NCBI GenBank assembly: GCA_008632985.1
Contig: QPGO01000092.1
Location: forward strand, 186,001-250,000
Source: Psammoneis japonica
Taxonomy: Eukaryota
Direction of reading: 5' to 3'
DNA length: 64,000 bases
Part shown: positions 1-64,000 of the stretch, one piece after another
Position numbering within the stretch: position 1 is the first letter of the stretch
Layout of the letters: the number at the start of each line of letters is the position of its first letter
Program-made: the position numbers and the translations under genes
Notes under the pieces: model-generated
The model's database searches: none
Told to the model about the DNA's origin: nothing
Seen by the model: only the letters and a program-made list of their open reading frames with translations

Positions 1-16
1 CGCGCCAATCCAAAAA

Positions 17-960
17 ATGGGACTCGATGAAAACAAATTTGGAGCAGTCGATAGTATGGTTGCCACAAAGCCTTCAAAAGTATTGTTGGATGAACAGTGT
101 GTCGTTGACGCGATGATTGGTCCTCTGCTCCATTTCCATCTTTCTCGATTCTTCTGTCCTTGGCTCGAGGACGACAACGAGAATAAAAATCGCGTCGTCA
201 CGTTCTCTTACAGTCGATTCCAATCTGTTGGTATAGAAAGGTTCGTAGAAGAAGTAAATTTGGTGTAGTGGGAGACTTCGTCACAGGCCTTGTCGGTGAT
301 GAATCGACAGTCTATGTTCCCGTCCCGGCAACTCTGAGCGTGATTGACTCGCCATTGGGACCCGCTGTCGAGGTTGTGTCATCTGGAATGAAACAACAGA
401 AAGATGTTCAGTTTGAAGATGATGCTTCGGATGTTGTCGTGCAGCCTGAACGGTGTGACGAGACTGATTTCACCACGAAGAACGTAGGAGAAGAGCAACA
501 GCTCGTAAGCAGGCTGCAAGTCCCTCTCGCCAAGATTGATGCGGTCGTCAGGGGAAACGGCTGCGATGGGATCGGCACCGGAAGATGCGATTGTGATGTT
601 AAGGTCTTTGGTCCTCCTTCAAAAGATCAGCTGATTGGGTTTGGAAAGAACCTGCTCCAATTCGATGTGTTGGGACAAGGCATTTCTTCTCATCGCTTGT
701 CTCCCGACGATCTGATTTCAAACCTAAACACAATGGTCAAAAGGAATCGTACCCGGCAAGCTAAAAAACAAGATGAAGAGTCAGTTTCATTCTGTGCTGA
801 TTCCTGCGGTCCTAGTCTGTTGCAGGCTGCGCTAGACTGTTGCCTTGATGACGCGAGTGAGAGCAGCATTCCGCAAGAGGTGATAATCACGCAACGGCAG
901 GAGCCATCAAATAATCAAGCACCTTCGATTGAGAAAGGAAAGGGACAACAAGAATCATAA
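17..960 (+). CDS. 3' part of a hypothetical protein (two abutting ORFs, probably one gene entering from the window edge)
   Basis: ORFs 17-268 and 268-960 overlap by one base and have coding-like acidic composition. No recognisable domain. Confidence 0.35.
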
Positions 961-1746
961 AGGGGTAAAAGGGTGAGCAGCATCGGAGATCAATGGCGTT
1001 CACACAACAAAGTGAAATGCACGTGTTTCGAAGGGTTCGATTCAGAGTATAGATTTTGCATTCAATGTAGCCACTGTTAGTAGATTATAAATGACTCACT
1101 CCGTCCTACAAATCGCGAACTTGCTGTAGACGACGTGCTCATGTGTATTCGTCGTCTTCATGCCGGTACAATCTCTCAGCTCTGCACGGGGCGGAAAAAG
1201 AATGCACGAACCCGTTTGGTCCAAACCCGAAACACCATGGATCAGTAGGTATGTTGACACTATATCTGCAGTCCACTCAATGTATTGGATCAGGGAACCC
1301 TTCGTGGCTTTTGCACATAGTGACATCGCTTGTATGGTAGTCGTCGTCAGGCGAGTTGATGTATGATAGCCTTCTTGTGATTTTGCGAGCTCGCCGCTCT
1401 CTCAATAATCTAAAATGATGGGTTCATTACACCTCTTGGTTTCTCATCTTCAGACGAGCAGTGTGGCATGGTATCAACTTTCTAGGCAAAACAGGCTGCA
1501 ACCAGCTCTACAAGTACGAAGTACGTACATGGAGGCTGCACGTGGATAGCCATGGTCATGGATAACACTTTTTGTACGACAAAATAAGCTGTTCACCGCA
1601 TAAGAAAAGGCTTGCAGGTCAAGATACGACAGTTTCTGGTGTCATGAACGAATCAACGCCACAACGATCTGAAGTAAACAACATGACGTAAATAACTGCG
1701 AGAGTCCAAGCCACTCCGACTTGAAACACTTGACTGTTTATTCTCT

Positions 1747-2389
1747 CTAGATATCATCGAAATCAATACCAATATCATCATTGTCATCATCTCCCGTCAT
1801 GGCCATATCGACTGCTGTCTCATTAATACGCGCCGTTTCTGGCAGTTCTCCGTATTGTTTGAGATTACGAGCTTCATCTGCCGTGTACTTGTGTATAATA
1901 TCCACCTTTTCGTCTTGGAAATCTCTCTTTCCCACCAAGACAATGTCTCCGGCTGTAATCCAAACCTTTTTCCTCATTTTTCCACGGATATGTCCGAGCC
2001 TCGTGACACCGTCAAAGCAAAAGCATTCGCATCGTCCGTTGCCCAGCATTTTCACAACCTGCGCGTATTCCTGACCCTCCTCCTTGAACTCTAATTCACG
2101 CTTGGACTCCTCTCCGTCTCCCTTTCCTCTCCTGCGGTTCTTTCCGCCCTTTCCTGTAATTGTAAAAGAAGGGATATGGCAGACATATGAGATGGAGAAA
2201 GAGAGATGTGTGATTCGAAGTTTGAAGCTTCCAAAAAAGTAGGAGGGAATCGCTGTGTGGTACAAAAAACACGTGCAATCTACGCGACGGGCAATTTTTT
2301 TTCTCTCTGCAGAAAAACAACAGAGCCGACACCAAAGATTGCTTGATGATTCATTTTTCTCCACCATACTCACCTTTAGGCTTTGGCAT
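1747..2389 (-). CDS. EIF1A: Eukaryotic translation initiation factor 1A
   Basis: Exon 1 ATGCCAAAGCCTAAAG (2389-2374), GT..AG intron 2373-2154, then [11 protein letters not shown]...[18 protein letters not shown]...[12 protein letters not shown]...[12 protein letters not shown] and an acidic tail. Confidence 0.97.
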
Positions 2390-2530
2390 GTTGCTCTTTC
2401 TATCTCTTGGTGCTTTCGCTTCTTCTTTTGTCAATTCAAAACAGCCTCTTGTGATGAAGTTGAACTCTTCAATCCCACACACGTTGCGGTCGTGCTGTTC
2501 GAATTTTCTTGTTGGTTAGCAATGATGCGT

Positions 2531-5154
2531 CAGAGTTGGATAAATGCTGTGTGATGATGCTCAGGAAGCGTAAAGACTCATAACCACTCAGAATGCTGTA
2601 CACTACCTAACGAGTACGGGAGGTTCTCAACAACCCAAGAGGCAAAGAAATTACCACTCGGCCAATTGTTGAGTCCCTTCTCCGCACACACATTTAGGCA
2701 TGTGTTGTGCACAGCATCATCACACAGCATTTATCCAACTCTCCCTCTCGTCGCAGGATGGGTCATCGCCATGTGGCGCATCCGCACGGCGGACTTACGA
2801 AATTTTGACCATGCACTCCCTCTGTTGGGCAGGCGGATGGGTCAGCGCCATGTGGCGCATCCGGCCAATGCCAAGGGAGGAGTGGGTTCGAAGCCCAACC
2901 GCCCACCCCGGATGGAGTTGGAAAGGGGCAGGCCGAGAAAGAAAAGGAGGCTTGGATTTGAGGCCGACTCGAGCCAGCGACCTCAGGAAGCGCAAAGACT
3001 CATGGCCACTCAGAATGCTGCACACCACCTGACGAGTGCGGGAGGTTCTCAACAACCCAAGAGGCAAAGAAATTGCCACTCGGCTGGTTGTTGAGTCCCT
3101 TCTCCGCACACACATTTGGGCATGTGTTGTGCACAGCATCATCACACAGCATTCACCCAACTGCTCAGAATGCTGTGCACCACCTGACGAGTGCGGGAGG
3201 TTCTCAACAACCCAAGAGGCAAAGAAATTGCCACTCGGCCAATTGTTGAGTCCCTTCTCCACACACACATTCAGGCATGTGTTGTGCACAGCATCATCAC
3301 ACAGCACTCATCCAACTCTCCCTCTCGTCGCAGGATGGGGTGTCGCCTTGGGGCGCATCCGCACGGCGGACTTACGAAATTTTGACCATGCACTCCCTCT
3401 GATGGGCAGGCGGATGGGTCAGCGCCATGTGGCGCATCCGGCCAATGCCAAGGGAGGAGTGGGTTCGAAGCCCAACCGCCCACCCCGGATGGGGTTGGAA
3501 AGGGGCAGGCCGAGAAAGAAAAGGAGGCTTGGATTTGAGGCCGACTCGAACCAGCGACCTCAGGAAGCGTGAAGACTCATGACCACTCATGATGCTGTGC
3601 ACCGAGTGTGGGAGGTTCTCAACAACCCAAGAGGCAAAGAAATTGCCACTCGGCCAATTGTTGAGTCCCTTCTCCGCACACACATTTGGGCATGTGTTGT
3701 GCACAGCATCATCACACAGCATTTGTCCAACTCTCCCTCTCGTCGCAGGATGGGGTGTCGCCTTGGGGCGCATCCGCACGGCGGACTTACGAAATTTTGA
3801 CCATGCACTCCCTCTGATGGGCAGGCGGATGGGTTGGCGCCATGTGGCGCATCCGGCCAATGCCAAGGGAGGAGTGGGTTACAGCATTCTGAGTGGTTAT
3901 GAGTCTTTACGCTTCCTGAGGTCGCTGGTTCGAGTCGGCCTCAAATCCAAGCCTCCTTTTCTTTCTCGGCCTGCCCCTTTCCAACCCCATCCGGGGTGGG
4001 CGGTTGGGCTTCGAACCCACTCCTCCCTTGGCATTGGCCGGATGCGCCACATGGCGCCAACCCATCCGCCTGCCCATCAGAGGGAGTGCATGGTCAAAAT
4101 TTCGTAAGTCCGCCGTGCGGATGCACCCCAAGGCGACACCCCATCCTGCGACGAGAGGGAGAGTTGGACAAATGCTGTGTGATGATGCTGTGCACAACAC
4201 ATGCCTAAATGTGTGTGCGGAGAAGGGACTCAACAATTGGCCGAGTGGCAATTTCTTTGCCTCTTGGGTTGTTGAGAACCTCCCGCACTCGGTGTGCAGC
4301 ATTGTGAGTGGTCATGAGTCTTTACGCTTCCTGAGGTCGCTGGTTCGAGTCGGCCTCAAATCCAAGCCTCCTTTTCTTTCTCGGCCTGCCCCTTTCCAAC
4401 CCCATCCGGGGTGGGCGGTTGGGCTTCGAACCCACTCCTCCCTTGGCATTGGCCGGATGCGCCACATGGCGCTGACCCATCCGCCTGCCCAACAGAGGGA
4501 GTGCATGGTCAAAATTTCGTAAGTCCGCCGTGCGGATGCGCCACATGGCGACAACCCATCCTGCGACGAGAGGGAGAGTTGGACAAATGCTGTGTGATGA
4601 TGCTGTGCACAACACATGCCCAAATGTGTGTGCGGAGAAGGGACTCAACAACCAGCCGAGTGGCAATTTCTTTGCCTCTTGGGTTGTTGAGAACCTCCCG
4701 CACTCGTCAGGTGGTGTGCAGCATTCTGAGTGGTTGTGAGTCTTTACGCTTCCTGAGGTCGCTGGTTCGAGTCGGCCTCAAATCCAAGCCTCCTTTTCTT
4801 TCTCGGCCTGCCCCTTTCCAACCCCATCCGGGGTGGGCGGTTGGGCTTCGAACCCACTCCTCCCTTGGCATTGGCCGGATGCGCCACATGGCGCTAACCC
4901 ATCCGCCTGCCCATCAGAGGGAGTGCATGGTCAAAATTTCGTAAGTCCGCCGTGCGGATGCGCCCCAAGGCGACACCCCATCCTGCGACGAGAGGGAGAG
5001 TTGGACAAATGCTGTGTGATGATGCTGTGCACAACACATGCCTAAATGTGTGTGCGGAGAAGGGACTCAACAATTAGCCGAGTGGTAATTTCTTTGCCTC
5101 TTGGGTTGTTGAGAACCTCCCGTACTCGTTAGGTAGTGTACAGCATTCTGAGTG
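2531..5154. repeat. ~422-bp unit tandem array arranged as a large inverted repeat (about 3 units forward, then about 3 units reverse)
   Basis: ctcaggaagcg recurs at ~2560, 2982 and 3559 (a 155-bp internal duplication lies at ~3011-3165). Its reverse complement gcttcctgag recurs at 3911, 4326 and 4748. Orientation switches at ~3880. Confidence 0.95.
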
Positions 5155-5438
5155 TCAGTCGTGCGTCGGTGAGGTGGGCAATTCTACGTGAGTTCACTAC
5201 TAAAAACAACGTATGTAGCCTTCGTACAAATTTGTATGGGCAATTGAAGGCGATGGATGGACAGACGCTACCGCTTACTTGTTTTTTCCTGTGTAGGGTT
5301 GTATGAAAGACGCGTGTATGTAGAAATGTACTGCCGTGATGGTGGATCGTCGACCGCACGCTTTTCATCACGACGACGCTTGCACAGAGCAACCCAGACA
5401 AAAACCGTGTCTTTTATCGTTGCTTATTCACGTTAACC

Positions 5439-6384
5439 ATGGTCAGTAGTAATACTCGCACGTTGGCTTGATGGAAAATGAGTGTTGCATATCGTGTGAT
5501 AGTGGGAATTGCAACTGATTGATCGGGTAGCGGCGACACAACATTATCGTCATGGCGGCATGTTTTTCTCGTCGTCGTTGGAATTGGTACTGAGTGCTTT
5601 GTCTGTCCGTCGAGATGATTGTGAAGGACCATAAGAAAGTGTGAAGCGGTCGACCACGGTGGTTCTGATCTCATATGGCTTTACAATTCCCCCGTATGCC
5701 CTAGCACTATTGATGTTGAGTTGTAATGTAGTTCTTCTCACATTTTCACGCTTTTTTTTTCTGTTGAAAAATTGTGATTCAGGGTATTACACGCGAAGGC
5801 CGCCACAAGCGTCGTGAGACGGGAGGACGTCGGGAAAAGTTCCGCAAGAAGCGCAAGTTTGAAATGGGACGCCCGGCTGCCATGACCAAGATTGGCGAAA
5901 AGCGCGTCCATGTCGTACGATGCATGGGAGGAAACCTCAAGTTTCGAGCCTTGAGGTTGGACAGTGGTAACTTTTCGTGGGGTACCGAGGTTTGCACGCG
6001 CAAGGTGCGTGTGTTGGATGTGACCTACAATGCCTCCAACAATGAATTGGTCCGTACCAAGACTTTGGTCAAGGGAGCTATTGTGTTGGTGGATGCTCAC
6101 CCCTTCAAGACGTGGTATGAGTCACACTATGGTGTCAAATTGGTGTCAAAAAGCAGGCACAGCAATCGACGGAAGAGGAGACCAAGCAATCCAACCACGT
6201 CAAGGCCAAGATGGCTTCCCGCCAAAAGAACCGTTCTCTTGAAGGCGCCCTTGACCACCAGTTTGCTTCTGGACGTCTTTTTGCCAAGATCACATCCAGG
6301 CCTGGACAGAGTGGGCGATGCGATGGTGTTATTCTTGAAGGACCGGAGCTTGCCTTTTACCAGAAACAGATGGCAAAGAAATAA
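5439..6384 (+). CDS. RPS8: 40S ribosomal protein S8 (eS8)
   Basis: ATG|gtcagt intron 5442-5782 (start exon inferred), then [15 protein letters not shown]...[19 protein letters not shown]...[17 protein letters not shown]. After a 1-nt shift near 6143 the frame gives [22 protein letters not shown]...K* (TAA 6382-6384). Confidence 0.95.
5612..5672 (+). ncRNA. Candidate intronic box C/D snoRNA in RPS8 intron 1
   Basis: Terminal stem gaga/tctc encloses a C-like box ATGATTG (5615) and a D box CTGA (5665-5668), inside an unusually long r-protein intron. No target identified. Confidence 0.3.
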
Positions 6385-6431
6385 GTATTGTTTCTAAGAG
6401 AAAATAAACTATAATTGTAGTGTAAAGAATT

Positions 6432-7523
6432 TTATTGTGCTGTCTTTTGGTTTGTTGTTGTAGTGTCGCTTATGGTAGTCGCTTTATTCTCTCTACAGTA
6501 GAGAGTAGTTGAGTAAGCCTTGAGTTCATCGTTCACTTCCAGAGCTTGCCGGTACGCCCTCAAAGACCAGCAAGCATGTTCCGTGTAATCTTCCATGAGC
6601 CAGACAGTATTTCGCACTAGTGATACGTGAGTGAGAGTGACACAATGTTGATCACAATCAGCAATGGACCGAACAATATTTGGCAACACCTGTTCATTGT
6701 AGTTAATCATGAGCTTCCTCGTAGCGTCGTGGTGCTCCGCACTTGCATTGGAAGGTAAGCCAATGACTCGACCAATGGTGACATGAATGAGATTCTTTGG
6801 TCGAGTAGTGAGCTCGCCACCCAAAACATCAATGGCAATGTCAGCCGAAGAAGTTCGCAAGTGCGCGTACCGTGATTCTGAACTTGGCTGCTCTACAAAA
6901 CCAGCAATCATGGCTCCGTCCGGCGTCCACAGAATGGAGTCCAACATCAAGACTGGGCATGAGCAATGTTTTGAATGGTATTCCGATAGACGAGTTTCTA
7001 GTACTTGTCGGAGCTCGTCGTCGATTGGACGCCAATTTTCCTCATCTTGTTCTGAATGTAGCAAGCTTGGGTGTTCGTGAAAGATGGACACGCAAATGTG
7101 ATGAGACGACTCGTGTGGTCGAAAAATAAAATTATCCATGTCTTTCTCTTTTTGATTTTAGAATATCATTTTTCACTGTTGCGCAAAACGTGTCGAATGC
7201 CTCGCTGCATTTCGCGAGAATCTGTCGTGCGTCGGAATTGGGACAAAGCATGGCAAAGACACCAATCGGACCGTGCTTTCAAAATTAGGAGGGCGAAGCT
7301 TTCCATCTGAAGACTTTTTCAACTTCTTACAAAATTTCTTCGAGTCGGGCCACGCAGGTGTCGCTACGGCATCCGCACAAATCTTGGCATACGTTTGGGA
7401 GAGGGCATTATCGTAGCTCTCAACTTGGTTGCGTCTTGGGCGATGCTCAGAAAAAGCTGCAGCATGATGTACGGTTTTCATAATGCCATGGAAGAGCACC
7501 CACACAAGTAGGAAGTTCCGCAT
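6432..7523 (-). CDS. Hypothetical secreted/organellar protein, possibly 2H phosphoesterase-like
   Basis: Signal-like start MRNFLLVWVLF at 7523. Downstream ORF 6432-7139 has two spaced His motifs (HICV, HVTI) resembling 2H HxT motifs. Exon joining is uncertain. Confidence 0.4.
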
Positions 7524-7898
7524 TCGACGAGCAGGTGACGCGGTGCGCCTTATCGCCGGACTTTTCTTCTCATCATCGTCTCTCTCCGTTGGTTCCACTT
7601 TTTCGAATTGACAAATGTGTCTGATTTCTTGTAATTTGTCGCAATTGTATACCCTATAGACACAAAACATGATACTAATCCGTTGAAATAGGTATAGCTA
7701 CATTAAGCGTGTCATAAATGTATAAAGAGTTATAGCGCGAGGCGTCGTAGAAAAGACAGTTGATAGAGGCGCTCAAAATTTCAAATTTTTTGTGAGACCG
7801 AGCTGAAATCTCTTTCGTCCCATCATTTTCACCATGAAAGCGTAGCAGCGATGGATGACCTTTTGTGACTCTTCAAGAAAGAAGAATATCACTAGGTC

Positions 7899-10800
7899 GT
7901 GGAAACTTTGAGCATGTTTGACACATCGATTAGAAGCTTTCAAGAGAGAAGAAGAAGGAGACGGGACACTTACTTTGAGCCAACCGGCAAAGCGCACGCA
8001 AACGCTGCAAAAGCGTTGAAAGAAAACCCCGAGTACGCGAAGTATTCCAGACTGTTAAAAATTGGTATACCTACTGCAATGGTGAAGTTTGAGATTGAGC
8101 GTGATGGAAAAGATCCGTCTATTGTGAACTTGCCGGACAACGGCGTCTCTCCATCTCTTTCCAGGGACGATCAAGATGCAAAGTCGCAACCGGACATCTC
8201 CACTACCCGTAAATCGAGGGAAGCGTCACAACGAGCCAATATATATGAGATTGCAAGTGCATGTCAACAAACGAGGAAAGGTTCTTTAGGAGTTTTTCTT
8301 CAGAAGAAGCGGCCCAGTCTCAGATTTAGGGATCACGAAGTGGTTTCAATGAATGGCTCACTCAATCACCAGCAGGGTAGAAGAGATTCACCGTTACCGA
8401 AACTTGAAGAGGAGAAGCATATAGATGATTCAGACACGTCTGAAACTGCAAGCTTGTCCAACTCGCGAACGAGTATTGGTGACGCGGAAATACATCCAAT
8501 GAAAGAATCACGGTCGTTCGAGAAGGAGAGTATTGGTTGTCATCATAGCGCACACGAGGTAGTCAATGACAAACTGTGGGCTCATCGACAAACCATCATC
8601 GGTGAGAGAAAAAGTTCAACGGAGGCGTCAACCTTCATCGACGTTGCCGGCGATGATAGGCTACGCCGAGAAAACTTCTATAAAGTTGAAGGAAACGAAA
8701 GCTTGACTGAAAGGGTTGGTGGTTTAAGGGAAGTTTTTGTGAAAGCTTCTGACGATGGTAGCGACACAGAGGATTCATGTTCAAGTCTTCCTCAACAGCT
8801 TCTATCATCGTCATTATTGAGCAACGTAATGAATGAAGTGTCTCCAATCGAAGAAACGAACGGACATGAACTTCCTTTACGAGAAGATCCTCGATTCTCC
8901 AAGTATTTTAAAATGCTGAAGACAGGTGTACCGAAAGATGCAGTGAAGCATGCCTTAAAGCGAGACAATAAAGATCCCGGAATCATTGACCTCGACCCCA
9001 ACAAAAGTCATGAGTCCCAATGCAAAGTAGAGGATGCTACGGTCCGCGAAGACGAAGGAAGCAACAATGAGGATCCATACACAGAACTTCTTGAACAGCT
9101 TTTATCGCCGTCAATATCGAGCAGCCTTACCAGAGCGGTTTCTCCAATAGAAGAAAAAAACGGACGTGAAATTCCTCTACGAGAAGATCCTCAGTTCTCC
9201 AAGTATTTTAAAATGCTGAAGACCGGAGTACCGAAAGATGCGGTGAGGCATGCCTTGAAGCTCGACAATAGAGACCCCGGAATCATTGACCTTGACCCCG
9301 AGAAAAGTCATGAATCGCAACGCAAAATGGGAAAGGCTACCACAGGCAATGGCGATGGTAGCTACACGAAGGATCCGTACTCAGAACTCCTGCAACAGAT
9401 CCTAGCACCTTCAACGTCAACCAGTGCCATTAAGGGCACGCCAACGGAAGAAGAAACAAACAGCTGTAAAATTTCTCTGCAAGATGATCCTAAGTTCTCC
9501 AAGTATTTCAAAATGTTGAAGAGGGGTGTACCGAAAGATGCCGTGAGGCACGCGTTACGGCGTGACAACAAAGATCCGGGAGTCATTGACCTCGACCCCT
9601 TCGAAAGTCATGATTTCCAACGCAAATTAGTGGATACAACGGCCTGCGACAACGAAGGAAGCAATCTTGGGCCTCAAACAGCGACAAAATGTAGGCCAAC
9701 AATGGCCCAATGCGAGTCAGAAGTGAAAAGCTTATGTCAAGCTACTCCATCGAGTGAGCCTTCAGTAAACTTGACAACAACAGCCAGACCTTTCCGTCGG
9801 AAAAAGCTATATTGGACACCAATTGACACCAACAAAATTCATAAACGGACTATTTGGGCGCATTGTAGGGCTGATTTCTCCATCGAATCCCTAAAATATG
9901 ACGTTAAGGAGTTCGAACGACTTTTTATGGAAATCAATCGTCCAGCAGCAACGACGAATGCCGTAGGTGGCGGACAACGTCCGTTGATAAAACAGAAGAA
10001 AGGAGATCGATTTATTGATAGCAAGAAAGGGCTGAACGGTGGGATCATTCTCTCGAGGCTCAACATTGAATACTCCAAGCTTGCACACATGATTGATACA
10101 ATGTAAGGACCATTTTGATCGCCACATAATCGTCTTTGTGACCCATTCCGTAACTCACAACATTTATTTCCGCTGCGAAGGGACTACGGAAACCTCAATC
10201 CTATGCAGTTGCAATCAATAAAGAAAATATTGCCATCTTACGATGAAAGAAAGGCACTCTTTGAGTACGTCAGCGTCAACAACGCTTCAGCCGACAAGTT
10301 AGAAATGGCTCTGCACGATTTGAGTGAATGTGAAAAATTCATGGTTGCAATGCTGGATGTGCGTAGGCCGACGGAAAAGCTTGATTGCATGATCTTCCGC
10401 GACACGGTTTACGACCGATTAGATGAACTTGTTATCGCGTTCAACATTGTGCGCCAGGCATGCAATGAAGTCATGTCTTCTATGAGACTTAGGAAACTGT
10501 TCGCAATGATACTCACCGTTGTTAATCATATCAACACCGGTAGCGAGGGACGTTTGGTAGCAGGTTTCAGCTTGGACACTCTGCTAAAGCTTGGACACTC
10601 AAAAGCATTTGACAAGAAAACGACTATTCTTCAGTATCTCGTCAAAGTAACCAAAGAGAATGACGAGTCTTTGCTGTTTGTGAGAAGCGATATAGAATCG
10701 GTAGAGAGAGCATCCAGCATCCAGCTAGACAACCTGAATGCCGATCTCAAGACCCTACGAGATGAGCTTTACGAGGTCCAAAAATTCGTCAGTGACGACG

Positions 10801-11093
10801 ACCTCATTGTCGATGAAGAAGAAAGCGTGAGCGTTGAAAAGGACGTTGCTGATGACAAAAAGAATCCAATGAAAAGTTTCATATCGCGGGCGGCATCAGC
10901 TGTACAGGGTGCAGACAAAGCGTTTGATGAATTGAAGAGAAAGTATTCAAGAGCTCTGGATTACTACGGCCAAGACTCCCAAATGCCAAGCGAAGAGTTC
11001 TTCGGTACACTTCAGAAATTCGTGCGAGAGTTTGATGCGGCAGCAGGAAACATAGCAGCGTCGATAACGGGGAAAGCTCGCTCAGGGGGGTAA
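7899..11093 (+). CDS. Formin (FH2 domain) with four CCDC53/WASH-like 'DPxFSKYFKMLKxGVP' repeats
   Basis: RRKKLYWTPI, FIDSKKGLNGGIILSRL, GFSLDTLLKL, KTTILQYL and EEFFGTLQKFVREF are FH2 motifs. Intron 10103-10180. Repeats at ~8015, 8877, 9177 and 9477. Confidence 0.88.
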
Positions 11094-11367
11094 GGTAAGA
11101 AGTTGAGTAGTTGTTCATTTGGCAACACCTGGGTGAGCGCAGGCCAGGCACGCTGGGAAGGAAAGGTCCATAGGCCCTCTCTACTAGAGCCTACCAGGTA
11201 CTATGATGTTTGATTTCAACGCAGAGAACTGGAACTTATATCGTACAAGGAGTAACGTGAGCCAATTGGGTCATTATGATTTAGGTATTGTTTATCTTTA
11301 TCTATTGGGCATCTCGAGTTCAGCGTGCTTCTCCCTTTAGCATTGAGTTGAGGGTGGTGAGAACGAC

Positions 11368-12093
11368 TTACGGCGTAGCAGTAGGAATCAAAGTAGTGAC
11401 AAACGGAGTGATCCAATCCTCAGCCTGGTTAAAAACTTGCGATATGCTCAGACCTTCTGTTTGAAGTCGTTGTTCGAAGAGGTCATTCGAATTTTCCACG
11501 TTTGCCAATACCATGCTTCCAGACGTATCAATGAATACTCCAACAAATTCGATTCCAGACGGGATCATGTCAATCTGACAAATGTTGTACCAATCCGAGA
11601 AAGGGGGTGCAACACTCCCTACAACATTGTCGTTGCCGTCCTCGCGGGTTACTTCAGCGAAGATGGTCCGTGGATCCGACAGAAACGCAGGCGGAAGGTG
11701 CAGTGCTGTTGAAGCCTGTGCGGGATTCGTCTGTGGTTGAAGCAAACAAAAGGGGCGAGTGGGGAATTCCCTACGGAATTCAGCCCACTTATTATCGAAT
11801 GCCGCGTTGGAGTCGTTGTCAGCCTCGTCGATCACTGCAACGCACGGTACCAACAGTTCGACAGACCGACATGCTCCGTCAAAAGGATCACAAGCTTCTT
11901 CGTCCGAACATTCTTCGGCGCACGGAATCGCACCTTCCTGCATGTTACCACTCTTTTTTCCGCTTTTCTTTCCACTCTTCTTTTCGCCGCTGGTATATGC
12001 TCCACTTTTCTTCCCGCCTTTGCCTGCTGATGCGACTGAGATAAGGTTCAGCAAGACCAAGCTTACTGTCAGAGAAGAGAATTTCAAATTCAT
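11368..12093 (-). CDS. Secreted protein with Lys/Gly/Ser KxxK repeats and a vWA-like DTSGSM motif
   Basis: Signal peptide MNLKFSSLTVSLVLLNLISVASA followed by GKGGKKSG...GEKKSGKKSGKKSG, a Cys cluster and FIDTSGSM. Confidence 0.7.
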   Translation of the reverse strand: MNLKFSSLTVSLVLLNLISVASAGKGGKKSGAYTSGEKKSGKKSGKKSGNMQEGAIPCAEECSDEEACDPFDGACRSVELLVPCVAVIDEADNDSNAAFDNKWAEFRREFPTRPFCLLQPQTNPAQASTALHLPPAFLSDPRTIFAEVTREDGNDNVVGSVAPPFSDWYNICQIDMIPSGIEFVGVFIDTSGSMVLANVENSNDLFEQRLQTEGLSISQVFNQAEDWITPFVTTLIPTATP

Positions 12094-12786
12094 TTTGAAG
12101 CGGACGTGGCTGTTTAATTCTGTTACGGTGAGACAAAGCAGACTCATGTTAGCAAGATATGAATTATTCGAGATTCGAGACTGTAGTTCTCGTCCCATCA
12201 TGTTCCTGCTTTAAAAAACTTACAACCTGAGAGGTGCACTGCCCTTATCAAACGATAGCGCTTGGAAGGAAGAATCGTAGAATTTATGTGAAGCGACCAC
12301 CACTTCCAGCAGAAAGCGCAAGACTAGAGCACAACGCGTTTCTTTGTTTGAAGGTGGTACTCATACTGATTTCTGCTTGTTGGTCACGTACTTCGTACCA
12401 CACCGGTCCTGAAGCACGACTGGGTGATTGCGCGGGATCAAGAAGAAGGCGGATGCGTAGTCCAGGTAAAATGGACGGATGGTGCACGGACTGGAGCTCG
12501 CGCGCTCTAATGTTGGCTCTATCTCTATCTACAATGTTCATACAATAGTTCGTGTCGCATCATCCCTGCTATCCCTCATTTTTTTGACTTGAGCGAGCTG
12601 CACATCAAGTTCGCTTCCTCGACAGGTTGAAATTGAACCCGATTGTACTACCACAGGTCTTCAGCTCATGAATTCTCACACTCTAGCAACACCTTGATCC
12701 CGTTCGACCAATAACCTCGATTTGTCATTTGCCACAAGGCCCGGTGGCAGGCAAGGTGGAGGTCAGAAAGTCTGCCCCGAAGAATA

Positions 12787-15700
12787 CTAGATTCTATCGC
12801 AATCCCAAGTACTGGGTGCCGGCTTCAAATTAAAGCCAGATGCCTTTTTCTTCCCTCCGCATGCTTGTTTGAGGATCGCTTTAAAGTGCCTCCATTCTTC
12901 TGCGGTATCTTTTGCCGCGATCTCGACAGATTTTCTCACGAACTCTCGCTTAGAAGAATCGCTCATGCTCGCGGCAAAACGCCCGGCAACTAATTCTCCC
13001 TCGGAAACACCACCAAATCCTGTACCTGCGCAGGATATGGATAATGCGACCATCATTATCCATCTGTACATTGCTGAATCCTTGCCACAAGCGTAGAATA
13101 ATGCAGCGTAGACTTTGGGTATTTCCTCTACCGCCCAGGGTGGAAGCGCTCCTGACGCTGCCCTGAATAAAGTAGCTCCAATTGTTGCAAGTCCTTCGTG
13201 CCCTTCACTGCCAGCGGTGCCACCATATGATTCATCTGAAACCTTTACTCTCCTTTCTACCTCACACGAGACCATCCTCAACATGTCAGGGCCAAGCCAA
13301 AAGGCAAGTTCGACAAAGTGCATCATCGCTAATGCTTGTGGACCATCCAAAGACATCCCCAATCCAGAAACTGCACCTGCGGCTCCGCTTCGTTTAAGTG
13401 ATGGCTGGAGGAGGATGAGGATTGCAGCAACGCATGATTCACATATCAAATTCGCGACTGTGGCATTCTTGAGTATATTGTGAGAGTCAGAAATCACTTG
13501 ATCCGCAGTTCTCAACAGAGCAGTAAGCGATAGGAACCAAGCCTCCGAAAGAGTCGTTCTAGGGTCAATGTAACAGTCATGTGCTGGTTCTGGGCTGTCA
13601 AGCGAAATAACGCTAAGAACTGATTTGCTAGATTCGCCAAGGACAAAAAGCAGATGAGGCAGGAGTTCGAGCGTTCGCACAACCTTAAACATGTCGGGTT
13701 TCATTGACAGAGCTGCATTGTCCAAAATGTCACCAATCACTTTAACAAAGGCTCCAGAAGGGACACAATCTTCACCTATCACAGAATCGTGAAATATATT
13801 GCTAGTTGAGGTCGGACCAGCTGTGCATTGAGCAGCAATTGCTTCGCACTCTGCACGATTCAACACGATCAGAGCTTCAGCAACAACGCGTGACAAGTCG
13901 GGAGACGCAGATGCCCGAACCAACGCCAGCAAGGCACCGCGCAACCGACCCCACTGGAACGAAACGTTATGTGAGACAGCCATACTAATTCAATAATAAT
14001 TGGCGTACAAAAAGAAACGTTCTTAGCTGCCTCACCTGAATCATTACTGGGTTGGGATGTGTGGAAATCGAGAGCTCAGAGTAACCATAAATACCCATTC
14101 GAACCAGAGTACTGAGACAATCACCGCGAGATCCGTCAGAATCGCGATTGTCGCATGATGCAAAAAAGTTCGACAGTATCTCTGGTGAGAAGGACGAAAG
14201 ATCAAAAGTGGCCTCACAGATTCGAAACATGACTTCGTCTGTAATTGGTTGGCTGTTTCCTGTCGTGACAATCGTAGAAACGAACGAAGCGAACATGTCA
14301 CTCAGAATATTGGCAACGTCATCTTTCGTGCTCGAGCATTTTCTCTCAATCATACTCAGGCGAGATATTGTGTTCAAGAGGATCCGACGACTCTTCGGCG
14401 CAACGCCTTTTCCGTGATGCACGAATGGCATTCTCTCGCTCTCTTTGAGATTTTGGTGAAGATCGCAGAGCTCTGATGTAAGTGACCGTCCAAACTGGTC
14501 GTAGAGAGCTATCGCAAGTTCGTCGCTCTCAAATGCCAGCCGCATCAAAGTAAGGCAGCCCACGTGATCCTCGCCGCCTGGGCCTCGCATAGCACCCCGA
14601 ATGTCGTACTGAGATCTATGGAGAATCGACACAGCGGGAAGCTCTGGAATATGATAAATGGATAGGACAGCAGAGTGAATGGAAAGATCGAGAGTTCGCC
14701 GGAGAAGCGAAAGCATCTCCTTGTCATCTTCACTGTGGATTTTGGATCGAGGGGATACAGTGATGGCGATATCGGAGAGTGCTGGTGAAAGGCTGGCAAT
14801 GGCGAGATTGGCAACTCGGCTTACTGGGAGCACCTCGTGAGTTGCAGCTGATGGGGTTAACATTTTCAAGCGCTCGCAGATGGCAGCAAGTAGTCTAAGA
14901 GCAAGCTTCAGAGCAGCTTTCGCCTCCTCTGATCGAAGTCCATGTGCGTAGGCGTGTGCGAGGTAGTTGAGAGGCTTGGCCACAGCCGAGAAGGTATGCA
15001 CGGCTGTTTCTGGAGGAAGAGACTCCTCGGACGTAACAGCATGTGCACAAGAATCCAATATCTTGTGCAATACTTGAATAGAAAGATTCAACGAAGGGAG
15101 GATCGTGTCATTAATGCCGCCTCCTGTGTTGTGACTTGGTTCGCACCCCGCTAGTGTGCGCAAAACCTCTCTTACATCATTTCTCTCGATCTCCAACTCT
15201 TCGTCACTGTCCAACTCAAGGTGTAGGAAGTATCCAGTCGGATAGCCACAAGAAGTCGCCAGCTGCATTGCACACTTCCGCAAGCAAAGAACAAAGCATT
15301 AGTTGCTGCACAAAAGAATAACTAGTTTTTCCAGATACCAAAGCAAAGCGTACCTGATACAAATGATTGACCGCCATTTCTGTAATTGCGTTAGTTGTTG
15401 TAGTTGATTCTTGCTGAGACACCGACCGCATCACTGCCGAATGCAAACTGAATAGGCACTCATACGACAATGCACGCACTGATCGGTTCTTACTACAGCA
15501 AACTGGATAGAAAGCTTCAGTAATACCAGCAAAAATAGCATTGGCGTCCGTCGTCTCCCAGGTTGAAGTAGGATGGCTAACAAGGTGACGAAGACAGGCA
15601 TGGGCACAAGTACACAAACAGCCGACCGGTCCTTCTCCTTGACAATCTGCACTCTCGTCATTGGAAAGCACAGCCATGGCTGCTGCTCTTACCGACTCGA

Positions 15701-17149
15701 ACGAGAGTATCGCTGCATAACACGCCCCTTGACCACAATGATAGAATTCCGCTTGCGCGTCTTCAAGTCTTTTATCCGTTCTGGCACCGTCAAGCCTCTG
15801 TTTTTGTCGCTTTTTCGATTTACTGGATTGTCGCTTTTTGGACGATTGATCCGTAGCAGAAGATGGACCGAGTCCAAGTGAAAAAGCCAAGATTTGATCC
15901 GCCGACATGGTTGCCCTTTCAAAAATCGCAATCAAATAGGCAAATGCTGGAACTTGCGATGGTTCTTGCGAAGCTGAGATACACTGTGCAGCAAGTGGGA
16001 CGGTACGTTGCATAAAGTCCAAAGGGAGTGGCAAAAGCTTGGCCCAGCGCTCACAAGTTGTAAGAAAGTTGTAGTGACACAACGCTCGGACCTCGTCGCT
16101 GATACTACTCTCCAGTGGAGTCATTATCGCCGTGACGGACTCCAACACCATGTATACACCAGTTGTGGGATTTCGCAGCTCGTCATGGGCAGCTTGAATG
16201 CATTTAGGATCTATAGACAACTTTCCTCGAGCCCCGCCCGGACTCCCCAGGATGGTGTCGGGAACGCTAGCCAACGATTGACACAGGGCGAGCAGCAACG
16301 CAAATGCGTTCTGTATGTCCGTTTGATTGTTTGCAGAATCTGTAGATGCTTGGGCCACCTTTGTTAAGGACTGTGTGACAATAGTTACCAATTGCGGAAT
16401 TCCTGGAACAGCCGGAGAGCGGTTGTCATTTCTAGAAACCGACGCGGGTGTGTAACGCAACCGCAATGCAATCGTGGAAAGGCTTGAGCACAAGGTTGAT
16501 AACATTGGCGTGACTTTAGCAATTGATTGATAACCTTTTATAACAGCTGAGTGGGCAACAAAGTAGGAGACTGTCGACAACGTCGTCAACGCTAGTTCTC
16601 CCTTTGTGGAGACTTCCTCGAGACTTGCCGCATCCGAACCACTGTATCGATCATGAGCCATCTGATATAGCAGCGGATTGTAGTCGCGAAGAAACTTAAG
16701 AAATCCAGGCATCCATGTTTGAACCAAACCAACGTGACGATAATAGTCAGCAACATCAGATGCGTTCACATTATGTACATGTTCAATCTCCAAATCAACA
16801 GCATCTGCCAGTTGTACACGCCGCAACCGATGCAAAAGCGTCTGGGCACAAAAGAGTCTCTCTTCTTCGTATGAATCTCCTGACAAAGAAGTGCTAGACA
16901 AGCAAGCCATGTTGATCCACTCTCGAATTCTTCAATGTGATTGGAACCAGGATCGTCGATTCCTCGGTTTTTCTTGTGATCGCGTCGTCGCTGACATTTT
17001 GAATGAATGGTTCGTCGTATATTACGCGACTGAAGATGTATCAAGAAATCATGAGCCATTTGATGTGAAAGTGCGGAGTATTGGGAGGAGAAGGAAGCGA
17101 GTACAGACAAGCCAAAGCCCTCCTCAAGTCTGGAAGCAGCTTTGGGCAT
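12787..17149 (-). CDS. Importin-beta family (transportin-3/importin-13-like) HEAT/ARM protein, multi-exon
   Basis: N-terminal AHDFLIHLQ...WLACLALL...RLFCAQTL pattern resembles IBN_N. Long helical ORFs 15216-16910, 13985-15283 and 12787-13983 end in CGGKKK. Probable frameshift near 16900. Confidence 0.6.
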
Positions 17150-17589
17150 GAATGCGCGTGAGTACCGGTATGTGAATGCTCATGGTTCATCGTGAATAAG
17201 CTACAGATTGATTCTCCTGAAGTGTGAACTTATTGACAAGTCTCCCTGAGAACATAGAAGGTGTGTAGTCTCAAGAAAGAATAGTCGCTGGTGCCGTGTG
17301 CAACTCCCAACGCCGCCATTGCGCTCTCTGTGAAAGTGCGATGAAAAAGCAAAAAGCACAACAAACATTGGAAAAACCATTGGTCGGAGGACGGACGGAA
17401 TCTGACTGGCGAAGCAAGACTGCGATTTGGCGTCGGCCAGACGAATTCAAAAAACATTTGTATATCTTTATACGTATTTTGCAACGATCTTTGATGGATC
17501 TGAGATCAAGATCTTTCAACTTTCAACAAAAGACGCCACACAACAACACAACATGACATCTCACATCATATCTTCAATCTCTTACTATC

Positions 17590-18831
17590 ATGACTAGGAT
17601 AATATCGTTGTTGGCACCAACGCTTTGGCTTTGTGGTTTATTTCTTTCTTCCAGCTCCTTCGTTCCAACGACACATTGTGCTCGTATTGGTGTCGTAAAG
17701 CATGGGAGATGTCGCCGCGACAGCTTCCGTGACACTGCTCTCTTTTTGGACAAGTCGACAGCATCGAAGGATTCGATCCGAGTTGGATTTGTTGGCTGTG
17801 GTACCATTGCTGTTGCCATTGCTACTGGGTTGGCAATTCAAGAGAAAGTACCGGTAGAGTCGATTGCCGTGTCTGAAAGATCCAAAAGCAAATCCAGTAC
17901 ACTACATTCCAAATTTCCAGAGCTGGTAAGGGTTCATAGCGAGAACCAAAATGTCATTGACGAGTCAGACATTGTCTTTGTGTGTGTTCTACCACAACAG
18001 ACCGATGAGGTGTTGAAATCGCTACATTTTGACACTGACCGACACACTCTGGTGTCCCTTGTGGTACGTAAATGTGCGTCGGCGTTCTCTTTGTGTTGAC
18101 TGCGACAAGCAAACAATAGAGTCAACGATTTCTTTCGTTATATTTCTAGTCAACGAGTAAACTTGAAAGTTTAGCTAAGTCGTCAGGATTGCCTGACGAG
18201 CAGGTGTACAAAATGATATGTAAGTTCTACCTGCTCAGCTGAACCGTCGCTATTCATCACTCGATAGTCCTGAACATAATCTTTCTCTTGTCCAACGATA
18301 GGCCTACCATCTGTACAAAGGTTGGAGGGCACTTGTCTCGTTTTGCCCAAACGAGGCAATGCCGAGCTCACGTCCATGTTTGAATCCCTGGGCGGCTGCG
18401 TCGAATGTGAGACGCAAGACGTCATGAATGCCATGATGATCCCAACAGCTCTCATGGGACCCCTTTACGGCTTGTTGGTAAATGCGCGTGACTGGTTGAT
18501 AAAACAAGGCGTGCCACCGGAGGATGCTAGCTACTTTGTCGGCCGGCAGTATTGGGGAATGATGCAAGATGCAATTCGAGATTGTAAGGACCCAGACTAT
18601 TTTGACGAACTTGTCAAAGAGCAGACCCCCGGTGGTCTCAATGAACAGGTGAGTATGAGGTCATGGCGAACATCAATTGTGCCTCATTATCTCTAGAATT
18701 CGAGTCTCATTCTGCTTGTTGCGCAGGCTTTGAACAATTTGAAATCCATGGGGGTGTTTGAAAGATACGATAAAGCCATGGATGCGGTTTTGTCGCGTCT
18801 CGAGGGAAAATCTGATGGTTCTTTACAGTAG
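17590..18831 (+). CDS. proC: Pyrroline-5-carboxylate reductase family protein, probably plastid-targeted
   Basis: Signal peptide plus SSSFVP leader, Rossmann motif RVGFVGCGTIA, SDIVFVCVLPQ and QTPGGLNEQ. Several short introns. TAG at 18829-18831. Confidence 0.85.
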
Positions 18832-19332
18832 ATTTCGCTACTTTATAAGTTGAGGCTAGCCTCATGTTACCATGGGCCATCTCTAGCTCTTCGTTGACGT
18901 GGTGAGTCGTCTTGTTGTGTACTTGTACGCGTTCTTGAAGCCTCACAAAATGGGTGCTTGGCGCGTGAGACGTGAGTCGGCCTTTTGTCAGTCGTGCGTT
19001 GAATCTTGAGAATTTTATCCATCTACAAATAAAAATCAATACTGGCGATCTTGTAAATACAACCGTGTACACAGACATTGGCGTTGAAAATTCAACATCA
19101 TATTCATACTCTTTGACAATCATTCGATATATACACGTCCTCGTAGTTGTAGAATCGTGTGTACACAGGTGGAATGAAATTTCGAGGCATTTTCTTGTGG
19201 ATTTGGGAACGGGTTGGTTTCTTTTCGCAAACACATGCAAAACAACAAGATCGGCCATACTTAGCGTTTGTGGGAAGCCGCCCTGAGAATGCCACGCTAT
19301 TCATAACATTGAGAGTACAAGCAAAATAGAAA

Positions 19333-22300
19333 ATGGGTTGCGGTTCCAGTAGGGACGCGGTCGTCCAAAATCCTCCCAGGAAATCGCCGGAAGGAGTCGA
19401 GGTGACGCTACAAGACTACAAACAACGGGAGCTGTTACTCCCCGAACATGAAAGAAGTGATTGCAACAGGTGCTGTGTGGGATCAAGAAAAGTAGGCATC
19501 AACGATTCAGAGAAAATTCCATCATCGACACGGAGTACTTCATCTGCAAAGTCGAGGAAAGTCTCGTTTCGAGGCATGCTGAAACGTTCACAGTATTCAA
19601 AGCTCAAGAATGAGATCAACGCTGATGTCGTGATGCCCAAGCACAATGGGATTGAGGTTGTTAGATCGTTTGACCTAGAATTCGGGGTCGATGAATATCA
19701 TGCATCCAAGTTTAGAAGAAAGGCTTCGTGTTACGAAGAAATCTTCTGTCCGAACAGAAATACCGTGGGGAAAACACATGCAGATTCTGACTTCGGTTCT
19801 CATCCAAGATCTCGTTGTCTTGAAAGGAAAAATTCTTGGCCCAGAGATGGTCGGCATTATGTGGGAAATAACAATCGGAAGCGGTTGAGGCATTGGAATG
19901 AAAAACGAGCACAGCAATTGCGACCGAGTAAACGAGCGAGGAAGGTCAATGTGAATTTGTCGTTGTTACCCCACGAGGACACTTTAAAATCGCCACCTTT
20001 TCTAACTCGGCTCGATCCGTTCGCATCCATGGAAGTCCTTGTAAGAAAACCAATCAAAATGTCGCTGAAAGCGTGACTTCAATTACGTCGATCACTGACG
20101 ATCCGACCGCATGGAGCACAATTTCTTCAATCGCGATGGAAGACGGGCTTCGAACTCGTCCTGCGACACCATGTAATGAATCGAACAAAAAGTCGACAAA
20201 TGACGGCCTGATGAAGATGCTTCTGGAGTACCAGACGATGCAAATATCAATACCGATTCTCTTGAAAGCGAGAAGACTGCGTGCCAAGAGTCTGCAGATG
20301 AGTCATCAAATGACGTAGATCCCAGACTGAAGGATGATCCCGAGTTTTCCAAATACTTCAAAATGATGAAGGTGGGCATGCCTAAGGAGGTTGCCGCTCA
20401 CGCCATGCAGCGAGACGGTAAGGATCCAGGCATACTTGATCTCGATCCTGAGAAGAGTCTCGTATCGCAACGTGCTGAGTCAAATCAAAGGAAATAACGG
20501 ACGATGGCGGTCCCCCGTTGAAGGAAGATCCCGAGTTTGCCAAATACTTCAAAATGATGAAAGTCGGCATGCCGAAGGAAGTTGCAGCCCATGCCATGCA
20601 ACGAGACGGTAAGGACCCGAGCATACTGAATCTCGATCCCGAGAAGAGTCTCGAATCGCAGCGTGTGGAAAGCAATTCAAAAGCGAGCACGGAAGATGAC
20701 GGGCCACCGTTGAAAGAAGACCCGGAATTCGTCAAATACTTCAAAATGATGAAAGTTGGCATGCCGAAGGAGGTTGCAGCTCACGCCATGCAGCGAGACG
20801 GTAAGGACCCGAGTGTACTTGATCTCGACCCGGATAAGAGTCTTAAATCTCAATTGGGGAAAGCAATTCGAAGGAGTGCAAGGAAGAGGACGGACCCCCG
20901 TTGAAGGATGATCCTGAGTTCTCCAAATACTTTAAAATGATGAGAGTTGGGATGCCGAAGGAGGTTGCAGCTCACGCCATGCAACGAGATGGCAAGGACC
21001 CAACAGTACTTGAGCTCGACCCTGTGAAGAGTTTAAAGTCGCAGCGCGTTGAATGCAATTCCAAGGAGAGCAAGGAAGATGATGGACCTCCGTTGAAAGA
21101 CGATCCTGATTTCATCAAATATTTTAAAATGATGAAAGTTGGCATGCCGAAAGAGGTTGTCGCTCACGCTATGCAACGAGACAGCAGGGATCCGAGCATA
21201 CTTGATCTCGATCATGAGAAGAGCTTTAAGTCGCAGACTGTGCAAGTCAAAAAGGCAGCTCCGAAGGAAGAAAAGAAGAAGGTTCGCCGAAAGAAGATAT
21301 TCTGGACACCCATCTCAGAAGAAAGAATCAATGACAATTCAATATGGTCGATGTGCCGTGGATGCTTCGGAATGGACACTTTGAAGTATGACGCAGAAGA
21401 ATTCAACATGCTGTTTACTGAAACTTCCGATCCTTCAGAAAAGAAGATCGAGTCTAGTGGCAAGATGAAACAGCAGAAAGTGAAAATCCAGCTCATTGAC
21501 GGAAAACGGGGAATGAACGGGGGCATCATTTTGGCTCGCATAAAAATTGAGTACTCGAAGTTGGCACAGATGGTCGACACAATGTAAGATATCACTTTCC
21601 TGCTGTTTCAACTCGTTTCTTTCTATCTATCTTATTGGTGCTCTTCTTTGGTTGTCTTTTGAATTGTAGGGAACCTGGAGAGCTCGACTCGACTCAGTTG
21701 CGCGCTTTAAAGGAATACCTCCCAACGGACGAAGAACGAAATTCTCTCAATGGCTTTTTGACTGGGGGCGGCTCTCCTCGACAGGATGGCTTGAGCGAAT
21801 GTGAAAATACATGATGGAAATGTTAAAGGTGAAGAATCCTGCTGCGAAATTCGACTGCATGCTGTTTCGCAGTCAGTTTACCCCTAGATTGGACGATATC
21901 AAGAATTCGATAGAAATCGTGGACAGGGCTTGTGACGAGGTGAAATCATCTGAGAAGCTACGAGGCATGATGGCAATTATTTTGACTGTGGTCAATCACA
22001 TAAACACAGGGGGGCAGGGCCACGGAAATGTTGCCGCGGGCTTCGGCCTTGATGCATTGCTTAAGCTTCAAGAAGCGAAAGCTTTCGATAGAAAGACTAG
22101 TGTTCTCGAATACCTCGTGAAACTTGTGAAAGAAAACAACGAGTCCCTGCTAGAATTTAAGGATGAAATCGATTCGATCTCTGACGCCAGTACAGTGCAA
22201 CTCGACAGCCTAGAGAATGATTGCACGACTCTTCGTGGTGAACTTTCCGACGTTGAGAAAACCACCACAGAAGAAGCCGATCGCATTCAACAAGAGATAT

Positions 22301-25158
22301 CTGAAGTCGAGCGAGAGAGTTCGAGATTAACTGAAAACATCGGGCTCACGCTTGGTAGCAATTCAGACCATGGTAGGACTCCCATGGAGACTTTCGTCAT
22401 TCTAGCTTCACTTTCAATGGCGGAAACCGAAGCACAGTTGGACGCGCTGAAGGGAAAATATGGCAGTCTCCTGCAATACTTCGGAGAGGATGAGAGCATG
22501 CAGACTACAGACTTTTTTGGGACGATCCATAGATTTGTGTTGGCCTTCAGTGTATCTGTTGAAGAAGTGGGAAGAAGGAGCGAGCAAAGGTAGGTTTTTT
22601 ATATCTCTTTGATTGTTATCACGTCAGAACAGCGCCTCATTTTTTCCCGTGTTTTCTACTGTTAAGCTCAAGGAAAAGTTTAAGTCCGCTGCTCGGAAAG
22701 TAAGCGTTGCAAGAAAGATGGCGAAAAATCATTGGAAGAACAGTCCAAAAATGAACGAGCGAAAAGGGGCGGACACAAAAGATCCAGCTCAGTTACTTGG
22801 ATCGATTGGACAGGTCACGGCTGAGAAAGCTCGGGCCCGTAGTGCCACCAGAAAGGAAGAGGCTTCGATCAGTCGACGTGATATTGCAGCAGCTGCAGCT
22901 CAAGACGCGCTTGGAGCGAAAAAGAATACCCAGGCATCGAGAGAAGCAAGTGGATCTGATGATAATGCCACTGCGGCAGCACAGACTATCGCCGAAAGGT
23001 TCAGTGATAACAGCCAAGAGAGATCTTTCATTGTAGAAACTAAAGTGCAAGATCGACAAGCTGAGAATGCAAACAAGCCAACAACTGTTGTTGATGCAAA
23101 AAGGCCTCCCACAGTTATCCAGAATCCAATCGTCGGTCAGGGCGGAATAGCCGCAGCAGCTGCTGCTGCAGCAGCGGCGCGGCGACTCAAAAATAAGAAT
23201 TGTACAGTGGTTCAAGCGAAATCACTATCAGTTGGGACTTTTGGTGATTCTGTTGTTGTAGATCGAACAAGTGTTGATCCTGTTGATGTTGACGCTGCAA
23301 TGCCAGGCTCATCTTCGAGCTCTGTGAATGGAAAGGTGATATAGCTGCCGCATCGGCCCTCCCTGCAGACAAAAAGGAGGGAGCCATGGTTGCAGCAAAG
23401 TCAATGTCAGTTGGATCCTTTGGTGGCGACACCGTTGTCTTCGATCAGACCAGGGATGCATCCTCTGGTGATAAAATGTCTACTTGTGGAATTCCCTCTA
23501 TCGCGCACGATGGAAAGGCAGCTCCCTTAAGCAATATTGGTATTGCGGCCGCTGCAGCCGCCGCGGCAAGAAGGCGTGTTTCTGCTACTGGTAACTCAGC
23601 GACTGACAAGGTCGGTATTGCCGCTGCAGCAGCTGCCGCAGCTGCTCTTCGATCTAGAGGGAAGCATTCTGTCACAGATGAGGCGGATCTCGCCCATGCG
23701 AATATCGCGCCAGTGCAGCACAAACGTGGTGCTTCTATTGGCGTTGGTATTGCTGCGGCTGCGGCGGCCGCAGCTAGAAGTCGTCACGCCTCTGAGGCAA
23801 GAATGACTGCGAAGCTGGTATTGGTGTCATTGCTGAATCAGCGGCAGCGGCGGCAGCAAAGCGTGCCACTGCGGCAAGGAACCGCGTTAATGTTACTGAA
23901 AACTCAGTGACTGGCAGAGGCGGTATTTTTGCTGCAGCAGCTGCCGCCGCTGCGCTTCGATCTAAAGGGGAACATTCTGTCACTAGTGAGATTGGTGTCG
24001 TCCAGACGAATAGAATTCCCGTTCAGCAGAAGCGTGGTGCTCCTAATGACCTTGGTATTGCTGCGGCGGCGGCGCGGCGGCCGCAGCTAGGAATCGTTGC
24101 GCCTCTTTTGGCAAGAATGGCTCCGTTGATACTGTTTCTGTCACGGACAACTCAGTGACCGGCAGAGGCAGCATTGCCGCCGCAGCAGCTGCTGCCGCCA
24201 ATGCGCGTCGATCTAAAGAAGAGGGCCCTGCCACCACTGACACGGATCTCGCGCAGACAAATAGTACACCAGTGCAACAGAACCGTGGTGCTCCTGCTGA
24301 CGTTGGTATTGCCGCAAGGAATCCTCACGCGTCGGTTGACAAGAAAGACTCCGCACTTGGTGTTGCTGGCATTGCAGAGGCAGGCGAGGCGGTAGCAGCA
24401 AAGCCCAAAGTCGAGAGCGCAGTAGTATGTGCAGAAGAAGCATCCACTCATCAACCTGGAACAAGTGCCGCTTGGGTGGGTAAGAAAGCTTTTGTGACAA
24501 TGGAAGAACCCCTTCGCTCGGAAGAATTGATATTGCTTCGGCTGCTGCTTTTGCTGCTAGGAATCGCCAGTCGTCTACTAACGTGGGCCTCGCAGCTGCG
24601 AAAACGTCACGATCCCAGAAAAGTGTTGAAGTTGCTTCCGCGGCCGCTGAAGAAGCTCGGACTCGTGCCTCTCCCATGGGTGGGATTGCAGCAGCAGCCG
24701 CGGCAGCTGCTGCAATGCGTGTGAGAAAGGCTCAATCCTCTGTCGATCAATCGCAAGGCTCGAAAGAAGACGCAAAAACTTCTGTGGCGGCCGCTGCTGC
24801 TTTGGCTGCTGCGTTGAAGAGGCGCGAGGAAGCTCACGATGTATCAGTTGCAGCAGCGAACAGTCCGTTGCCTTGCATAGATTCTTCCAAAGATGCAGCA
24901 GCTGCTGCTTCCGAGGCTAGGCTTGGCGAAGCCGTTGAAGTGGCCGCGGTTGCTGCCAAGACTGCACCTGATCTCACGCACGAGTCATCAAAAGCAGTTG
25001 CTGCTATGACTGCGGCAGCTCGTCAACAGGAAGCTGCTTCTTTGGCGCAAGCGGCCCTGAAAAATTCGGCGCGCAGAGATCCCGTAAATGCCAAGGCTGC
25101 TGTCGCACCGCAGAACGAAGCCGTGGCGGTAGTTGCGGCTTCTTTGGAGGCTTCGTGA
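19333..25158 (+). CDS. Second formin paralogue: MGCGSS N-terminus, five CCDC53-like repeats, FH2 domain, long poly-Ala repeat tail (frameshifted in this assembly)
   Basis: LKxDPEFxKYFKMMKVGMPKEVAAHAMQRDGKDP at ~20328, 20518, 20710, 20901 and 21092. FH2 motifs RRKKIFWTPI, GFGLDALLKL and DFFGTIHRF. Intron 21584-21669 is at the same position as in the first formin. Linkage of the N- and C-terminal ORFs is inferred. Confidence 0.78.
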
Positions 25159-25687
25159 CCAAAACCGAGCGACTAGTCATTCTCACATACTGAACGTAGA
25201 TCATAGAACCAGAAAGCACATAAATTTTCTAATTTTGCACATCTCGTGTTTGATCGATTATCTTTCCGTCACGTCAGCGCCCATTTTGGTTTCGTCCTAA
25301 AACAGCCGATTGGCAGGGAAGCTTTTCATGGGCGAAACGGAGGCTTGAAGGAAAGGTAGATAACATGTGAAGGAAAGGGAAGTACTGTAAGTCTTAGAAG
25401 ACATTTTTGTGAGGACTGCATGGGTGAGCTCGCTGAAAATGTCGCCAGAAGTCGCTTTGACATGAAAATGCCTGTCGATTATTTGTTGTGATGTTTGATC
25501 TATTAGATTTTGTATGACAATCGAAAGTTTATATATTTTCTTCAGTTTGAAGAAAATTTTTGATAGATTTTGTCCGAAAGAAATGCCGCATTTTCGTTGT
25601 CCATCGTTCACGCGTCTCGCTCAACATCGCCACTTTTCCGCTTTCCGAAATGAAACGATGTTACAAAAGCACCGCTGAAGCACCATT

Positions 25688-26390
25688 ATGGCAGCTGTAT
25701 TGTGTCGAGGAATTGGACAGATTTGTGATGCGATTGCACAAGTGATTTGCTTGCCATGTCGAGCTTGTGGTTTGGCATGCGACGGAGCAAAAGATATTTG
25801 CGCAAGTCCTTTCTTTCCATACTTGGCACTTACGTTTCTGTTGAATCTTCCACCCGTCGTCAAGTCCGCTGGTATCTTAGTGGGCTCTTTTGATGGAGGC
25901 GATGGTTGTGGGGAGGGAATAAAGTGGCTTTTTTTGAATAGTATTGGTGAGTAAAACGCATGTTTCCGCGTTCGCCAAAATTGGTCCCCCACACCTTTTG
26001 TACATCCAGGAGCGTCCTCACCTTTCCCTATGCACCTTCTGGACTATTTTATAGTGTGTATCAGTCACATGTTGGGTGCCATGTATTGTGCACAAGATAC
26101 GTCACGAAGATCCGCAGGCAGAATCCGATTATTTTGCTTCCGGGACGGCCCCCAGCTCCTTTGCTCGGATGAAGGAGGTGCTCTGCGAAGATCCACCAAT
26201 CGCTGTCTATATTTTGGTATGGATTTTCTGGGTCATTTGGCAAACCATTGGAATATCGCGTGTGTTACAACTTGGTGGATACAAGTGCGACGATGTTCAG
26301 GACATGATGGAGCTGTCTCTCCTTTGTGGGTCATTGTACATGTCGTTGGTGTTCATAGCACTTTGTTGTTCCCTGGCGTGTATGAAATAA
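25688..26390 (+). CDS. Small Cys-rich multi-pass membrane protein of unknown function
   Basis: Two ORFs joined by a probable intron (gtgagt at ~25947), with several hydrophobic segments. Confidence 0.55.
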
Positions 26391-27125
26391 TCCAAGAGGA
26401 TCTCATAACTGCCGGTGCTCCACTGCCCTTGTGTAATACACAGTCATGCTAGAAACTGAGTACTGCACATTTTACGTAAGTCGTTTGTTCAGCCAGGTCT
26501 ATGATAGGGTCTCAGCTAGGGCCGCGGCCGGTACCCTATCTTCAACAGCGTGTCATGGTATAAATCATGAATCGGAAGTTGCATTCGTTAACTAAGAGCT
26601 CTGTTACTGCACCCAAGAGAGGTGACTACCTCATTCACGACCGCGTCTTGCACGTCAGATCTGCTGCATCCACAACCACTTCGATTTTAGATGATTTGTG
26701 ACTAGAAGATCAAATTTTTTGAAAAATGTGAGGTGAAAAGAGAACAGACGTTGAAAATATATCATAGGGAATCTGTTGGTTGGAGTATCTGCTTGAAAAA
26801 TAATTTACTATTCAAAGCTTGATAAAGTCATAACGGAGACACATAACTGTCGGTCTAACAATGTCAGTAGAATTCTACCTGCCAATTTTAGTCGCACTGG
26901 GACACGAACGGCTCTCGCATTCTAACGTTAAATATGTATGCAGACCGTAGGCAAAAATTTAAAACGCACGAAAACACAATCTTCAGATCTGAAAGACGTT
27001 ATTAACATCTATCAGTCCTGTTTTCCAACCGACGGCACATGAAATGAAATTTCAGAAACAGCATGTTTTTTGAGTGACTGACCGCCCCTCGAGAACAAGA
27101 GCACGCTACTGTAGAGCGAGTGTTT

Positions 27126-28365
27126 ATGGCACCACGTTGTGTTCTCCATCTACTAGCTAGCAGCGGACCTTGTACATTGCATCATGAGAAAAACAACAGA
27201 AGAAACCCCCATAAGTAGCCCCACATTGGGTGGTGGTCCGGTGTATATCGAGTACACAAACGTGGGAGGCGTAGACTTCCCATCAGCATATAAATGTTCG
27301 GAATTTGAAAACAATCCAGGCGCTGCAAAGGAGGTTGTTCTGGACTACTTTTATGATTTAGCATTTGTCGCAACCGAAATGGTTGAAGTGCCAGTAAGGC
27401 TTGTTGAGACGAAGCTTTTGGATGAGGTGGCGATTCATTACAATCTGGCTAATGGCTATAGCTGTGTGAGAGAGACACCCAAAGACTCAATGCGGGTAGT
27501 GTCATTATCATCGCTACCTCTTGATGAACCCAACACATCTATTGGTAAGCGGAATCTTTTGTTAGCAAATTATGGCTGCAATTATGCTTGAGTCTCAAAT
27601 AGCATTTCGCGCTGTTCTTCTTTTTAGACTCCAGAGCTCCCTGTATAGAATTGTCTGTAGACAGCGGGGAGAAGCATGCAGAACTATTGCCGGCAAGATC
27701 ACGTTAGGTGTCGTGGGTGCTCCGGATGAAGAAGAGTTTGCTCAATTCTTAAAGGCAGTCATGAACTCGGGCCTCGTTACCAAAGGCACCACAAGTCAGG
27801 CCAAGTTTCTGGGAACAATGCTCGATTCTTCACTTTTGGAGGCAAGGAGGAGTTGCCGAATGCAATCAATGCTGAAGAACCGGTACAACAACCGAAGGAT
27901 GAAAAGGTGACTCCAGAAGGCGTGATTTTCGTAATGGGGCTGGTAGCTGCGTTTGTTGCACTTGTGGTCATTGTCGCTTGGCGCATCCGGAGTCGTCGTC
28001 GACGAGACAAGGCGGCCGCTGTAGGCCAAGCATTGGATCACGCAGAAAAGGGTCCTGATTCCAAAACCAAGGAAGTGAATGATGATGAGCTGGGAATGAC
28101 ACTCTCACACAGCTTTGATAACCCCGAAGATCTTCCACCGATACCACTAGAATTTACGAATACCTATTCGTTTGAAATGGGAGATATGCAAAAGCTCGAA
28201 ATGCTTGGCCTTCATGGTGGAGGTGTTGTAACTAGTGCCGGGGTACCACCAGGTGCCGAGGCAGCTGGTGAAGTATCTGATAGTGATGTCGATAGTTGGG
28301 CTCAGACAGATGCTAGCCTGGGAAGCATTGAACTGAGGCTTGAGCCAATTACTGCGGAGGTATAA
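27126..28365 (+). CDS. Single-pass membrane protein of unknown function
   Basis: Extracellular Cys-containing region (LDYFYDL...SLSSLPLD), intron at ~27545, TM VIFVMGLVAAFVALVVIVAW then RIRSRRRR. Start codon uncertain. Confidence 0.6.
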
Positions 28366-29187
28366 GCGAGCTTTCTTCTTTTGACGGGAACCAGCCGCAA
28401 ATTCAATGCAGATGCTAGTACAGCTATTTTTTCGCTGCTGCACTGCATTGTCGTCTTGGAAAGGATCCTCTTAGCTAGTCGTACTTAACAATGTGCGTTC
28501 GCCGGCTGCAGTAGTTTACAGCTGCCTTTAAAATTCATAACTTATTTGTTAAGATCCACAAAGCACAAGAGTCGTCCTAAAGCTAGCCGTCTCGTCTCGT
28601 TCTTCTCCTGAAGAAGAGAGATTGGTGACCAACACTGGAGTTTATGTAATTTGGCTCCCAAGTTTCTGCTACTAGCTAGCTACGGTAGTTGTAGATCGCA
28701 CAGTAAAACTAAGCCGCTTCGTCCCCGACAAAAGCGCGAAATGGCCGGGCAATTATCGGGTGTGATATAAAATTATTCAATATCTAAGGTACTCTATTGA
28801 CATATTTTTCCAGTTTCTCAAATGAATGTATCTAGGTATTGTAAAATCTCTTATTCGGTCAATTATTTTAGCCCCGAATTTTATCCAAAAACGGTCCTCT
28901 TAGTTATTCGAGTATAAATAAATTTCAATGAATATCAGGAAAATGGTTGTTGCGCCCGCGGAACGTTACTTTCCGTTAACGTTGTTGATCGACATTTCCG
29001 TCACATTTTTTGGCAACCGACATGCACCAAACACACAAAGAAGCCAAAGCACACGCAAAGGCAACGACACAAAACAAGTGGTGCGGCCTTCTCGTTCTAA
29101 TAAGACGAACCTGTTCAAACTAGCTGCTGTGACGATATCTTTTGAAGCGACGAGGGAGAATCGTAACTGTGTTCTGCCCCTCTGTGA

Positions 29188-30790
29188 TTGCGGAGTTGTT
29201 TGATTCTTCTCGTGGTGGCGTCTCACACAGAAGACCAAATGGCGCTGTGGAGAGGAGGATCTGATGGCGCTTCCAACGATACAGAGGACTATCACCCTGA
29301 TTTGACGATCAAAAATGGATACCCTATCCTTTATGACTGCTCAGATAGATTGGTGGAAGGAGTCCCGTCTGAATCCATATCGTTCACGTTTGATTACGAA
29401 GTGACGATGGTCCAGGACCTTGATTTTGTGGATACTATGCGGCATCTTGAATGGAGCATAATGTGGAATACCGTACAACTCATGGGATTCAAAACATGCG
29501 ATTTTTCAAGCCAGCACATGGGAGGCCGAAAGCTGCAGCTCAGAAGTCATCGAAGTCTATTAGACAGTTTCGTGTTCAGCGTGGGGAGCGACGAGAAGGA
29601 CGTCATTGATTGGAGGGCTGGTAAGTGGGCAAAAACCCTGATAAAATGATGAAGACGGAAATACCATTGAGATAACTTATCTTTCAAATGCTCTTCTTCT
29701 GCTATCCATAGGTGACTGTGGAGGTTACGTTCCAAATGGCATGGTGTGCACCCCGATGAAGGGAAAGATGAACGCCAACTACGTGGGTAGCGATGCGTCG
29801 GAAATCGAAAACTACCTTCTCAGTCAGGTCGAATCTGCAATGGGGAAAAAGGAAGTTCTTGTCGTGGGCGTCGAGTCTGTGACCTATGTCGGCGTAAGAG
29901 TAGAGAGGCCAGACTTACCACCAGATTGGACGGAGACGGAGAAGGAAGACCCTAACCCGGCAAAGGGCAAGAGCCTATTACTCTACATCGTTGTCGGAGT
30001 AGTAGCGTTTGTCGTGTTTCTTGCCATTGTTGCGATTATCATCATGCGGAGACGAAGAAGGATAAGAGATACAAAGGCAAAAGTTGAAGAAATTCCATCT
30101 AAGCCGGTACCCACCGACGTCACAGAGGCTGACGCTGGTTCCTTTCCCGCGGCAACCCTAGATGTGGAGCAACCTTCAGAAGCCAAGAACGCCCCAGTGA
30201 TCGAGACACTCTCTACAACATCCAACACGCGATCAGTCGATGCAGCGACCGAAACAGAGATTGTGGGACCAGCACGTGATTCTGAGATCCCGTCTCCGAA
30301 GGAGGAAGACGCTACACTTGTCGAAGCTGCACCAGAGAAAACATCAATCGAGACAGTGCCCAAGTCGCGATCTCGCGCATCTCGTTCGACAACAAATATT
30401 CCAATCGCCACCCAGCGGCGACGGCGAAAGAAGAAGAAAAAGCGAAAGAAAAGGGTAATAAAGCCAATCGAAAAAATGGAGTCCATCATCGAGGAAAATG
30501 AAGAAGACGTTCAGTCAGAGTGCGACTCTGATGAGTGGACTTACTGCTCAACAGATGACGAAGACAACAGAAATATTTCGAGATCATCCTCCATGAGCTC
30601 TTTCATATCGGAAATATCAGAAGATGATTGGCTTACGATCTCATCCACCGACGAGACTGAATCCAAGCCATCTACAAGTCTGCGTTTAACTGAAGCAAAT
30701 CTGAAGAAACAAGCTGCGGCGACTGAAGAGGAAATAGGCGATAAAGCTGAGAAGAAAACGATCAAGCCATTGCCACCCCCTTGGCTATAG
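29188..30790 (+). CDS. Single-pass membrane protein, likely paralogue of the upstream gene
   Basis: FTFDYEV...SVGSDEKD region, intron at ~29621, TM followed by RRRRR, and a cytoplasmic poly-Lys/acidic tail. Confidence 0.62.
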
Positions 30791-30973
30791 AGAAAATTAC
30801 ATACTGTAAAAACAAAGTAGTAGAATGACGCGCTGAAGTAGAGCACACGCGACTTGCTCACTATGTGCGGAAACGACACCCATAAGATGATATAAAACTG
30901 ACTAAGGAAATGTTCGCTGCGACAAAACATAGTTGTACACGATTGGAAATATTACAGGTACAACCGAACTGAG

Positions 30974-32691
30974 TCAGCTTACATCAATTGGTCTGCCACA
31001 TTTTAACCACGTGTCAAACTGTGACGAGAACTTTAACCGAGGCGCGTTCTCGGATTTGAATTCGATGTATTCGTCGAAATCAAAACCCATCTTTTTGCAG
31101 AAATCTCTATCTGTCGCGCCAACAAGCACATGAAGAGGAGGAAGCTTGTTCAAAGCACCCGAAGGGGGCTGCCATTCCTTGGATGCGACATGGTGCCATC
31201 GAGGCAACAGCCTGCTGAATAGCGAAGCGGCAATGTACCGTCCCGGAATGTTATGCGACAGAGCCTCAGTGTCATTGCATTTCTTCCAATCCTCATCCAA
31301 ATATATATACCCTGTACGGTTAAAAAAGCTGATGGTTGGCTGAATATTCCCTTCCAAACTCAATGTGAGAACGTTAGGGTAGTCTTTCAATCGTTTCGCC
31401 AAATCAGCATTCTTGTCTTCCTCGACTGACCCATCAGCCAAGACAATTTCTCCTCCATCAAATTGAACTTGCGGAGACTGGCATCCCCACACAATTGCCA
31501 AAAATTCAACTGTAGGGATTATGTTGTCCCTAAGACTGAGCGAAAAGACAGCAGGAGCTCTTAGCGCTATCTTTGCTGCCAGCGAACTGCGATCGTCAAG
31601 GCGTGGAACAAGCTGATCAATAGAATTGAAGTAGGCAACCTTCGTTTCGAGATTCTTCATGGACAACGCCAACAGTTGAGGGTGTCCCATTAGGCACCTA
31701 CGTAATAATTTTCTTTGCTCTTTTTCATCACACTCAGGATTGAAGGGATCGCTAACGATCGACGATAAGTAACTTAAAGTCGGCTTCAGGTTGAGCTCCA
31801 CAGATAGTCCGAGAATGCCTGGGCTCGATTTGACAAGGCTGGCAACGTCACTCTCATCTAAATCACAGCTCTCCTTTAGGAATGCAATCCTTGGTTCAGA
31901 TTTTCTTTGACTGAAAGGTTGGCTAAATATGTGTGCGAAACAAGGATTTTCCCCAGGATTTGATGTGACTGATTGATAGAGAACCCGCCTCTCCGCATTA
32001 TTCCCTCCAAGAACTTGACCATGGAACGAACCTTGGCCAAGGGAAGTTGAAAGAGTAATGTCTTTTTCAACTTATCAATGGTTGACTTGGAGAGTTCAAG
32101 GTCATTCTGAAGAAAGGCTTCAAGCTTCTTGTTCTCCCCGCCTCCTACTACCCCGCTAGTTAGAAGCAAGGCTGGATTTCTCGAAATGGCCTCTTGAAAA
32201 AGCGCGGGAGTGTATAATTGTTGCAAGAACTCTGCAGTCGGCTTCAATGAGCCATTGACATCCTTACGCAAAATTCGGGGAGAAGATTGTAACACAGTGC
32301 ACACGACTTCAGAGGGAAACAGGCTGTTTAAAAATGAAACAACCTCGCTGACCTGAGTAGTAGTCAAGGCGTCCTTTGCGCGGTAAACATAATTTCGGGT
32401 CTTTGTCCATTCTGCCGGTGATGTAAACCTGCCATCGATCGAGTTACAATTGGATATGATCAAGTTCATGATTTTTCTCACTTTCTGGTTCCCCTGCTTT
32501 GTCTTGGGTCTAGAATCGACGTCCATCGAGGGACTGCTCCTCGCTTTTCGGCCGCTCCGATGCCCGCTAGCAGGTCGAACTGAACGATGTGCAAGGAACG
32601 CAGATTCGGGGCGGAAGCCACTTGCCTGTGAAATAGCCCAGAGCCAAAATAGCACAAAGAAGAGAGACAATGCTCTTATGGTCGCGCTCAT
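30974..32691 (-). CDS. mTERF-domain protein, probably plastid-targeted
   Basis: Repeated P-x-(I/V)L-x-LS-x-E-x-N-(L/I)-x-P-T-x-x-FL motifs, signal peptide plus SGF leader. Frameshift at ~31880. Confidence 0.82.
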
Positions 32692-33268
32692 GCTTTCAGA
32701 ATTTATCTCGGGTAGTCTACGTATCACGTGTTCACTTAGCGAGACTCAGTTTCGTGCGTAAAGTTCCAAAAGACAGCGTCAGCCTCCATCAATTACTTTG
32801 ATTTCTCCTAACGCCTCATTTGCCCCAATAACTCCTGAGGGGTGAGGCAGAATCGACTACAGTTACCCGACACGCCGCCATCGTCTTCGAGTTTTGGAGA
32901 TGATGTTGGGTCCGCGTCATTTAGTTGGTCGTCAAGTTGAAGTTGGAACGCGGAAGGACGGACAGAACTTTTGCTCCTGGGTGTGAAACGAACTTGAGAA
33001 GTACCATACCGAAATTCCTCTCCCTCTACTCTCTAAGAGCTACTCTCTACTCTAGCGTAGAGCTCTAGCTAGAGAGTACCTATTCTTAGCTAAACATTCC
33101 GATTAGCAAGTACTTCAATCACTCGCGACAACAAACCAACATCCAAACACAGACAATGAGGCAAGCTTGCTAAATATGCTTTACTTGAGCTTTCTAGAAA
33201 TGGAACAATTTGTCTCATTCACTCTTTTCTCGTCCGAGAATCCCGAATCTCGGCAGTGGAACCGCGTT

Positions 33269-35548
33269 TCATGTAATGGAAAGCAGCGGTACTTCCCCGT
33301 CCATGTCGGTATCTCTTGGACTCGCCTCATCATCGTTTTCTTGAGGTGGTGGATCATCTACAGCAACTGGTCTTTCCCCATCTTCCTCGTTGCTTTCACC
33401 GTACGCAAGTGTGTCGGCAGCTTTGACAACCTTTGGACCATGCCAAAGGGAACTCAACTCGTTTCTTCTCCACCCCAGAAATACCATGGTGCCCAAACAG
33501 CACGGCACAAGATAAAGAAGCGCAGGCTGGCCCATTTCCATTAGATACACAGCAGCGTTCGCCATAAAGAGGCCGATAGCATAAGCAACCACGACCGGCG
33601 CAAAGTAGCCGCCATTGCAGAAACTACTCAAGCCTCCAAAACACTTGCGTTCCGGGCATGTGTTTGAGTGAATCATTCCGTGACCTCCTCCACCAAGCCC
33701 AACAAGGTGCTTTGCAGCATCCAAGCGAGACGCAAAACTAAGAAGCAGTCCAGGAAGCACAATGTCACCGAGCCCAAGTAGGCTAGAGCCTCCGGTGAAA
33801 TCTCCGATACGTGGGATTGTAAGTAGCATGGGCAATGGATCTCCACCCTGACAATTGGGGTCATCAGGATACTTCTCGCACCACAATGCATCCGCCTTGG
33901 GAGGTCCACCGCTGGTTGCGACATTGACCATGACCGATTCGCCGTTGAAAATGAGAGGCGTCACGAAAACGAAAAAGATATCGTAGAAGAATGCCACCAG
34001 CAACAAGATCGACGCGACCCTCATGCTGTTGAGCTTGATGATGGACAAAAACATGATACACATGCAAGCGCCAAAGAGATCCTGCGTCACCCAAAAGAAG
34101 GTAACCTGCTCTGGATGCCTCACCACAAAGGCAACGACAAGCCACGCAAGACCCAATCCATATCCCAGAATCACAGAAAACAGTTCAAACCTAGATACAG
34201 TTCCGATATCAGCAAAGGTGGTGTGAAAGGCTTTACGATCTCGAATTTGCAACTTGCGTCCTGCCCTTTCCACGAGAGGGTAGGTCAGGACTTGCGTTAC
34301 TGCTCCAGAACACCTGTAGTAAAGGTCAAGAATGACGATAAAAGGTAAGTCATCCATAGTACAGTTTCAATTCGTTATACCAAACGGAATCACTACGAAT
34401 ACTCACCCAAATGCATACATAACCTTGACGACGTTGTAGATCTTGAAAAAGAAAAGGATGAGGAGTCCAGAAGACGCCATGATGATGAAACCAAAGGCAT
34501 GGCTGGCACTCAATTCTAGCGTTTCCGATGACTCGGCATGCTGGTACGTAGGACGCTCGCGGGATGATGCGGACAAGGCATCCCCATTACCTGAAGTATT
34601 CCGACCATGTTCGTCTTGTGGTACGGCTTGTCCCTTGATGATTTGGCTGGCAACGTTGCGGTAGTCGGCGGCCGAGAGATATGCTGCCAGCGCAGCGACA
34701 AAGACTCCAAGACCCCATATAAGAAAGGCTGAAAGGTTGTACATTGGTCGATACCTAGTGTAGAGAATCACTTGCACTTCTGAAGTAGACATGTCCTGCA
34801 GCAACTGTTGGCCTTGTTCCATGGTGACATAGACCGCCGGAATGGTCACGTCCGTTGAGTTGAAAGTTGCGTCGGCGTAGAGATAAATGTGTAAATCCCA
34901 AGCACAACAAGCTTCTAGCTTCCCACCTGATGTTGTTTCGCCTGTCAAAAGACACGACTTGGAAGCACAGCTTGCCAGCTCGTCGTCGGAATTGGCCAAG
35001 CAGAGATTTGAGTCGGACGAACCGGAAAGAAGTGGGTCATTCTGCTTATCATTGTAGGGGAGCGGATCAAACGAGATTTCTGACTCATCAATCTCCGCTC
35101 TTCCCTTCTTACAGTCATAATCATAAGAAGGTAGCGGGTATACAATGTCATCTGTCGTGTACGTATGATCTGTTTGATTTTCGTACTTTGTCGTGTTGAG
35201 GGAGTAGCGACTCGCTAGAGTTCCATAGACAATCACACCCGAAGCTCCCATTGCTTGAGCATTCTTGGCCTTTAGTTCAAACGTGCATTCCCCTCGTGGA
35301 ACCATCAAGATCGCTCCGTCGACATTGACTCCTTGGGTTTCGTTGCAGAGAAGCGAAGGTGCAGCCTGCAACGAGCGCACCAGATTATTCTTGGCCTCCA
35401 TCTTTGGGTACGAACCGAAAAAGGCCTGAGACGCCAAGAGTGTGTATGGTTCGGCCTTGCCTGGGCGCACATCGATAGCAGCCGTTTGCAGAACCCCTTG
35501 TGCTGTCTTCAGCAGCGACAAGAAGCCCACAGCAAAAAGAAACGTCAT
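33269..35548 (-). CDS. SPPL2: Signal peptide peptidase-like 2 (A22B aspartic intramembrane protease with PA domain)
   Basis: Signal peptide, PA domain (RGECTFELKAKNAQAMGA), catalytic YD (FFYDIFFVF), LGLGDIVLPG and QPALLYLVP. One intron near 34320-34405. Confidence 0.93.
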
Positions 35549-36329
35549 TCTGGGCAGTTCTCGCAGTTTCTGAGGGATGGGTCGACTCGTGCGATATTCT
35601 TATGTCGTTTTTCTGAGCAGCAATTGCGAAAAAAATGAAAAATCAATTGCTCAAAATCGAAGCAATCTCTTAGCGATATAGTCTGATACGAAAAGCAACC
35701 TGCAGTTCTCGAAGTTATTGATCGGTCTACGAGTAGCTGCCTGCGTTGCTAAGGGCAAGTCGCTGTAATGTAATGCTCTTTGTTTTCTCTGTCGCAATAG
35801 TTGAGTCGAGAGTCGTTGCGAGATCAAAATGTTTCGGCTATGTACTGTAGCTTCCCCGTATGTTTCTACGTTTTGTGTCCTTGCTACTGACGGTCATCAC
35901 GTAGACCGGACGGCGGTCAGTCACTAAGTTCCAACTGCCGCCGACCTCATACAAATCTACGTGATTTGTACGCGAATTTGAAAATTCGACAGACCTGGGA
36001 GTGCGCAAGCGCGGACGGAGGACAGAGCCCTCGAACTCGAAAATTCAAAATGGCGTTCGCACAAAGTTAGTTGATGCTCCACGGAACTTTTGGCAAGACC
36101 AGCGAAGTACCGGCACTAGTAGCTGGGAGGGGTGTGCCACAACTTTACTCGATGGATCCGTCATAATGTACCGTAGTCATGAGACAGCCGAGCTGCATAA
36201 CGCTAAAACGTAAAGTGCTGTCGCGCTTCGATTGGCCTTACTACTGTACAGTATCGTCGATCGTCGGGACTGTTCGCCTGACGTTGATGACTGAGCTTTT
36301 GTCTTTTTCTGAATCTATATAAGTTTCTA

Positions 36330-39300
36330 CTAGCCATTGAAAAGCTCGTCAAGTTCAAATTCTGAGCGGAAGCTTCGACGATTCGGGCACACTTTGCTCA
36401 ACAAATTCTTCTTTTCTACTCCAGCCCACTGTGAAATTGCTGGCCAGATTTGATCAAAGGAAGTAGTAGGTAAGATACGACCGCGACCCAAATTCAGCGG
36501 GCCGTTCTCTGAAAAATCCTTTGGATACTCTCCCAAGATTCTCCCGCCCTTGACAGAACCGCCTAGCATAAAGTAATTTCCACCCCATCCATGGTCAGTT
36601 CCGCCTCCCGAGTTCGCGCTCAAAGTTCTTCCAAAATCAGATACCTGAACTACCGTGGTACTGTCGTATACTCCTTGACTCTTCAACTCGGCAACAAAAG
36701 ATCCAATCGCATCGTTAAGCTCGGCGAAGTTATTTGCGAGGCCTTCCGCTAACCCCGTATGGTGGTCCCAGGTTCCATGTTCCAGATAAAAGACATCCGC
36801 ATTCCTTCCTCTTACTTTGCGTGTTTTGATGAGTCTGGCAATGATCTCGAACTTTTTTCCCAAGTCAGATTCACCAAAATCCTGGGTCACGTCTGTTGCC
36901 TTTAGAGCTTGATACAAGTCTTCGTTCTGGTAGAGGGATTGGAGCAAAGAGGTTGACCACGTACTGGCCATAAATCCGCTGTCTGGTTTTGTCGCATTGT
37001 TGAGGTCACCCATGGCTCGTTCCATTTCAGATTTTGTCATGGTGGCGGAACCAATTGGCATGAACCGATTGACTCCGGTGTTGCTCAACGATATCGGCGG
37101 ATCCGACACTCCCTGCTTGCCGACCAAAGCAATTGAACTGGTATCAATTGATATGGATGCTACCGATTTTCCTGAATGAGTCAAGGCGTTTGCAAGTCTT
37201 CCAAGAATTCCTGTTCCGACCGCTTCACGATACAAGTCTTGGGTGCGCATCTCAAACGTCTGTGTATTATGCGCAAAGAGTTGTGTCGGCGTGTCTGCTT
37301 CATACGTTTCCTTCGTTGTGGGCTTTCCAAGGACCCCCGCATTGGCAAAGAAAACCAAGTCTCCATCTTTGTAAAGCTTCTGCAAGTTGGGTAACTTTTC
37401 GTGCAGTCCAAAGGTGTTGCATCCAGCTTGGTTACCTGCCGGTATTGAAAGCAGTCTCTGCTGCGACAAGCGTACAGAGCCTCTCGCTCTAGCATATCGC
37501 GAATATGCGTCAGCCCCATTGTGCACTCGGCAATTGTTTGGGACGAGCATGTTGAAAGAATCGCATCCTCCGTCTAACATGAGCATCACAATCGCCCTGT
37601 ATTCATCCTTGTCAACCGCCACTTTTCCACCAACCTGTTCTCTCCCCGTTCCCTTCAACTTCACGGTGTTGGTTGTGTGAAACTCGGGCGTGGTCGTGAT
37701 GAGTTGCTGTGCCACGCGCAAGGCGGTATCTGCATCTGATTGATAGAGGGCGTCTTCGTAAGCCTTGGCGATGACCTTTCGGCTTTGGACACCAAGGCGG
37801 CCGGATGTGAGTAAGGTAGCAAGCTCATTCACGACGCTCTGTGGGTTGTTTCCGCTCGGTTTATATTTTAACACACCGGTGGAGTCGGCAAAGTTGCCGT
37901 CATCCGTGCAAATCCTCTCTCTGAATTCCTGTGAATCAAAGCCGAAGCCATAAGCGCACGATGATAGCCCGTACTTCACGAGGGAGTGCAAACCATTCAC
38001 GAGATTAATATTCTTTGCCATCTGCTCCAAGGAAACAAGTATTTGAAACAAAATGCTGAGCAAAAGAAACGAAACAAAAACAGCGAGGGAAAATCAGGGT
38101 GCGAATACGTACATCTAGGAGCTGAGCTTCTGGAGCTACAAGTGATGCGCTCGATACCGGTCCTTCAGGCGCGAACTCGCTGATAGAGAACCAAGCCAAT
38201 GTCATTATTCGTGAGCAATGATTACAACGTTGCACTTGGATCTGTACGAGTCCACAACTTACCTGTGAAAGAAGCTAAAAACGGATTGTTGCTCGTGAGC
38301 CATCTGGCCAATGAACATGTTCATGTGTTTGAAAATAGCCTGAGGAGCAGGAACGCCATCGCGAGGTTTTGGTTGGAAATCCATGCTCCGCATCATGCTA
38401 ATCACCCTTAGGAGAGGCTCTCTGATGGATCCGTGGGACGGGTCTGAGTCGAGAATAGCTGATCGAGCTTCTCTGTCAAGTAGAATGCACGCAGATGTCG
38501 CAGATAGGTCCCCGTACTCTGCTTTACCGAACGAAAGCCCTGCAGACTTGTAAACCCCGGTCCGAAAGGCTGCTGAGCACTCAGCAACATATCGCGGACT
38601 AGGATTCGAGATACCAAATCGCTGAATAAGCAATGTGACCAAGAACGGGGGAGTGTTTGGATGGTACAGCAAGTGCTCAAGCAAAGCGTCCACTTCGTAC
38701 ATGACATCCCGAACGTTGGTTTCTGAAGGTATGAGACTCATAAAGTGAACGGGGTTTCGAAATGAAAATCCCCCTTGGACCTGCACAATCGATCTAGCAT
38801 TCTTCAAAAAACGAGTGCGGCCGGTCGAGTCCTCGACTTCGAATATTGTATCGGCCCCCATCCTCGAATACCTTGTGTGTACAGTGATGGAATCATTCAG
38901 TCTCGTTGAGGCATACGTACCGCTATCGAAGGAACTTGGGTCAGGCGCCCCAATATGCAAAGCTGAGAGAATTGAGTTCACATTGTTGGGGTTGCTGGAA
39001 AACACCATGGTTTCTTCGACTTGAGTATTGCATAAGCAGTTTTCCCCGTCAATCATGGCACATTCACCACAATTGTTAAGCGATGCTTTTGGAAACCCGT
39101 TAGCCCAAACCACCTTGAAGAAATTGGTCGTGCTCTCATCAACATGGCGCACCTTGCCGTTGAGAACGGGCACGTCGTGGACAATGGCCACTTGGCCACG
39201 TGGGCTGACTTTCACCTTTATTTTGCATGGAGTTTTTGCCCAGTGATAGACAACATTGTTTTGGTACGACTCTGACCCCACATCCACCCTTTGATACTCG

Positions 39301-42300
39301 CATGAGTTTCTTCCGTCCCTTCGACATCGCCCGTCTTGGGTAGCAAACGTCATTCGCTCGATCTCATACAAGTTATCAGAAATTGCATCGATGTAGTTGT
39401 CGGGCTCCTCGCAGCAAGCAGAAGTAGCAATAGGTAACAAGGGATTACCACAAATGGCAGGCTCGTCGTCTCTTCTCAGGTTGAGCTTCATTGCATCGGA
39501 GTAAAACGCATGTTCCACACAAGGCGGCTCGATGTACTCGTAGAAAATACCAGAGGCTAGTTGAACGACGCGCAACGTATCCACTACGCATTCAAGTTCG
39601 TCGCACGGGATGTTCTTTTCAAGAACTACTTCTTGCTTATATTGGCATCGTCCACCCAAACTGTTACACAACTGACTGTACAGAGTCGATGTCCTCTTCC
39701 TCAGGACGAATCTCTGACTGTGTCGTTCATCATCGGCCATGAGTTCTGGAAGCGGCGAGCTACCAAGAAGTCTGTACTTGGCACCCTTCCTGAGGAACTG
39801 TCTCTTGGGTAAGTCAACACAGAGTGGATATCCATCACCGATGAAGCCACCGTAGAGGTTAGATTTTGGGAAGCGGTCGTGCCATTCTGGATTTATCTTC
39901 ATTGGGTCAATTCGATTTTCTCCGTCGCTCGATTCAATATTGCCCCGATGCTCTTGCCTATGAAAACCTGTCCAGACTCGAGATATAGATTGAATGTCGT
40001 CATTATTGTATACCTTCTGAATGTCGCCGCCGCTATCGCGCTTCGGCGTTCCGTCATCATTTAGTAGTATCAACCCAGTCGTGAAGAGCTGCATAATCTC
40101 TCGAGCAAAGTTTTCATCCGCAAACTCCACACGCTCTGTTGTCTCTAAAACATACGCCGAAGACTTTGATTCGAGGTAAGACAGATTTTCTGCCATTAAC
40201 GGTGAGTAACTGATTTCCCGGAGAATGTCTCTGTAATTTTCTAGCCCGTGTCGAACAAAAATATCGTAGAACTGGAGGAACGCCTCCGTGTCTGTCTCGT
40301 GCACGCTCACAGCTTCTTTTGCCATGGCTACAATCTGACTTAACGCCCAAGCCATTCGCTGTCTAAGTTGATCTTGGGAAGACAGTGCCACCATTGTCCA
40401 TACGGTTTCTCTTTGCAAACCAAGATGAACAGGGTCGATCGTGTCCCTCTTGATATCAGACGCCACGTCAAATTGTGGGCCTAGCCTTGGATTACTGCCG
40501 ACCTCACCTAGGGATAATTTTCGAGCGGGGACGGTGAGAGATGGACAAAAGATAGAAAGAACGTTGCAAAAACAGCAAGCGCTGGCGACTTTACCTGGCG
40601 AACCACAAACTATGATGCCGCCGGTTGTTGATTTTTTCGGCCCGCAAGTCGTGACCTGATTGGAAAGTATGCATTTGTCGGCGTTTGTAATCGTTCTTGG
40701 GGCATTGAAACAAGCTGTGCTTCCTTTTGTTGCAATCGCAATAGATCCTCCGCCATCTCGAACTGGCGCCCCTGGTGTGTTATGCACGAGAGACAGAGAT
40801 GGATCCCATTGGACCAATCCTATGGTTGGATGGAGCGCATATACTGGGGCATCGAAATCTTCGCTTTGTTTAGGGAGCCTTGCACATAGTCCATCTGATA
40901 CTTCCGTTTGAAGCAAGTACATGTCCTTTCTGAGGGGCGTCATTTTGTGATTATTGGATAGGCGTAAAAGATTTGAAGGAAGTTTGGGAAAGGACAGAGC
41001 CGGGTTGCCTGGTAATACGCTCTGACATGCTCCATTTGGTGATCCTTTAAATGGCTTTGTTTTGAGGAGCAATTGGCCGCCGACTGTCTCGTAGGGCGAA
41101 TTGCAAATGGAATAGCCAAAATCTGGATCCCACAAAGGAAAGCGACTCTTTGTCTTTGGAAACTCCCACTCCAAGTCCTTGACCACGGTTCGGACGTGTC
41201 CTAACCGTGCGTGTGCATCAACAACCAAAAGTGTGAGAGACCGTCCTGAAAATGAGAGGATGCGCTCAACCTACCGAGGATCTCTCACTCACCCTCGACG
41301 ACTATTTTGTATGGCCCTTTCGGAATGGCAGTTCCGTCGGTGCCAATCGCAAACGTCGTATTCTTCACATAAACTTTTCCGGAAACCGGAGACTCTCTGA
41401 CTCGCCAGTCTTTGCCTGACAAAGTAAACTTGCGCCAGCGACTGAACTTGTCGCATGGCGATCCAGATCTGCCAATGCTCTGAGACAATTGCCACTACAG
41501 GAGAATCCAACAACATTGTGAGTTGTAGCGTCGAAAAAGAGACAACAACCAAAACATGGATCGAAATTACCCTGGGGTTTGCTCGCGATCTCCAATACTC
41601 CCGGTGGCTAGTAACAGGCAAAGAGATTTGCTGCTGCTGCTTGATCCAAGCTGCTTCGTTTGCAAAGTCCCACTCGCCAAGATCGCTCGGATGCACCCCA
41701 AAGCTTGACTGTTCAAGAAAACGGGCTTGTCTATCACGGGTTGATAACCCGTTGTGCTCTTGAGATGTGAGAACGTATAATGCTCCGGGTTCGGGGACTG
41801 GAAGCCGTATACTACAGGCACCCGCACTGCACCTTATCGCGTTCTCGGAAAACACTCTCGCAGAAAAGGCCCCTCCAGCGGCTTCCCAGTCATTGCCACC
41901 ATATGAACGGGCGACTGGGATGACGGCCATCGTGTTTTCTCCTGATTGAGAGTAAACCTTCGTGAGAGTGCAAAGACCTTCGCTTACGGAAAATGGCCGG
42001 TTGCTGTCCAAGACTCTCATAGATTGTCCTCTTTCTGGGCAGCTGTTCTTGCTTCCTGTGGGGGCGGTGAAGAATGTTGGTGGTGGGGTAGGAGCCGGCC
42101 GTTCCGCCGGAGGTAATGTTTCTGGAGGTGCGCCGCCTATCGCTGGCTCACTGTTGGGACCTTGAGTTGGAGGTGAAGGTCGTGGCGCTGTTTGTGGCGT
42201 GACAAACATTGTCGGTATTGGAGTTGGCGGTGGTCGTCCGGTTGGTGGCGATGTCCCACCATCACGAGTTGCTTTGATTGACAAGTTATTGACGACGACA

Positions 42301-44866
42301 TCGTAATTGGCATCAACATCTCTGACAGTGATGAAGAGCTTACCGATCGAGGCAGGAATGGTGACGGACGCACTCAAACGATTCCATTTCGTCTTGTCCC
42401 ACAATGAATTGTAGGCGTCAGAATGTATGCGCTCAAACAACACCATTCTTTTCGGACCTAACGCATCGTTGCCAACAATGCGAAGTGAAGGACAGGCCAT
42501 TGTAACTGCAGAAGAGGAAACATCACACCATGCTGTTGCCATGTTGTAAAAGAGAAGTTGTGAGACTGAATCATGATATTTGTTCAAGCCAAGAAAGCGT
42601 CGGAGTACTTACCAGCGGTATTGGTGCCTTTATCGAACAACTTTAGATCAACGCTGAATTCAAAAGTGCTGCCGGGTTCAAAGCATTGCAGATCGATCCA
42701 CCTATTTGCCTGGTATGCTAGACCATCGCTGGCCGCCTTTCGGTTCGATAGTCGTATAGATTTTGCACCATTAGCAACAAAATTCTGGATAATGCCTGAG
42801 CCGGCGGCCTTCCAGAAGCCTTGGTAACCCCGCTGTGAACTTGAGTTTAGAACAAGTTCCTTGCTGCAATCGTTTTGCTTTTCTCGGACAACGACATCGT
42901 CAATGACGATGCCTTGACCGCTCCCAATTCCTAGGAAACTTATGCGGAAGCTGCTCTTTGGATTTGCGTATGTAGCGTCAGCCGTAAACGTCCCATACAT
43001 TTCAAACCAACTAGAATTCTCAGACGGCCCTGCAGACACCGCGATTGTTCGGAACTTGTTTTTGTTGTCAAGGGAAACCCGTAAGATAAGCTTTGGGCTG
43101 CCGAAAGAGTAGAAAAGGCGATCAATTAGCCATAAGTTTCAAAAATGATGAGGCTCCGATTTCGACATCGAGTAACGCGTTTTACGACGATGTAGGTCTG
43201 ACTCACCAGTTTGTACTACAGTCGATCTTGGCTCCGTCAGTTCCAAGCAACCTGTACTTTAGTGATGCCTGGTTTGAAAAAAAGGGGAATAGGGGTAAGA
43301 AGAGAAAGGCCCTTCAGCTGCACATGTGACTCGGCGGGACCAGAATAGTCTCACCTCGTATTGTTTTCCTGCTTGAAAGCAACCTCCTTTTATGTTTTGC
43401 ATTGGGTTACCAGTCCTTGCTTCCAGTGCTGATCCACTGGCGCCTGGAATGAGCCGAAGATCGTCACCTTTTGGATTACTCCAAGGGAAAACAGACCTTC
43501 CATTAAAGCCTCCATTGTGCACAAGATTTGAGCAGTCGTTGTTGCTTGGAGGGGCAGGTGCGGGTTGAGGTTGAGATGTAGTGACCGAAGGATTCGGCTT
43601 TTCAACGACGGCCCCCTTTGTCCGAAGCATGATGTCGTCAATCTCTAGAATCACGCCCGGGCTGGGCCCTTCCAATGAAAGTGTGAGATAACGATTGTCG
43701 CTGGCAAGCTCTCCGCCCCAAGTTTGAAAGGTCCAGAACTTGAATGTCGTGGAAATTGTCCTCCACCTCCCGTACCTCCAATCTTCTTCCTTTGATTCTT
43801 TGTACTTGTCTTGACCAAAGATGATGTTGGACGCTGTCTTGAAGCTCGTCTTCACAACAACGCATCCCTCACCGATCGAGGCACATTCGGTGGGAGTATT
43901 CGGAGAGACCCCTGGTTTCCTGAGACGGATCCGTGCCACAAATAGATACTCTTCCCCTGCTAGAAGACAAGGATATGAGTTTTTGAGATTTATCGCAAGA
44001 CCTTGAGTGCTGCTGGTGCGACCATAAACGGCAACGTAACCCCTCCTGCGAAACCCTATCTTATGCGTAAAGGCAGAGAAAACTTTTTCGTCTCTTTGGT
44101 AACGCTTGTATGGCACGATCGAAGCAGGATTTTCGAATGCGTCGTTGAAAATCACTCCACTTTCGGGACACCCCGGTGGCAATACAGCAAGATTCTGCGC
44201 AACGAGGCAAAGAGAACAATAGTAGGATTAAAACTTCATACTTCGTATAAAGGTTGAATGATTGACAGAGTGTTTGGCTTACTCTAGTGGATTTGGATTC
44301 TGTCAAACGAAGGACACCTTCGTTTGCTTCGAAGTAACCTTGATCGAAAACTCTCACGTCGGGTGTTATAATCTTTGTTTTCGTGCCAGGTGGAAAGACC
44401 TGACGATGACAAAGAATTTTGGTGAGAGAAATATCAGGAGGAACACATACATCTGTGGTTCAATCGAGTCTGCGTATACAAAGTTTCTCACCAATTTCCC
44501 CTTTACATGCAGACCTCCTTTCAAAGTAATATTTTGTTCGCCAGTAAGATCGAATTGAATGCATTTCCCGCATTCAATCACAATCTTATTGGCATAAAAG
44601 TGATCCTTTCCCACATATGTCGACCAAGGCGTTGTGCAAGTTTGATTCTTGAGATTTATTTGATGGGGACATTCATCACGTGCCTCACTCTGCTTGATCT
44701 TGAACCGTCTCCCTTTCCGCGTTGAGGCGGAAAAAATCATCGGAGTCTGCGATTCCTCATTCTTAAAATTGATTTGACGTTGACCATCATTGTTTTGAGT
44801 GTCACTCCTTACAACGATGATATGAAGCAACAAGAGAAGCGACAACGAGAGAGACTTGAGCATCAT
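36330..44866 (-). CDS. Very large secreted protein: G8-like and carbohydrate-binding-like modules, Pro/Thr linker, DUF1800 and DUF1501 domains (multi-exon)
   Basis: Signal MMLKSLSLSLLLLL. DUF1800 motifs DQLRQRMAWALSQI, DENFAREIMQLFT and IREPLLR. DUF1501 motifs LDGGCDSFNMLVP, WDHH, SDFGRT and GTDHGWG. Collinear minus-strand ORFs separated by intron-sized gaps. Confidence 0.8.
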
Positions 44867-45089
44867 TGCGTCGTGTGATGTTGTGAAACCTGCGGAACTC
44901 GATTCGTCGTCGGTAGCAACAATCGCTTCGCTTCTTGGGCTTGCAGCTCCAAGTCTATTGAGTCTTTGCACATGAAAAAAGTCATAAGTACTTTAAAGCA
45001 GGGAGGCGAAGCCGATAGAAGTTCTCAATAGACATGTCTGAGACACACATCTTTTCGCCGTTGTGGTCGGATTTGTGACGGTGATTTGA

Positions 45090-47890
45090 TCAAATCCCGT
45101 TTTTGAAAAATCCCTGCAACCGCGTCCAAAACCAGAACCACGACTGAAACCAATGGAAACGTGACTGACGGCCAGGCCGTTGGGGATGACGGAAAGATAG
45201 AAGCAAGATCATGCCTGGCATGAGATTGGCGGCGTCATCGTTGATTGTGCAGCAGAGCGCAGCAGTGAGTTGGTGCCTGCGGCAGTTTGGAGGCAGCAGG
45301 GCCCAGCAAGTGAGAGCTTGCATTTTGTTGTGTGTCAGGCAAATGGCTGCTGACTCACAACTTTTGTCTCAACTTTAACCACCTCTCCTTTCCCCATCAG
45401 CTTCAGCCACTTCTGGCAGCAGTGCTTGGATCTTTGCCTCAAGCACAGCACTTCTGCAGCAAGGTTGGTGCACATGCCTTGCCGGGGCAGCTGGGTCACT
45501 CATTTTGACAAGGCAGTCGTTTCTCAGGTGTTTGTGCTGCAGCCCAACTTGTTCACATTTGCTGGGTCAGGGGGTCCTGGCAGAGGCCCTTCAAGTTAGT
45601 CAGGTGGCTGAAAATTTGACTTCGTCAACCCTTTGTTGCAAAATGCTTTCCCACTGCACTCATGACTTCTTGCCAAGCAGAGGAGCTGGGAAAGAGACAG
45701 TTGGATGCCATCTCACCCTGTGGCAACAAACAGGGTTTTGCACTCAGTTTTCAGGGGTTCTTCAAGCAAAAACACAAAAACTTGGTCAAAAGGATTCTTG
45801 TGGCTTTCCCACTCTTGCTCTTGACATGGCAGAAAGCTCCTCATTTGTCTGCTGCAGTGTGGGCTTTTACAAGCACTTGGATGGTCTTGACAAAGAAGCA
45901 CTTGGGCCAAATGGGATGACTCAAATTGACTGGCACTGAGCTTGGAGTCACAGCGAACAAAGCCCATTGACCCTGGAGAGTGTTTGGTCAAAGAGATCAG
46001 TGCTTTTGGGTGTCAGGTGCTTGGGTGCAAAGCAACAGGCATGGGTGTTGCAACACCTGCTCACTTGCAGCTGTTGTGCCCAGCCCACACACCACAATGG
46101 GTGTGTGCTTCACCATGTGAGGGAGGAGTGCTGGGAGGGTTGCAAGCAGGTTAGAAGGGTTCACAGCTTTGCCAGAGCCTCTGCAGCTGCTGCCTCAACA
46201 CACATGGTCAGATTGCCACGGGAGCTCTGGCTGTCATCCAGACTGGCATGGGCTGCAACACAAAGAGAACATGATGTCAACAGGGCTGTGACACAAAAGG
46301 TTGCTGCCAAAATGTTTGGACTTGATGCAAACTCACACCAGAGGCAGCACAATTGGAGCTGGAACAATTGCACTCAACACATCATTGCTGGGGTCACAAG
46401 TGCCAGTCAAAGTGCTGCATCATCATCTGCACAGAGTGCAGCATGAGATGGGACCCTGTTTCTTTGGGTTGTTGTGCCACAATGGCACAAAAACTGGAAG
46501 GTGCAGCATTGACAACAAAGTGCTCTGAAGATGCCAGTTGCAAGCAGATTCTCTTGTTGATCCCAAGTGACAAACACTCTCACCCATGGTTGCCACCCTC
46601 TGACATGGGCCTGACTGATGCATTGCTCAAATGCTCAATGGATGGCTGCTCAACAGGTGTTGGAGAGATGTTCCTCAAGTGCCAAAAAGGTTGCTCATGA
46701 ATGTTGCTGCTGGAGTGTTTTGGCCAGATGCAAATGCATCAAGGGTGGCACACTCAGCTTCAAGGCACAGAACAGCACTGCTGCATTGCTGGGGTTGCAA
46801 ACCAGTCACAGAGCAAGACATCCACAAAGAGCACACACTCAGTTTCAAGGGTGCACCACTGCACTGCTGGGGCCCACACATCACATGAAATGAGCTGCCT
46901 TGCTCTTGAGAGGTTGAAGCACCATGGCAGCAGCATGCAAGGGCCAGAAGATGCAGTGTTGACAACAAAGAAAATGAAAAGATGCAAGTTGTGAGCAGAC
47001 TTTCTCATTCTCAACCACAATTAAAAGACACACGCAACAGTCACAAACCTCACTCCGGCTGCTGTCACTTGCTCAAACACTCAAAAACGGACATCATTCC
47101 AGTGGAAATGAGACACGCACTCCATCATCGTCAGGGCAATCGATGATTTTGCTGTGACTGGACTTTGTTGTGGTCTGCTTTTTGAGTGGTGGTTTGCACG
47201 GCAAGAATGAAATCAATTGCAGTGGCAAACACATGCCAGTCTCAGTTTTGAGGGTGCACCGTCACACAGAGGGGGCAGAAGATGCAGTGTTGACAACAAA
47301 GACAATCTAAAGATGCAAATTGTGAGCAGACTCTTTCATTGAGCACAATTAAAAAACATGCACAACAGTCACGAACCTCACTCTGACTGCTGTCACTTGC
47401 TCAAACACTTGAAAAATGGACGTCATTTTGCAGTGGAAATGAGACAGCCACTCCATCATCGTCAGGGTCATCCATGATTTTGCTGTGACTGGAATTTGTT
47501 GTGGTCTGCTTTTTGAATGGCTTGCTTGACAAGAATGAAATCAATTGCAGTGGCAAACACACACCAGTCTCAGTTTTGAGGGTGCATTGTCACACTGCTG
47601 GGGTCCACCCAGGGCATGAAATGAGCTGGCCCCTCTCTTGAGAGGTTGCAGCCAGCACAACAGCACGAAAGAGCCAGAAGATGCAGTGTTGCCAACGAAG
47701 ACAATCGAAAGATGCAAATTGTGAGCAGATTCTCTCATCGATCGCAATTGACAAACGTGCGCAACGGTTACGAACGTCCGACTGCTGTCGCTCGCTCAAA
47801 CACTCAACGGACATCATTGCAGCGGAAATGAGACACTCCGTCAAAGTCAAGGGCCATCCGGCCGTGATTCGGCTCGTGACGAGAATTTAG
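45090..47890. mobile_element. Degenerate TpA- and CpG-depleted repeat/transposon remnant
   Basis: Non-genic interval between two genes with extreme dinucleotide skew and a terminal tandem repeat. No intact ORF. Confidence 0.6.
46836..47890 (+). repeat. Three diverged tandem copies of a ~330-400-bp unit
   Basis: cagaagatgcagtgttg...agatgcaa.ttgtgagcaga...gctcaaacact...ggaaatgagaca at ~46945, 47276 and 47675. Confidence 0.9.
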
Positions 47891-47922
47891 AATTTGTCAT
47901 GGTCTACAGGGGAAAACTATTT

Positions 47923-49062
47923 TCATTTTATTCTTGTAGCAGTGAGGCAAATTGGCGATAGCTGCCGTCCAATGTGTTTGTGTTCCATTACCCTCCACGT
48001 CTGTCCAGTATCGCCGTGATTTTCAATTCGTTCCATTGCCATCATGACCGAGTCTGGTGCATTGGATAAATACGGTCCTTGTTGATTTCTCCAAGTTGTG
48101 TATTTGGATGTCAACAAAGCCAAACCCTCCAATAGGGCATGGACCGCTAAGTCTTCGTCTGGATTTGACTTGGGGTATGTGAGTACCGAAATCATACCAC
48201 CGACGCGAAGCATGAGAGCGGCATCGGCAATGGATGCAATGGTAGTGTCGGTTCGCGTCATGACGCTCTTGTCACAATTTGGAAGATACCCAAGGTTATA
48301 ACACACCAATCCAACCTTGTTGTCTGTTGAATACGAGCGCAAAGACTCGTGTGAGGCCTGTACTACTTGAACATTGTTTTCGTATACCTTGGCATCCAGC
48401 ATTTCAGACAAGGCTCGTCGTGTGTTTTCACAAGCCTCTTGTTGAATATCAATGCAAACAAGTCTTGTTGTTGACGAGTCGTCGTTTCTTGCCGTGTTTG
48501 AATCAAACAGCATCGAGGCAATCACGGTTGAATCGTTTCCATTTCCGCATGTAGCGTCAATGACAATATCATTGTTTGGCCTCAATACGTGGGACCACAA
48601 TTGATGTGCCAAGGCGGTGGGAGTGACGGCAGGGTTTTGCAAGTACTTGTCATTTGTCTGTCGAGCATTGATTTCGTCTCGCGATTCCTCAACAAGAGTC
48701 GACGTTGCCCGGCTCGACGCTGAATCAATCAAATCGGCAACGTCTTTTGAGTCACTTTGTCTTTTTGATCGTGATTCTGTAGATATGGTACGCATAGCTC
48801 GTCCAACAGCCGCGCTGAACAAACCTTCAACAGCCTGTTTCGATGTAGGACTTGAAAAGTACTTGTCTCGATCTGTCGACGTATCATCATCAGAAAATGC
48901 TCTTATTCGCGTTCTTGTTTCCCAACCATGAAACTTTTTCGATATTGGTGATTTCGCTGTCGAGAAGAGACGTCGACCTGGATTTCTACTCGTCACAAAG
49001 GCGTTGGAAAAAGCAATCATGGCCGCTGAAAGCACATGCATGAAAAATGCCCACCGTTTCAT
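47923..49062 (-). CDS. SAM-dependent methyltransferase, YtqB/MnmM-like (putative rRNA methylase family), organelle-targeted
   Basis: VIDATCGNGNDS, IDIQQEA, YNLGYLP and GGMISVLTY motifs. Signal peptide plus SNAFV leader. Confidence 0.85.
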   Translation of the reverse strand: MKRWAFFMHVLSAAMIAFSNAFVTSRNPGRRLFSTAKSPISKKFHGWETRTRIRAFSDDDTSTDRDKYFSSPTSKQAVEGLFSAAVGRAMRTISTESRSKRQSDSKDVADLIDSASSRATSTLVEESRDEINARQTNDKYLQNPAVTPTALAHQLWSHVLRPNNDIVIDATCGNGNDSTVIASMLFDSNTARNDDSSTTRLVCIDIQQEACENTRRALSEMLDAKVYENNVQVVQASHESLRSYSTDNKVGLVCYNLGYLPNCDKSVMTRTDTTIASIADAALMLRVGGMISVLTYPKSNPDEDLAVHALLEGLALLTSKYTTWRNQQGPYLSNAPDSVMMAMERIENHGDTGQTWRVMEHKHIGRQLSPICLTATRIK

Positions 49063-49674
49063 GTAAACGACAGAGCCAAAGATTACGAGAGCAGACTATA
49101 TGGAAGCCTTGTCGATGCGGCTGATCCGACGGTTCAAGGGTATGGTGTACTGTTTCTACTTCTATTCAAACCAAAACGTAAGGCCCTGTTTTTGCTCAAT
49201 GATGCTTCAGCTCATGCATGGCTGGGGTCGTCGGTTCTTGAGGAGTCGTCTGTGTCGATCGCGAGATCGGTGACGATGTATCCATGATGGGCGTTTGTGA
49301 TGCTTTGTGACCTTTGTGTATTTGCCACGTCACTCAACGGCTAATGAAATCAACTTCTTATTTGCTTCTGTAGGTTTTCATAAAGTCATTCACCGCATTT
49401 CTTTAGACGGAGTACCGTGCGTTTAATAAATAAAATAAATAAGCCTTGAATACTACTTGAAGATATATAAAAACATATGTATGTAGATTCAATTTTTTAC
49501 TATAGCAAAAAGTGAGTCTGTACTCGCAGCACGTACGCGTCCACGCACATGCAACGTGAATAAAAACCGCACGTCCAAGAAGCCACCGACAAGCGACCTC
49601 TTATCTTGTTGTGCTTTATCATCTTTGTCTTGTAATCCACTCTTGCTTTTGTTGTTTGTGTTTTGGAAGATACA

Positions 49675-52600
49675 ATGGCTGCTCCAACACTTACTTATAT
49701 CCCCGAGCCTTTTGAAAGGGTGAGTAAGACGTCGACTTCGTGACATGACGCGACCCGTACCTATCACACAGGTCATTTCTCCCGCCTATCGTCATTCTTA
49801 CTACGACGCGCGTAGAATTTTACGCATGGGATCTTGAGAAACACATCAAAAAAGATATACCGATTGCTTCCATGGCGTTCCTGCCCTGATTAACATCAAT
49901 ACTTACCATATTTTCTTCTGTTGTTGCTGTCGTAGCCTTATTATGAAGCCCTCTTTGCTGCAGCCGACACGCAACGAAGCGGCAACATTGGCGGTGCGCA
50001 AGCCGTACCTTTTTTCCAACTCTCCAAGCTGCCCGTCGATTCCTTGAAGAACATTTGGACGCTGGCGGATCAGAACCCAACCAATGGCTACTTGGATAAA
50101 CGAAAGTTTGGAATTGCAATTCGGTTGATTCAGTTACAGCAGAACGGGCAAAAGGCGCAGGGAGCTAATCTCGAGGCTCCTCCCGGAGTTGTGCTTCGTC
50201 CAGCCATGTTTGAGGGCGTCAGCGGTGTATCGGCGCCTTTACCTCCCGCTCCTGGGGCTGCTCCACAACAAGCGCGTCCTACTAGTCCACAACAGCACAT
50301 GCAACCGCAACAACATCAACAGCCCATGAGAGCTGCCACTCCTACTTCGCCCATGCAACAGCCAATGCAAGCTCCCACCCCACCTTCGCCAGTACCGCAA
50401 CCAATGGCTGCACCTGGGGCTCCACCGACTCCGCCACAACAGGGAGGAAGTATGGCTCTCACTACGCAAGATCCATATGCAATGTTGCCTCACGACTTGT
50501 CCCGATATGAAGTTCTCTTTCCACAATATGACACGTCCAATGATGGGTACGTCTATGGCAAGGAGGCGGTGGAGTTGTTTTCCAAATCGGGTTTACCACA
50601 GGATCAGCTCAGGCAGATTTGGAACATGGTGGATCAGCCGGTGGACAATCGTTTGGATGTGTTGGAGTTTTCCATGGCGATGCATCTTATTGTTTGTGTC
50701 TCCATGAAAAAGCTGCCCCTGCCTCAGCAGTTGCCGTATTCTCTCAAGCTTTTGAAACAACAAAAGCAACAACCGGCGGCGGCGGCACAGCCACAACCAG
50801 AAATGGGCATGGCCGCCCCACCGTCTCCTGGACGCCCACCGCTTCATCCTCCAATGCAACAACAGCCACCTCCTGCCATGGGCGGTATGATTCCACCTGC
50901 ATCCTCGGCGGATTCTGTGGGAGGCGGCAGCATGGGCGGCGCTAGTAGTCTGAGTGGTTTGCCGGGACCTCCCCCAATTGTTCAGGGTGGTACCGGATTG
51001 TCCAGCATTACCGACGCCTTTGAGGGACTTACAACGACGCCACAAGCGTCCTATGACGCCTCGCCTGTAATGCCAAGCCTGGATCATCCCGCGTCACCTC
51101 CAACCATTCCAGAGCCAGAACCTGCACGGTCCATTCCAGAACCAACGCCGCCCGTTGTGGAAACCATTCCCGAGCCTACTGCCGTCATGTCTGCACCAGC
51201 TCCTGCTCCAGTCCCACAGGCTCCACCCAAGGATACCAAACAGCTTGCTGCCGCGTACAATATGGGCGATGAACACGAGGAGCTTGGCAAGCTCAAGGTG
51301 ACGCTGCAGAAACTACAGGCGGAAACATTTCACTCAAGGCGCAGTTGGGAACCATGACGGATGAAGAAAAGGAGGTGCAAAAGGAAATTTCCGCCACGGT
51401 GGCTGAGATTGGTACGCTTTCCAACGAGCTGACCTCGGTTCGTGCCAAGGTTCTAGCCGCCAAGTCGTCCTTGTTGGAGGCGACTGCCGAACTCAACAAG
51501 CAACGAGAGAAAAAGGGGTGAGTGACTGTCGTTTATACATTATATTTTTCTGTTATGTATTCATACTCGGAGCATTCTCATCGTTGCCACTCGTTCAATT
51601 AATCAACAACAGGGCTGTTAGCGATCTCATTAGCGAAGCTCAGTCGACAAAGGATGCTCTCGATGCTGCAAACGAAGCGATTGCCGAAATCAACAATTCC
51701 CAACACGCAGCTGCAGTCGCACCTGCGCCTGCTGCAAACTTTGATGACGATTTGTTTGGGTGGGGTAACGATGCTCCGGCTCCGGCTCCCGTGCCTGTAG
51801 CAAATGATACGGGTCCAGAACCAGCTACCGTAGAAACACCGGCTCTAGCTCCCGAGCCTGAATTTCATGAAAAAGCAGCACCCGAAGTGCACACGGATCT
51901 TCCGCCTCCTCCACCTCCTGCTGGTGGACCTCCTCCGGCATCTCCTGGAGGCTTTGGTGGCATGCCTGGGTCTCCCGGAGGCTTTGGCGGAGCTCCTTTG
52001 GTGGTTCGGCTGGAGATTCGCTCGGAGTCGACACAACTTACGATCCAGCCTCTCATTTTGGTGCGTCAAATCCTGAACCGCCCGCTGTCGAAACCGTCAC
52101 GAGTGCTCCGTCACAGGAAGAAATTGCGGAACTCAAGCATGCCTTGTCGGAAGCCGAGTCTACCGCTACCGACGCCGAAGAGCAGCGTCGCAAGTTGGCA
52201 GAAAGGGCAGACTTGCTCCGACGGGAAGCGGAAAAGGCCGATCAAATTGCAAAGCAAAAGGACGAACATGCACACGAGAAAAAGAAGGGCCGTTTTGGTG
52301 GTCGCGGAAAGAAGAAGGAACTTGTAAGTTGACACAATCAGCAACGCTTATTCCGATTTGAATCATTCACTCACGTACTATTGTACTTTCGTTATGCTCG
52401 GCAGAAACAAGCGGAGCAGCTCTTGCAAGAGGCTGCCGATAAGAAGCGTCAATTCATGGAGGCCCAGGCGGCAGCTCAACACGCATCGCAGGTGGCAATG
52501 GAGACCAAGTTCCAGGCAGACAAACTCCGAAAGCAAGCCGAGGCTGCCGAACTGGAATCTGTCAAGAATGCGTCAATGATGGATGCTCAACCTCAGAACA

Positions 52601-52914
52601 ACAATAACCACAACACGTCGGCGCCGCTTTCTTTTCCACCACCAGAAAAGCAACCAGAAATTCAGCATGACTTTAGTAGCAATGGCGGTACCATGGGAGT
52701 GGGAGGCTTTGAAGTTGGATATGGAGCCGGTGTCATGGGCGGTGGTGGACTTAGCATACCGACACCAAGTGCTACGGACGCACCCAACACCGATGGAGGT
52801 TGGGGTATAATGGGCGGCATGGGTGGAGCCAACAGCGGAGGAGGCGGTATGGATGGGATCCCAACGCCGCCGCAATCCGCTGCTGGAGACGATCCATACG
52901 CAAATCCATTTTAA
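49675..52914 (+). CDS. EH-domain endocytic adaptor (Eps15/Ede1-like)
   Basis: Two EH domains (LKNIWTLAD...GYLDKRKF; FSKSGLPQDQLRQIWNMVD...EFSMAMHLI), Pro-rich regions, coiled coil and a C-terminal NPF. Introns and frameshifts present. Confidence 0.88.
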
Positions 52915-53003
52915 ATGAAAACCTGGAGTCGACTCGTTGAACGCCGAGATCAGGTCACAGCAAATTACACGAGCGAGCTTCCATTACACATTGTAAAGCG
53001 ACT

Positions 53004-53340
53004 AGCTAGCGAGGGTTTGTATTCAACGCATTTACCCCGTTTACTCTTTACGTATTCCTTGAGCAGTAGATACTACGAATAGTTTCCTACAAACGAGCGC
53101 ACGTTCAATCAATCTCAATCATCTCCATTTCATTCATGACAGCAGCAGCATGTCCATTTTCCAATCGCTGTTTCTTGGCGACGCCTCCGTTCACTTCTGT
53201 GGTACGCTTGCGTGACGTGCTACTTGCCTCTGACTTGCGTCGGGTCAACAACTTCAATCTCATCATCGTCTTCTTCTCATATTCCTTCTTGGAAGCTCCC
53301 TTGGCGGAATCGTCCGTTTTTGGCTTCCGTACAATATATT
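53004..53340 (-). repeat. Diverged duplicate of the UBA2 3' coding end and 3' flank
   Basis: tagcgaggg...tacgtattccttgagcagtagata...tcaatcaatctcaatca...gcagcagcatgtcc...ttggcgacgcctcc at 53007-53190 matches 53585-53785. Confidence 0.85.
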
Positions 53341-53700
53341 CGACTTGTCGTCCCCAATGACATCAAGAAATTCCCTTCCTCGTTGTCTTCGTCATCTAGC
53401 TCATCTCCGTCACTAGAAGCTCCGACGCTTTGCATTCTTCCAGAGAATGTGCCGATCGGTATGAGCGCCGGAGTGAGATCCTGTATGGAGATAAATATCA
53501 TGTCCCGTATGCATGGGGGGCCGCATGATAGTCTTCCTCTTCGTGTTCTCCTTCCTCTTCGTTATGAACGCTGAAGTGAACTATAGCGAGGGTTTTTATT
53601 CAATAATGTTTACACCCATTACGTATTCCTTGAGCAGTAGATATTCTGCATTACAAATAATAGTCTCCCATTCCCCGTGTGCAAACAAACGAGCACAAAT

Positions 53701-55651
53701 TCAATCAATCTCAATCACCTCCACTTCACTCGCGGCAGCAGCAGCATGTCCGTTTTCCAATCGTTGCTTTTGGCGACGCCTCCATTCATTTCCATGTGAC
53801 GTTTGCGTTTGCTTGACTCTGGCTTGCCGTCCGGTTCCACAACTTCAATCTCGTCATTGTCCTCTTCTTCTTCTTCCTTCTTTGGAGCGTCCGTTTTCCC
53901 ATTGGATTCTGGTTTCTTGACTGCCGTCGGCTTGTCGCCACCAACGACATAGGGATGTTCCTCATCCACCACGTCGTCCTCTTTGTCCCACACTTCCTTG
54001 TGTGTTACACAGACATCCACCTCCAAATCTTGCGAAAAGTCTTCAACACGAACAATAGTGCCCTGCTGAATACCGCCACAGGGCAACTTGGACAGGACCT
54101 TTTTCATATTCACCTCAAACGCAGAACTGTCCGCGTCCTGTCCTTCTTCGTGAATGATATCTCCCTCCAATAGAATGGTGGGTTCTTCAAAGCCCAATTC
54201 GGCTTTGATAATCTTGTTCAACAACTCCTCGAGTGTCCACTTGTGAACATTGAGAGTAAGGGAAATGGTGGCGTTGCGACACACAAAGCATTTTGGGTTG
54301 GGATCGGGAGTGGAATAGGTTGCAAGTAGAGTCCCTTACGTGACTTGTTGCGAACACAAAAGGTCAATCGGCACAAATCCTTAATGCCGGGTTTGTCCTC
54401 CTTCGATGCAGATGACGCCGAGGCTTGAACTTGAAGAATATGAAAGGCTTGAAGGACTTGTAGACCCGCCACAATGGCATTGGTGGTGGCAATGGCCGGG
54501 ATAATGTTACCGGCAATGCCCTTGGCGGAGTAGAGGGACTGCAAAGGCTCAATACCAAAAACGTGAGAACGGAGATTGGAGGTTGCCGTGACGAATCGCA
54601 TGGCCAACTCGTCGTCCTTGTCGAATTCGGGCAAGAGCGGTGATGCCGTGGTAGCATCCACGAGGCACGCCGTAAACTCGGCAATGCACTCCCTGTCGGA
54701 CCAAATGGCCGTGGAAGAAAAGGACGGAGACTTGGTGGGACACACAGCATCCGCGGCAGTTCCTGCTGCAATGTCGTCCTTGGAGAGCGGCTTGGGTGTC
54801 ATCTTGGCCGTCTTGTAGCGGTCCATCTTGATTTGCTTTTCAATCTCGTCGTGATAGAGCGTCGACAAGACTTGAGACGCTGCCTTGCTAACGTCTGAGG
54901 GATCCGCCTTGGTTCCAAGTTGGGCCCTGTAGTCCATGACGGCTTGCATATACGTGCTTGGCTCCTCTCCGCTCATGTCTTCGTGCAACATGCTTTCTTC
55001 TACTTTCGGCCCAAACAGCAACTTGTAAAGCTCCTTGGCCCATACAATGGTATGCACAGGCATGGACGGAGTCGATCGAATGGTACAAATGGGATACACC
55101 TTTTGTGTCGGTTTCGCCTGACACTCGTAGCACTCGACATTGCTCGCCTTGTCTATCACGGTGACTTGTCCGAGATAACCCGTGGTTCCGGCTTCAATCA
55201 GCGGGACACCGGCTGCCAGACAGAGACGATTGACACGACGACGTGCCGTAAGATTGTCGAGTGCGTTCAATACCAAATTGAATTGCGACACAAACTGCAC
55301 GTTGAACTTGGTATTGTCACATACGTTGCCGTGATGAGCAATGTACTTTGCACTCTCGCCGGCCGTTGCCATTTTCAGAGTAGCCTCGCACGCGACCGTA
55401 CACTTGGGCATACCGACATGTTGCATACGAAAGAGGAATTGACGATTGAGGTTGGAAACGTCAATGGTATCCAGATCAATCACTTCGACCTGCCCAAAGC
55501 CACTCAGCGCGAGGTTTTTGAGCAATTCACACCCAATGCCACCGGCACCCACCAACAAGATTTTGCTTTTCAGAATCTTATCAAACAACTCGGGGCCGAC
55601 TGTGGCTTTCAGACCATCAAGAGGAGAAGGCTGTGTGGGAGTTGACGTCAT
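53701..55651 (-). CDS. UBA2: SUMO-activating enzyme subunit 2
   Basis: LVGAGGIGCELLK, DTIDVSNLNRQFLF, catalytic PICTIRSTP, GNIIPAIATTNAIVAG and a UFD-like domain. C-terminus ...EVEVIEID* (TGA 53703-53701) after small frameshifts at ~54300 and ~53770. Confidence 0.95.
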
Positions 55652-56002
55652 TGTTGTTGATGACGGGGATATGCTATGGCTTGCTTTGCTGTCTTTGTTT
55701 GCAGAAGTGGGGCGGCGGCGGCGAAAGTGAAAAGATCGCGATCATTGCTTTCGCACAGAGAGAGAGAGAGAGCGGACAGTCGGACAGACCCTCGAATTCC
55801 CGCGAATCTCGTGCCTCCGTCGTACGGTTCAAGAAAAGCTAGCTCTTAGCTACTTCTAAGAGTGTAGAGAGAGAGCAGAAGCTTGGAAGGCAAACTTCCC
55901 AACCCAAAACTACAGTACAGTACTATGCTATGGATAAACGAGCCAAACTATTTTAACTTTTCCTTTCTACTGTATTGTTCAGAGAAGTACACTACAATAC
56001 CT

Positions 56003-58713
56003 CTAGCCCTGGCTTTGCACGGTCGCGCAGTCACCAGCACCATCGTTTGTTGTCAGAGGATACTTTGGATAGATTCGTTTGTACAGCGGCAAGCAGACGG
56101 TATCGTGTTGCTTGATGGGAGCATTGAACAAACATTTCATGGTACCGTGTTCACCCACACTTTCAATAATGTTGCCATGAAGTCCGTGCTTGGTGGTGAG
56201 TCCGGCAGGCTTGAACCATTTCACGTCGTCGGGATTGTAAAACATGTACTTGACTGTGGCGTGCCGTTTGTGCACACGAACGGGATAGCCCGTTAAAATG
56301 ATGCGCTTGACGACAATGCGTTCCGCGTCCGGCTCCAAGCATGGAGCCAATGGCAACCAATTCACGAGTAGGCGGTCCTTCATCAACATTGTTTGATTCT
56401 CGAAACACCAGCACTGGACAAGGACTGTACGTGACGGGTCCAAAGACACTGGCTGCAAAAAATGCACCACCCTGCGGAAGGAAGCGTTCAAACTTGTGCT
56501 TGTCACTATTGAGATTGTTTTGACTAAACACCGGTCGTGCCTTCCAAGTTCGCCATCCACACCGAAAGGTTAACACGTCCTTGCTCTTGATGGGAACTTG
56601 GCTCTGATCGCACTTGGACGACTGACTCAAGCCCATGTGCATGACGGAAATCTTGTTTTCGTGTGGCAACAGGGTGATGGCCGTCACAAAACTATTTTCA
56701 GCATATTACCAAATGCTTGCGGAGATACATGCTCAAGTGTTATCGTCACGTAACTTCCAGAAGGAACGCAACCGTCCAAAGATCCTCGTCATCACTATCA
56801 TCATCAGATCCGACTTGCATTTTTTCTTGTCGTTCCTTGTTACTGCTACTTCCCCAAAAATCTCCATTCGCATGCACTGCAGCTTTTTGTACGTCTCTCA
56901 TGTCTGCCATGACATCACGCTGTGTCGCTTTGAAACTCGAAAAGTGGTAGACGGATCCAAAGCTCTCGGGTAAGTCTTCCTTGGGATCCCAATACGACTT
57001 GCGAAAGCTCTTGAGCGATCGGTATCGCGCAAAGCGATCACGCGCATTCTCGTCCTCGTTGAGTTCCACTTCGTCCGGAAACTCCAAGTCCTCTTTTAAA
57101 TCGCGGCGTCGTTGTTCAACCAAGGCCTTGCGTTCCTCGGCCGATACTTCCATATCGTCCTCGTCCTCCAAGGTCATTTTGGTCTTTTGATTGAGTGCCT
57201 TGGCAAGCTCCCCGTGATCCAATTCGTCTTCCAAGGCCGAATCGTCGGGAACGGCATCGAGCCACGCGGATTGGTAGTCGGACCATCCGGCAGGGCGAGC
57301 CACTCCCAGCCCGTTACCATCCTCCTCCTCTTCTTCTTCATCCACGGGATCCATGGCTTCATCAAAACCAATTAAATTCTGTTCTCCCTCAAGAGCATCG
57401 GGTGTCGCCAGCATCGTGAGACTTTCTCGCTTGGACGGATCCGACAATAAAACGTCGTACTCTTCCTCTTTGGACTCATCCATGGCATTTTGCTTCTTTC
57501 GCTTGTGTCCAAGCGGACTTGGTGCTTTTTGTACATGCTTGCAGGCAAACGTTCCCATGTGAGGAACATGTACGAGAGAGTTCACATTCCATGGGATGGA
57601 TCCACGAACAAAGCCCGTGAGTTGAACCTCTTGTTGCTCTGCATTGTACGTGGTTGCGTGCGAAACAAGGTAGGCTCGTGGAGCATCGGCAACCCACTTG
57701 GGTGGCGAAGCTGCCATGTTGCAGAGCGTCCGCACCAAGGCGTGGAGGACGACTGACTGCTTGTCGCAGTCGTGACAGCCGTGCCATCCTCGTCCATGTT
57801 ATCATCCACGTCTTGATCCAAACTGGTCAAGTCAATTTCCATCACCTTGTCATGGTCTTGACCAAACTCGGTAGTGGCAAACCGCGACACGTATCGCTTG
57901 AGATCCATTCGTCGTTTCAGCGCGGATCGTCGTGTACTCTTTGTGGATTGCATCGTCATGTAATCCTCGGTGAATTCTTCTTCCTTGACCGTGTGTGCCA
58001 AGACGGTGATGGGAGTGGGAAGTCCCTGAGCCTTGATGGCGGTCAAGATGGAATCACCTCGTTCGCTAATCAAGTGATCCCAGTTTCTTCCAATCGTTGT
58101 AGAAGAAGAGGTGGATTTTGCATCGCTTCCAATTTGCATACCCAGCACTTCCGATTCTTCTTCGTCATTTGGTCCATTCCCATCAATAACAAAGAGAACA
58201 ATATGGCAAATGCGGCATAAATCAAGTACCGCCAACACGGCGTCGTTGTCATTGTCGGTCGTATTCGTGGTCAAGTACGTCAAATTTCCGTCCTTTTTGT
58301 GAACATTGTACTTTGCCGTAGTTGCTGTGCTATTGTCATCGTTGTTGCCATGAGACACAACCTTGTCGGCACCTTTCAATAAAAACGACTCGACAGCACG
58401 TTCGATTCTGGTGTCTTGTCCCAAACTCACAATTCCAACCAGTCGCGGGGGCGGTGTCGCAGCAGAACCAACAATGCCACGCTTCTTATCCAACAGAGCC
58501 TGACGACTGGCTTGTCGTCGTTGTTGAATTTGATGACGACGATTGGCTTTGGAGTTCTGAATCGCATTGGAATGCGACAAAGACTTGAGTCCCGTTCTTT
58601 TTCCTACAATCTTCCACCGGCATTTCGAGAAAGGCTTCGTTTCGAGGCATTTGAGCGCTTGTTGCGCTTGTTGCTCTGTTTCAACCACCGGCTCGATGAT
58701 GATGAGACGGCAT
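56003..58713 (-). CDS. TSR1: Pre-rRNA-processing protein TSR1
   Basis: Start MPSHHHRAGG(L)KQSNK, AQGLP, FPDEV...ARDRFARYRSLKSFR...WDPKE, LLPHENK and KRIILTGYP...YMFYNPDDVKWFKP...LYKRIYPK. Several 1-nt frameshifts. Confidence 0.92.
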
Positions 58714-59091
58714 GGCTGTCTGTCGTTATGGTGTCTATAGCACACTCTACTTCTCTTCCCCGCTTGTGTCGTACTGTACACTATTTGTATTCGCCTCCGG
58801 CTTTTGGTTGAAAGAACAACAGTGGTTGTTGTCGGAGGGAAAAACGAAAAAATGTGAGCAGATCTGGAGATCGATGGTGGCGCAGAATCCCGATAGCGCC
58901 ATAACCCGTTTCTTATGCAACGCGGTCGAATGACGGACGAACTTTTCAATTTTGCCGCCATCCATCATTAAAGTTCCAGTGGCGCCACAATATCAGGAGC
59001 AACTCCTATTTCTATGAGTTTGACTGTACAGTAATGAAGGAGAATCAATCTTTATGTATACCGGTAGACTTTGATGTTACGTGCACATTTC

Positions 59092-59766
59092 TCAAAACGC
59101 AGTTTCTTTTGGATCATAACCTTCAAGTGTTCCCACAATGTCGTACTTGTTTTTAAATGTATAAATCCATCCCTGCAAAGCACCCTTTTCTGCGAGACTT
59201 AATGGCTTTTTTCGTTCTTCTTCCGTCTCTTCGTCAAGCTTGCTCTTGGCAAGCAACCGCGTCGCATCTCGGCCCGCAAAGATATGGTACTCACAACCAG
59301 GTCCATAAAAGTGACGTCCCTTCCAAACATTATAAACATCGCCATCTGCGGCAAAAAGTAGTGGACCGGTTTCGTCCGATCCATCGTATTGCGCCAGCTC
59401 GGCCTCGGTCCAAGGTTCTTTTCTGGGTGCGATATATGCCAATCTCTCGCGTTCTCGCAGCAATTCCGCATTTTTGGCTTGCCATTCGGCGTATTCTGCT
59501 TTACGGGCTCGTTCATCCGATCCGCTTAGCCAAACGGCGGTGCCAATTGCGACAATAACTCCTCCAGCTATCATTGCTGTTTGCGATTCCATCTGGAGTG
59601 AAACCGATCGTTGCTTTGGATTCATCATTGCATTTTGTTTTTGAGTCCGTTTTGATTGTTGAGCGATGGCGACTCTCTGAGTCAGTAGCGGCTGCAGTGC
59701 GTCTAAGCAGCTATTCAATAACGCCAACACCAGCAGTGGGGTGAAACAATGACGACGGCGTGTCAT
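59092..59766 (-). CDS. Cytochrome b5-like heme/steroid-binding protein (MAPR family)
   Basis: ELAQYDG...VYNVWKGRHFYGPG..YHIFAGRDATRLLA...W...FKNKYDIVG, preceded by a signal peptide and a TM segment. Confidence 0.92.
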   Translation of the reverse strand: MTRRRHCFTPLLVLALLNSCLDALQPLLTQRVAIAQQSKRTQKQNAMMNPKQRSVSLQMESQTAMIAGGVIVAIGTAVWLSGSDERARKAEYAEWQAKNAELLRERERLAYIAPRKEPWTEAELAQYDGSDETGPLLFAADGDVYNVWKGRHFYGPGCEYHIFAGRDATRLLAKSKLDEETEEERKKPLSLAEKGALQGWIYTFKNKYDIVGTLEGYDPKETAF

Positions 59767-60502
59767 GATGGCAAGGATGACATGGTCAAGTCGACAGATA
59801 CAGTATACAGTCGATAGCTCGTTACACGTCTAACTTTCGTCCCATCTCCCATCCCATGACCCATGATTTCAGTGTCATTGTGTCGTACAAAATGGTTGGA
59901 GAAGGTGTACAAACCAATCAACTCCCGCAGCTTTTTACTGTCTGTGCACGATCGCGACCCCCAGACCCCGACGACACTCCACAACAACAACAAATGGCAA
60001 ACGTCTCGGTCCATCACGTCCTCACTCCCTTCCTTCTTTTTTGCTCTGTCCTTGACAGAAAAGCTGTCCACACGTCATTTGCAATGTGCCTTGACAACAA
60101 GAGATGCTGAGGAGCTCCAACTGACTGACGACATGAAACTCGGTGGCAAGCTGGTTTTGGAGACGGGGACATCTGGCAGCTGTGCGGGGCAATCCCATCT
60201 TTGTCAAAACAAATTCATCTCATTTTTTCTCAAAACAACATTGGCCCTATTGGCATCGGGTGTGCCTGTGTGCAAGGCACTGAAGGACAACACGACCTTC
60301 GTGCGCCACACAGATCTCGAGCTTGAGGAAAATGTTTGAGTTGACAATGAGAGTTCAAAGCACACCTGAGAGTTGCTGGAGGAAAATCAAATTCCAAGGT
60401 GTTTGCATCTTTGTTGAACTGACACCAGAGATGATGGAGCAGAGGACAAGATTGACAAAGGTGCTGCCCGGAACAAATCAGTTGTTGAAACCTCACATGG
60501 AC

Positions 60503-61608
60503 GCGCTCCAGCTCCAGGTGGGACCTCGCAGCACTGAACTGTGACATCAATGGTTTTTTGGATCGCACCATGTGTCGCGCACGCAGATGGCTGCGTGTGA
60601 CATTCTATGAAATTGTTTCATGCTTCCCATTTTGCGAAGCCAAAGGCTTTCTATTTTCAACATTTATGACAATGAAAATGCTCTGGGTGTGTTCTTCAAT
60701 GTCTGTAGAATGTGCCCATGTAAACTGTTGTTCATGTGCTGCAAGTGTGAAGGAGGAGACACGTTCGTAAAATTGCCTCTTTTTCTGATGGCCATCATGT
60801 GCATTTTTGTTGATCAACAATTTCAACGCAGAGCTCTCACGCAGAATTCTGCGGGCCCAATGTCACACGGAGTCCCACCTGGGATTGGAACCCGTCCACA
60901 GATCTGCAGAGAAGCCTCGCTGGAAGCCAAGGTGCCAAAGCGGTGGATTGGGGGGAACCTTGCCCAGAGCAAAGCAATTCAACCAGTTGGGCTTGGCACA
61001 AATTACATTGGTGATGAAGGTGCCAGAGTCATTTCCAAGTGCTTTGTTGAGAACAAAGCAGCTTTGTGCTCACACTTCTCTGCAGCAACCAAATCGGGGA
61101 TGAAGGAGCAAAAGCCATTGGACAGATGCTGCAAAAAAGAGTTGCATGCTGAGGGATCACAACACTCATGAGAATCAGTTTGGCAGTTCTGGGAAGATGG
61201 CGTCAGTGCAAGAGTTGAAGGAAACTGTGGTTTCCCGTGCTTGGTTGATGGGGAACAACGTTGGGCAGGAACTTGCATCTGAAATCAAGGGCTGATGCGT
61301 TCCAGCTCTAGGTGGGTCCTCGCAGCACTGAACTGTGACATCAACAGTTTTTTGGATCGCGCCGCATGTCGCGCACGTAGATGGCTGCGTGTGACATTCT
61401 ACGAAATTGTTTCATGCTGCCCATTTTGCGAAGCCAAAGGCTTTCTATTTTCAACATTTGTGACAATGAATTTGCGCTGGGTGTGTTCTTTGATGTCTGG
61501 AGAATGTGCCCATGCAAACTGCTGTTCATGTGCTGCAAGTGTGAAGGAGGAGATGCGTTTTTAAAATTGCCTCTTTTTCTGTTGGCGATCATGTGCATTT
61601 TTGTTGAT
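60503..61608 (+). repeat. ~310-bp direct repeat pair (60503-60814 and 61297-61608)
   Basis: tccagctc.aggtggg.cctcgcagcactgaactgtgacatcaa...atcatgtgcatttttgttgat is present twice. Confidence 0.93.
60960..61150 (+). pseudogene. Fragment of RNI-type leucine-rich repeats
   Basis: LGLGTNYIGDEGARVISKC and, in another frame, LCSNQIGDEGAKAIGQMLQ match the LxLxxNxIGDEGAxxL consensus. Confidence 0.65.
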
Positions 61609-64000
61609 TAAGGTTCCGAATGGACCTGCAACCCGGACATGCTCCATGCAAAAATGCAGCAGCGCTGCGTGGAGGGGAATGCGTTGGAATCTACACCAAC
61701 ATGCCACAGTTCTCAAAAATCATGAAAATCTCAGAATGCGTGCAAATGACAATGGCGTTTGCAGCGCTGTGTCGACAGCGCTCCTTCACCTTCCACCCAA
61801 TCTCAAGTGGTGTTGGATGGACAACGCAGCGATGCACTTGATTCTGAAGCATGGTGGCCATCCGTCACTCCCCCTTTGTGATGTGGAGAATGCAATGCGT
61901 GGGAAGCGTGATGCCACCGCGACGGAACGGGACCGATTCAACACCCTCGGTGCTCATCACACTTGCTGCAAGTTTGGATTTCGAGAAAATGGTTGCAAAT
62001 GTTACAAAGAACAGCGTGATTCATTCGTCACCATTCCAAGGATTGCGCCAAACTGCTTCATTCAGAACAAGACGCTGTTTCAAGATGCGCACAACGCATT
62101 GGAGAATGCCGGTTACACTCGCGCCCCGGACAAAAAGAGTTTGGAGACAGAAGACACCGAATCCAAGACAAGTGCATCAAAGATCAGTGGCTCTAGTTTC
62201 AATCATGATGTGGAGAAGGGTGGCAGCTCTCCTGAAACTCGGCACAACAGTGGCAGCATCGGTTCCAGTGCCAGTGCAGACGACAACAAAGAAAATTTCG
62301 CGTTGGACTCGTCATTTGACAACATGACCAGCTGCAAGAAGTCTAGCATCAAAATGGATGACAAGTGGATGAAAGACATGTTCAATCACAATCGAAAGTG
62401 CGGTCATGATGCGAGCTTGGTGGCTAGAACTAATCTCTCATTCGGCTTGAAAGAAGTTTGGCGTTGCTCGTTTTGTCGGAAGGAAATGGTGTGGTGGCCG
62501 GCGGAACAAGTGAAGCAACCATCAGGCCAACTTGTGTCAGAAGATTTGGTTCTTGTTGTGTTGGCTTCCATTGATGCTGGAGTCTCCAGAGAGAAACTGC
62601 AGGAGCTTTGTGCAGGGTTTGGTGGGGTGTGCCCGCCGAAATCTGCAATCGACGAGCAATTCAAATGCATTGAGAAGGTTGGGCTAGCTGTGGTGAAGGA
62701 ACAACTACTTCAGAATCGCAGAGAGCATGTGGAAGAAAGCAGGAAGCAGCGACATTGTGAGGGCGACTTTGAGTTTGCCAATCAAGACAGCAAGCATCAC
62801 AGTTTCGCAACGGGACCGACAAACAATGATGGTGGCGGACCGATGCAATGGATCTGCCATCGAGTCAAAGGTGTGCTTCATTGCTTGGTCTGCATTGGCT
62901 TGGTGACAGGCAAGCCACTTGCCACAATTGTAGATCAAATCAGCTGTGGTGCTTGTTCCCGTGTTGTCCCCATGTGTCTAAAAACCATCCTGAAAAGCAA
63001 CATGGCGACATTCGTCCCGGCGAGATTGATTTCTCGCATGATGGCTCGTGTTCTCGGAACTCGAAGTACGGCCCCGGGGTGGCAGAAGAGCATGCCAACG
63101 TCAAACTTGCAAGAGAGCTGCTGTTGGACGATGACGGTGCCTTCCGGTCCGATGATGTGGGCATTGTGCCCCGTGAGATAACTTCAGATGGGGACACAAG
63201 AAGCATCGTTGCATTTGTAAAAGAGCAGCGTGACATGGTCGGAGATGCTGCTGAGGGATTTTCGCAGCAGCTGCCTGATGGTGGGCACATGACAAAGATG
63301 GTGAAAGGCGGCTGCTTCACATTGGCATCAAAGAACCCTGAGTTCAAAAAGGGTCTTTCGACTCCACGGACAGAGGCCATTGTGTCAGATTATTCTCGAC
63401 GCATGTCCCTGCATCATCACGTGCTTCTGATTGTCGAGAATCGACAGCAACATGTCAGGCACAGCAAAGATGCACAAGAGACCATGGAACAAAAGTGCAA
63501 GAGACTTCTCTGGTTATTTTCATTCAAGCACCAGCAAGACAAGGCAAGAGAAAGATGCTTGAACGGCCTCCAGTCAATTGTTCCTCACCACTGTGGAGAC
63601 CATAGATTGTGCAATTTGCGCAACTGCAAGCACCTTCAAGCAGAGCGATGAGTTCATGTGAGAGCAGAACTAGACAAAGCTGCGCCCCTGGCAAAAGGCG
63701 ACTTCAACAAGCAGGTTTGGGAGCTCTGTCAAAAAGAGGCTCGGTTTCACGGAGCGACGATGAAGGTGTCCAACAAAGGAAAGAAAGTTCTGACTAAAGT
63801 TGTCACTTCAAGAGCAAATGAGTCCAACATTGATCGGGTTGCACGGCTGAGTGATGGAAATGGAGTCAAGAATTTTTTTGCCTTTGTGAACAAGTGGACG
63901 GAAGGAAAGTGGATGTGCTTTGGGCAATCGGACACATTCACATTTCTCTGTTGCTGTGTCGCAGCACGAGCTGGAAACAGAGAATTCACAACCAAGGTTT
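61601..64000 (+). pseudogene. Mutated DDE transposase resembling the Pfam 'Mutator-like transposase' family
   Basis: Ordered motifs CSFC, VLASIDAGV..EKL..LCAGFG, NDGG, CIGLVTGKPL...SCGAC, CSRN...GVAEE, TSDGDT, DGGHMTK and HHCGDHRLC resemble DG..TGK..CxxC..CxxN..GDGD..HxxK..HxxGxHxxC. Frameshifted. Confidence 0.65.

Follow-up and report, generated by a model that had tools for sequence, protein, structure and literature searches.

RIP in ascomycete fungi ruins mobile DNA by a context-specific transition hypermutation that has sharp edges and leaves neighbouring genes intact; it requires duplicated sequence and makes TpA from CpA. It has been described as a strong C>T mutation of repeated sequences (10.64898/2026.01.13.699255). 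A process that erases TpA is so far little known, having previously been reported once, in an alga unrelated to diatoms. In that work, A>G/T>C hypermutation at TpA only was measured in integrated viral DNA of Bigelowiella natans (Mettrop et al., 10.64898/2026.01.13.699255). Of the SNMs in the hypermutable regions, 230 of 231 were A>G or T>C, the GC-biased ones lying on TpA, and TpA-poor coding sequences were enriched in DDE transposase and reverse transcriptase domains (10.64898/2026.01.13.699255).

In the window studied here, by which we mean the whole 64-kb stretch of DNA analysed, TpA has mutated in place in three gene-free islands, by T>C to CpA or by A>G to TpG. The islands are a palindromic satellite array (R1), a single-copy degenerate intergenic insert (R2), and a stretch of high-copy repeat plus Mutator-like transposon (R3). 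We are confident, if short of certain, that the best explanation is an in-place hypermutation of TpA to CpA/TpG restricted to islands, a claim about the phenomenon rather than its chemistry, drawn from the footprint, not the rate, in one 64-kb window. Because the same signature is found in the 2026 B. natans preprint, it is not unprecedented, and an earlier, sequence-only reading of this DNA, which knew of no characterised system of this kind, is outdated on that point (10.64898/2026.01.13.699255); our literature search did not find the signature reported for diatoms. As far as the preprint describes it, the B. natans process resembles the present one in converting TpA to CpA/TpG only, on both strands, in hitting foreign or mobile DNA while sparing the normal genome, and in its long-term mark, clusters of 1-kb windows poor in TpA and rich in CpA+TpG. 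However, B. natans is a chlorarachniophyte (Rhizaria), whereas the present host is a diatom (Stramenopila), on another supergroup branch, and the inserts hit there derive from giant viruses and virophages; here the targets are a palindromic satellite, a DNA transposon and a fossil in single copy. Depletion is also far deeper here (observed/expected ratio, rho, 0.05-0.24 vs 0.45 for the B. natans NCLDV region), and CpG decay coincides with TpA loss here but goes without mention in the abstract, Results and Discussion of the preprint. Finally, the process was measured directly in B. natans, whereas here the process is known from its footprint alone.

Composition of the islands and their surroundings

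The window comes from the nuclear genome of a diatom; its SUMO-E1 ORF has best matches of up to 67% identity, and all organism-named matches are diatoms. The islands lie at 2.6-5.15, 45.03-47.89 and 59.94-64 kb, with TpA rho of 0.24, 0.05 and 0.13, respectively. Corresponding values for CG, CA and TG are 0.66, 1.45 and 1.42 in R1 (2531-5154, 30 TA), 0.28, 1.87 and 1.75 in R2 (45100-47880, 9 TA), and 0.66, 1.56 and 1.57 in R3 (59930-64000, 34 TA), as against 0.99, 1.14 and 1.18 in the remaining 54,524 bases, where TA rho is 0.55 (2040 TA). CpA/TpG is therefore raised 1.4-1.9-fold in the islands and CpG is lowered in the same places. Across 109 background bins of 500 bp, TA rho has a mean of 0.55, a standard deviation of 0.13 and a minimum of 0.29; 18 of the 19 bins within the islands have values of 0.25 or less, all below that minimum, and the lone exception (2501-3000, 0.45) straddles an island edge. 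The islands are thus confirmed to lie far outside the variation of the window itself, and over all 500-bp bins TA rho is inversely related to CA+TG rho (r = -0.67). Their edges are sharp, with 1-kb flanks on either side at a normal TA rho of 0.49-0.64, and the adjoining genes are untouched by TpA loss. The sequence-only reading had called three non-genic regions TA-poor between normal genes; this is confirmed, and its hand counts (4 TA in 45301-47000, 12 in 44401-44700) are exact.

Every NTAN context is depleted in the islands, to 0-0.42 of background, and enrichment is seen for the products to be expected (GTAC stands at 0.03 and GCAC at 2.39, for example). TC is not depleted (rho 1.00-1.08). 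Both strands are affected about equally and hits fall site by site, without same-strand runs: same-strand clustering of CA versus TG is absent from the islands (z = -0.4 to -2.4; background -0.25 to -4.1). CpG also decays to TpG/CpA there, more slowly than TpA is lost and over a narrower core, so that CA/TG forms the sink for both self-complementary pyrimidine-purine dinucleotides.

Copies and relatives as records of mutation

The R1 array (2560-5154) is a palindrome of a 422-bp non-coding unit with about three units per arm. Its TA-poor core (2700-5040) has a TA rho of 0.13, the outermost 100-250 bp retaining more TA, and searches of R1 for Pfam, tRNA and Rfam matches returned none. Alignment of five full and two partial unit copies, still 95-98% identical, yields 45 variable columns, 36 of them transition-only. 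Variation is concentrated at TpA, affecting 20 of 24 columns at TA positions vs 25 of 398 elsewhere (odds ratio 75, p = 3e-18), or, counted by site, 10 of 12 inferred TA sites vs 3 of 24 CpG sites. Eight sites show CA, TA and TG among the copies, as the sequence-only reading had described, two show CA and TG, two CA and TA, and only three involve CG. At the three-state sites, TA is the sole single-step intermediate and the double mutant CG is never present, so hits cease when the TpA is gone. Where the two arms of the palindrome mirror each other, paired copies differ in which derived state they hold at a given site, indicating that hits occurred independently and in place; as units of a single tandem array received separate hits, the process acts on the DNA where it lies. 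TpA sites are not all equally exposed, given that an internal TA in CGTAAG is intact in all six copies covering it, and the specificity for TpA is strong rather than absolute, as 11 more transition columns do not fall at pyrimidine-purine sites and include two cases of TTA>CCA. In four genic tandem-repeat families used as a control, none of 255 variable columns was a CA/TA/TG or CA/TG site.

R2 (45030-47887) is a TA desert that fills the entire intergenic space between two minus-strand genes, with 9 TA in 2.86 kb (rho of TA 0.05, CA 1.87, TG 1.73). Nested within it is a CpG desert of 1.75 kb (45281-47032) with 5 CG and 5 TA (rho 0.05 for each) and CA and TG at about twice expectation; the earlier description of the islands was accordingly right about TA loss and is corrected here in that CpG is depleted as well. 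Three degenerate tandem copies at 46838-47880 (plus strand) are 77-87% identical, and where the copy nearest the edge keeps CpGs the inner copies carry CA/TG. Their variable sites comprise 16 of CG vs CA/TG, 6 of CA/TG and 2 still with TA; as TA remains at only those two, the direction of mutation in R2 is read from composition alone. A Pfam search of 20 stop-to-stop ORFs from R2 gave no match, and R2 has no recognisable relatives. Copy number and base accuracy were checked with an independent set of k-mer contigs, assembled from a sequencing run (X1), possibly of the same sample as the assembly, aligned to the window at a likeness of at least 80%. By this measure R2 is single-copy and not a present-day repeat, with a contig depth of 62-76 vs 55-60 in the flanking genes.

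R3 begins with a TA-poor segment (59940-60499; 1 TA, rho 0.03) that separates a cytochrome-b5-like gene from the high-copy repeat; by k-mers this segment is single-copy, and it shares one contig with its unique flank. The repeat itself (60500-62009, plus strand; TA rho 0.15) has a summed contig depth of 15,000-41,000 vs the baseline of 55-60 and contains two direct 315-bp units (60500-60814 and 61294-61608) that are 91% identical. Among 28 variable columns of the repeat copies, four are CA/TG, four TA-vs-CA/TG and four CG-vs-CA/TG sites. The name of repeat regions given earlier fails for R2 and 59940-60499, and the earlier view that repeats are targeted is too narrow. Because R2 and part of R3 are single-copy, what is targeted appears to be silent chromatin, not repetition in itself. 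In this the process also differs from RIP, with its need for duplicated sequence, as it does in direction, TpA being destroyed here.

The rest of R3 (62010-64000; TA rho 0.13) belongs to a Mutator-like (MULE) transposase pseudogene on the plus strand (61718-63999) that runs off the end of the window. By tblastn it occupies frame 2 at 61718-62983 and frame 1 at 62986-63999 and is interrupted by an in-frame TGA (63649-63651); a contig depth of 190-320 suggests roughly 3-5 copies. It matches the Pfam family PF20700 weakly, at an E of 1.3e-5 that falls below the curated cut-off, and 149 homologues were found (best E 1.8e-29, identity at most 45%). Tyrosine makes up 0.4-0.7% of its ORFs vs a family median of 2.5%, taken over the 95 of 149 homologues that have at least 150 aa. 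At eight Tyr-rich family columns, a small test, it has no Tyr: four hold His or Cys (CAT, CAC, TGT, TGT), and the other four hold W, I, S or F, residues not expected from a single TA transition. Over 84 scored sequences, such columns have a median Tyr fraction of 0.6, and the window is among three with none. Both related metagenome loci that were found have a normal TA content (rho 0.64 and 0.71). Positions with CA/TG or His/Cys in the window thus have TA or Tyr in outgroups, and changes among copies are concentrated at TpA; two tests that could have refuted the earlier reading left it standing. What stands of the earlier interpretation, which is partly supported overall, is therefore its core: a context-specific, directional transition from TpA to CpA/TpG, confined to non-genic islands and the reverse of RIP.

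Chemistry and rival explanations

The process is probably a chromatin-directed form of genome defence or decay on silenced, cytosine-methylated DNA, with a trigger other than sequence duplication as such, and probably of the same kind as that measured in B. natans mutation-accumulation lines. Our leading proposal for its chemistry, put forward tentatively, is enzymatic deamination: adenine at 5'-TpA-3' on either strand would be converted to hypoxanthine, which would be read as G at the next replication. A likely agent would be a deaminase descended from TadA/ADAT2 or from a bacterial toxin. In nature, TadA/ADAT2 acts on U33-A34 of tRNA, so TadA/ADAT2 ancestry would already bring a preference for T before A. 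The A>G outcome and the preferred preceding U/T are common to TadA/ADAT2-3, ADAR and TadA-derived base editors, the latter preference being noted for ADAR in the Discussion of the B. natans preprint (10.64898/2026.01.13.699255); however, such enzymes act on RNA or are engineered or exceptional editors of DNA, and the lack of same-strand CA/TG clusters speaks against a processive single-strand deaminase working in bursts. Neither a deaminase domain nor a TadA/ADAT/ADAR-like gene occurs among the scanned ORFs of at least 120 aa, a part of the 107 such ORFs in the window, and the adenine deaminase or adenine modification named earlier as the agent was pure inference. Decay of 5-methylcytosine at CpG accompanies TpA loss in the same islands (CpG rho 0.05-0.67), in keeping with a report of CG methylation of diatom transposable elements via DNMT5 (PMC9998398), but it cannot remove TpA, and neither the preference for TA over CpG sites in R1 nor the extension of the R2 TA desert beyond its CpG desert fits it. 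The same phenomenon could, with a lower probability than deamination, arise from a TET/JBP-type dioxygenase that oxidises T at TpA to 5-hydroxymethyl- or 5-formyl-uracil as a silencing mark. If such bases mispaired with G often enough, T>C would follow at TpA and A>G on the opposite strand. The strand-symmetric, site-by-site pattern resembles the decay of a symmetric epigenetic mark, and its islands are those of the 5mC footprint. In dinoflagellates, which belong with diatoms and Bigelowiella to the SAR group, 5hmU is a non-cytosine modification made by TET/JBP enzymes on repeats, where it overlaps 5mC and is reported to help silence transposable elements (PMC11572971, PMC11071213). It is, however, a mark rather than a mutation footprint; although studies from the 1980s described TA and TC as preferred contexts, 5hmU in Breviolum, enriched on repeats, is described as having no sequence preference at base resolution (PMC11071213). 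Moreover, TC is undepleted in the islands, and a literature search for 5hmU in diatom DNA found no report, all the matches listed being dinoflagellate.

It is improbable that no dedicated enzyme is involved and that silent, compact chromatin merely has an odd spectrum of damage, replication error or repair favouring A:T>G:C at TpA, for instance through poor repair of a TpA-specific lesion. Burst-like clusters are indeed absent, and sharp edges and single-copy parts indicate that the islands are set by position, not homology; yet the per-site excess is very large for R1 copies as alike as these, and no spontaneous process so specific for TpA is known to us. In addition, the B. natans process was on in 11 of 15 lines, which its authors read as regulation (10.64898/2026.01.13.699255). 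We give very little weight to the view that foreign or mobile DNA arrived TA- and CpG-poor, or was kept so by selection (against a TA-cutting nuclease or TA-targeting insertions, for example), with no host process. Many viruses are described as suppressing CpG and UpA, and R2 lacks recognisable relatives, but tandem-array copies differ precisely at TA sites with alternative derived states, a transposase without Tyr could not work and has relatives with normal Tyr and normal TA in their DNA, and the bias is common to three unrelated sequences and absent from the genes between them. Least weight of all goes to a sequencing or assembly artefact, in which systematic miscalls (A->G and C->T) would arise at modified bases in heavily modified DNA. 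Long-read base-callers do err at methylated motifs, modification of both A and C would lead to just such errors, turning TA as well as CG into CA/TG, and the platforms of the window assembly and of X1 are not on record. Against this, an X1 contig of 4169 nt covers 44001-47231 (3.2 kb, depth 61.8), including most of R2, with no difference, thereby confirming in part the bases of the earlier reading, and another spans 58634-60528 with no other letters and one gap (depth 68). Noisy reads would not yield X1 contigs of up to 315 kb at a depth of about 60, and scattered genic differences from the window indicate that X1 is not simply a copy of the assembly. Taken without regard to context, the contig differences amount to 283 A>G+T>C, 335 G>A+C>T and 300 transversions, a tally that speaks neither for nor against the TpA reading. 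A contig of a second run (X2), read as RNA because its contigs skip introns, derives from a diverged transposase copy and also aligned to the window.

TA-poor islands and their content

The depletion of TpA is confined to three gene-free islands, here called R1, R2 and R3. The observed/expected ratio (rho) of TpA was 0.02-0.16 in 3001-5000, 45001-48000 and 60001-64000, and 0.33-0.87 in all other 1-kb bins. By island, TA rho was 0.24 in R1 (2531-5154; 30 TA), 0.05 in R2 (45100-47880; 9 TA) and 0.13 in R3 (59930-64000; 34 TA), versus 0.55 in the remaining 54,524 bases of the window (2040 TA); in the same order, rho was 0.66, 0.28, 0.66 and 0.99 for CG, 1.45, 1.87, 1.56 and 1.14 for CA, and 1.42, 1.75, 1.57 and 1.18 for TG, with CA and TG about equal in every island. 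Background 500-bp bins (n = 109) had a mean TA rho of 0.55 (sd 0.13, minimum 0.29), and 18 of the 19 island bins of that size combined a TA rho of at most 0.25 with a CA+TG rho of 1.3-2.1; over all 500-bp bins the two ratios were inversely correlated (r = -0.67). The TA depletion of three regions reported in an earlier sequence-only reading is thereby borne out by bins, regional ratios and flanks, and its hand counts of 4 and 12 TA proved exact on recount.

The edges of R2 are abrupt, with dense TA ending at 45029 and restarting at 47888, as is the left edge of R3 at ~59940; the outermost 100-250 bp of R1 are richer in TA than its centre. TA rho was normal (0.49-0.64) in the 1-kb flanks of the islands, and the flanking genes were normal as well. 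Within the islands all NTAN contexts were lowered to 0-0.42 of background while the expected products were raised (for example, GTAC 0.03 vs GCAC 2.39, relative to background). Because TAA and TAG are impossible in TA-free DNA, stop codons are few and long spurious reading frames arise: overlapping stop-to-stop ORFs of at least 70 aa on both strands number 22 in 45000-47900 and 28 in 59900-64000, and gene finders could mistake them for genes.

The three islands differ in content. R1 (2560-5154) is a satellite in which a 422-bp non-coding unit is arrayed as a palindrome, three units in one arm and three inverted in the other. Its unit copies are 92-98% identical, and the palindrome is near-perfect (arms of up to 723 nt, 97% complementary). 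No tRNA, Rfam or Pfam match fell in R1 when the window was scanned for tRNAs and Rfam families and its ORFs for Pfam domains; the tRNA-like look of the unit is unsupported, both window scans being empty. R2 (45030-47887) occupies the entire gap between two minus-strand genes, has three internal tandem copies, all degenerate, at its right end and gave no Pfam match in the 20 ORFs tested. R3 runs from 59940 to the window end and comprises a 560-bp unique TA-poor segment (59940-60499), a repeat with two direct copies of 315 bp (60500-62009), and a Mutator-like transposase pseudogene lying in frame 2 at 61718-62983 and frame 1 at 62986-63999, with one in-frame TGA. Outside the transposase, the ORFs of R3 had no Pfam match except one at chance level (E 0.009), and a word-indexed protein search with the ORF at 61601-63181 found no match. 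An LRR-like stretch picked out by eye at ~60.84-61.27 kb is unsupported.

Contigs from two sequencing runs of one sample, X1 and X2, were aligned to 44001-64000 at a likeness of at least 80%. The bases of R2 as far as 47231 are reproduced by k-mer assembly: 44001-47231 is matched with 0 differences by a 4169-nt contig of X1 at a depth of 61.8, with flanking genes at 55-60. X1 departs from the assembly at scattered genic positions and so does not simply duplicate it; it may come from the same sample as the assembly, and its platform is unrecorded. An artefact is an unlikely cause of the islands. The depth of R2 (62-76 against a baseline of 55-60) is close to that of the flanking genes, so R2 is single-copy at a likeness of at least 80%. 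The segment 59940-60499 is likewise single-copy, because a single X1 contig runs across 58634-60528 and shows 0 other letters. By comparison, summed contig depth reached 15,000-41,000 over 60009-62009 vs ~57 for unique DNA, and the repeat at ~60.5-62.0 kb must therefore exist in hundreds of copies; most of these are without the 794-nt spacer seen here, since many contigs join 60.5-60.9 kb to 61.3-61.6 kb. A depth of 190-320 over 62010-64000 corresponds to a few copies. The X2 contigs skip 49719-49934, 51517-51611 and 52324-52404, each bounded by GT..AG; in this X2 behaves like a transcriptome, and the skipped stretches are introns in the EH-domain gene region. X2 contigs do not cover R2, which has no bearing on expression. 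A 1191-nt X2 contig aligns at 62319-62948 with 82 differences, suggesting transcription of a diverged Mutator-like copy.

Direction and context of the changes

The R1 array preserves the direction of change. An alignment of five full and two partial 422-bp units contained 45 variable columns, of which 36 held transitions only and nine held transversions or several states. TA, CA and TG occurred in different copies at eight sites, CA/TG at two, CA/TA at two, and three sites involved CG; 11 transition columns lay outside pyrimidine-purine sites, and the 12 TA-type sites showed transitions only. On the inferred unit, TA sites were variable in 10 of 12 cases vs 3 of 24 for CpG sites, and variable columns made up 20/24 at TA positions vs 25/398 elsewhere (odds ratio 75, p = 3e-18). 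At the three-state sites parsimony makes TA ancestral, because TA alone is one step from both CA and TG. The CG double mutant was absent at every one of them, as expected if a site that is no longer TpA is no longer targeted. Four genic tandem-repeat families in the window served as a control: their 255 variable columns included no CA/TA/TG and no CA/TG sites. One internal TA (CGTAAG) was unchanged in all R1 copies, and a few extra transitions adjoin TA sites. At two independent sites (columns 15-17 and 355-357; window 2599-5154) some copies carry TTA>CCA, which hints that the T before TpA was also converted to C by same-strand spill-over to the neighbouring base.

At a given site, mirror-image partner units of R1 often differ in their derived state (CCA vs TTG, for instance), so the hits were independent and struck DNA in place, in an array already built. 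Some derived states are common to both partners and others are not. Single copies showed mixed states along successive TA sites, and a runs test on the order of CA and TG (z = -0.4 to -2.4 in islands vs -0.25 to -4.1 in background) revealed no same-strand clustering in the islands beyond background. The hits are thus strand-symmetric and were made site by site. The two R3 repeat copies had 28 variable columns, among them four CA/TG, four TA-vs-CA/TG and four CG-vs-CA/TG sites.

The transposase pseudogene offers an outgroup. Tyrosine codons contain TA, and tyrosine made up 0.4-0.7% of the window transposase ORFs vs 1.3-3.2% in host genes, with a median of 2.5% in 95 homologues of at least 150 aa (of 149 found). 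At eight columns where at least 40% of 32 long homologues have tyrosine, the residues in the window are W, C, I, S, F, H, H and C: no tyrosine and four His/Cys, whose codons (CAT, CAC, TGT, TGT) are each one TA>CA or TA>TG step from a tyrosine codon. With all homologues included, the window was among three of 84 sequences with zero tyrosine at tyrosine columns, where the median fraction was 0.6. One 319-aa Mutator-like homologue, P0217, has no tyrosine and 9.4% His+Cys; on this composition it could be a copy that was TpA-hypermutated in another organism. A metagenome scan with the single transposase protein found no relative, and a search with a 7-sequence alignment recovered only two related loci, with ordinary TA rho values of 0.64 and 0.71. 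The transposase family is therefore not intrinsically TA-poor, and the window copy lost its TA; neither intrinsic composition nor selection is a likely cause of the islands.

All of these observations show that a directional, TpA-specific transition process acted in place in three unrelated gene-free islands, that TpA was lost there much faster than CpG decayed, and that genes a few hundred bases away were spared.

Targeting and candidate chemistry

CpG is depleted in the islands as well, a point not stressed in the sequence-only reading. Its rho, 0.28-0.66 across the islands, fell to 0.05 in the R2 core, where a CpG desert (45281-47032; 5 CG, 5 TA) is nested within the wider TA desert. The tandem copies of R2, where TA is nearly gone, differ at 16 CpG-type (CG vs CA/TG) sites and six CA/TG sites, and the former resemble the CpG to TpG/CpA changes of 5-methylcytosine deamination. 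Decay of this type appears to accompany the loss of TpA and cannot be its cause. The single-copy parts are the most depleted and the islands show the trace of CpG decay that methylated DNA would be expected to leave, from which we infer that a chromatin state, rather than repetition as such, is targeted. In the model diatom Phaeodactylum, loss of DNMT5a is reported to deplete methylation and derepress young transposable elements (PMC9998398). The sequence-only reading had proposed a TpA-directed 'inverse RIP' (TpA to CpA/TpG, the opposite of fungal RIP) on silent repeats; its core is supported by the copies and the outgroups, and its dependence on repeats is not supported, R2 and 59940-60499 being single-copy.

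Several known mutational processes can be set against this pattern. APOBEC-type editing is rejected since TC and CC are not lost (TC rho 1.00-1.08), as is GC-biased gene conversion, since AA and AT are not depleted as TA is. UV-type damage is unlikely: R2 does have a somewhat lowered CC rho (0.67 vs 0.89) and a somewhat raised TT, but the effect is small beside the loss of TA. Fungal RIP changes C to T at CpA, thereby creating TpA (the TpA/ApT index rises), and needs sequence duplication. It is rejected on direction: in the window TA is down to a rho of 0.05-0.24, CA and TG are up, and TA is ancestral at the three-state sites. Nor is duplication required here, R2 and 59940-60499 being the most depleted parts.

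As to the chemistry, adenine deamination at 5'-TA is our leading guess, one in which we would place somewhat less than even confidence. Deamination of the ADAR, ADAT or TadA type would call for a deaminase-fold enzyme (HxE...PCxxC) acting on the target; the same-strand A>G clusters of processive editing are not seen in the islands beyond background, a point of difference from these enzymes. The earlier attribution to a DNA adenine deaminase or adenine modification is unsupported as a statement about an enzyme; its remark that the window holds no candidate agrees with our scans, in which none of the window ORFs covered had a deaminase domain. The main rival, rather unlikely in our judgement, is that thymine at TpA would be oxidised by a TET/JBP enzyme and then mispair. 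Two findings prompt it, 5-hydroxymethyluracil (5hmU) on dinoflagellate transposons (PMC11572971) and an old report of a TA/TC preference for 5hmU (PMC11071213); base-resolution data from Breviolum did not bear this preference out, according to the latter source. The lack of same-strand bursts is a somewhat better fit to decay of a symmetric mark than to a processive single-strand deaminase.

To our knowledge, the context-specific DNA defence mutators known until 2026 were all C>T (RIP, APOBEC and 5-methylcytosine decay). The sequence-only reading knew of no characterised system of the present kind, a claim overtaken by a 2026 preprint, which reports a TpA-specific A:T>G:C process once, without an enzyme, in the rhizarian alga Bigelowiella natans (10.64898/2026.01.13.699255). 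That preprint places 231 of the 302 new nuclear single-nucleotide mutations in two integrated viral regions; among these 231, 230 were A>G or T>C, and every GC-biased one lay on TpA. TpA-poor coding sequences were enriched in DDE and RT domains, and an ADAT2-like deaminase is put forward by its authors as an untested candidate (10.64898/2026.01.13.699255). No diatom report of TpA hypermutation was found in the literature searched, where this preprint alone describes the phenomenon. The window is probably a further case of that kind of process, which would extend it to a second major lineage. The two share the mutated base within TpA, the products CpA and TpG, A>G/T>C transitions (at the TA-type sites here, R1 as a whole being less clean, 36/45 vs 230/231) and TpA-poor, CpA/TpG-rich windows, which here are the 500-bp bins of the islands. 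The B. natans type is further marked by restriction to foreign or mobile sequence with host genes spared, and by de novo mutation rates exceeding the genome baseline by orders of magnitude; in the window the flanking genes are normal, R3 has a Mutator-like transposase and a high-copy repeat and R1 is a satellite, and R2 is single-copy with no Pfam match in the ORFs tested. The two differ in host (here a diatom), in targets (here a satellite, a DNA transposon and a single-copy fossil), in depth of depletion (the footprint in the window is deeper) and in the coupling of TpA loss with CpG decay.

The deeper footprint, the transposon, satellite and fossil targets, and the nesting with CpG decay suggest a process widespread across the SAR supergroup, one that acts on silent chromatin and not viruses only and strongly shapes the decay of transposable elements in major marine primary producers. 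The second major lineage and the pointer to silent chromatin as the target are what make the case of high interest. It is possible, if doubtful, that diatoms combine CpG methylation with a chromatin-guided natural editor of TpA in double-strand DNA (by adenine deamination or thymine oxidation), which would irreversibly inactivate transposons, satellites and other silent DNA and would be the same ancient system as that behind giant-virus hypermutation in Bigelowiella, a SAR-wide 'inverse RIP' genome defence. Hypermutated transposon copies are missed by homology-based annotation. Genomes that carry the signature could be compared with others that lack it, which could help to home in on a natural enzyme that edits adenine or modifies thymine in DNA.

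Host and neighbouring genes

By Pfam scans the window is otherwise ordinary gene-dense nuclear DNA, encoding eIF1A, ribosomal protein S8e, two formins with CCDC53-like repeats, mTERF, a signal-peptide peptidase, a DUF1800/DUF1501 pair, an rRNA methylase, an EH-domain protein, a SUMO-activating enzyme, Tsr1 and a cytochrome-b5-like protein. The best relatives of the SUMO-E1 ORF (54218-55651, minus strand) are at most 67% identical, and the matches carrying an organism name are all diatoms (Attheya, Thalassiosira, Skeletonema, Cyclotella, Seminavis, Nitzschia and others), so the host is a diatom. The two formin genes (FH2 domain; 7896-11090 and 19330-22590) are paralogous, and each is preceded by tandem coding CCDC53/WASH-like repeats, with periods of 300 nt and 192 nt and 72-83% identity. 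The DUF1501 and DUF1800 genes are adjacent on the minus strand at 36333-41270. Such a pair is typical of planctomycete-type bacteria, and its presence in diatom nuclear DNA possibly reflects an old gene transfer.

What the first reader, a model, noticed from the sequence alone, without database searches (positions are those of the whole stretch)
2560..5154. Three-state TA/CA/TG sites in the 422-bp array show direction and two-strand action
The edge copy at 2591 (gaatgctgTAcacTAccTAacgagTAcggg) reads gaatgctgCAcacCAccTGacgagTGcggg at 3012 and gaatgctgTGcacCAccTGacgagTGcggg at ~3168. cattTAggca (2691) becomes cattTGggca (3113) and cattCAggca (3268). gcgTAaag becomes gcgCAaag (2990) and gcgTGaag (3567). 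ggcgcTAaccc (~4889) corresponds to ggcgcCAaccc (~4053) and ggcgcTGaccc (~4468). T->C and A->G occur within 20 bp of one copy, which argues for DNA-level editing on both strands rather than editing of a single RNA intermediate. These changes account for most differences I see between units, although a few non-TA transitions exist.
Basis: seen in the sequence. Interest (0 to 1): 0.88.

Follow-up and report, generated by a model that had tools for sequence, protein, structure and literature searches.

The report
TpA-centred mutation pattern in diatom transposon
A 2.6-kb hairpin-shaped mobile element in a diatom genome is built of near-identical repeats that differ almost only where one copy reads TA and others read CA or TG, which points to an unexplained, very site-specific mutation process that is neither fungal-type RIP nor ordinary CpG decay.

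Summary
Window 2534-5154 is a foldback-like insertion of eight full or partial copies of a 422-bp unit in two inverted arms. It lies between eIF1A and RPS8 genes of a diatom. Sequencing contigs also hold the empty site, so the insertion is hemizygous, with a (G)TCAG duplication.

Of 422 alignment columns, 35 vary. Eighteen of these lie in the 24 columns of TA-containing dinucleotides (p=2.5e-17). Eleven of 12 TA sites vary, only by transitions, and none ever reads CG. The 24 CpG sites are almost untouched.

TA is the hub state. Seven of the 8 sites with both CA and TG also carry TA. A TA-to-CA/TG-only model needs 31 events, a C-to-T-only model 45. RIP indices run opposite to RIP. Changes are split 24:24 between the strands.

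The direction is not proven. At several sites G restores a Watson-Crick pair in the unit's hairpin, and no genome-wide copies could be fetched.

Best reading (0.4): TpA-directed A:T-to-G:C transitions on both strands, enzyme unknown. Rivals are a mosaic of family variants, a RIP-like process, RNA editing plus reverse transcription, and an assembly mosaic.

The parts
2529..2533 (.). Left copy of the target-site duplication (G)TCAG
   Evidence: The same 4-5 bases flank both ends. An X1 contig joins 2510 to 5154 and holds them once (tables 5, 5c, 8).
2534..2561 (-). Left terminal fragment: an inverted 28-nt copy of the 3' end of the 157-nt hairpin module (unit positions 155-182), in the TA state
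   Evidence: blastn gives unit 154-183 against window 2561-2532 at 100% identity.
2560..2981 (+). Unit U1 (full, 422 nt), the edge copy. TA is kept at 9 of 11 variable TA sites.
2982..3162 (+). Unit U2 (positions 1-181). TA is kept at 0 of 10 sites.
   Evidence: TRF finds a 155-nt period at 3009-3317.
3164..3558 (+). Unit U3 (positions 28-422). TA is kept at 0 of 9 sites.
3559..3880 (+). Unit U4 (positions 1-329, with a 7-nt deletion shared with U6). TA is kept at 0 of 9 sites. A GA-to-TG change at alignment columns 36-37 lengthens the hairpin stem.
3881..4013 (.). Unpaired centre of the foldback: fragment U5 (3881-3920, unit positions 41-1, identical to U1, TA at 2 of 2 sites) plus the part of U6 that has no partner in U4
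   Evidence: Inverted repeat I1 has arms 3158-3880 and 4014-4736 with 133 nt between them; I11 is 41 nt at 100%.
3921..4335 (-). Unit U6 (415 nt, 7-nt deletion). TA is kept at 2 of 9 sites.
4336..4757 (-). Unit U7 (422 nt). TA is kept at 1 of 11 sites.
4758..5154 (-). Unit U8 (positions 26-422), the edge copy. TA is kept at 8 of 9 sites. Its outer end is the 5' end of the hairpin module.
   Evidence: X1 contig 5114-5268 has 0 differences at depth 35.
5154..5158 (.). Right copy of the target-site duplication (G)TCAG
2585..2741 (+). The 157-nt hairpin module M of U1. Other copies lie at 3007-3162, 3164-3318 and 3584-3733 on +, and at 4162-4310, 4577-4732 and 4999-5154 on -.
   Evidence: Consensus fold has 45 pairs. 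Minimum free energy is -41.9 and -41.4 for the TA-state copies against -47.7 to -59.3 for the inner copies. A solo copy with other flanks is seen in X2 contig 9.
1747..2373 (-). Flanking gene, eIF1A-like (context only)
   Evidence: PF01176, E 3.1e-25
5774..6397 (+). Flanking gene, ribosomal protein S8e (context only)
   Evidence: PF01201, E 1.2e-41. The best named relatives are diatoms.

Best explanation
Window 2534-5154 is a hemizygous insertion of a foldback-type, non-coding mobile element in a diatom. It has two ~1.3-kb inverted arms. Each arm is a tandem run of a 422-bp unit, made of a 157-nt hairpin module and a 265-nt spacer.

The copies differ mainly through one process. At TpA dinucleotides the A:T pair is replaced by G:C on either strand with equal frequency, so TA becomes TG or CA. 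CpA/TpG, CpG and other sites stay almost untouched.

The founder unit of the array carried TA at these sites. That state survives in the two edge units, in two short junction fragments and in at least one solo copy elsewhere in the genome. The inner units have lost nearly all their TA.

Because only transitions occur and the 5' neighbour is almost always T, the most likely chemistry is of the deamination type: A to inosine, read as G. It would act on both strands of the foldback's DNA, or on sense and antisense transcripts that are copied back. Oxidised thymine at TpA that mispairs with G would give the same pattern.

Where the A of a TA faces a C in the module's own hairpin, every inner copy reads G. 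Either mismatched, exposed adenines are preferred, or hairpin-templated repair adds to the process.

Shown: the anatomy, the insertion polymorphism, the site specificity, the strand symmetry and TA as the hub state. Inferred: the direction at every site, that it acts on DNA, and the chemistry.
For: 1. Specificity. Of the 24 columns in TA-containing dinucleotides, 18 vary, against 17 of 398 others (p=2.5e-17). Eleven of 12 TA sites vary. None of 38 CA-majority sites, 1 of 24 TG-majority sites and 3 of 24 CG-majority sites vary.
2. Transitions only. The 48 changed site-copies are all CA or TG. Outside TA columns, 5 of the 17 variable columns include transversions. This argues against mere selection to lose TA.
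3. TA as hub. Eight sites have both CA and TG, and 7 of them also have TA. Of 69 sites with only one of these states, 5 have TA (p=2.5e-6). No copy reads CG at any of these sites.
4. Directional parsimony on the mirror tree. TA-to-CA/TG only needs 31 events, the same as unconstrained. CG-to-CA/TG-to-TA only needs 45. On a star tree the counts are 48, 38 and 68 in the same order.
5. Composition. TA/AT is 0.05-0.15 in the inner units, 0.45-0.47 in the edge units and 0.53 in the whole window. The inner units are therefore the anomalous ones.
6. Strand symmetry. There are 24 A>G and 24 T>C on the window's + strand, mixed within single copies.
7. Independent copies with TA. The 41-nt centre fragment and the 28-nt left fragment are 100% identical to U1. 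X2 contig 9 carries a solo module with other flanks and 2 differences from U1.
8. Sites where A faces C in the hairpin read G in all inner copies. Pair 32-101 is G-C in 5 copies and A.C in 2. Pair 59-69 is C-G in 5 and C.A in 2.
9. Contrast. Another tandem array in the same window (46941-47900) shows ordinary CpG decay, with CG surviving in one copy.
Against: 1. No copy of the family outside the window could be fetched. No genome is held and metagenome and viral scans were empty. Polarity therefore rests on 8 linked copies with a reticulate history.
2. At sites 44-45, 54, 61, 98 and 108-110 the G state completes a Watson-Crick pair with an invariant partner. A hairpin born perfect would make TG the older state and TA the derived one there. 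That is a G-to-A change, the opposite direction.
3. The deepest contigs shown carry a mix of states: G at 98, CAA at 108-110 and TA at 140 (depth 947); CAA at 26-28 and TA at 16-17 (depth 751). U1 is therefore not simply the family consensus.
4. Singletons such as TAA at 108 and TA at 288 in U8 read by simple majority as C-to-T changes.
5. In Phaeodactylum mutation-accumulation lines, TG, not TA, is a mutable context and the bias is GC to AT (PMC6604790, passages read).
6. No known natural enzyme makes A-to-G changes in DNA with such strict TA preference (recalled). ADAR enzymes prefer 5' U only mildly over A (recalled). Here the TA-to-AA ratio is about 45-fold, my estimate.
7. One TA site (cTTACGa) is unchanged in all 6 copies that have it.
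8. The inner units of a 2.6-kb palindromic repeat are the hardest part to assemble. Two bins, 3548-3651 and 5004-5107, had no contig laid on them.
Confidence: 0.4

Rival explanations
1. There is no dedicated mutator. The ~100-copy family carries old polymorphisms at these sites, and the array units are mosaics. They would be made by gene conversion among family members, GC-biased mismatch repair in heteroduplexes and hairpin-templated (quasi-palindrome) correction. Array ends are simply homogenised less than the centre.
For: Unit words reach depths of 3000-9000 against about 45 for the flanks, so the family is large.

U1 resembles U8 in the hairpin module but U7 in the spacer (columns 204-215 and 266). 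That shows exchange between units.

U4's GA-to-TG change includes a transversion and makes a perfect 14-bp stem, which looks templated.

Seven of 15 observed A>G/T>C changes stabilise the hairpin, against 18-26% of 68 control changes.

Centre repeats are homogenised more than end repeats (PMC5615363, passage read).
Against: This moves the problem but does not solve it. Polymorphism that is three-state, transition-only and confined to TA sites still needs a TA-centred process somewhere in the family's history.

Hairpin templating cannot explain the CA states, which break pairs (for example +1.4 and +2.5 kcal/mol). It also cannot explain sites 16-17, 26-28 and 288-289, which lie outside the hairpin.

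GC-biased conversion needs variants that already exist.
Confidence: 0.22
2. A RIP-like or 5-methyl-CpA deamination process makes C-to-T changes on either strand at CpA/TpG. TA would then be the product and the edge units the mutated ones. The enzyme might be the diatom DNMT4 family, which is related to fungal RID.
For: Diatoms have DNMT4 enzymes related to RID, of unknown function (PMC9998398, passages read).

The TA states of U1 and U8 break six G-C pairs of an otherwise near-perfect hairpin, all as A.C mismatches, as G-to-A change would do.

The deepest contig shown has G at site 98.

TG is a mutable context in Phaeodactylum (PMC6604790).
Against: The RIP indices run the wrong way. TA/AT is 0.05-0.47 and (CA+TG)/(AC+GT) is 1.4-1.7, and the edge units sit at the window's background of 0.53 and 1.33.

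Of 62 CA- or TG-majority sites without TA, 61 never vary.

C-to-T change alone cannot make CA and TG at one site unless CG was ancestral. No copy has CG there, while 138 of 141 other CpG site-copies are intact.

This model needs 45 events against 31.
Confidence: 0.12
3. RNA-level adenosine deamination (ADAR-like) acts on the long hairpin transcript of the foldback. The edits are fixed in DNA by reverse transcription over several rounds, from both strands or after arm flipping.
For: The arms are 96-97% complementary over 578-723 nt, so a transcript would form long double-stranded RNA.

The 5' neighbour is T, and adenines facing C are converted most fully. Both are ADAR traits (recalled).

The 133-nt unpaired centre keeps TA at 2 of 2 sites.

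Inverted Alu pairs are the classic ADAR target (PMC526178, abstract seen in the listing).
Against: A>G and T>C changes are interleaved within single units and split 24:24 between the strands.

The edge units pair as well as the inner ones yet keep their TA.

No reverse-transcriptase hallmarks were found (no poly-A, no TG..CA ends), and the array ORFs match no Pfam family.

ADARs are not known outside animals (recalled).
Confidence: 0.08
4. Assembly or polishing mosaic. The true array has uniform units, and reads from other family copies were folded into the inner units. The edge units stayed correct because they are anchored by unique flanks.
For: The family is highly repeated. Eighty-one of the 112 X1 contigs laid fit two places. 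No contig spans the array. Two bins have no cover. The TA-rich pieces are exactly those next to unique sequence or a unique junction.
Against: Inner units differ from one another rather than converging on one majority state.

Eighty-two of the 112 contigs laid are at least 99% alike, and no other letters are listed inside the array for X1.

Shared structural markers, namely the 7-nt deletion in U4 and U6 and the 155-nt extra module, fit a real mirror history.

Even if this rival is true, the three-state variation would still exist among family copies.
Confidence: 0.08
5. Ordinary decay of methylated CpG: CG goes to TG or CA on either strand.
For: This is the textbook source of CA/TG alternatives at one site. 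A neighbouring array (46941-47900) shows it.
Against: None of the 76 site-copies reads CG and 28 read TA, which CpG decay cannot make. Of the other CpG site-copies, 138 of 141 are intact. At 44-45 a CG would not pair with the invariant CA of the other hairpin arm.
Confidence: 0.02

Closest known systems
Repeat-induced point mutation (RIP) of ascomycete fungi (RID/DNMT4-dependent C-to-T at CpA)
   Same: It is tied to repeated DNA, acts on both strands and gives only transitions. It uses the same three dinucleotides, TA, CA and TG. Diatoms have RID-related DNMT4 genes (PMC9998398, passages read).
   Different: Here TA is the hub and is lost rather than gained. CpA/TpG sites are untouched. The RIP indices are reversed. 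The organism is a diatom.
ADAR hyper-editing of inverted-repeat double-stranded RNA (e.g. Alu pairs; PMC526178, abstract seen in a listing) and edited retroelement copies fixed in genomes (recalled)
   Same: A-to-G changes, a 5' U/T neighbour, a preference for adenines facing C, and a long inverted-repeat substrate.
   Different: The differences here are in genomic DNA and fall on both strands within one unit. The TA requirement is far stricter. No ADAR is known in diatoms (recalled).
CpG decay in methylated repeats
   Same: A three-state pyrimidine-purine site with changes on either strand.
   Different: The hub is TA, not CG, and the CpGs of the unit are intact. A control array in the same window shows the ordinary pattern.
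Foldback transposons with internally repetitive inverted arms (Drosophila FB, Galileo, Tetris; PMC3573991 and PMC4079207, titles and abstracts seen in the listing)
   Same: Anatomy: long inverted arms built of tandem subrepeats, a short middle, a target-site duplication, many genomic copies and a link between transposon and satellite-like arrays.
   Different: No transposase was found. The duplication is 4-5 bp (FB has 9 and Galileo 7, recalled). This one is in a diatom. Those families are not known for a TpA-specific pattern.
Very-short-patch repair (Dcm/Vsr) of E. coli, which turns CTAG into CCAG or CTGG (recalled, not checked in a paper)
   Same: A repair system for T:G mismatches drives TA to CA or TG on either strand, depleting TA-containing words.
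   Different: It is bacterial and bound to the Dcm motif. Here any TA is hit, and no such glycosylase is known in diatoms.
Quasi-palindrome (template-switch) mutagenesis (Ripley model, recalled)
   Same: U4's GA-to-TG double change makes the stem perfect. Several TG states also complete stem pairs.
   Different: It cannot explain the CA states or the sites outside the hairpin.

Membership tests
RIP (fungal repeat-induced point mutation) | Product enrichment: TpA/ApT at least about 0.89 and (CpA+TpG)/(ApC+GpT) at most about 1.03 (thresholds recalled) | tested here: not met
   The units give 0.05-0.47 and 1.39-1.73. The window background is 0.53 and 1.33.
RIP (fungal repeat-induced point mutation) | C-to-T at CpA across the duplicated sequence | tested here: not met
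   Of 62 CA- or TG-majority sites without TA, 61 are invariant. A C-to-T-only model needs 45 events and a CG root at 7 sites, against 31 events.
RIP (fungal repeat-induced point mutation) | Substrate: linked duplicates longer than a few hundred bp and more than 80% identical | tested here: met
   The 422-bp units are 92-97% identical, direct and inverted.
RIP (fungal repeat-induced point mutation) | A RID/DNMT4-type gene in the genome | not testable with these tools
   No genome is held for this window. The literature reports DNMT4 in 31 of 60 diatom species (PMC9998398).
ADAR-type hyper-editing | A-to-G with 5' neighbour preference U > A > C > G (recalled) | tested here: inconclusive
   The 5' T dominates: 48 changed site-copies at TA, against a few at AA and GA and none at CA. 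This is much stricter than the recalled ADAR preference.
ADAR-type hyper-editing | Long double-stranded RNA substrate | tested here: inconclusive
   The arms are 96-97% complementary and the modules fold at -42 to -59 kcal/mol. Transcription was not observed.
ADAR-type hyper-editing | Changes are seen in RNA, on one strand per molecule | tested here: not met
   The differences are in genomic DNA, split 24:24 between the strands and mixed within units.
CpG decay of methylated DNA | CG present as the ancestral state in some copies, with CpGs depleted in general | tested here: not met
   There are 0 CG among 76 site-copies, and 138 of 141 other CpG site-copies are intact.
Foldback-type transposable element | Long terminal inverted arms made of tandem subrepeats, with a short middle | tested here: met
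   Arms 2534-3880 and 4014-5154 with a 133-nt centre.
Foldback-type transposable element | Insertion polymorphism with a target-site duplication | tested here: met
   An X1 contig joins 2510 to 5154 and holds one (G)TCAG. The window has it on both sides.
Foldback-type transposable element | Many copies in the genome | tested here: met
   Word depth is up to 3000-9000 against about 45 in the flanks, and a solo module with other flanks is seen.
Foldback-type transposable element | A cognate transposase | not testable with these tools
   The array ORFs have no Pfam match and no genome is available to search.

The most novel reading that the evidence does not exclude
Diatoms may have a repeat- or hairpin-directed base-editing process that erases TpA. 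It would convert A:T to G:C on either DNA strand inside foldback and tandem repeats. That would be a mirror image of fungal RIP, with different chemistry (adenine deamination or thymine oxidation) and the opposite compositional outcome. It could also contribute to the strong TpA deficit and CpA/TpG excess seen in this window, the only part of the genome examined.
Probability: 0.2. Interest if true: 0.9.

Novelty: new variant of a known kind. Interest (0 to 1): 0.62.

Why it matters
Repeat-targeted point mutation is known as a genome defence only in fungi, and there it makes TA from CA and TG. A process that removes TA from repeats, with near-complete specificity and on both strands, would be a new kind of endogenous mutator or editor. 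It would bear on three things: how diatoms tame mobile DNA, what the RID-related DNMT4 and other nucleic-acid-modifying enzymes of diatoms do, and why the DNA examined here is so poor in TpA.

The locus also makes the question testable. It is hemizygous, short enough to be spanned by one long read, and holds converted and unconverted copies side by side.

If the pattern turns out to be a mosaic of family variants or a decayed perfect hairpin, it is still a clean example of a foldback transposon seeding a satellite-like array in a diatom.

Tried and rejected
- **Copies elsewhere.** Two exact-pattern scans of metagenome contigs and one of viral contigs found 0 loci.
- **Sequencing runs.** Three runs of one sample and one study were listed, and no RNA holder was listed. 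Two bins (3548-3651, 5004-5107) had no contig laid.
- **Known RNA families.** Rfam gave only three sub-threshold miRNA-model matches. ARAGORN found no tRNA, although the spacer has T-arm-like motifs.
- **Coding potential.** The six ORFs of 164-178 aa inside the array have no Pfam match.
- **Earlier findings.** Five look-ups gave nothing that bears on this.
- **Literature.** Eight counted searches found no report of TpA-specific hypermutation in diatoms or in foldback elements. The SPLASH paper was irrelevant.
- **Strand-coordinated runs of changes.** These would be expected from a processive deaminase. They were not significant (26 same against 15 different, shuffle P=0.09).
- **DNA polymerase eta WA-to-WG errors during repair synthesis.** Considered and set aside. 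The recalled preference for TA over AA is a few-fold, while here it is about 45-fold, and other errors are lacking.
- **Selection against TA.** Set aside because there are no transversions in the 18 variable TA columns, against 5 of the 17 other variable columns.
- **Dinucleotide micro-inversion.** This would turn TG into CA directly. Set aside because the flanks are not complementary at most sites.
- **Leakage into the flanks.** The nine or so differences between the insertion allele and the empty allele show no consistent direction.
- **Other inverted repeats.** None of 50 nt or more lies in 5200-64000.
Full report
**Where the window comes from.** It is a gene-dense eukaryotic sequence of 48% G+C. 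The finding lies between an eIF1A-like gene (1747-2373, - strand) and a ribosomal protein S8e gene (5774-6397, + strand). The best named relatives of the S8e protein are diatoms such as Seminavis, Phaeodactylum, Nitzschia and Eucampia. No whole genome is held for the window.

**Anatomy.** The unit occurs nowhere else in the 64 kb. Between 2534 and 5154 there are eight full or partial copies of a 422-bp unit in two inverted arms.
- The + arm holds U1 2560-2981, U2 2982-3162 (positions 1-181), U3 3164-3558 (positions 28-422) and U4 3559-3880 (positions 1-329).
- The - arm holds U5 3881-3920 (positions 41-1), U6 3921-4335, U7 4336-4757 and U8 4758-5154 (positions 422-26).
- The arms are 96-97% complementary over 578-723 nt and leave 133 nt unpaired in the middle.
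- Shared markers give a mirror relationship: U1 with U8, U2 and U3 with U7, and U4 with U6. The markers are a 7-nt deletion in U4 and U6 and an extra 155-nt module in the + arm.
- The spacer of U1 resembles that of U7, so units have exchanged sequence.
- Each unit is a 157-nt module that folds into a long nested hairpin of 45 consensus pairs, plus a 265-nt spacer.
- The left end of the element is a 28-nt inverted piece of the module's 3' end, 100% identical to U1. The right end is the module's 5' end.
- The six ORFs inside the array match no Pfam family. Rfam and ARAGORN find nothing.

**The element is mobile and hemizygous.** Three runs of one sample hold parts of the stretch. When they were laid on it:
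- An X1 contig of 391 nt (depth 48.6) joins 2510 to 5154. It skips 2643 nt, has 22 letters between the two sides and holds a single (G)TCAG. The window has (G)TCAG on both sides of the array. This is an empty-site allele with a 4-5-bp target duplication.
- Word depth in the unit reaches 3000-9000 against about 45 in the flanks, so the family has on the order of a hundred copies.
- X2 contig 9 (917 nt, depth 35) carries a solo 158-nt module with unrelated sequence on both sides and 2 differences from U1.
- Together this is the anatomy of a foldback-type transposon with internally repetitive arms. Compare Galileo and Tetris (PMC3573991, PMC4079207; only the listing was seen).
- The run may be the assembly's own source, so it is not independent proof of the letters.

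**The observation.**
- In a 422-column alignment, 35 columns vary. Eighteen of the 24 columns in TA-containing dinucleotides vary, against 17 of 398 others (p=2.5e-17).
- Eleven of 12 TA-containing sites vary. Their 76 site-copies read TA 28, CA 18, TG 30 and CG 0, with no transversion.
- None of 38 CA-majority sites and 1 of 24 TG-majority sites vary.
- Of 141 site-copies at the 24 CpG-majority sites, 3 have changed.
- TA is kept at 9 of 11 sites in U1, 8 of 9 in U8 and 2 of 2 in U5. It is kept at 2 of 9 in U6, 1 of 11 in U7 and 0 of 9-10 in U2, U3 and U4.
- On the window's + strand the changes are 24 A>G and 24 T>C, mixed within units. Strand runs are not significant (P=0.09).

**Direction.**
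- CA and TG differ at both positions, so a site with both needs an intermediate, either TA or CG.
- Eight sites have both CA and TG. Seven of them also have TA and none has CG. Of 69 sites with only one of these states, 5 have TA (p=2.5e-6).
- If TA were made from CA or TG by C-to-T change, it should be no commoner at sites that have both. It is about ten times commoner.
- Directional parsimony on the mirror tree gives 31 events for TA-to-CA/TG only, equal to the unconstrained minimum. C-to-T only needs 45 events and a CG root at 7 sites that no copy retains. Ties at two-state sites were not resolved.
- The RIP indices are reversed. TA/AT is 0.05-0.15 in the inner units and 0.45-0.47 in the edge units, against 0.53 for the window. 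The TA-poor inner units are therefore the unusual ones.
- The short junction fragments and the solo copy also carry TA.
Classical RIP and CpG decay cannot be the whole story.
- A control array at 46941-47900 shows ordinary CpG decay, with CG surviving in one copy.

**Evidence that complicates the direction.**
- The TA-state modules fold at -41.9 and -41.4 kcal/mol (RNA parameters). The inner ones fold at -47.7 to -59.3.
- At sites 44-45, 54, 61, 98 and 108-110 the A of TA faces an invariant C, and the G state makes a Watson-Crick pair. Pair 32-101 is G-C in 5 copies and A.C in 2. Pair 59-69 is C-G in 5 and C.A in 2.
- Seven of 15 observed A>G/T>C changes stabilise the fold, against 18-26% of 68 control changes.
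- If the hairpin was born perfect, TG is the primordial state there and TA arose by G-to-A change.
- The deepest contigs shown carry G at 98, CAA at 26-28 and 108-110, and TA at 16-17 and 140-141. The family's common states are therefore a mix.
- A coherent history is TG first, then TA in the founder of this array, then TG or CA again. That remains inference.
- U4's GA-to-TG change includes a transversion and creates a perfect 14-bp stem. It is best read as a hairpin-templated change, so template switching also acts here.
- Template switching cannot explain the CA states, which break pairs, or the sites outside the hairpin.

**Is it specific to this element?**
- The window as a whole is poor in TpA (odds ratio 0.50; 0.47 in long ORFs and 0.57 elsewhere) and rich in CpA/TpG (1.23). 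CpG is near expectation at 0.92.
- A direct repeat pair at 60500-60817 and 61294-61611 lies next to an ORF with a weak Mutator-like match. It has 3 CA-versus-TG doubles, 4 TA/CA differences and 1 TA/TG difference among 29 mismatches.
- The CpG-decay array has few such differences.
- The process may therefore reach beyond this element, but the data are too few to say.

**Mechanism.**
- Only transitions occur, the 5' neighbour is T, and both strands are hit equally. Adenines facing C are always converted.
- That profile fits a deamination-type change of A in 5'-TA, or oxidised T at TpA that mispairs with G. It would act on both strands of DNA, or on both transcripts followed by copying back.
- It does not fit selection against TA, polymerase eta errors, or a single edited RNA strand.
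- No natural enzyme with this specificity on DNA is known to me, and none could be searched for here.
- In Phaeodactylum mutation-accumulation lines the bias is GC to AT, with TG rather than TA mutable (PMC6604790, passages read). A general mutational bias is therefore an unlikely cause.
- Diatom DNMT4 enzymes are related to fungal RID and have no known function (PMC9998398, passages read). That makes a repeat-directed process conceivable, but the chemistry here is the opposite of RIP.
- The edge-versus-inner contrast has a mundane partial explanation. Centre repeats of arrays are homogenised and exchanged more than end repeats (PMC5615363, passage read).

**Verdict.**
- TA as hub and action on both strands are supported.
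- 'Editing of DNA' and TA as ancestral at every site are not shown.
- I put 0.4 on TpA-directed A:T-to-G:C change on both strands as the main source of the variation.
- The rivals are a mosaic of family variants with templated and biased repair (0.22), a RIP-like process (0.12), RNA editing plus reverse transcription (0.08), an assembly mosaic (0.08) and CpG decay (0.02).
- The decisive analysis needs the whole genome and spanning long reads, which were not available.

Noticed in passing
window 46838-47900: A non-coding tandem array with a period of about 331 nt in three and a bit copies, 76-86% alike. Its differences are mostly CG versus CA/TG, with CG surviving in the last copy. This is ordinary CpG decay and served as a contrast to the 422-bp array.
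   Followed up: partly
window 60500-60817 and 61294-61611; ORF 61601-63181: A direct repeat pair (91% identical, 29 mismatches) with 3 CA-versus-TG doubles and 5 TA-versus-CA/TG differences. It lies just upstream of an ORF with a weak Mutator-like transposase match (PF20700, E 1.3e-5, below the curated cut-off). It may be a second mobile element showing the same kind of variation.
   Followed up: partly
whole window: There is a strong TpA deficit (odds ratio 0.50; 0.57 outside long ORFs) and a CpA/TpG excess (1.23), while CpG is near expectation (0.92).
   Followed up: partly
window 2510-2533 and 5154-5268 versus X1 contig: The empty-site allele differs from the insertion allele by 3 substitutions and a 3-nt indel within 22 nt on the left, and by 6 substitutions in 115 nt on the right. 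There are 0 differences in the 211 nt further left. The two haplotypes are quite diverged right at the insertion.
   Followed up: no
window 7899-11093 and 20328-22593: Two paralogous formin-like genes. In each, an array of CCDC53-like (WASH subunit C-terminal) repeats precedes an FH2 domain that is split over two ORFs, probably by an intron. The coding repeats have periods of 300 nt and 192 nt.
   Followed up: no
window 36330-38063 and 38259-41228 (- strand): Adjacent DUF1501 and DUF1800 genes lie in a diatom nuclear window. As far as I recall this pair is typical of bacteria such as planctomycetes.
   Followed up: no
window 2742-3006 (spacer of U1) and its copies: The 265-nt spacer holds two tRNA T-arm-like motifs on opposite strands and a 31-nt polypurine tract. 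It also has an internal 29-nt duplication (unit positions 197-225 and 276-304). This hints at a tRNA-derived or retroelement-derived origin, but ARAGORN and Rfam find no tRNA.
   Followed up: partly
window 53007-53296 / 53584-53888 and 23557-24404: Further diverged direct repeats (68-76% identical), not characterised.
   Followed up: no

What the first reader, a model, noticed from the sequence alone, without database searches (positions are those of the whole stretch)
45090..47890. TpA and CpG both collapse to CA/TG, but over different extents
In 46153-47021 I find no TA and a single CG, and only about 5 CG in 45301-47000. The flanks (45061-45300 and 47690-47880) are CG-rich yet still TA-poor. 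The 422-bp array and the 60-64 kb element are TA-poor but CG-rich. CG methylation of TEs (DNMT5) is established in diatoms and would explain the CpG decay. Inference: TpA loss is faster or earlier and separable from 5mC deamination, so the three regions may be successive ages of one silencing trajectory.
Basis: partly seen in the sequence, partly recalled or inferred. Interest (0 to 1): 0.7.

Follow-up and report, generated by a model that had tools for sequence, protein, structure and literature searches.

The report
Two mutation clocks erase diatom transposons
In this diatom, transposon DNA loses most of its TA steps to TG or CA early and its CG steps much more slowly, which likely reflects a targeted DNA adenine-editing defence acting beside ordinary methylation decay, a process our literature searches found reported only in one unrelated alga.

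Summary
Observation confirmed: 46153-47021 has 0 TA and 1 CG, against about 54 of each in shuffles. The island 45030-47887 is a decayed repeat containing a Copia-related relic. Comparing copies across the genome shows TA→TG/CA is a real, directional mutation: one copy pair differs at 90 of 113 TA but 14 of 109 CG, with no reverse change. It prefers TAY, hits both strands equally, and has turned conserved Tyr into Cys/His. Of 380 sampled 1-kb bins, 151 are TA-depleted, 53 of these CG-retaining. But the CG-rich flanks reflect position (a 150-200 bp edge lag), not age. The closest precedent is TpA hypermutation in Bigelowiella natans (bioRxiv 2026); I found no diatom report. The enzyme is unproven; an ADAT/TadA-type deaminase is likeliest. 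The scan had already found this process on other DNA of this genome.

The parts
45030..47887 (.). TA-erased repeat island between two genes; 9 TA left, none in the RTAY context
   Evidence: HMM segmentation; counts
45030..45300 (.). left edge: TA gone, CG kept
   Evidence: 45061-45300: CG 15, TA 1
45301..47000 (.). core: TA and CG both erased (4 TA, 5 CG), CA/TG about twofold enriched
45593..46191 (-). decayed relic related to the 5' (gag-like) region of a Copia-type LTR retrotransposon family
   Evidence: profile of 30 family copies, E 7e-15 in the window; family member on C130 carries gag_pre-integrs and RVT_2; first match
46928..47890 (+). three degenerate tandem units (76-86% alike); the outermost keeps CGs that the inner two lost
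47690..47887 (.). right edge (third unit): TA nearly gone, CG kept
2532..5154 (.). comparison region: 422-bp direct/inverted array, TA-depleted in its interior (2797-4889), CG mildly depleted
61608..64000 (+). comparison region: young Mutator-like DNA transposon (runs on beyond the window), TA mostly lost, CG mostly kept
   Evidence: PF20700 hit on the 95% identical copy L054
47923..49095 (-). flanking host gene (putative rRNA methylase family), normal TA and CG

Best explanation
Transposon DNA in this diatom loses TpA quickly through TA-to-TG/CA transitions, likely made by a host DNA adenine deaminase, and loses CpG slowly, likely through ordinary 5-methylcytosine decay. Shown: the TA changes are directional, almost purely transitions, strand-symmetric, favour the A of TAY, affect class I and class II elements, and spare neighbouring genes. 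They are far advanced before background divergence reaches 1%. Inferred: an ADAT2/TadA-fold enzyme is recruited to silenced repeat chromatin and turns A into inosine, which replication fixes as G; repeated independent hits erase Tyr and TAA/TAG codons and wreck the element. In the same domains DNMT5-type CG methylation (inferred) drives slower C-to-T decay that fades over the outer 150-200 bp next to genes. The island at 45.0-47.9 kb is an old end state of both processes; its CG-rich rims are the edge lag.
For: Direction: L061 vs L060 (94.9% alike), 90 of 113 TA became 47 CA + 43 TG; CA/TG to TA 0 of 375; CG lost 14 of 109; other transitions <=0.7%. Two edited copies disagree CA vs TG at 34 of 81 sites where the intact copy has TA. 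Among 18 Copia copies, 44 columns show TA, CA and TG together. At conserved Tyr columns, 120 outside RT homologues have Y 1058, H 24, C 9, other 183, while the copy from this genome has 0 of 9 Tyr (4 Cys, 5 His). Purity: 563 transitions vs 14 transversions at 1419 TA strand-sites; TT to CT only 64 of 2489. Motif: RTAY survives 1 of 107, YTAR 32 of 59; fitted +1 pyrimidine 1.85-1.94 vs A 0.44, G 0.64. TAC is the preferred motif of TadA-derived editors (PMC8065034, passages). DNA level: a DNA transposon is hit on both strands (fraction 0.51) and edits are partly inherited between copies (27 same vs 7 opposite). Two clocks. Edge lag: CG o/e 0.83, 0.50, 0.27 in the first three 100-bp bins vs 0.41, 0.19, 0.17 for artificial sharp junctions. 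Precedent: bioRxiv 10.64898/2026.01.13.699255. Candidate genes present: ADAT2-like, TadA-like and two A_deamin loci; DNMT5-like gene.
Against: No enzyme is tied to the process. The deaminases found look like housekeeping tRNA or nucleotide enzymes, no chromatin-reader domain was seen in the ORFs scanned, and no extra TadA-family paralogue turned up beyond a deaminase-dioxygenase fusion. There is no strand coordination (351 of 685 same-strand neighbours vs 343.6 expected, p 0.30), unlike processive deamination on exposed single strands. An endonuclease V gene that could remove inosine is present. Sequence alone cannot tell A-to-G from T-to-C chemistry. TA and CG loss do co-vary across copies (rho 0.65; 0.33), so they share targeting or age. 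The 48 pairs were chosen for an intact query and a depleted subject, so their ~80% TA loss is partly by construction. 5mC was not measured.
Confidence: 0.6

Rival explanations
1. A modified thymine (for example 5-hydroxymethyl- or 5-formyluracil) is placed at RTA in repeats and mispairs with G, giving T-to-C.
For: The spectrum reads equally well as T-to-C at RTA; pure transitions. A deaminase fused to a 2OG-Fe(II) dioxygenase exists in the genome.
Against: No TET/JBP match in the genome (0 candidates; absence not proven). The fusion's dioxygenase resembles small-molecule IPNS-like enzymes (atlas score 0.78, a lead only).
Confidence: 0.12
2. Adenine is first methylated (6mA) at TAY in repeats and then deaminated or miscopied, a RIP-like methylate-then-mutate route.
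For: It would explain the strict motif and repeat targeting, by analogy with fungal RIP (recalled).
Against: Not tested: no adenine-methyltransferase search was run. Known eukaryotic 6mA is mostly at ApT (recalled), whereas TAC is edited as readily as TAT.
Confidence: 0.12
3. Error-prone repair (polymerase eta type) started at deaminated methyl-CpG mutates nearby TA, so one process causes both losses.
For: Both losses fall in the same domains and co-vary across copies.
Against: TA loss far exceeds and precedes CG loss. Editing is no higher within 30 bp of a decayed CpG (166 of 222 vs 183 of 256, p 0.47). AA sites are near background and transversions are rare, unlike the WA spectrum of polymerase eta (recalled). 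No strand-coordinated tracts.
Confidence: 0.08
4. A-to-I editing of element RNA before reverse transcription (ADAR-like) writes the changes into new copies.
For: Two A_deamin (ADAR/ADAT1-family) loci exist; many targets are retroelements.
Against: A DNA transposon with no RNA intermediate is hit equally on both strands; some copies are edited over only part of their length.
Confidence: 0.03
5. Low TpA is a by-product of CpG decay, of the elements' native composition, or of sequencing error.
For: TpA o/e falls arithmetically when CpG decays (recalled).
Against: Complete in-silico CpG decay moves TA o/e only from 0.55 to 0.45. Intact copies of the same elements have TA o/e about 0.6. Distant Copia loci from other samples show CG loss with TA largely intact. 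Public-run contigs carry the same letters (not independent), and edited states are shared between copies.
Confidence: 0.02

Closest known systems
TpA hypermutation of integrated viral DNA in Bigelowiella natans (Mettrop et al., bioRxiv 10.64898/2026.01.13.699255; parts 1-3 of 5 read, supplements not seen)
   Same: TpA to TpG/CpA only, both strands, confined to foreign or mobile DNA; TpA-depleted, CpA+TpG-enriched genome windows with TE domains; adenosine deaminase (ADAT2) proposed but unproven.
   Different: Rhizarian there, diatom here. There it was measured de novo in two viral insertions with moderate depletion (Rho 0.45); here it is inferred from copies, near-saturating, on Copia, Plavaka-like and Mutator elements, in about 40% of sampled bins. 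The main text has no mention of CpG, flanking context or diatoms, so the TAY motif, the slower CpG clock and the edge lag are not described there.
DNMT5-dependent CG methylation of TEs in diatoms (PMC9998398, passages)
   Same: TE islands are CG-methylated in an otherwise unmethylated genome; a Tudor-DNMT-SNF2 gene is present here; CG-to-TG/CA decay shows little flanking preference.
   Different: It explains only the CG clock. The paper has no occurrence of 'adenine' or 'depleted'.
Repeat-induced point mutation (RIP) of fungi (recalled; listings only)
   Same: Repeat-restricted, dinucleotide-specific transition hypermutation that inactivates TEs.
   Different: Opposite chemistry and direction: RIP makes TA from CA/TG; here CA/TG to TA was 0 of 375. 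Near-identical dispersed copies can be unedited, and no strand coordination was seen.
TadA-derived adenine base editors (PMC8065034, passages)
   Same: A-to-G on DNA with a preferred TAC motif, attributed to the parent TadA.
   Different: Engineered and guide-targeted; here the process is natural and the enzyme unknown.

Membership tests
Bigelowiella-type TpA hypermutation | Changes are almost only TpA to TpG/CpA transitions | tested here: met
   563 transitions vs 14 transversions at TA; 90 of 113 TA changed, 0 of 375 reverse
Bigelowiella-type TpA hypermutation | Both strands hit, at DNA level | tested here: met
   47 CA / 43 TG in a DNA transposon; strand fraction 0.51
Bigelowiella-type TpA hypermutation | Confined to foreign or mobile DNA, genes spared | tested here: met
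   bimodal TA o/e; TE domains in depleted blocks; some depleted ORFs carry host-type domains
Bigelowiella-type TpA hypermutation | About 1000-fold raised de novo rate, on in only some lines | not testable with these tools
   needs mutation accumulation; TA editing 69% at 0.2% background divergence is compatible (includes inherited edits)
Bigelowiella-type TpA hypermutation | Integrated viral DNA is a target | not tested
   no NCLDV or virophage insertion was sought
DNA adenine deamination by ADAT2/TadA fold | Enzyme shown to deaminate dA in the target DNA | not testable with these tools
   candidates present; motif resembles TadA; no activity data
5mC-driven CpG decay (DNMT5) | CG to TG/CA transitions in repeats, rising with age | tested here: met
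   6%, 11%, 34% across divergence classes, rho 0.66
5mC-driven CpG decay (DNMT5) | 5mC present at these CGs | not testable with these tools
   no methylation data; DNMT5-like architecture on C76
Fungal RIP | C-to-T at CpA producing TpA excess | tested here: not met
   TpA is erased; CA/TG to TA 0 of 375, 3 of 1352 in the closest pairs
Copia-type LTR retrotransposon (island core) | Homology to a family carrying gag_pre-integrs and RVT_2 | tested here: met
   about 600 bp at E 7e-15; family domains
Copia-type LTR retrotransposon (island core) | LTR pair, pol domains and target-site duplication in the island itself | tested here: not met
   no Pfam hit in six frames; only a relic, so it is filed as Copia-related, not as an element

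The most novel reading that the evidence does not exclude
Diatoms carry a natural, chromatin-guided DNA adenine deaminase genome defence, a reverse RIP that rewrites TAY in every class of transposon soon after insertion, ahead of and independently of methyl-CpG decay. It is shared across SAR lineages with Bigelowiella, and the two decay rates together give a two-hand clock for dating insertions.
Probability: 0.45. Interest if true: 0.85.

Novelty: new member of a known kind. Interest (0 to 1): 0.62.

Why it matters
A genome-defence mutator acting on adenine has one preprint as precedent, in a rhizarian, with no enzyme proven. A diatom case covering about 40% of sampled DNA extends it to stramenopiles and shows that transposons of both classes are routine targets. 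It supplies a sequence motif (TAY) to screen candidate enzymes against, and diatoms have knock-out tools. A natural DNA adenine deaminase would matter for base editing. In practice, TE dating, ORF calling (TAA/TAG stops vanish) and repeat annotation in such genomes are biased unless TA and CG sites are modelled apart.

Tried and rejected
Pfam on six frames of the island and of 60-64 kb with stops as X: 0 families in 12 of 12 frames. Rfam on 44-49 kb: none. Genome DNA searches with the island found only a 77-bp outside match, and a protein search with the + frame found only itself; the coding strand later proved to be minus. Homologue search with the Mutator transposase: 1 hit at 33%, useless for breadth. 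Metagenome scan with a Copia pol: 6 loci at 28-33% identity, GC 31-37%, not identifiable as diatoms; the 5 profiled show CG loss with TA largely intact. Tyr signature in 120 outside RT homologues: none as erased as this genome's copy; called proteins favour intact copies, so this is no test of absence in other diatoms. No RNA holder listed. Strand-coordinated tracts: not found. Link between TA editing and nearby CpG or decayed CpG: not found. An apparent CG-first region on C160 still has few RTAY sites, so it is not a clean CG-only class. TET/JBP: no match. Atlas search on the deaminase-dioxygenase fusion: only generic 2OG oxygenases below 0.9. Neighbouring depleted DNA did not obviously predict TA count in Copia copies (by eye). 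Literature searches gave no diatom report; most subscription papers are not in the library, and the preprint's supplements were not seen.

Full report
Observation. The counts are as stated: 0 TA and 1 CG in 46153-47021; 5 CG and 4 TA in 45301-47000; flanks with 15 and 19 CG but 1 TA each. Shuffles expect about 54 of each in the core, and none of 59 genic windows of that size has fewer than 14 TA. The array and the 60-64 kb block are TA-poor (o/e 0.04-0.18; 0.13) and mildly CG-poor (0.55-0.76; 0.65), not CG-rich. Contigs of a public run carry the same letters over 43500-47231 (possibly the source of the assembly).

What the island is. The window is G000:C93:186001-250000. All named homologues of one host gene among the 120 listed are pennate diatoms. 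An HMM on TA occurrence delimits the island as 45030-47887, between ordinary ORFs. It has no Pfam or Rfam hit and no close genomic copy was found (these searches skip common words). A sensitive local search found a relative on C130, a Copia-type element with gag_pre-integrs and RVT_2. A profile of 30 of the 69 genomic matches to its N-terminal protein hits 45593-46191 on the minus strand at E 7e-15. The right third is three degenerate tandem units. It is an old repeat relic.

Genome-wide pattern. Over 264 kb of C93, 98 of 264 1-kb bins have TA o/e below 0.2, and no bin with TA>=0.3 has CG below 0.5. In 38 stretches of 10 kb taken at fixed positions of other contigs (not a random sample; 2 of 40 asked did not exist), 151 of 380 bins are TA-depleted; 78 of these have CG<0.35 and 53 have CG>=0.5; only 4 of 205 TA-normal bins have CG<0.5. 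The depleted blocks hold Copia, integrase-bearing, Plavaka-like and Mutator sequences and some host-type genes.

Direction and spectrum. Intact copies exist. L061 and L059 (99.4% alike) share 112 of 113 TA. L060 (94.9%) has changed 90 of the 113 to 47 CA and 43 TG, lost 14 of 109 CG, gained no TA from 375 CA/TG strand-sites, and shows other transitions at or below 0.7%. L060 and L062 disagree CA versus TG at 34 of 81 doubly edited sites, as expected for independent hits on an ancestral TA. In the Copia family 44 columns show all three states among 18 copies. An outside check agrees: at conserved Tyr columns, 120 homologous RTs have Tyr 1058 times, His 24, Cys 9, other 183, but this genome's copy has 4 Cys and 5 His at 9 of 9. 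Pooled pairs give 563 transitions and 14 transversions at TA, with TT near background. RTAY survives 1 of 107 times and YTAR 32 of 59; a competing-strand fit over 812 observations (472 distinct sites, 32 pairs) gives about a 3-4-fold preference for a pyrimidine 3' of the A. None of the island's 9 surviving TA is RTAY. Hits are strand-symmetric and not strand-coordinated. Related Mutator copies share many edited states (27 same, 7 opposite), so edits are inherited DNA changes.

Two clocks. In 28 Copia copies (two distant ones dropped), those under 0.5% background divergence have 383 of 554 TA-type sites edited and 78 of 1289 CG lost; at 0.5-2%, 77% and 11%; above 2%, 78% and 34% (TA-type sites include edits inherited from progenitors). 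The 48 intact-to-depleted pairs agree (279 of 361 TA and 69 of 379 CG below 2% background), though they were selected on TA content. The losses co-vary (rho 0.65), as two processes in the same domains would. Complete CpG decay alone lowers TA o/e only from 0.55 to 0.45, and editing is no higher near decayed CpGs.

Flanks are position, not age. Of 17 aligned CG in the outer tandem unit, 13 are CA/TG in the middle unit and 9 in the inner one, although all three lie in one island. Across 31 edges of old domains CG o/e runs 0.83, 0.50, 0.27 over the first 300 bp before a plateau near 0.15, while TA is already at 0.03-0.10. Artificial sharp junctions give 0.41, 0.19, 0.17 (149 cases), so the lag is real, about 150-200 bp. 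Different elements represent ages; rim against core does not.

Mechanism. Shown: a fast, TAY-biased, transition-only, double-strand process restricted to repeat domains, and a slower CG process with little context preference. Inferred: adenine deamination to inosine by an ADAT2/TadA-fold enzyme (about 0.6), since TAC is the preferred motif of TadA-derived editors (PMC8065034, passages) and the same proposal was made for Bigelowiella. The genome has an ADAT2-like gene, a TadA-like gene, two A_deamin genes and a deaminase-dioxygenase fusion (the assignments rest on motifs and my knowledge), but none is linked to the process. It also has endonuclease V and no TET/JBP match. The CG clock is attributed to DNMT5-type methylation: TE methylation by DNMT5 is established in Phaeodactylum (PMC9998398, passages) and a Tudor, DNMT, SNF2 arrangement lies on C76; methylation was not measured. 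Rivals are a modified thymine, a 6mA route (untested), error-prone repair, RNA editing and artefact, in falling order.

Known context and novelty. The preprint on Bigelowiella natans (bioRxiv 10.64898/2026.01.13.699255; parts 1-3 of 5 read, supplements not seen) reports de novo TpA-to-TpG/CpA hypermutation of integrated viruses and TpA-depleted TE-like genes. Its main text does not mention CpG, flanking context or diatoms. Eight searches aimed at a diatom or wider report found no other; passages of PMC3145265, PMC4504042 and PMC3239186 added nothing on it. Earlier notes of this scan describe the same process on other pieces of this genome; they were consulted after the analysis and are not independent support. 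I rate this a new member of a known, barely characterised kind. What this finding adds is the tested separation from CpG decay, the order of the two losses, the TAY motif and the edge lag. Interest 0.62.

Noticed in passing
L108:310-1785 (-) (G000:C79, about 87.3-88.9 kb): TadA-like deaminase domain fused in one frame to a DIOX_N/2OG-Fe(II) dioxygenase; probably a small-molecule enzyme, kept as a lead.
   Followed up: partly
L149 (C40) and L150/L151 (C79): Two separate A_deamin (ADAT1/ADAR-family) genes; the second is an unexplained paralogue and a candidate editor.
   Followed up: partly
L118-L120, L124, L134 (C297, C301); L116 (C78): Several C5 DNA methylase ORFs lie inside TA-depleted repeat domains and are themselves edited, suggesting mobile-element-borne methylases; 27 PF00145 matches in all.
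   Followed up: no
L121 (C34): Chromodomain ORF directly upstream of a DNA methylase domain, like the chromo-DNMT4 forms mentioned in PMC9998398.
   Followed up: no
window 60494-60902 and 61294-61609: The '60-64 kb element' is composite: two copies of a high-copy ~400-bp repeat, which elsewhere abuts Copia internal sequence (likely an LTR), lie before a Mutator element starting near 61608.
   Followed up: partly
L054:2930-7228, L056:4032-6331, L058:5322-6674: Mutator copies edited over only part of their length, with the intact end next to TA-normal DNA; suggests spreading from neighbouring silenced DNA, but some edits are inherited.
   Followed up: partly
L054:3156-4355 (+): A second 400-aa ORF convergent with the Mutator transposase, no Pfam hit.
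   Followed up: no
L034:8071-9393, L085:3227-4591: Host-type genes (ABC transporter, alpha/beta hydrolase) inside depleted domains have 0% Tyr: captured or duplicated genes are edited too.
   Followed up: no
L091:4001-10000 (C160:54-60 kb): Region with strong CG loss but TA o/e 0.15-0.9; surviving TA are seldom in RTAY context.
   Followed up: partly
window 8751-9650, 20285-21236, 23557-24404: Tandem repeats of 68-83% identity in gene-like DNA keep normal TA, so repetition alone at this identity does not trigger editing.
   Followed up: partly
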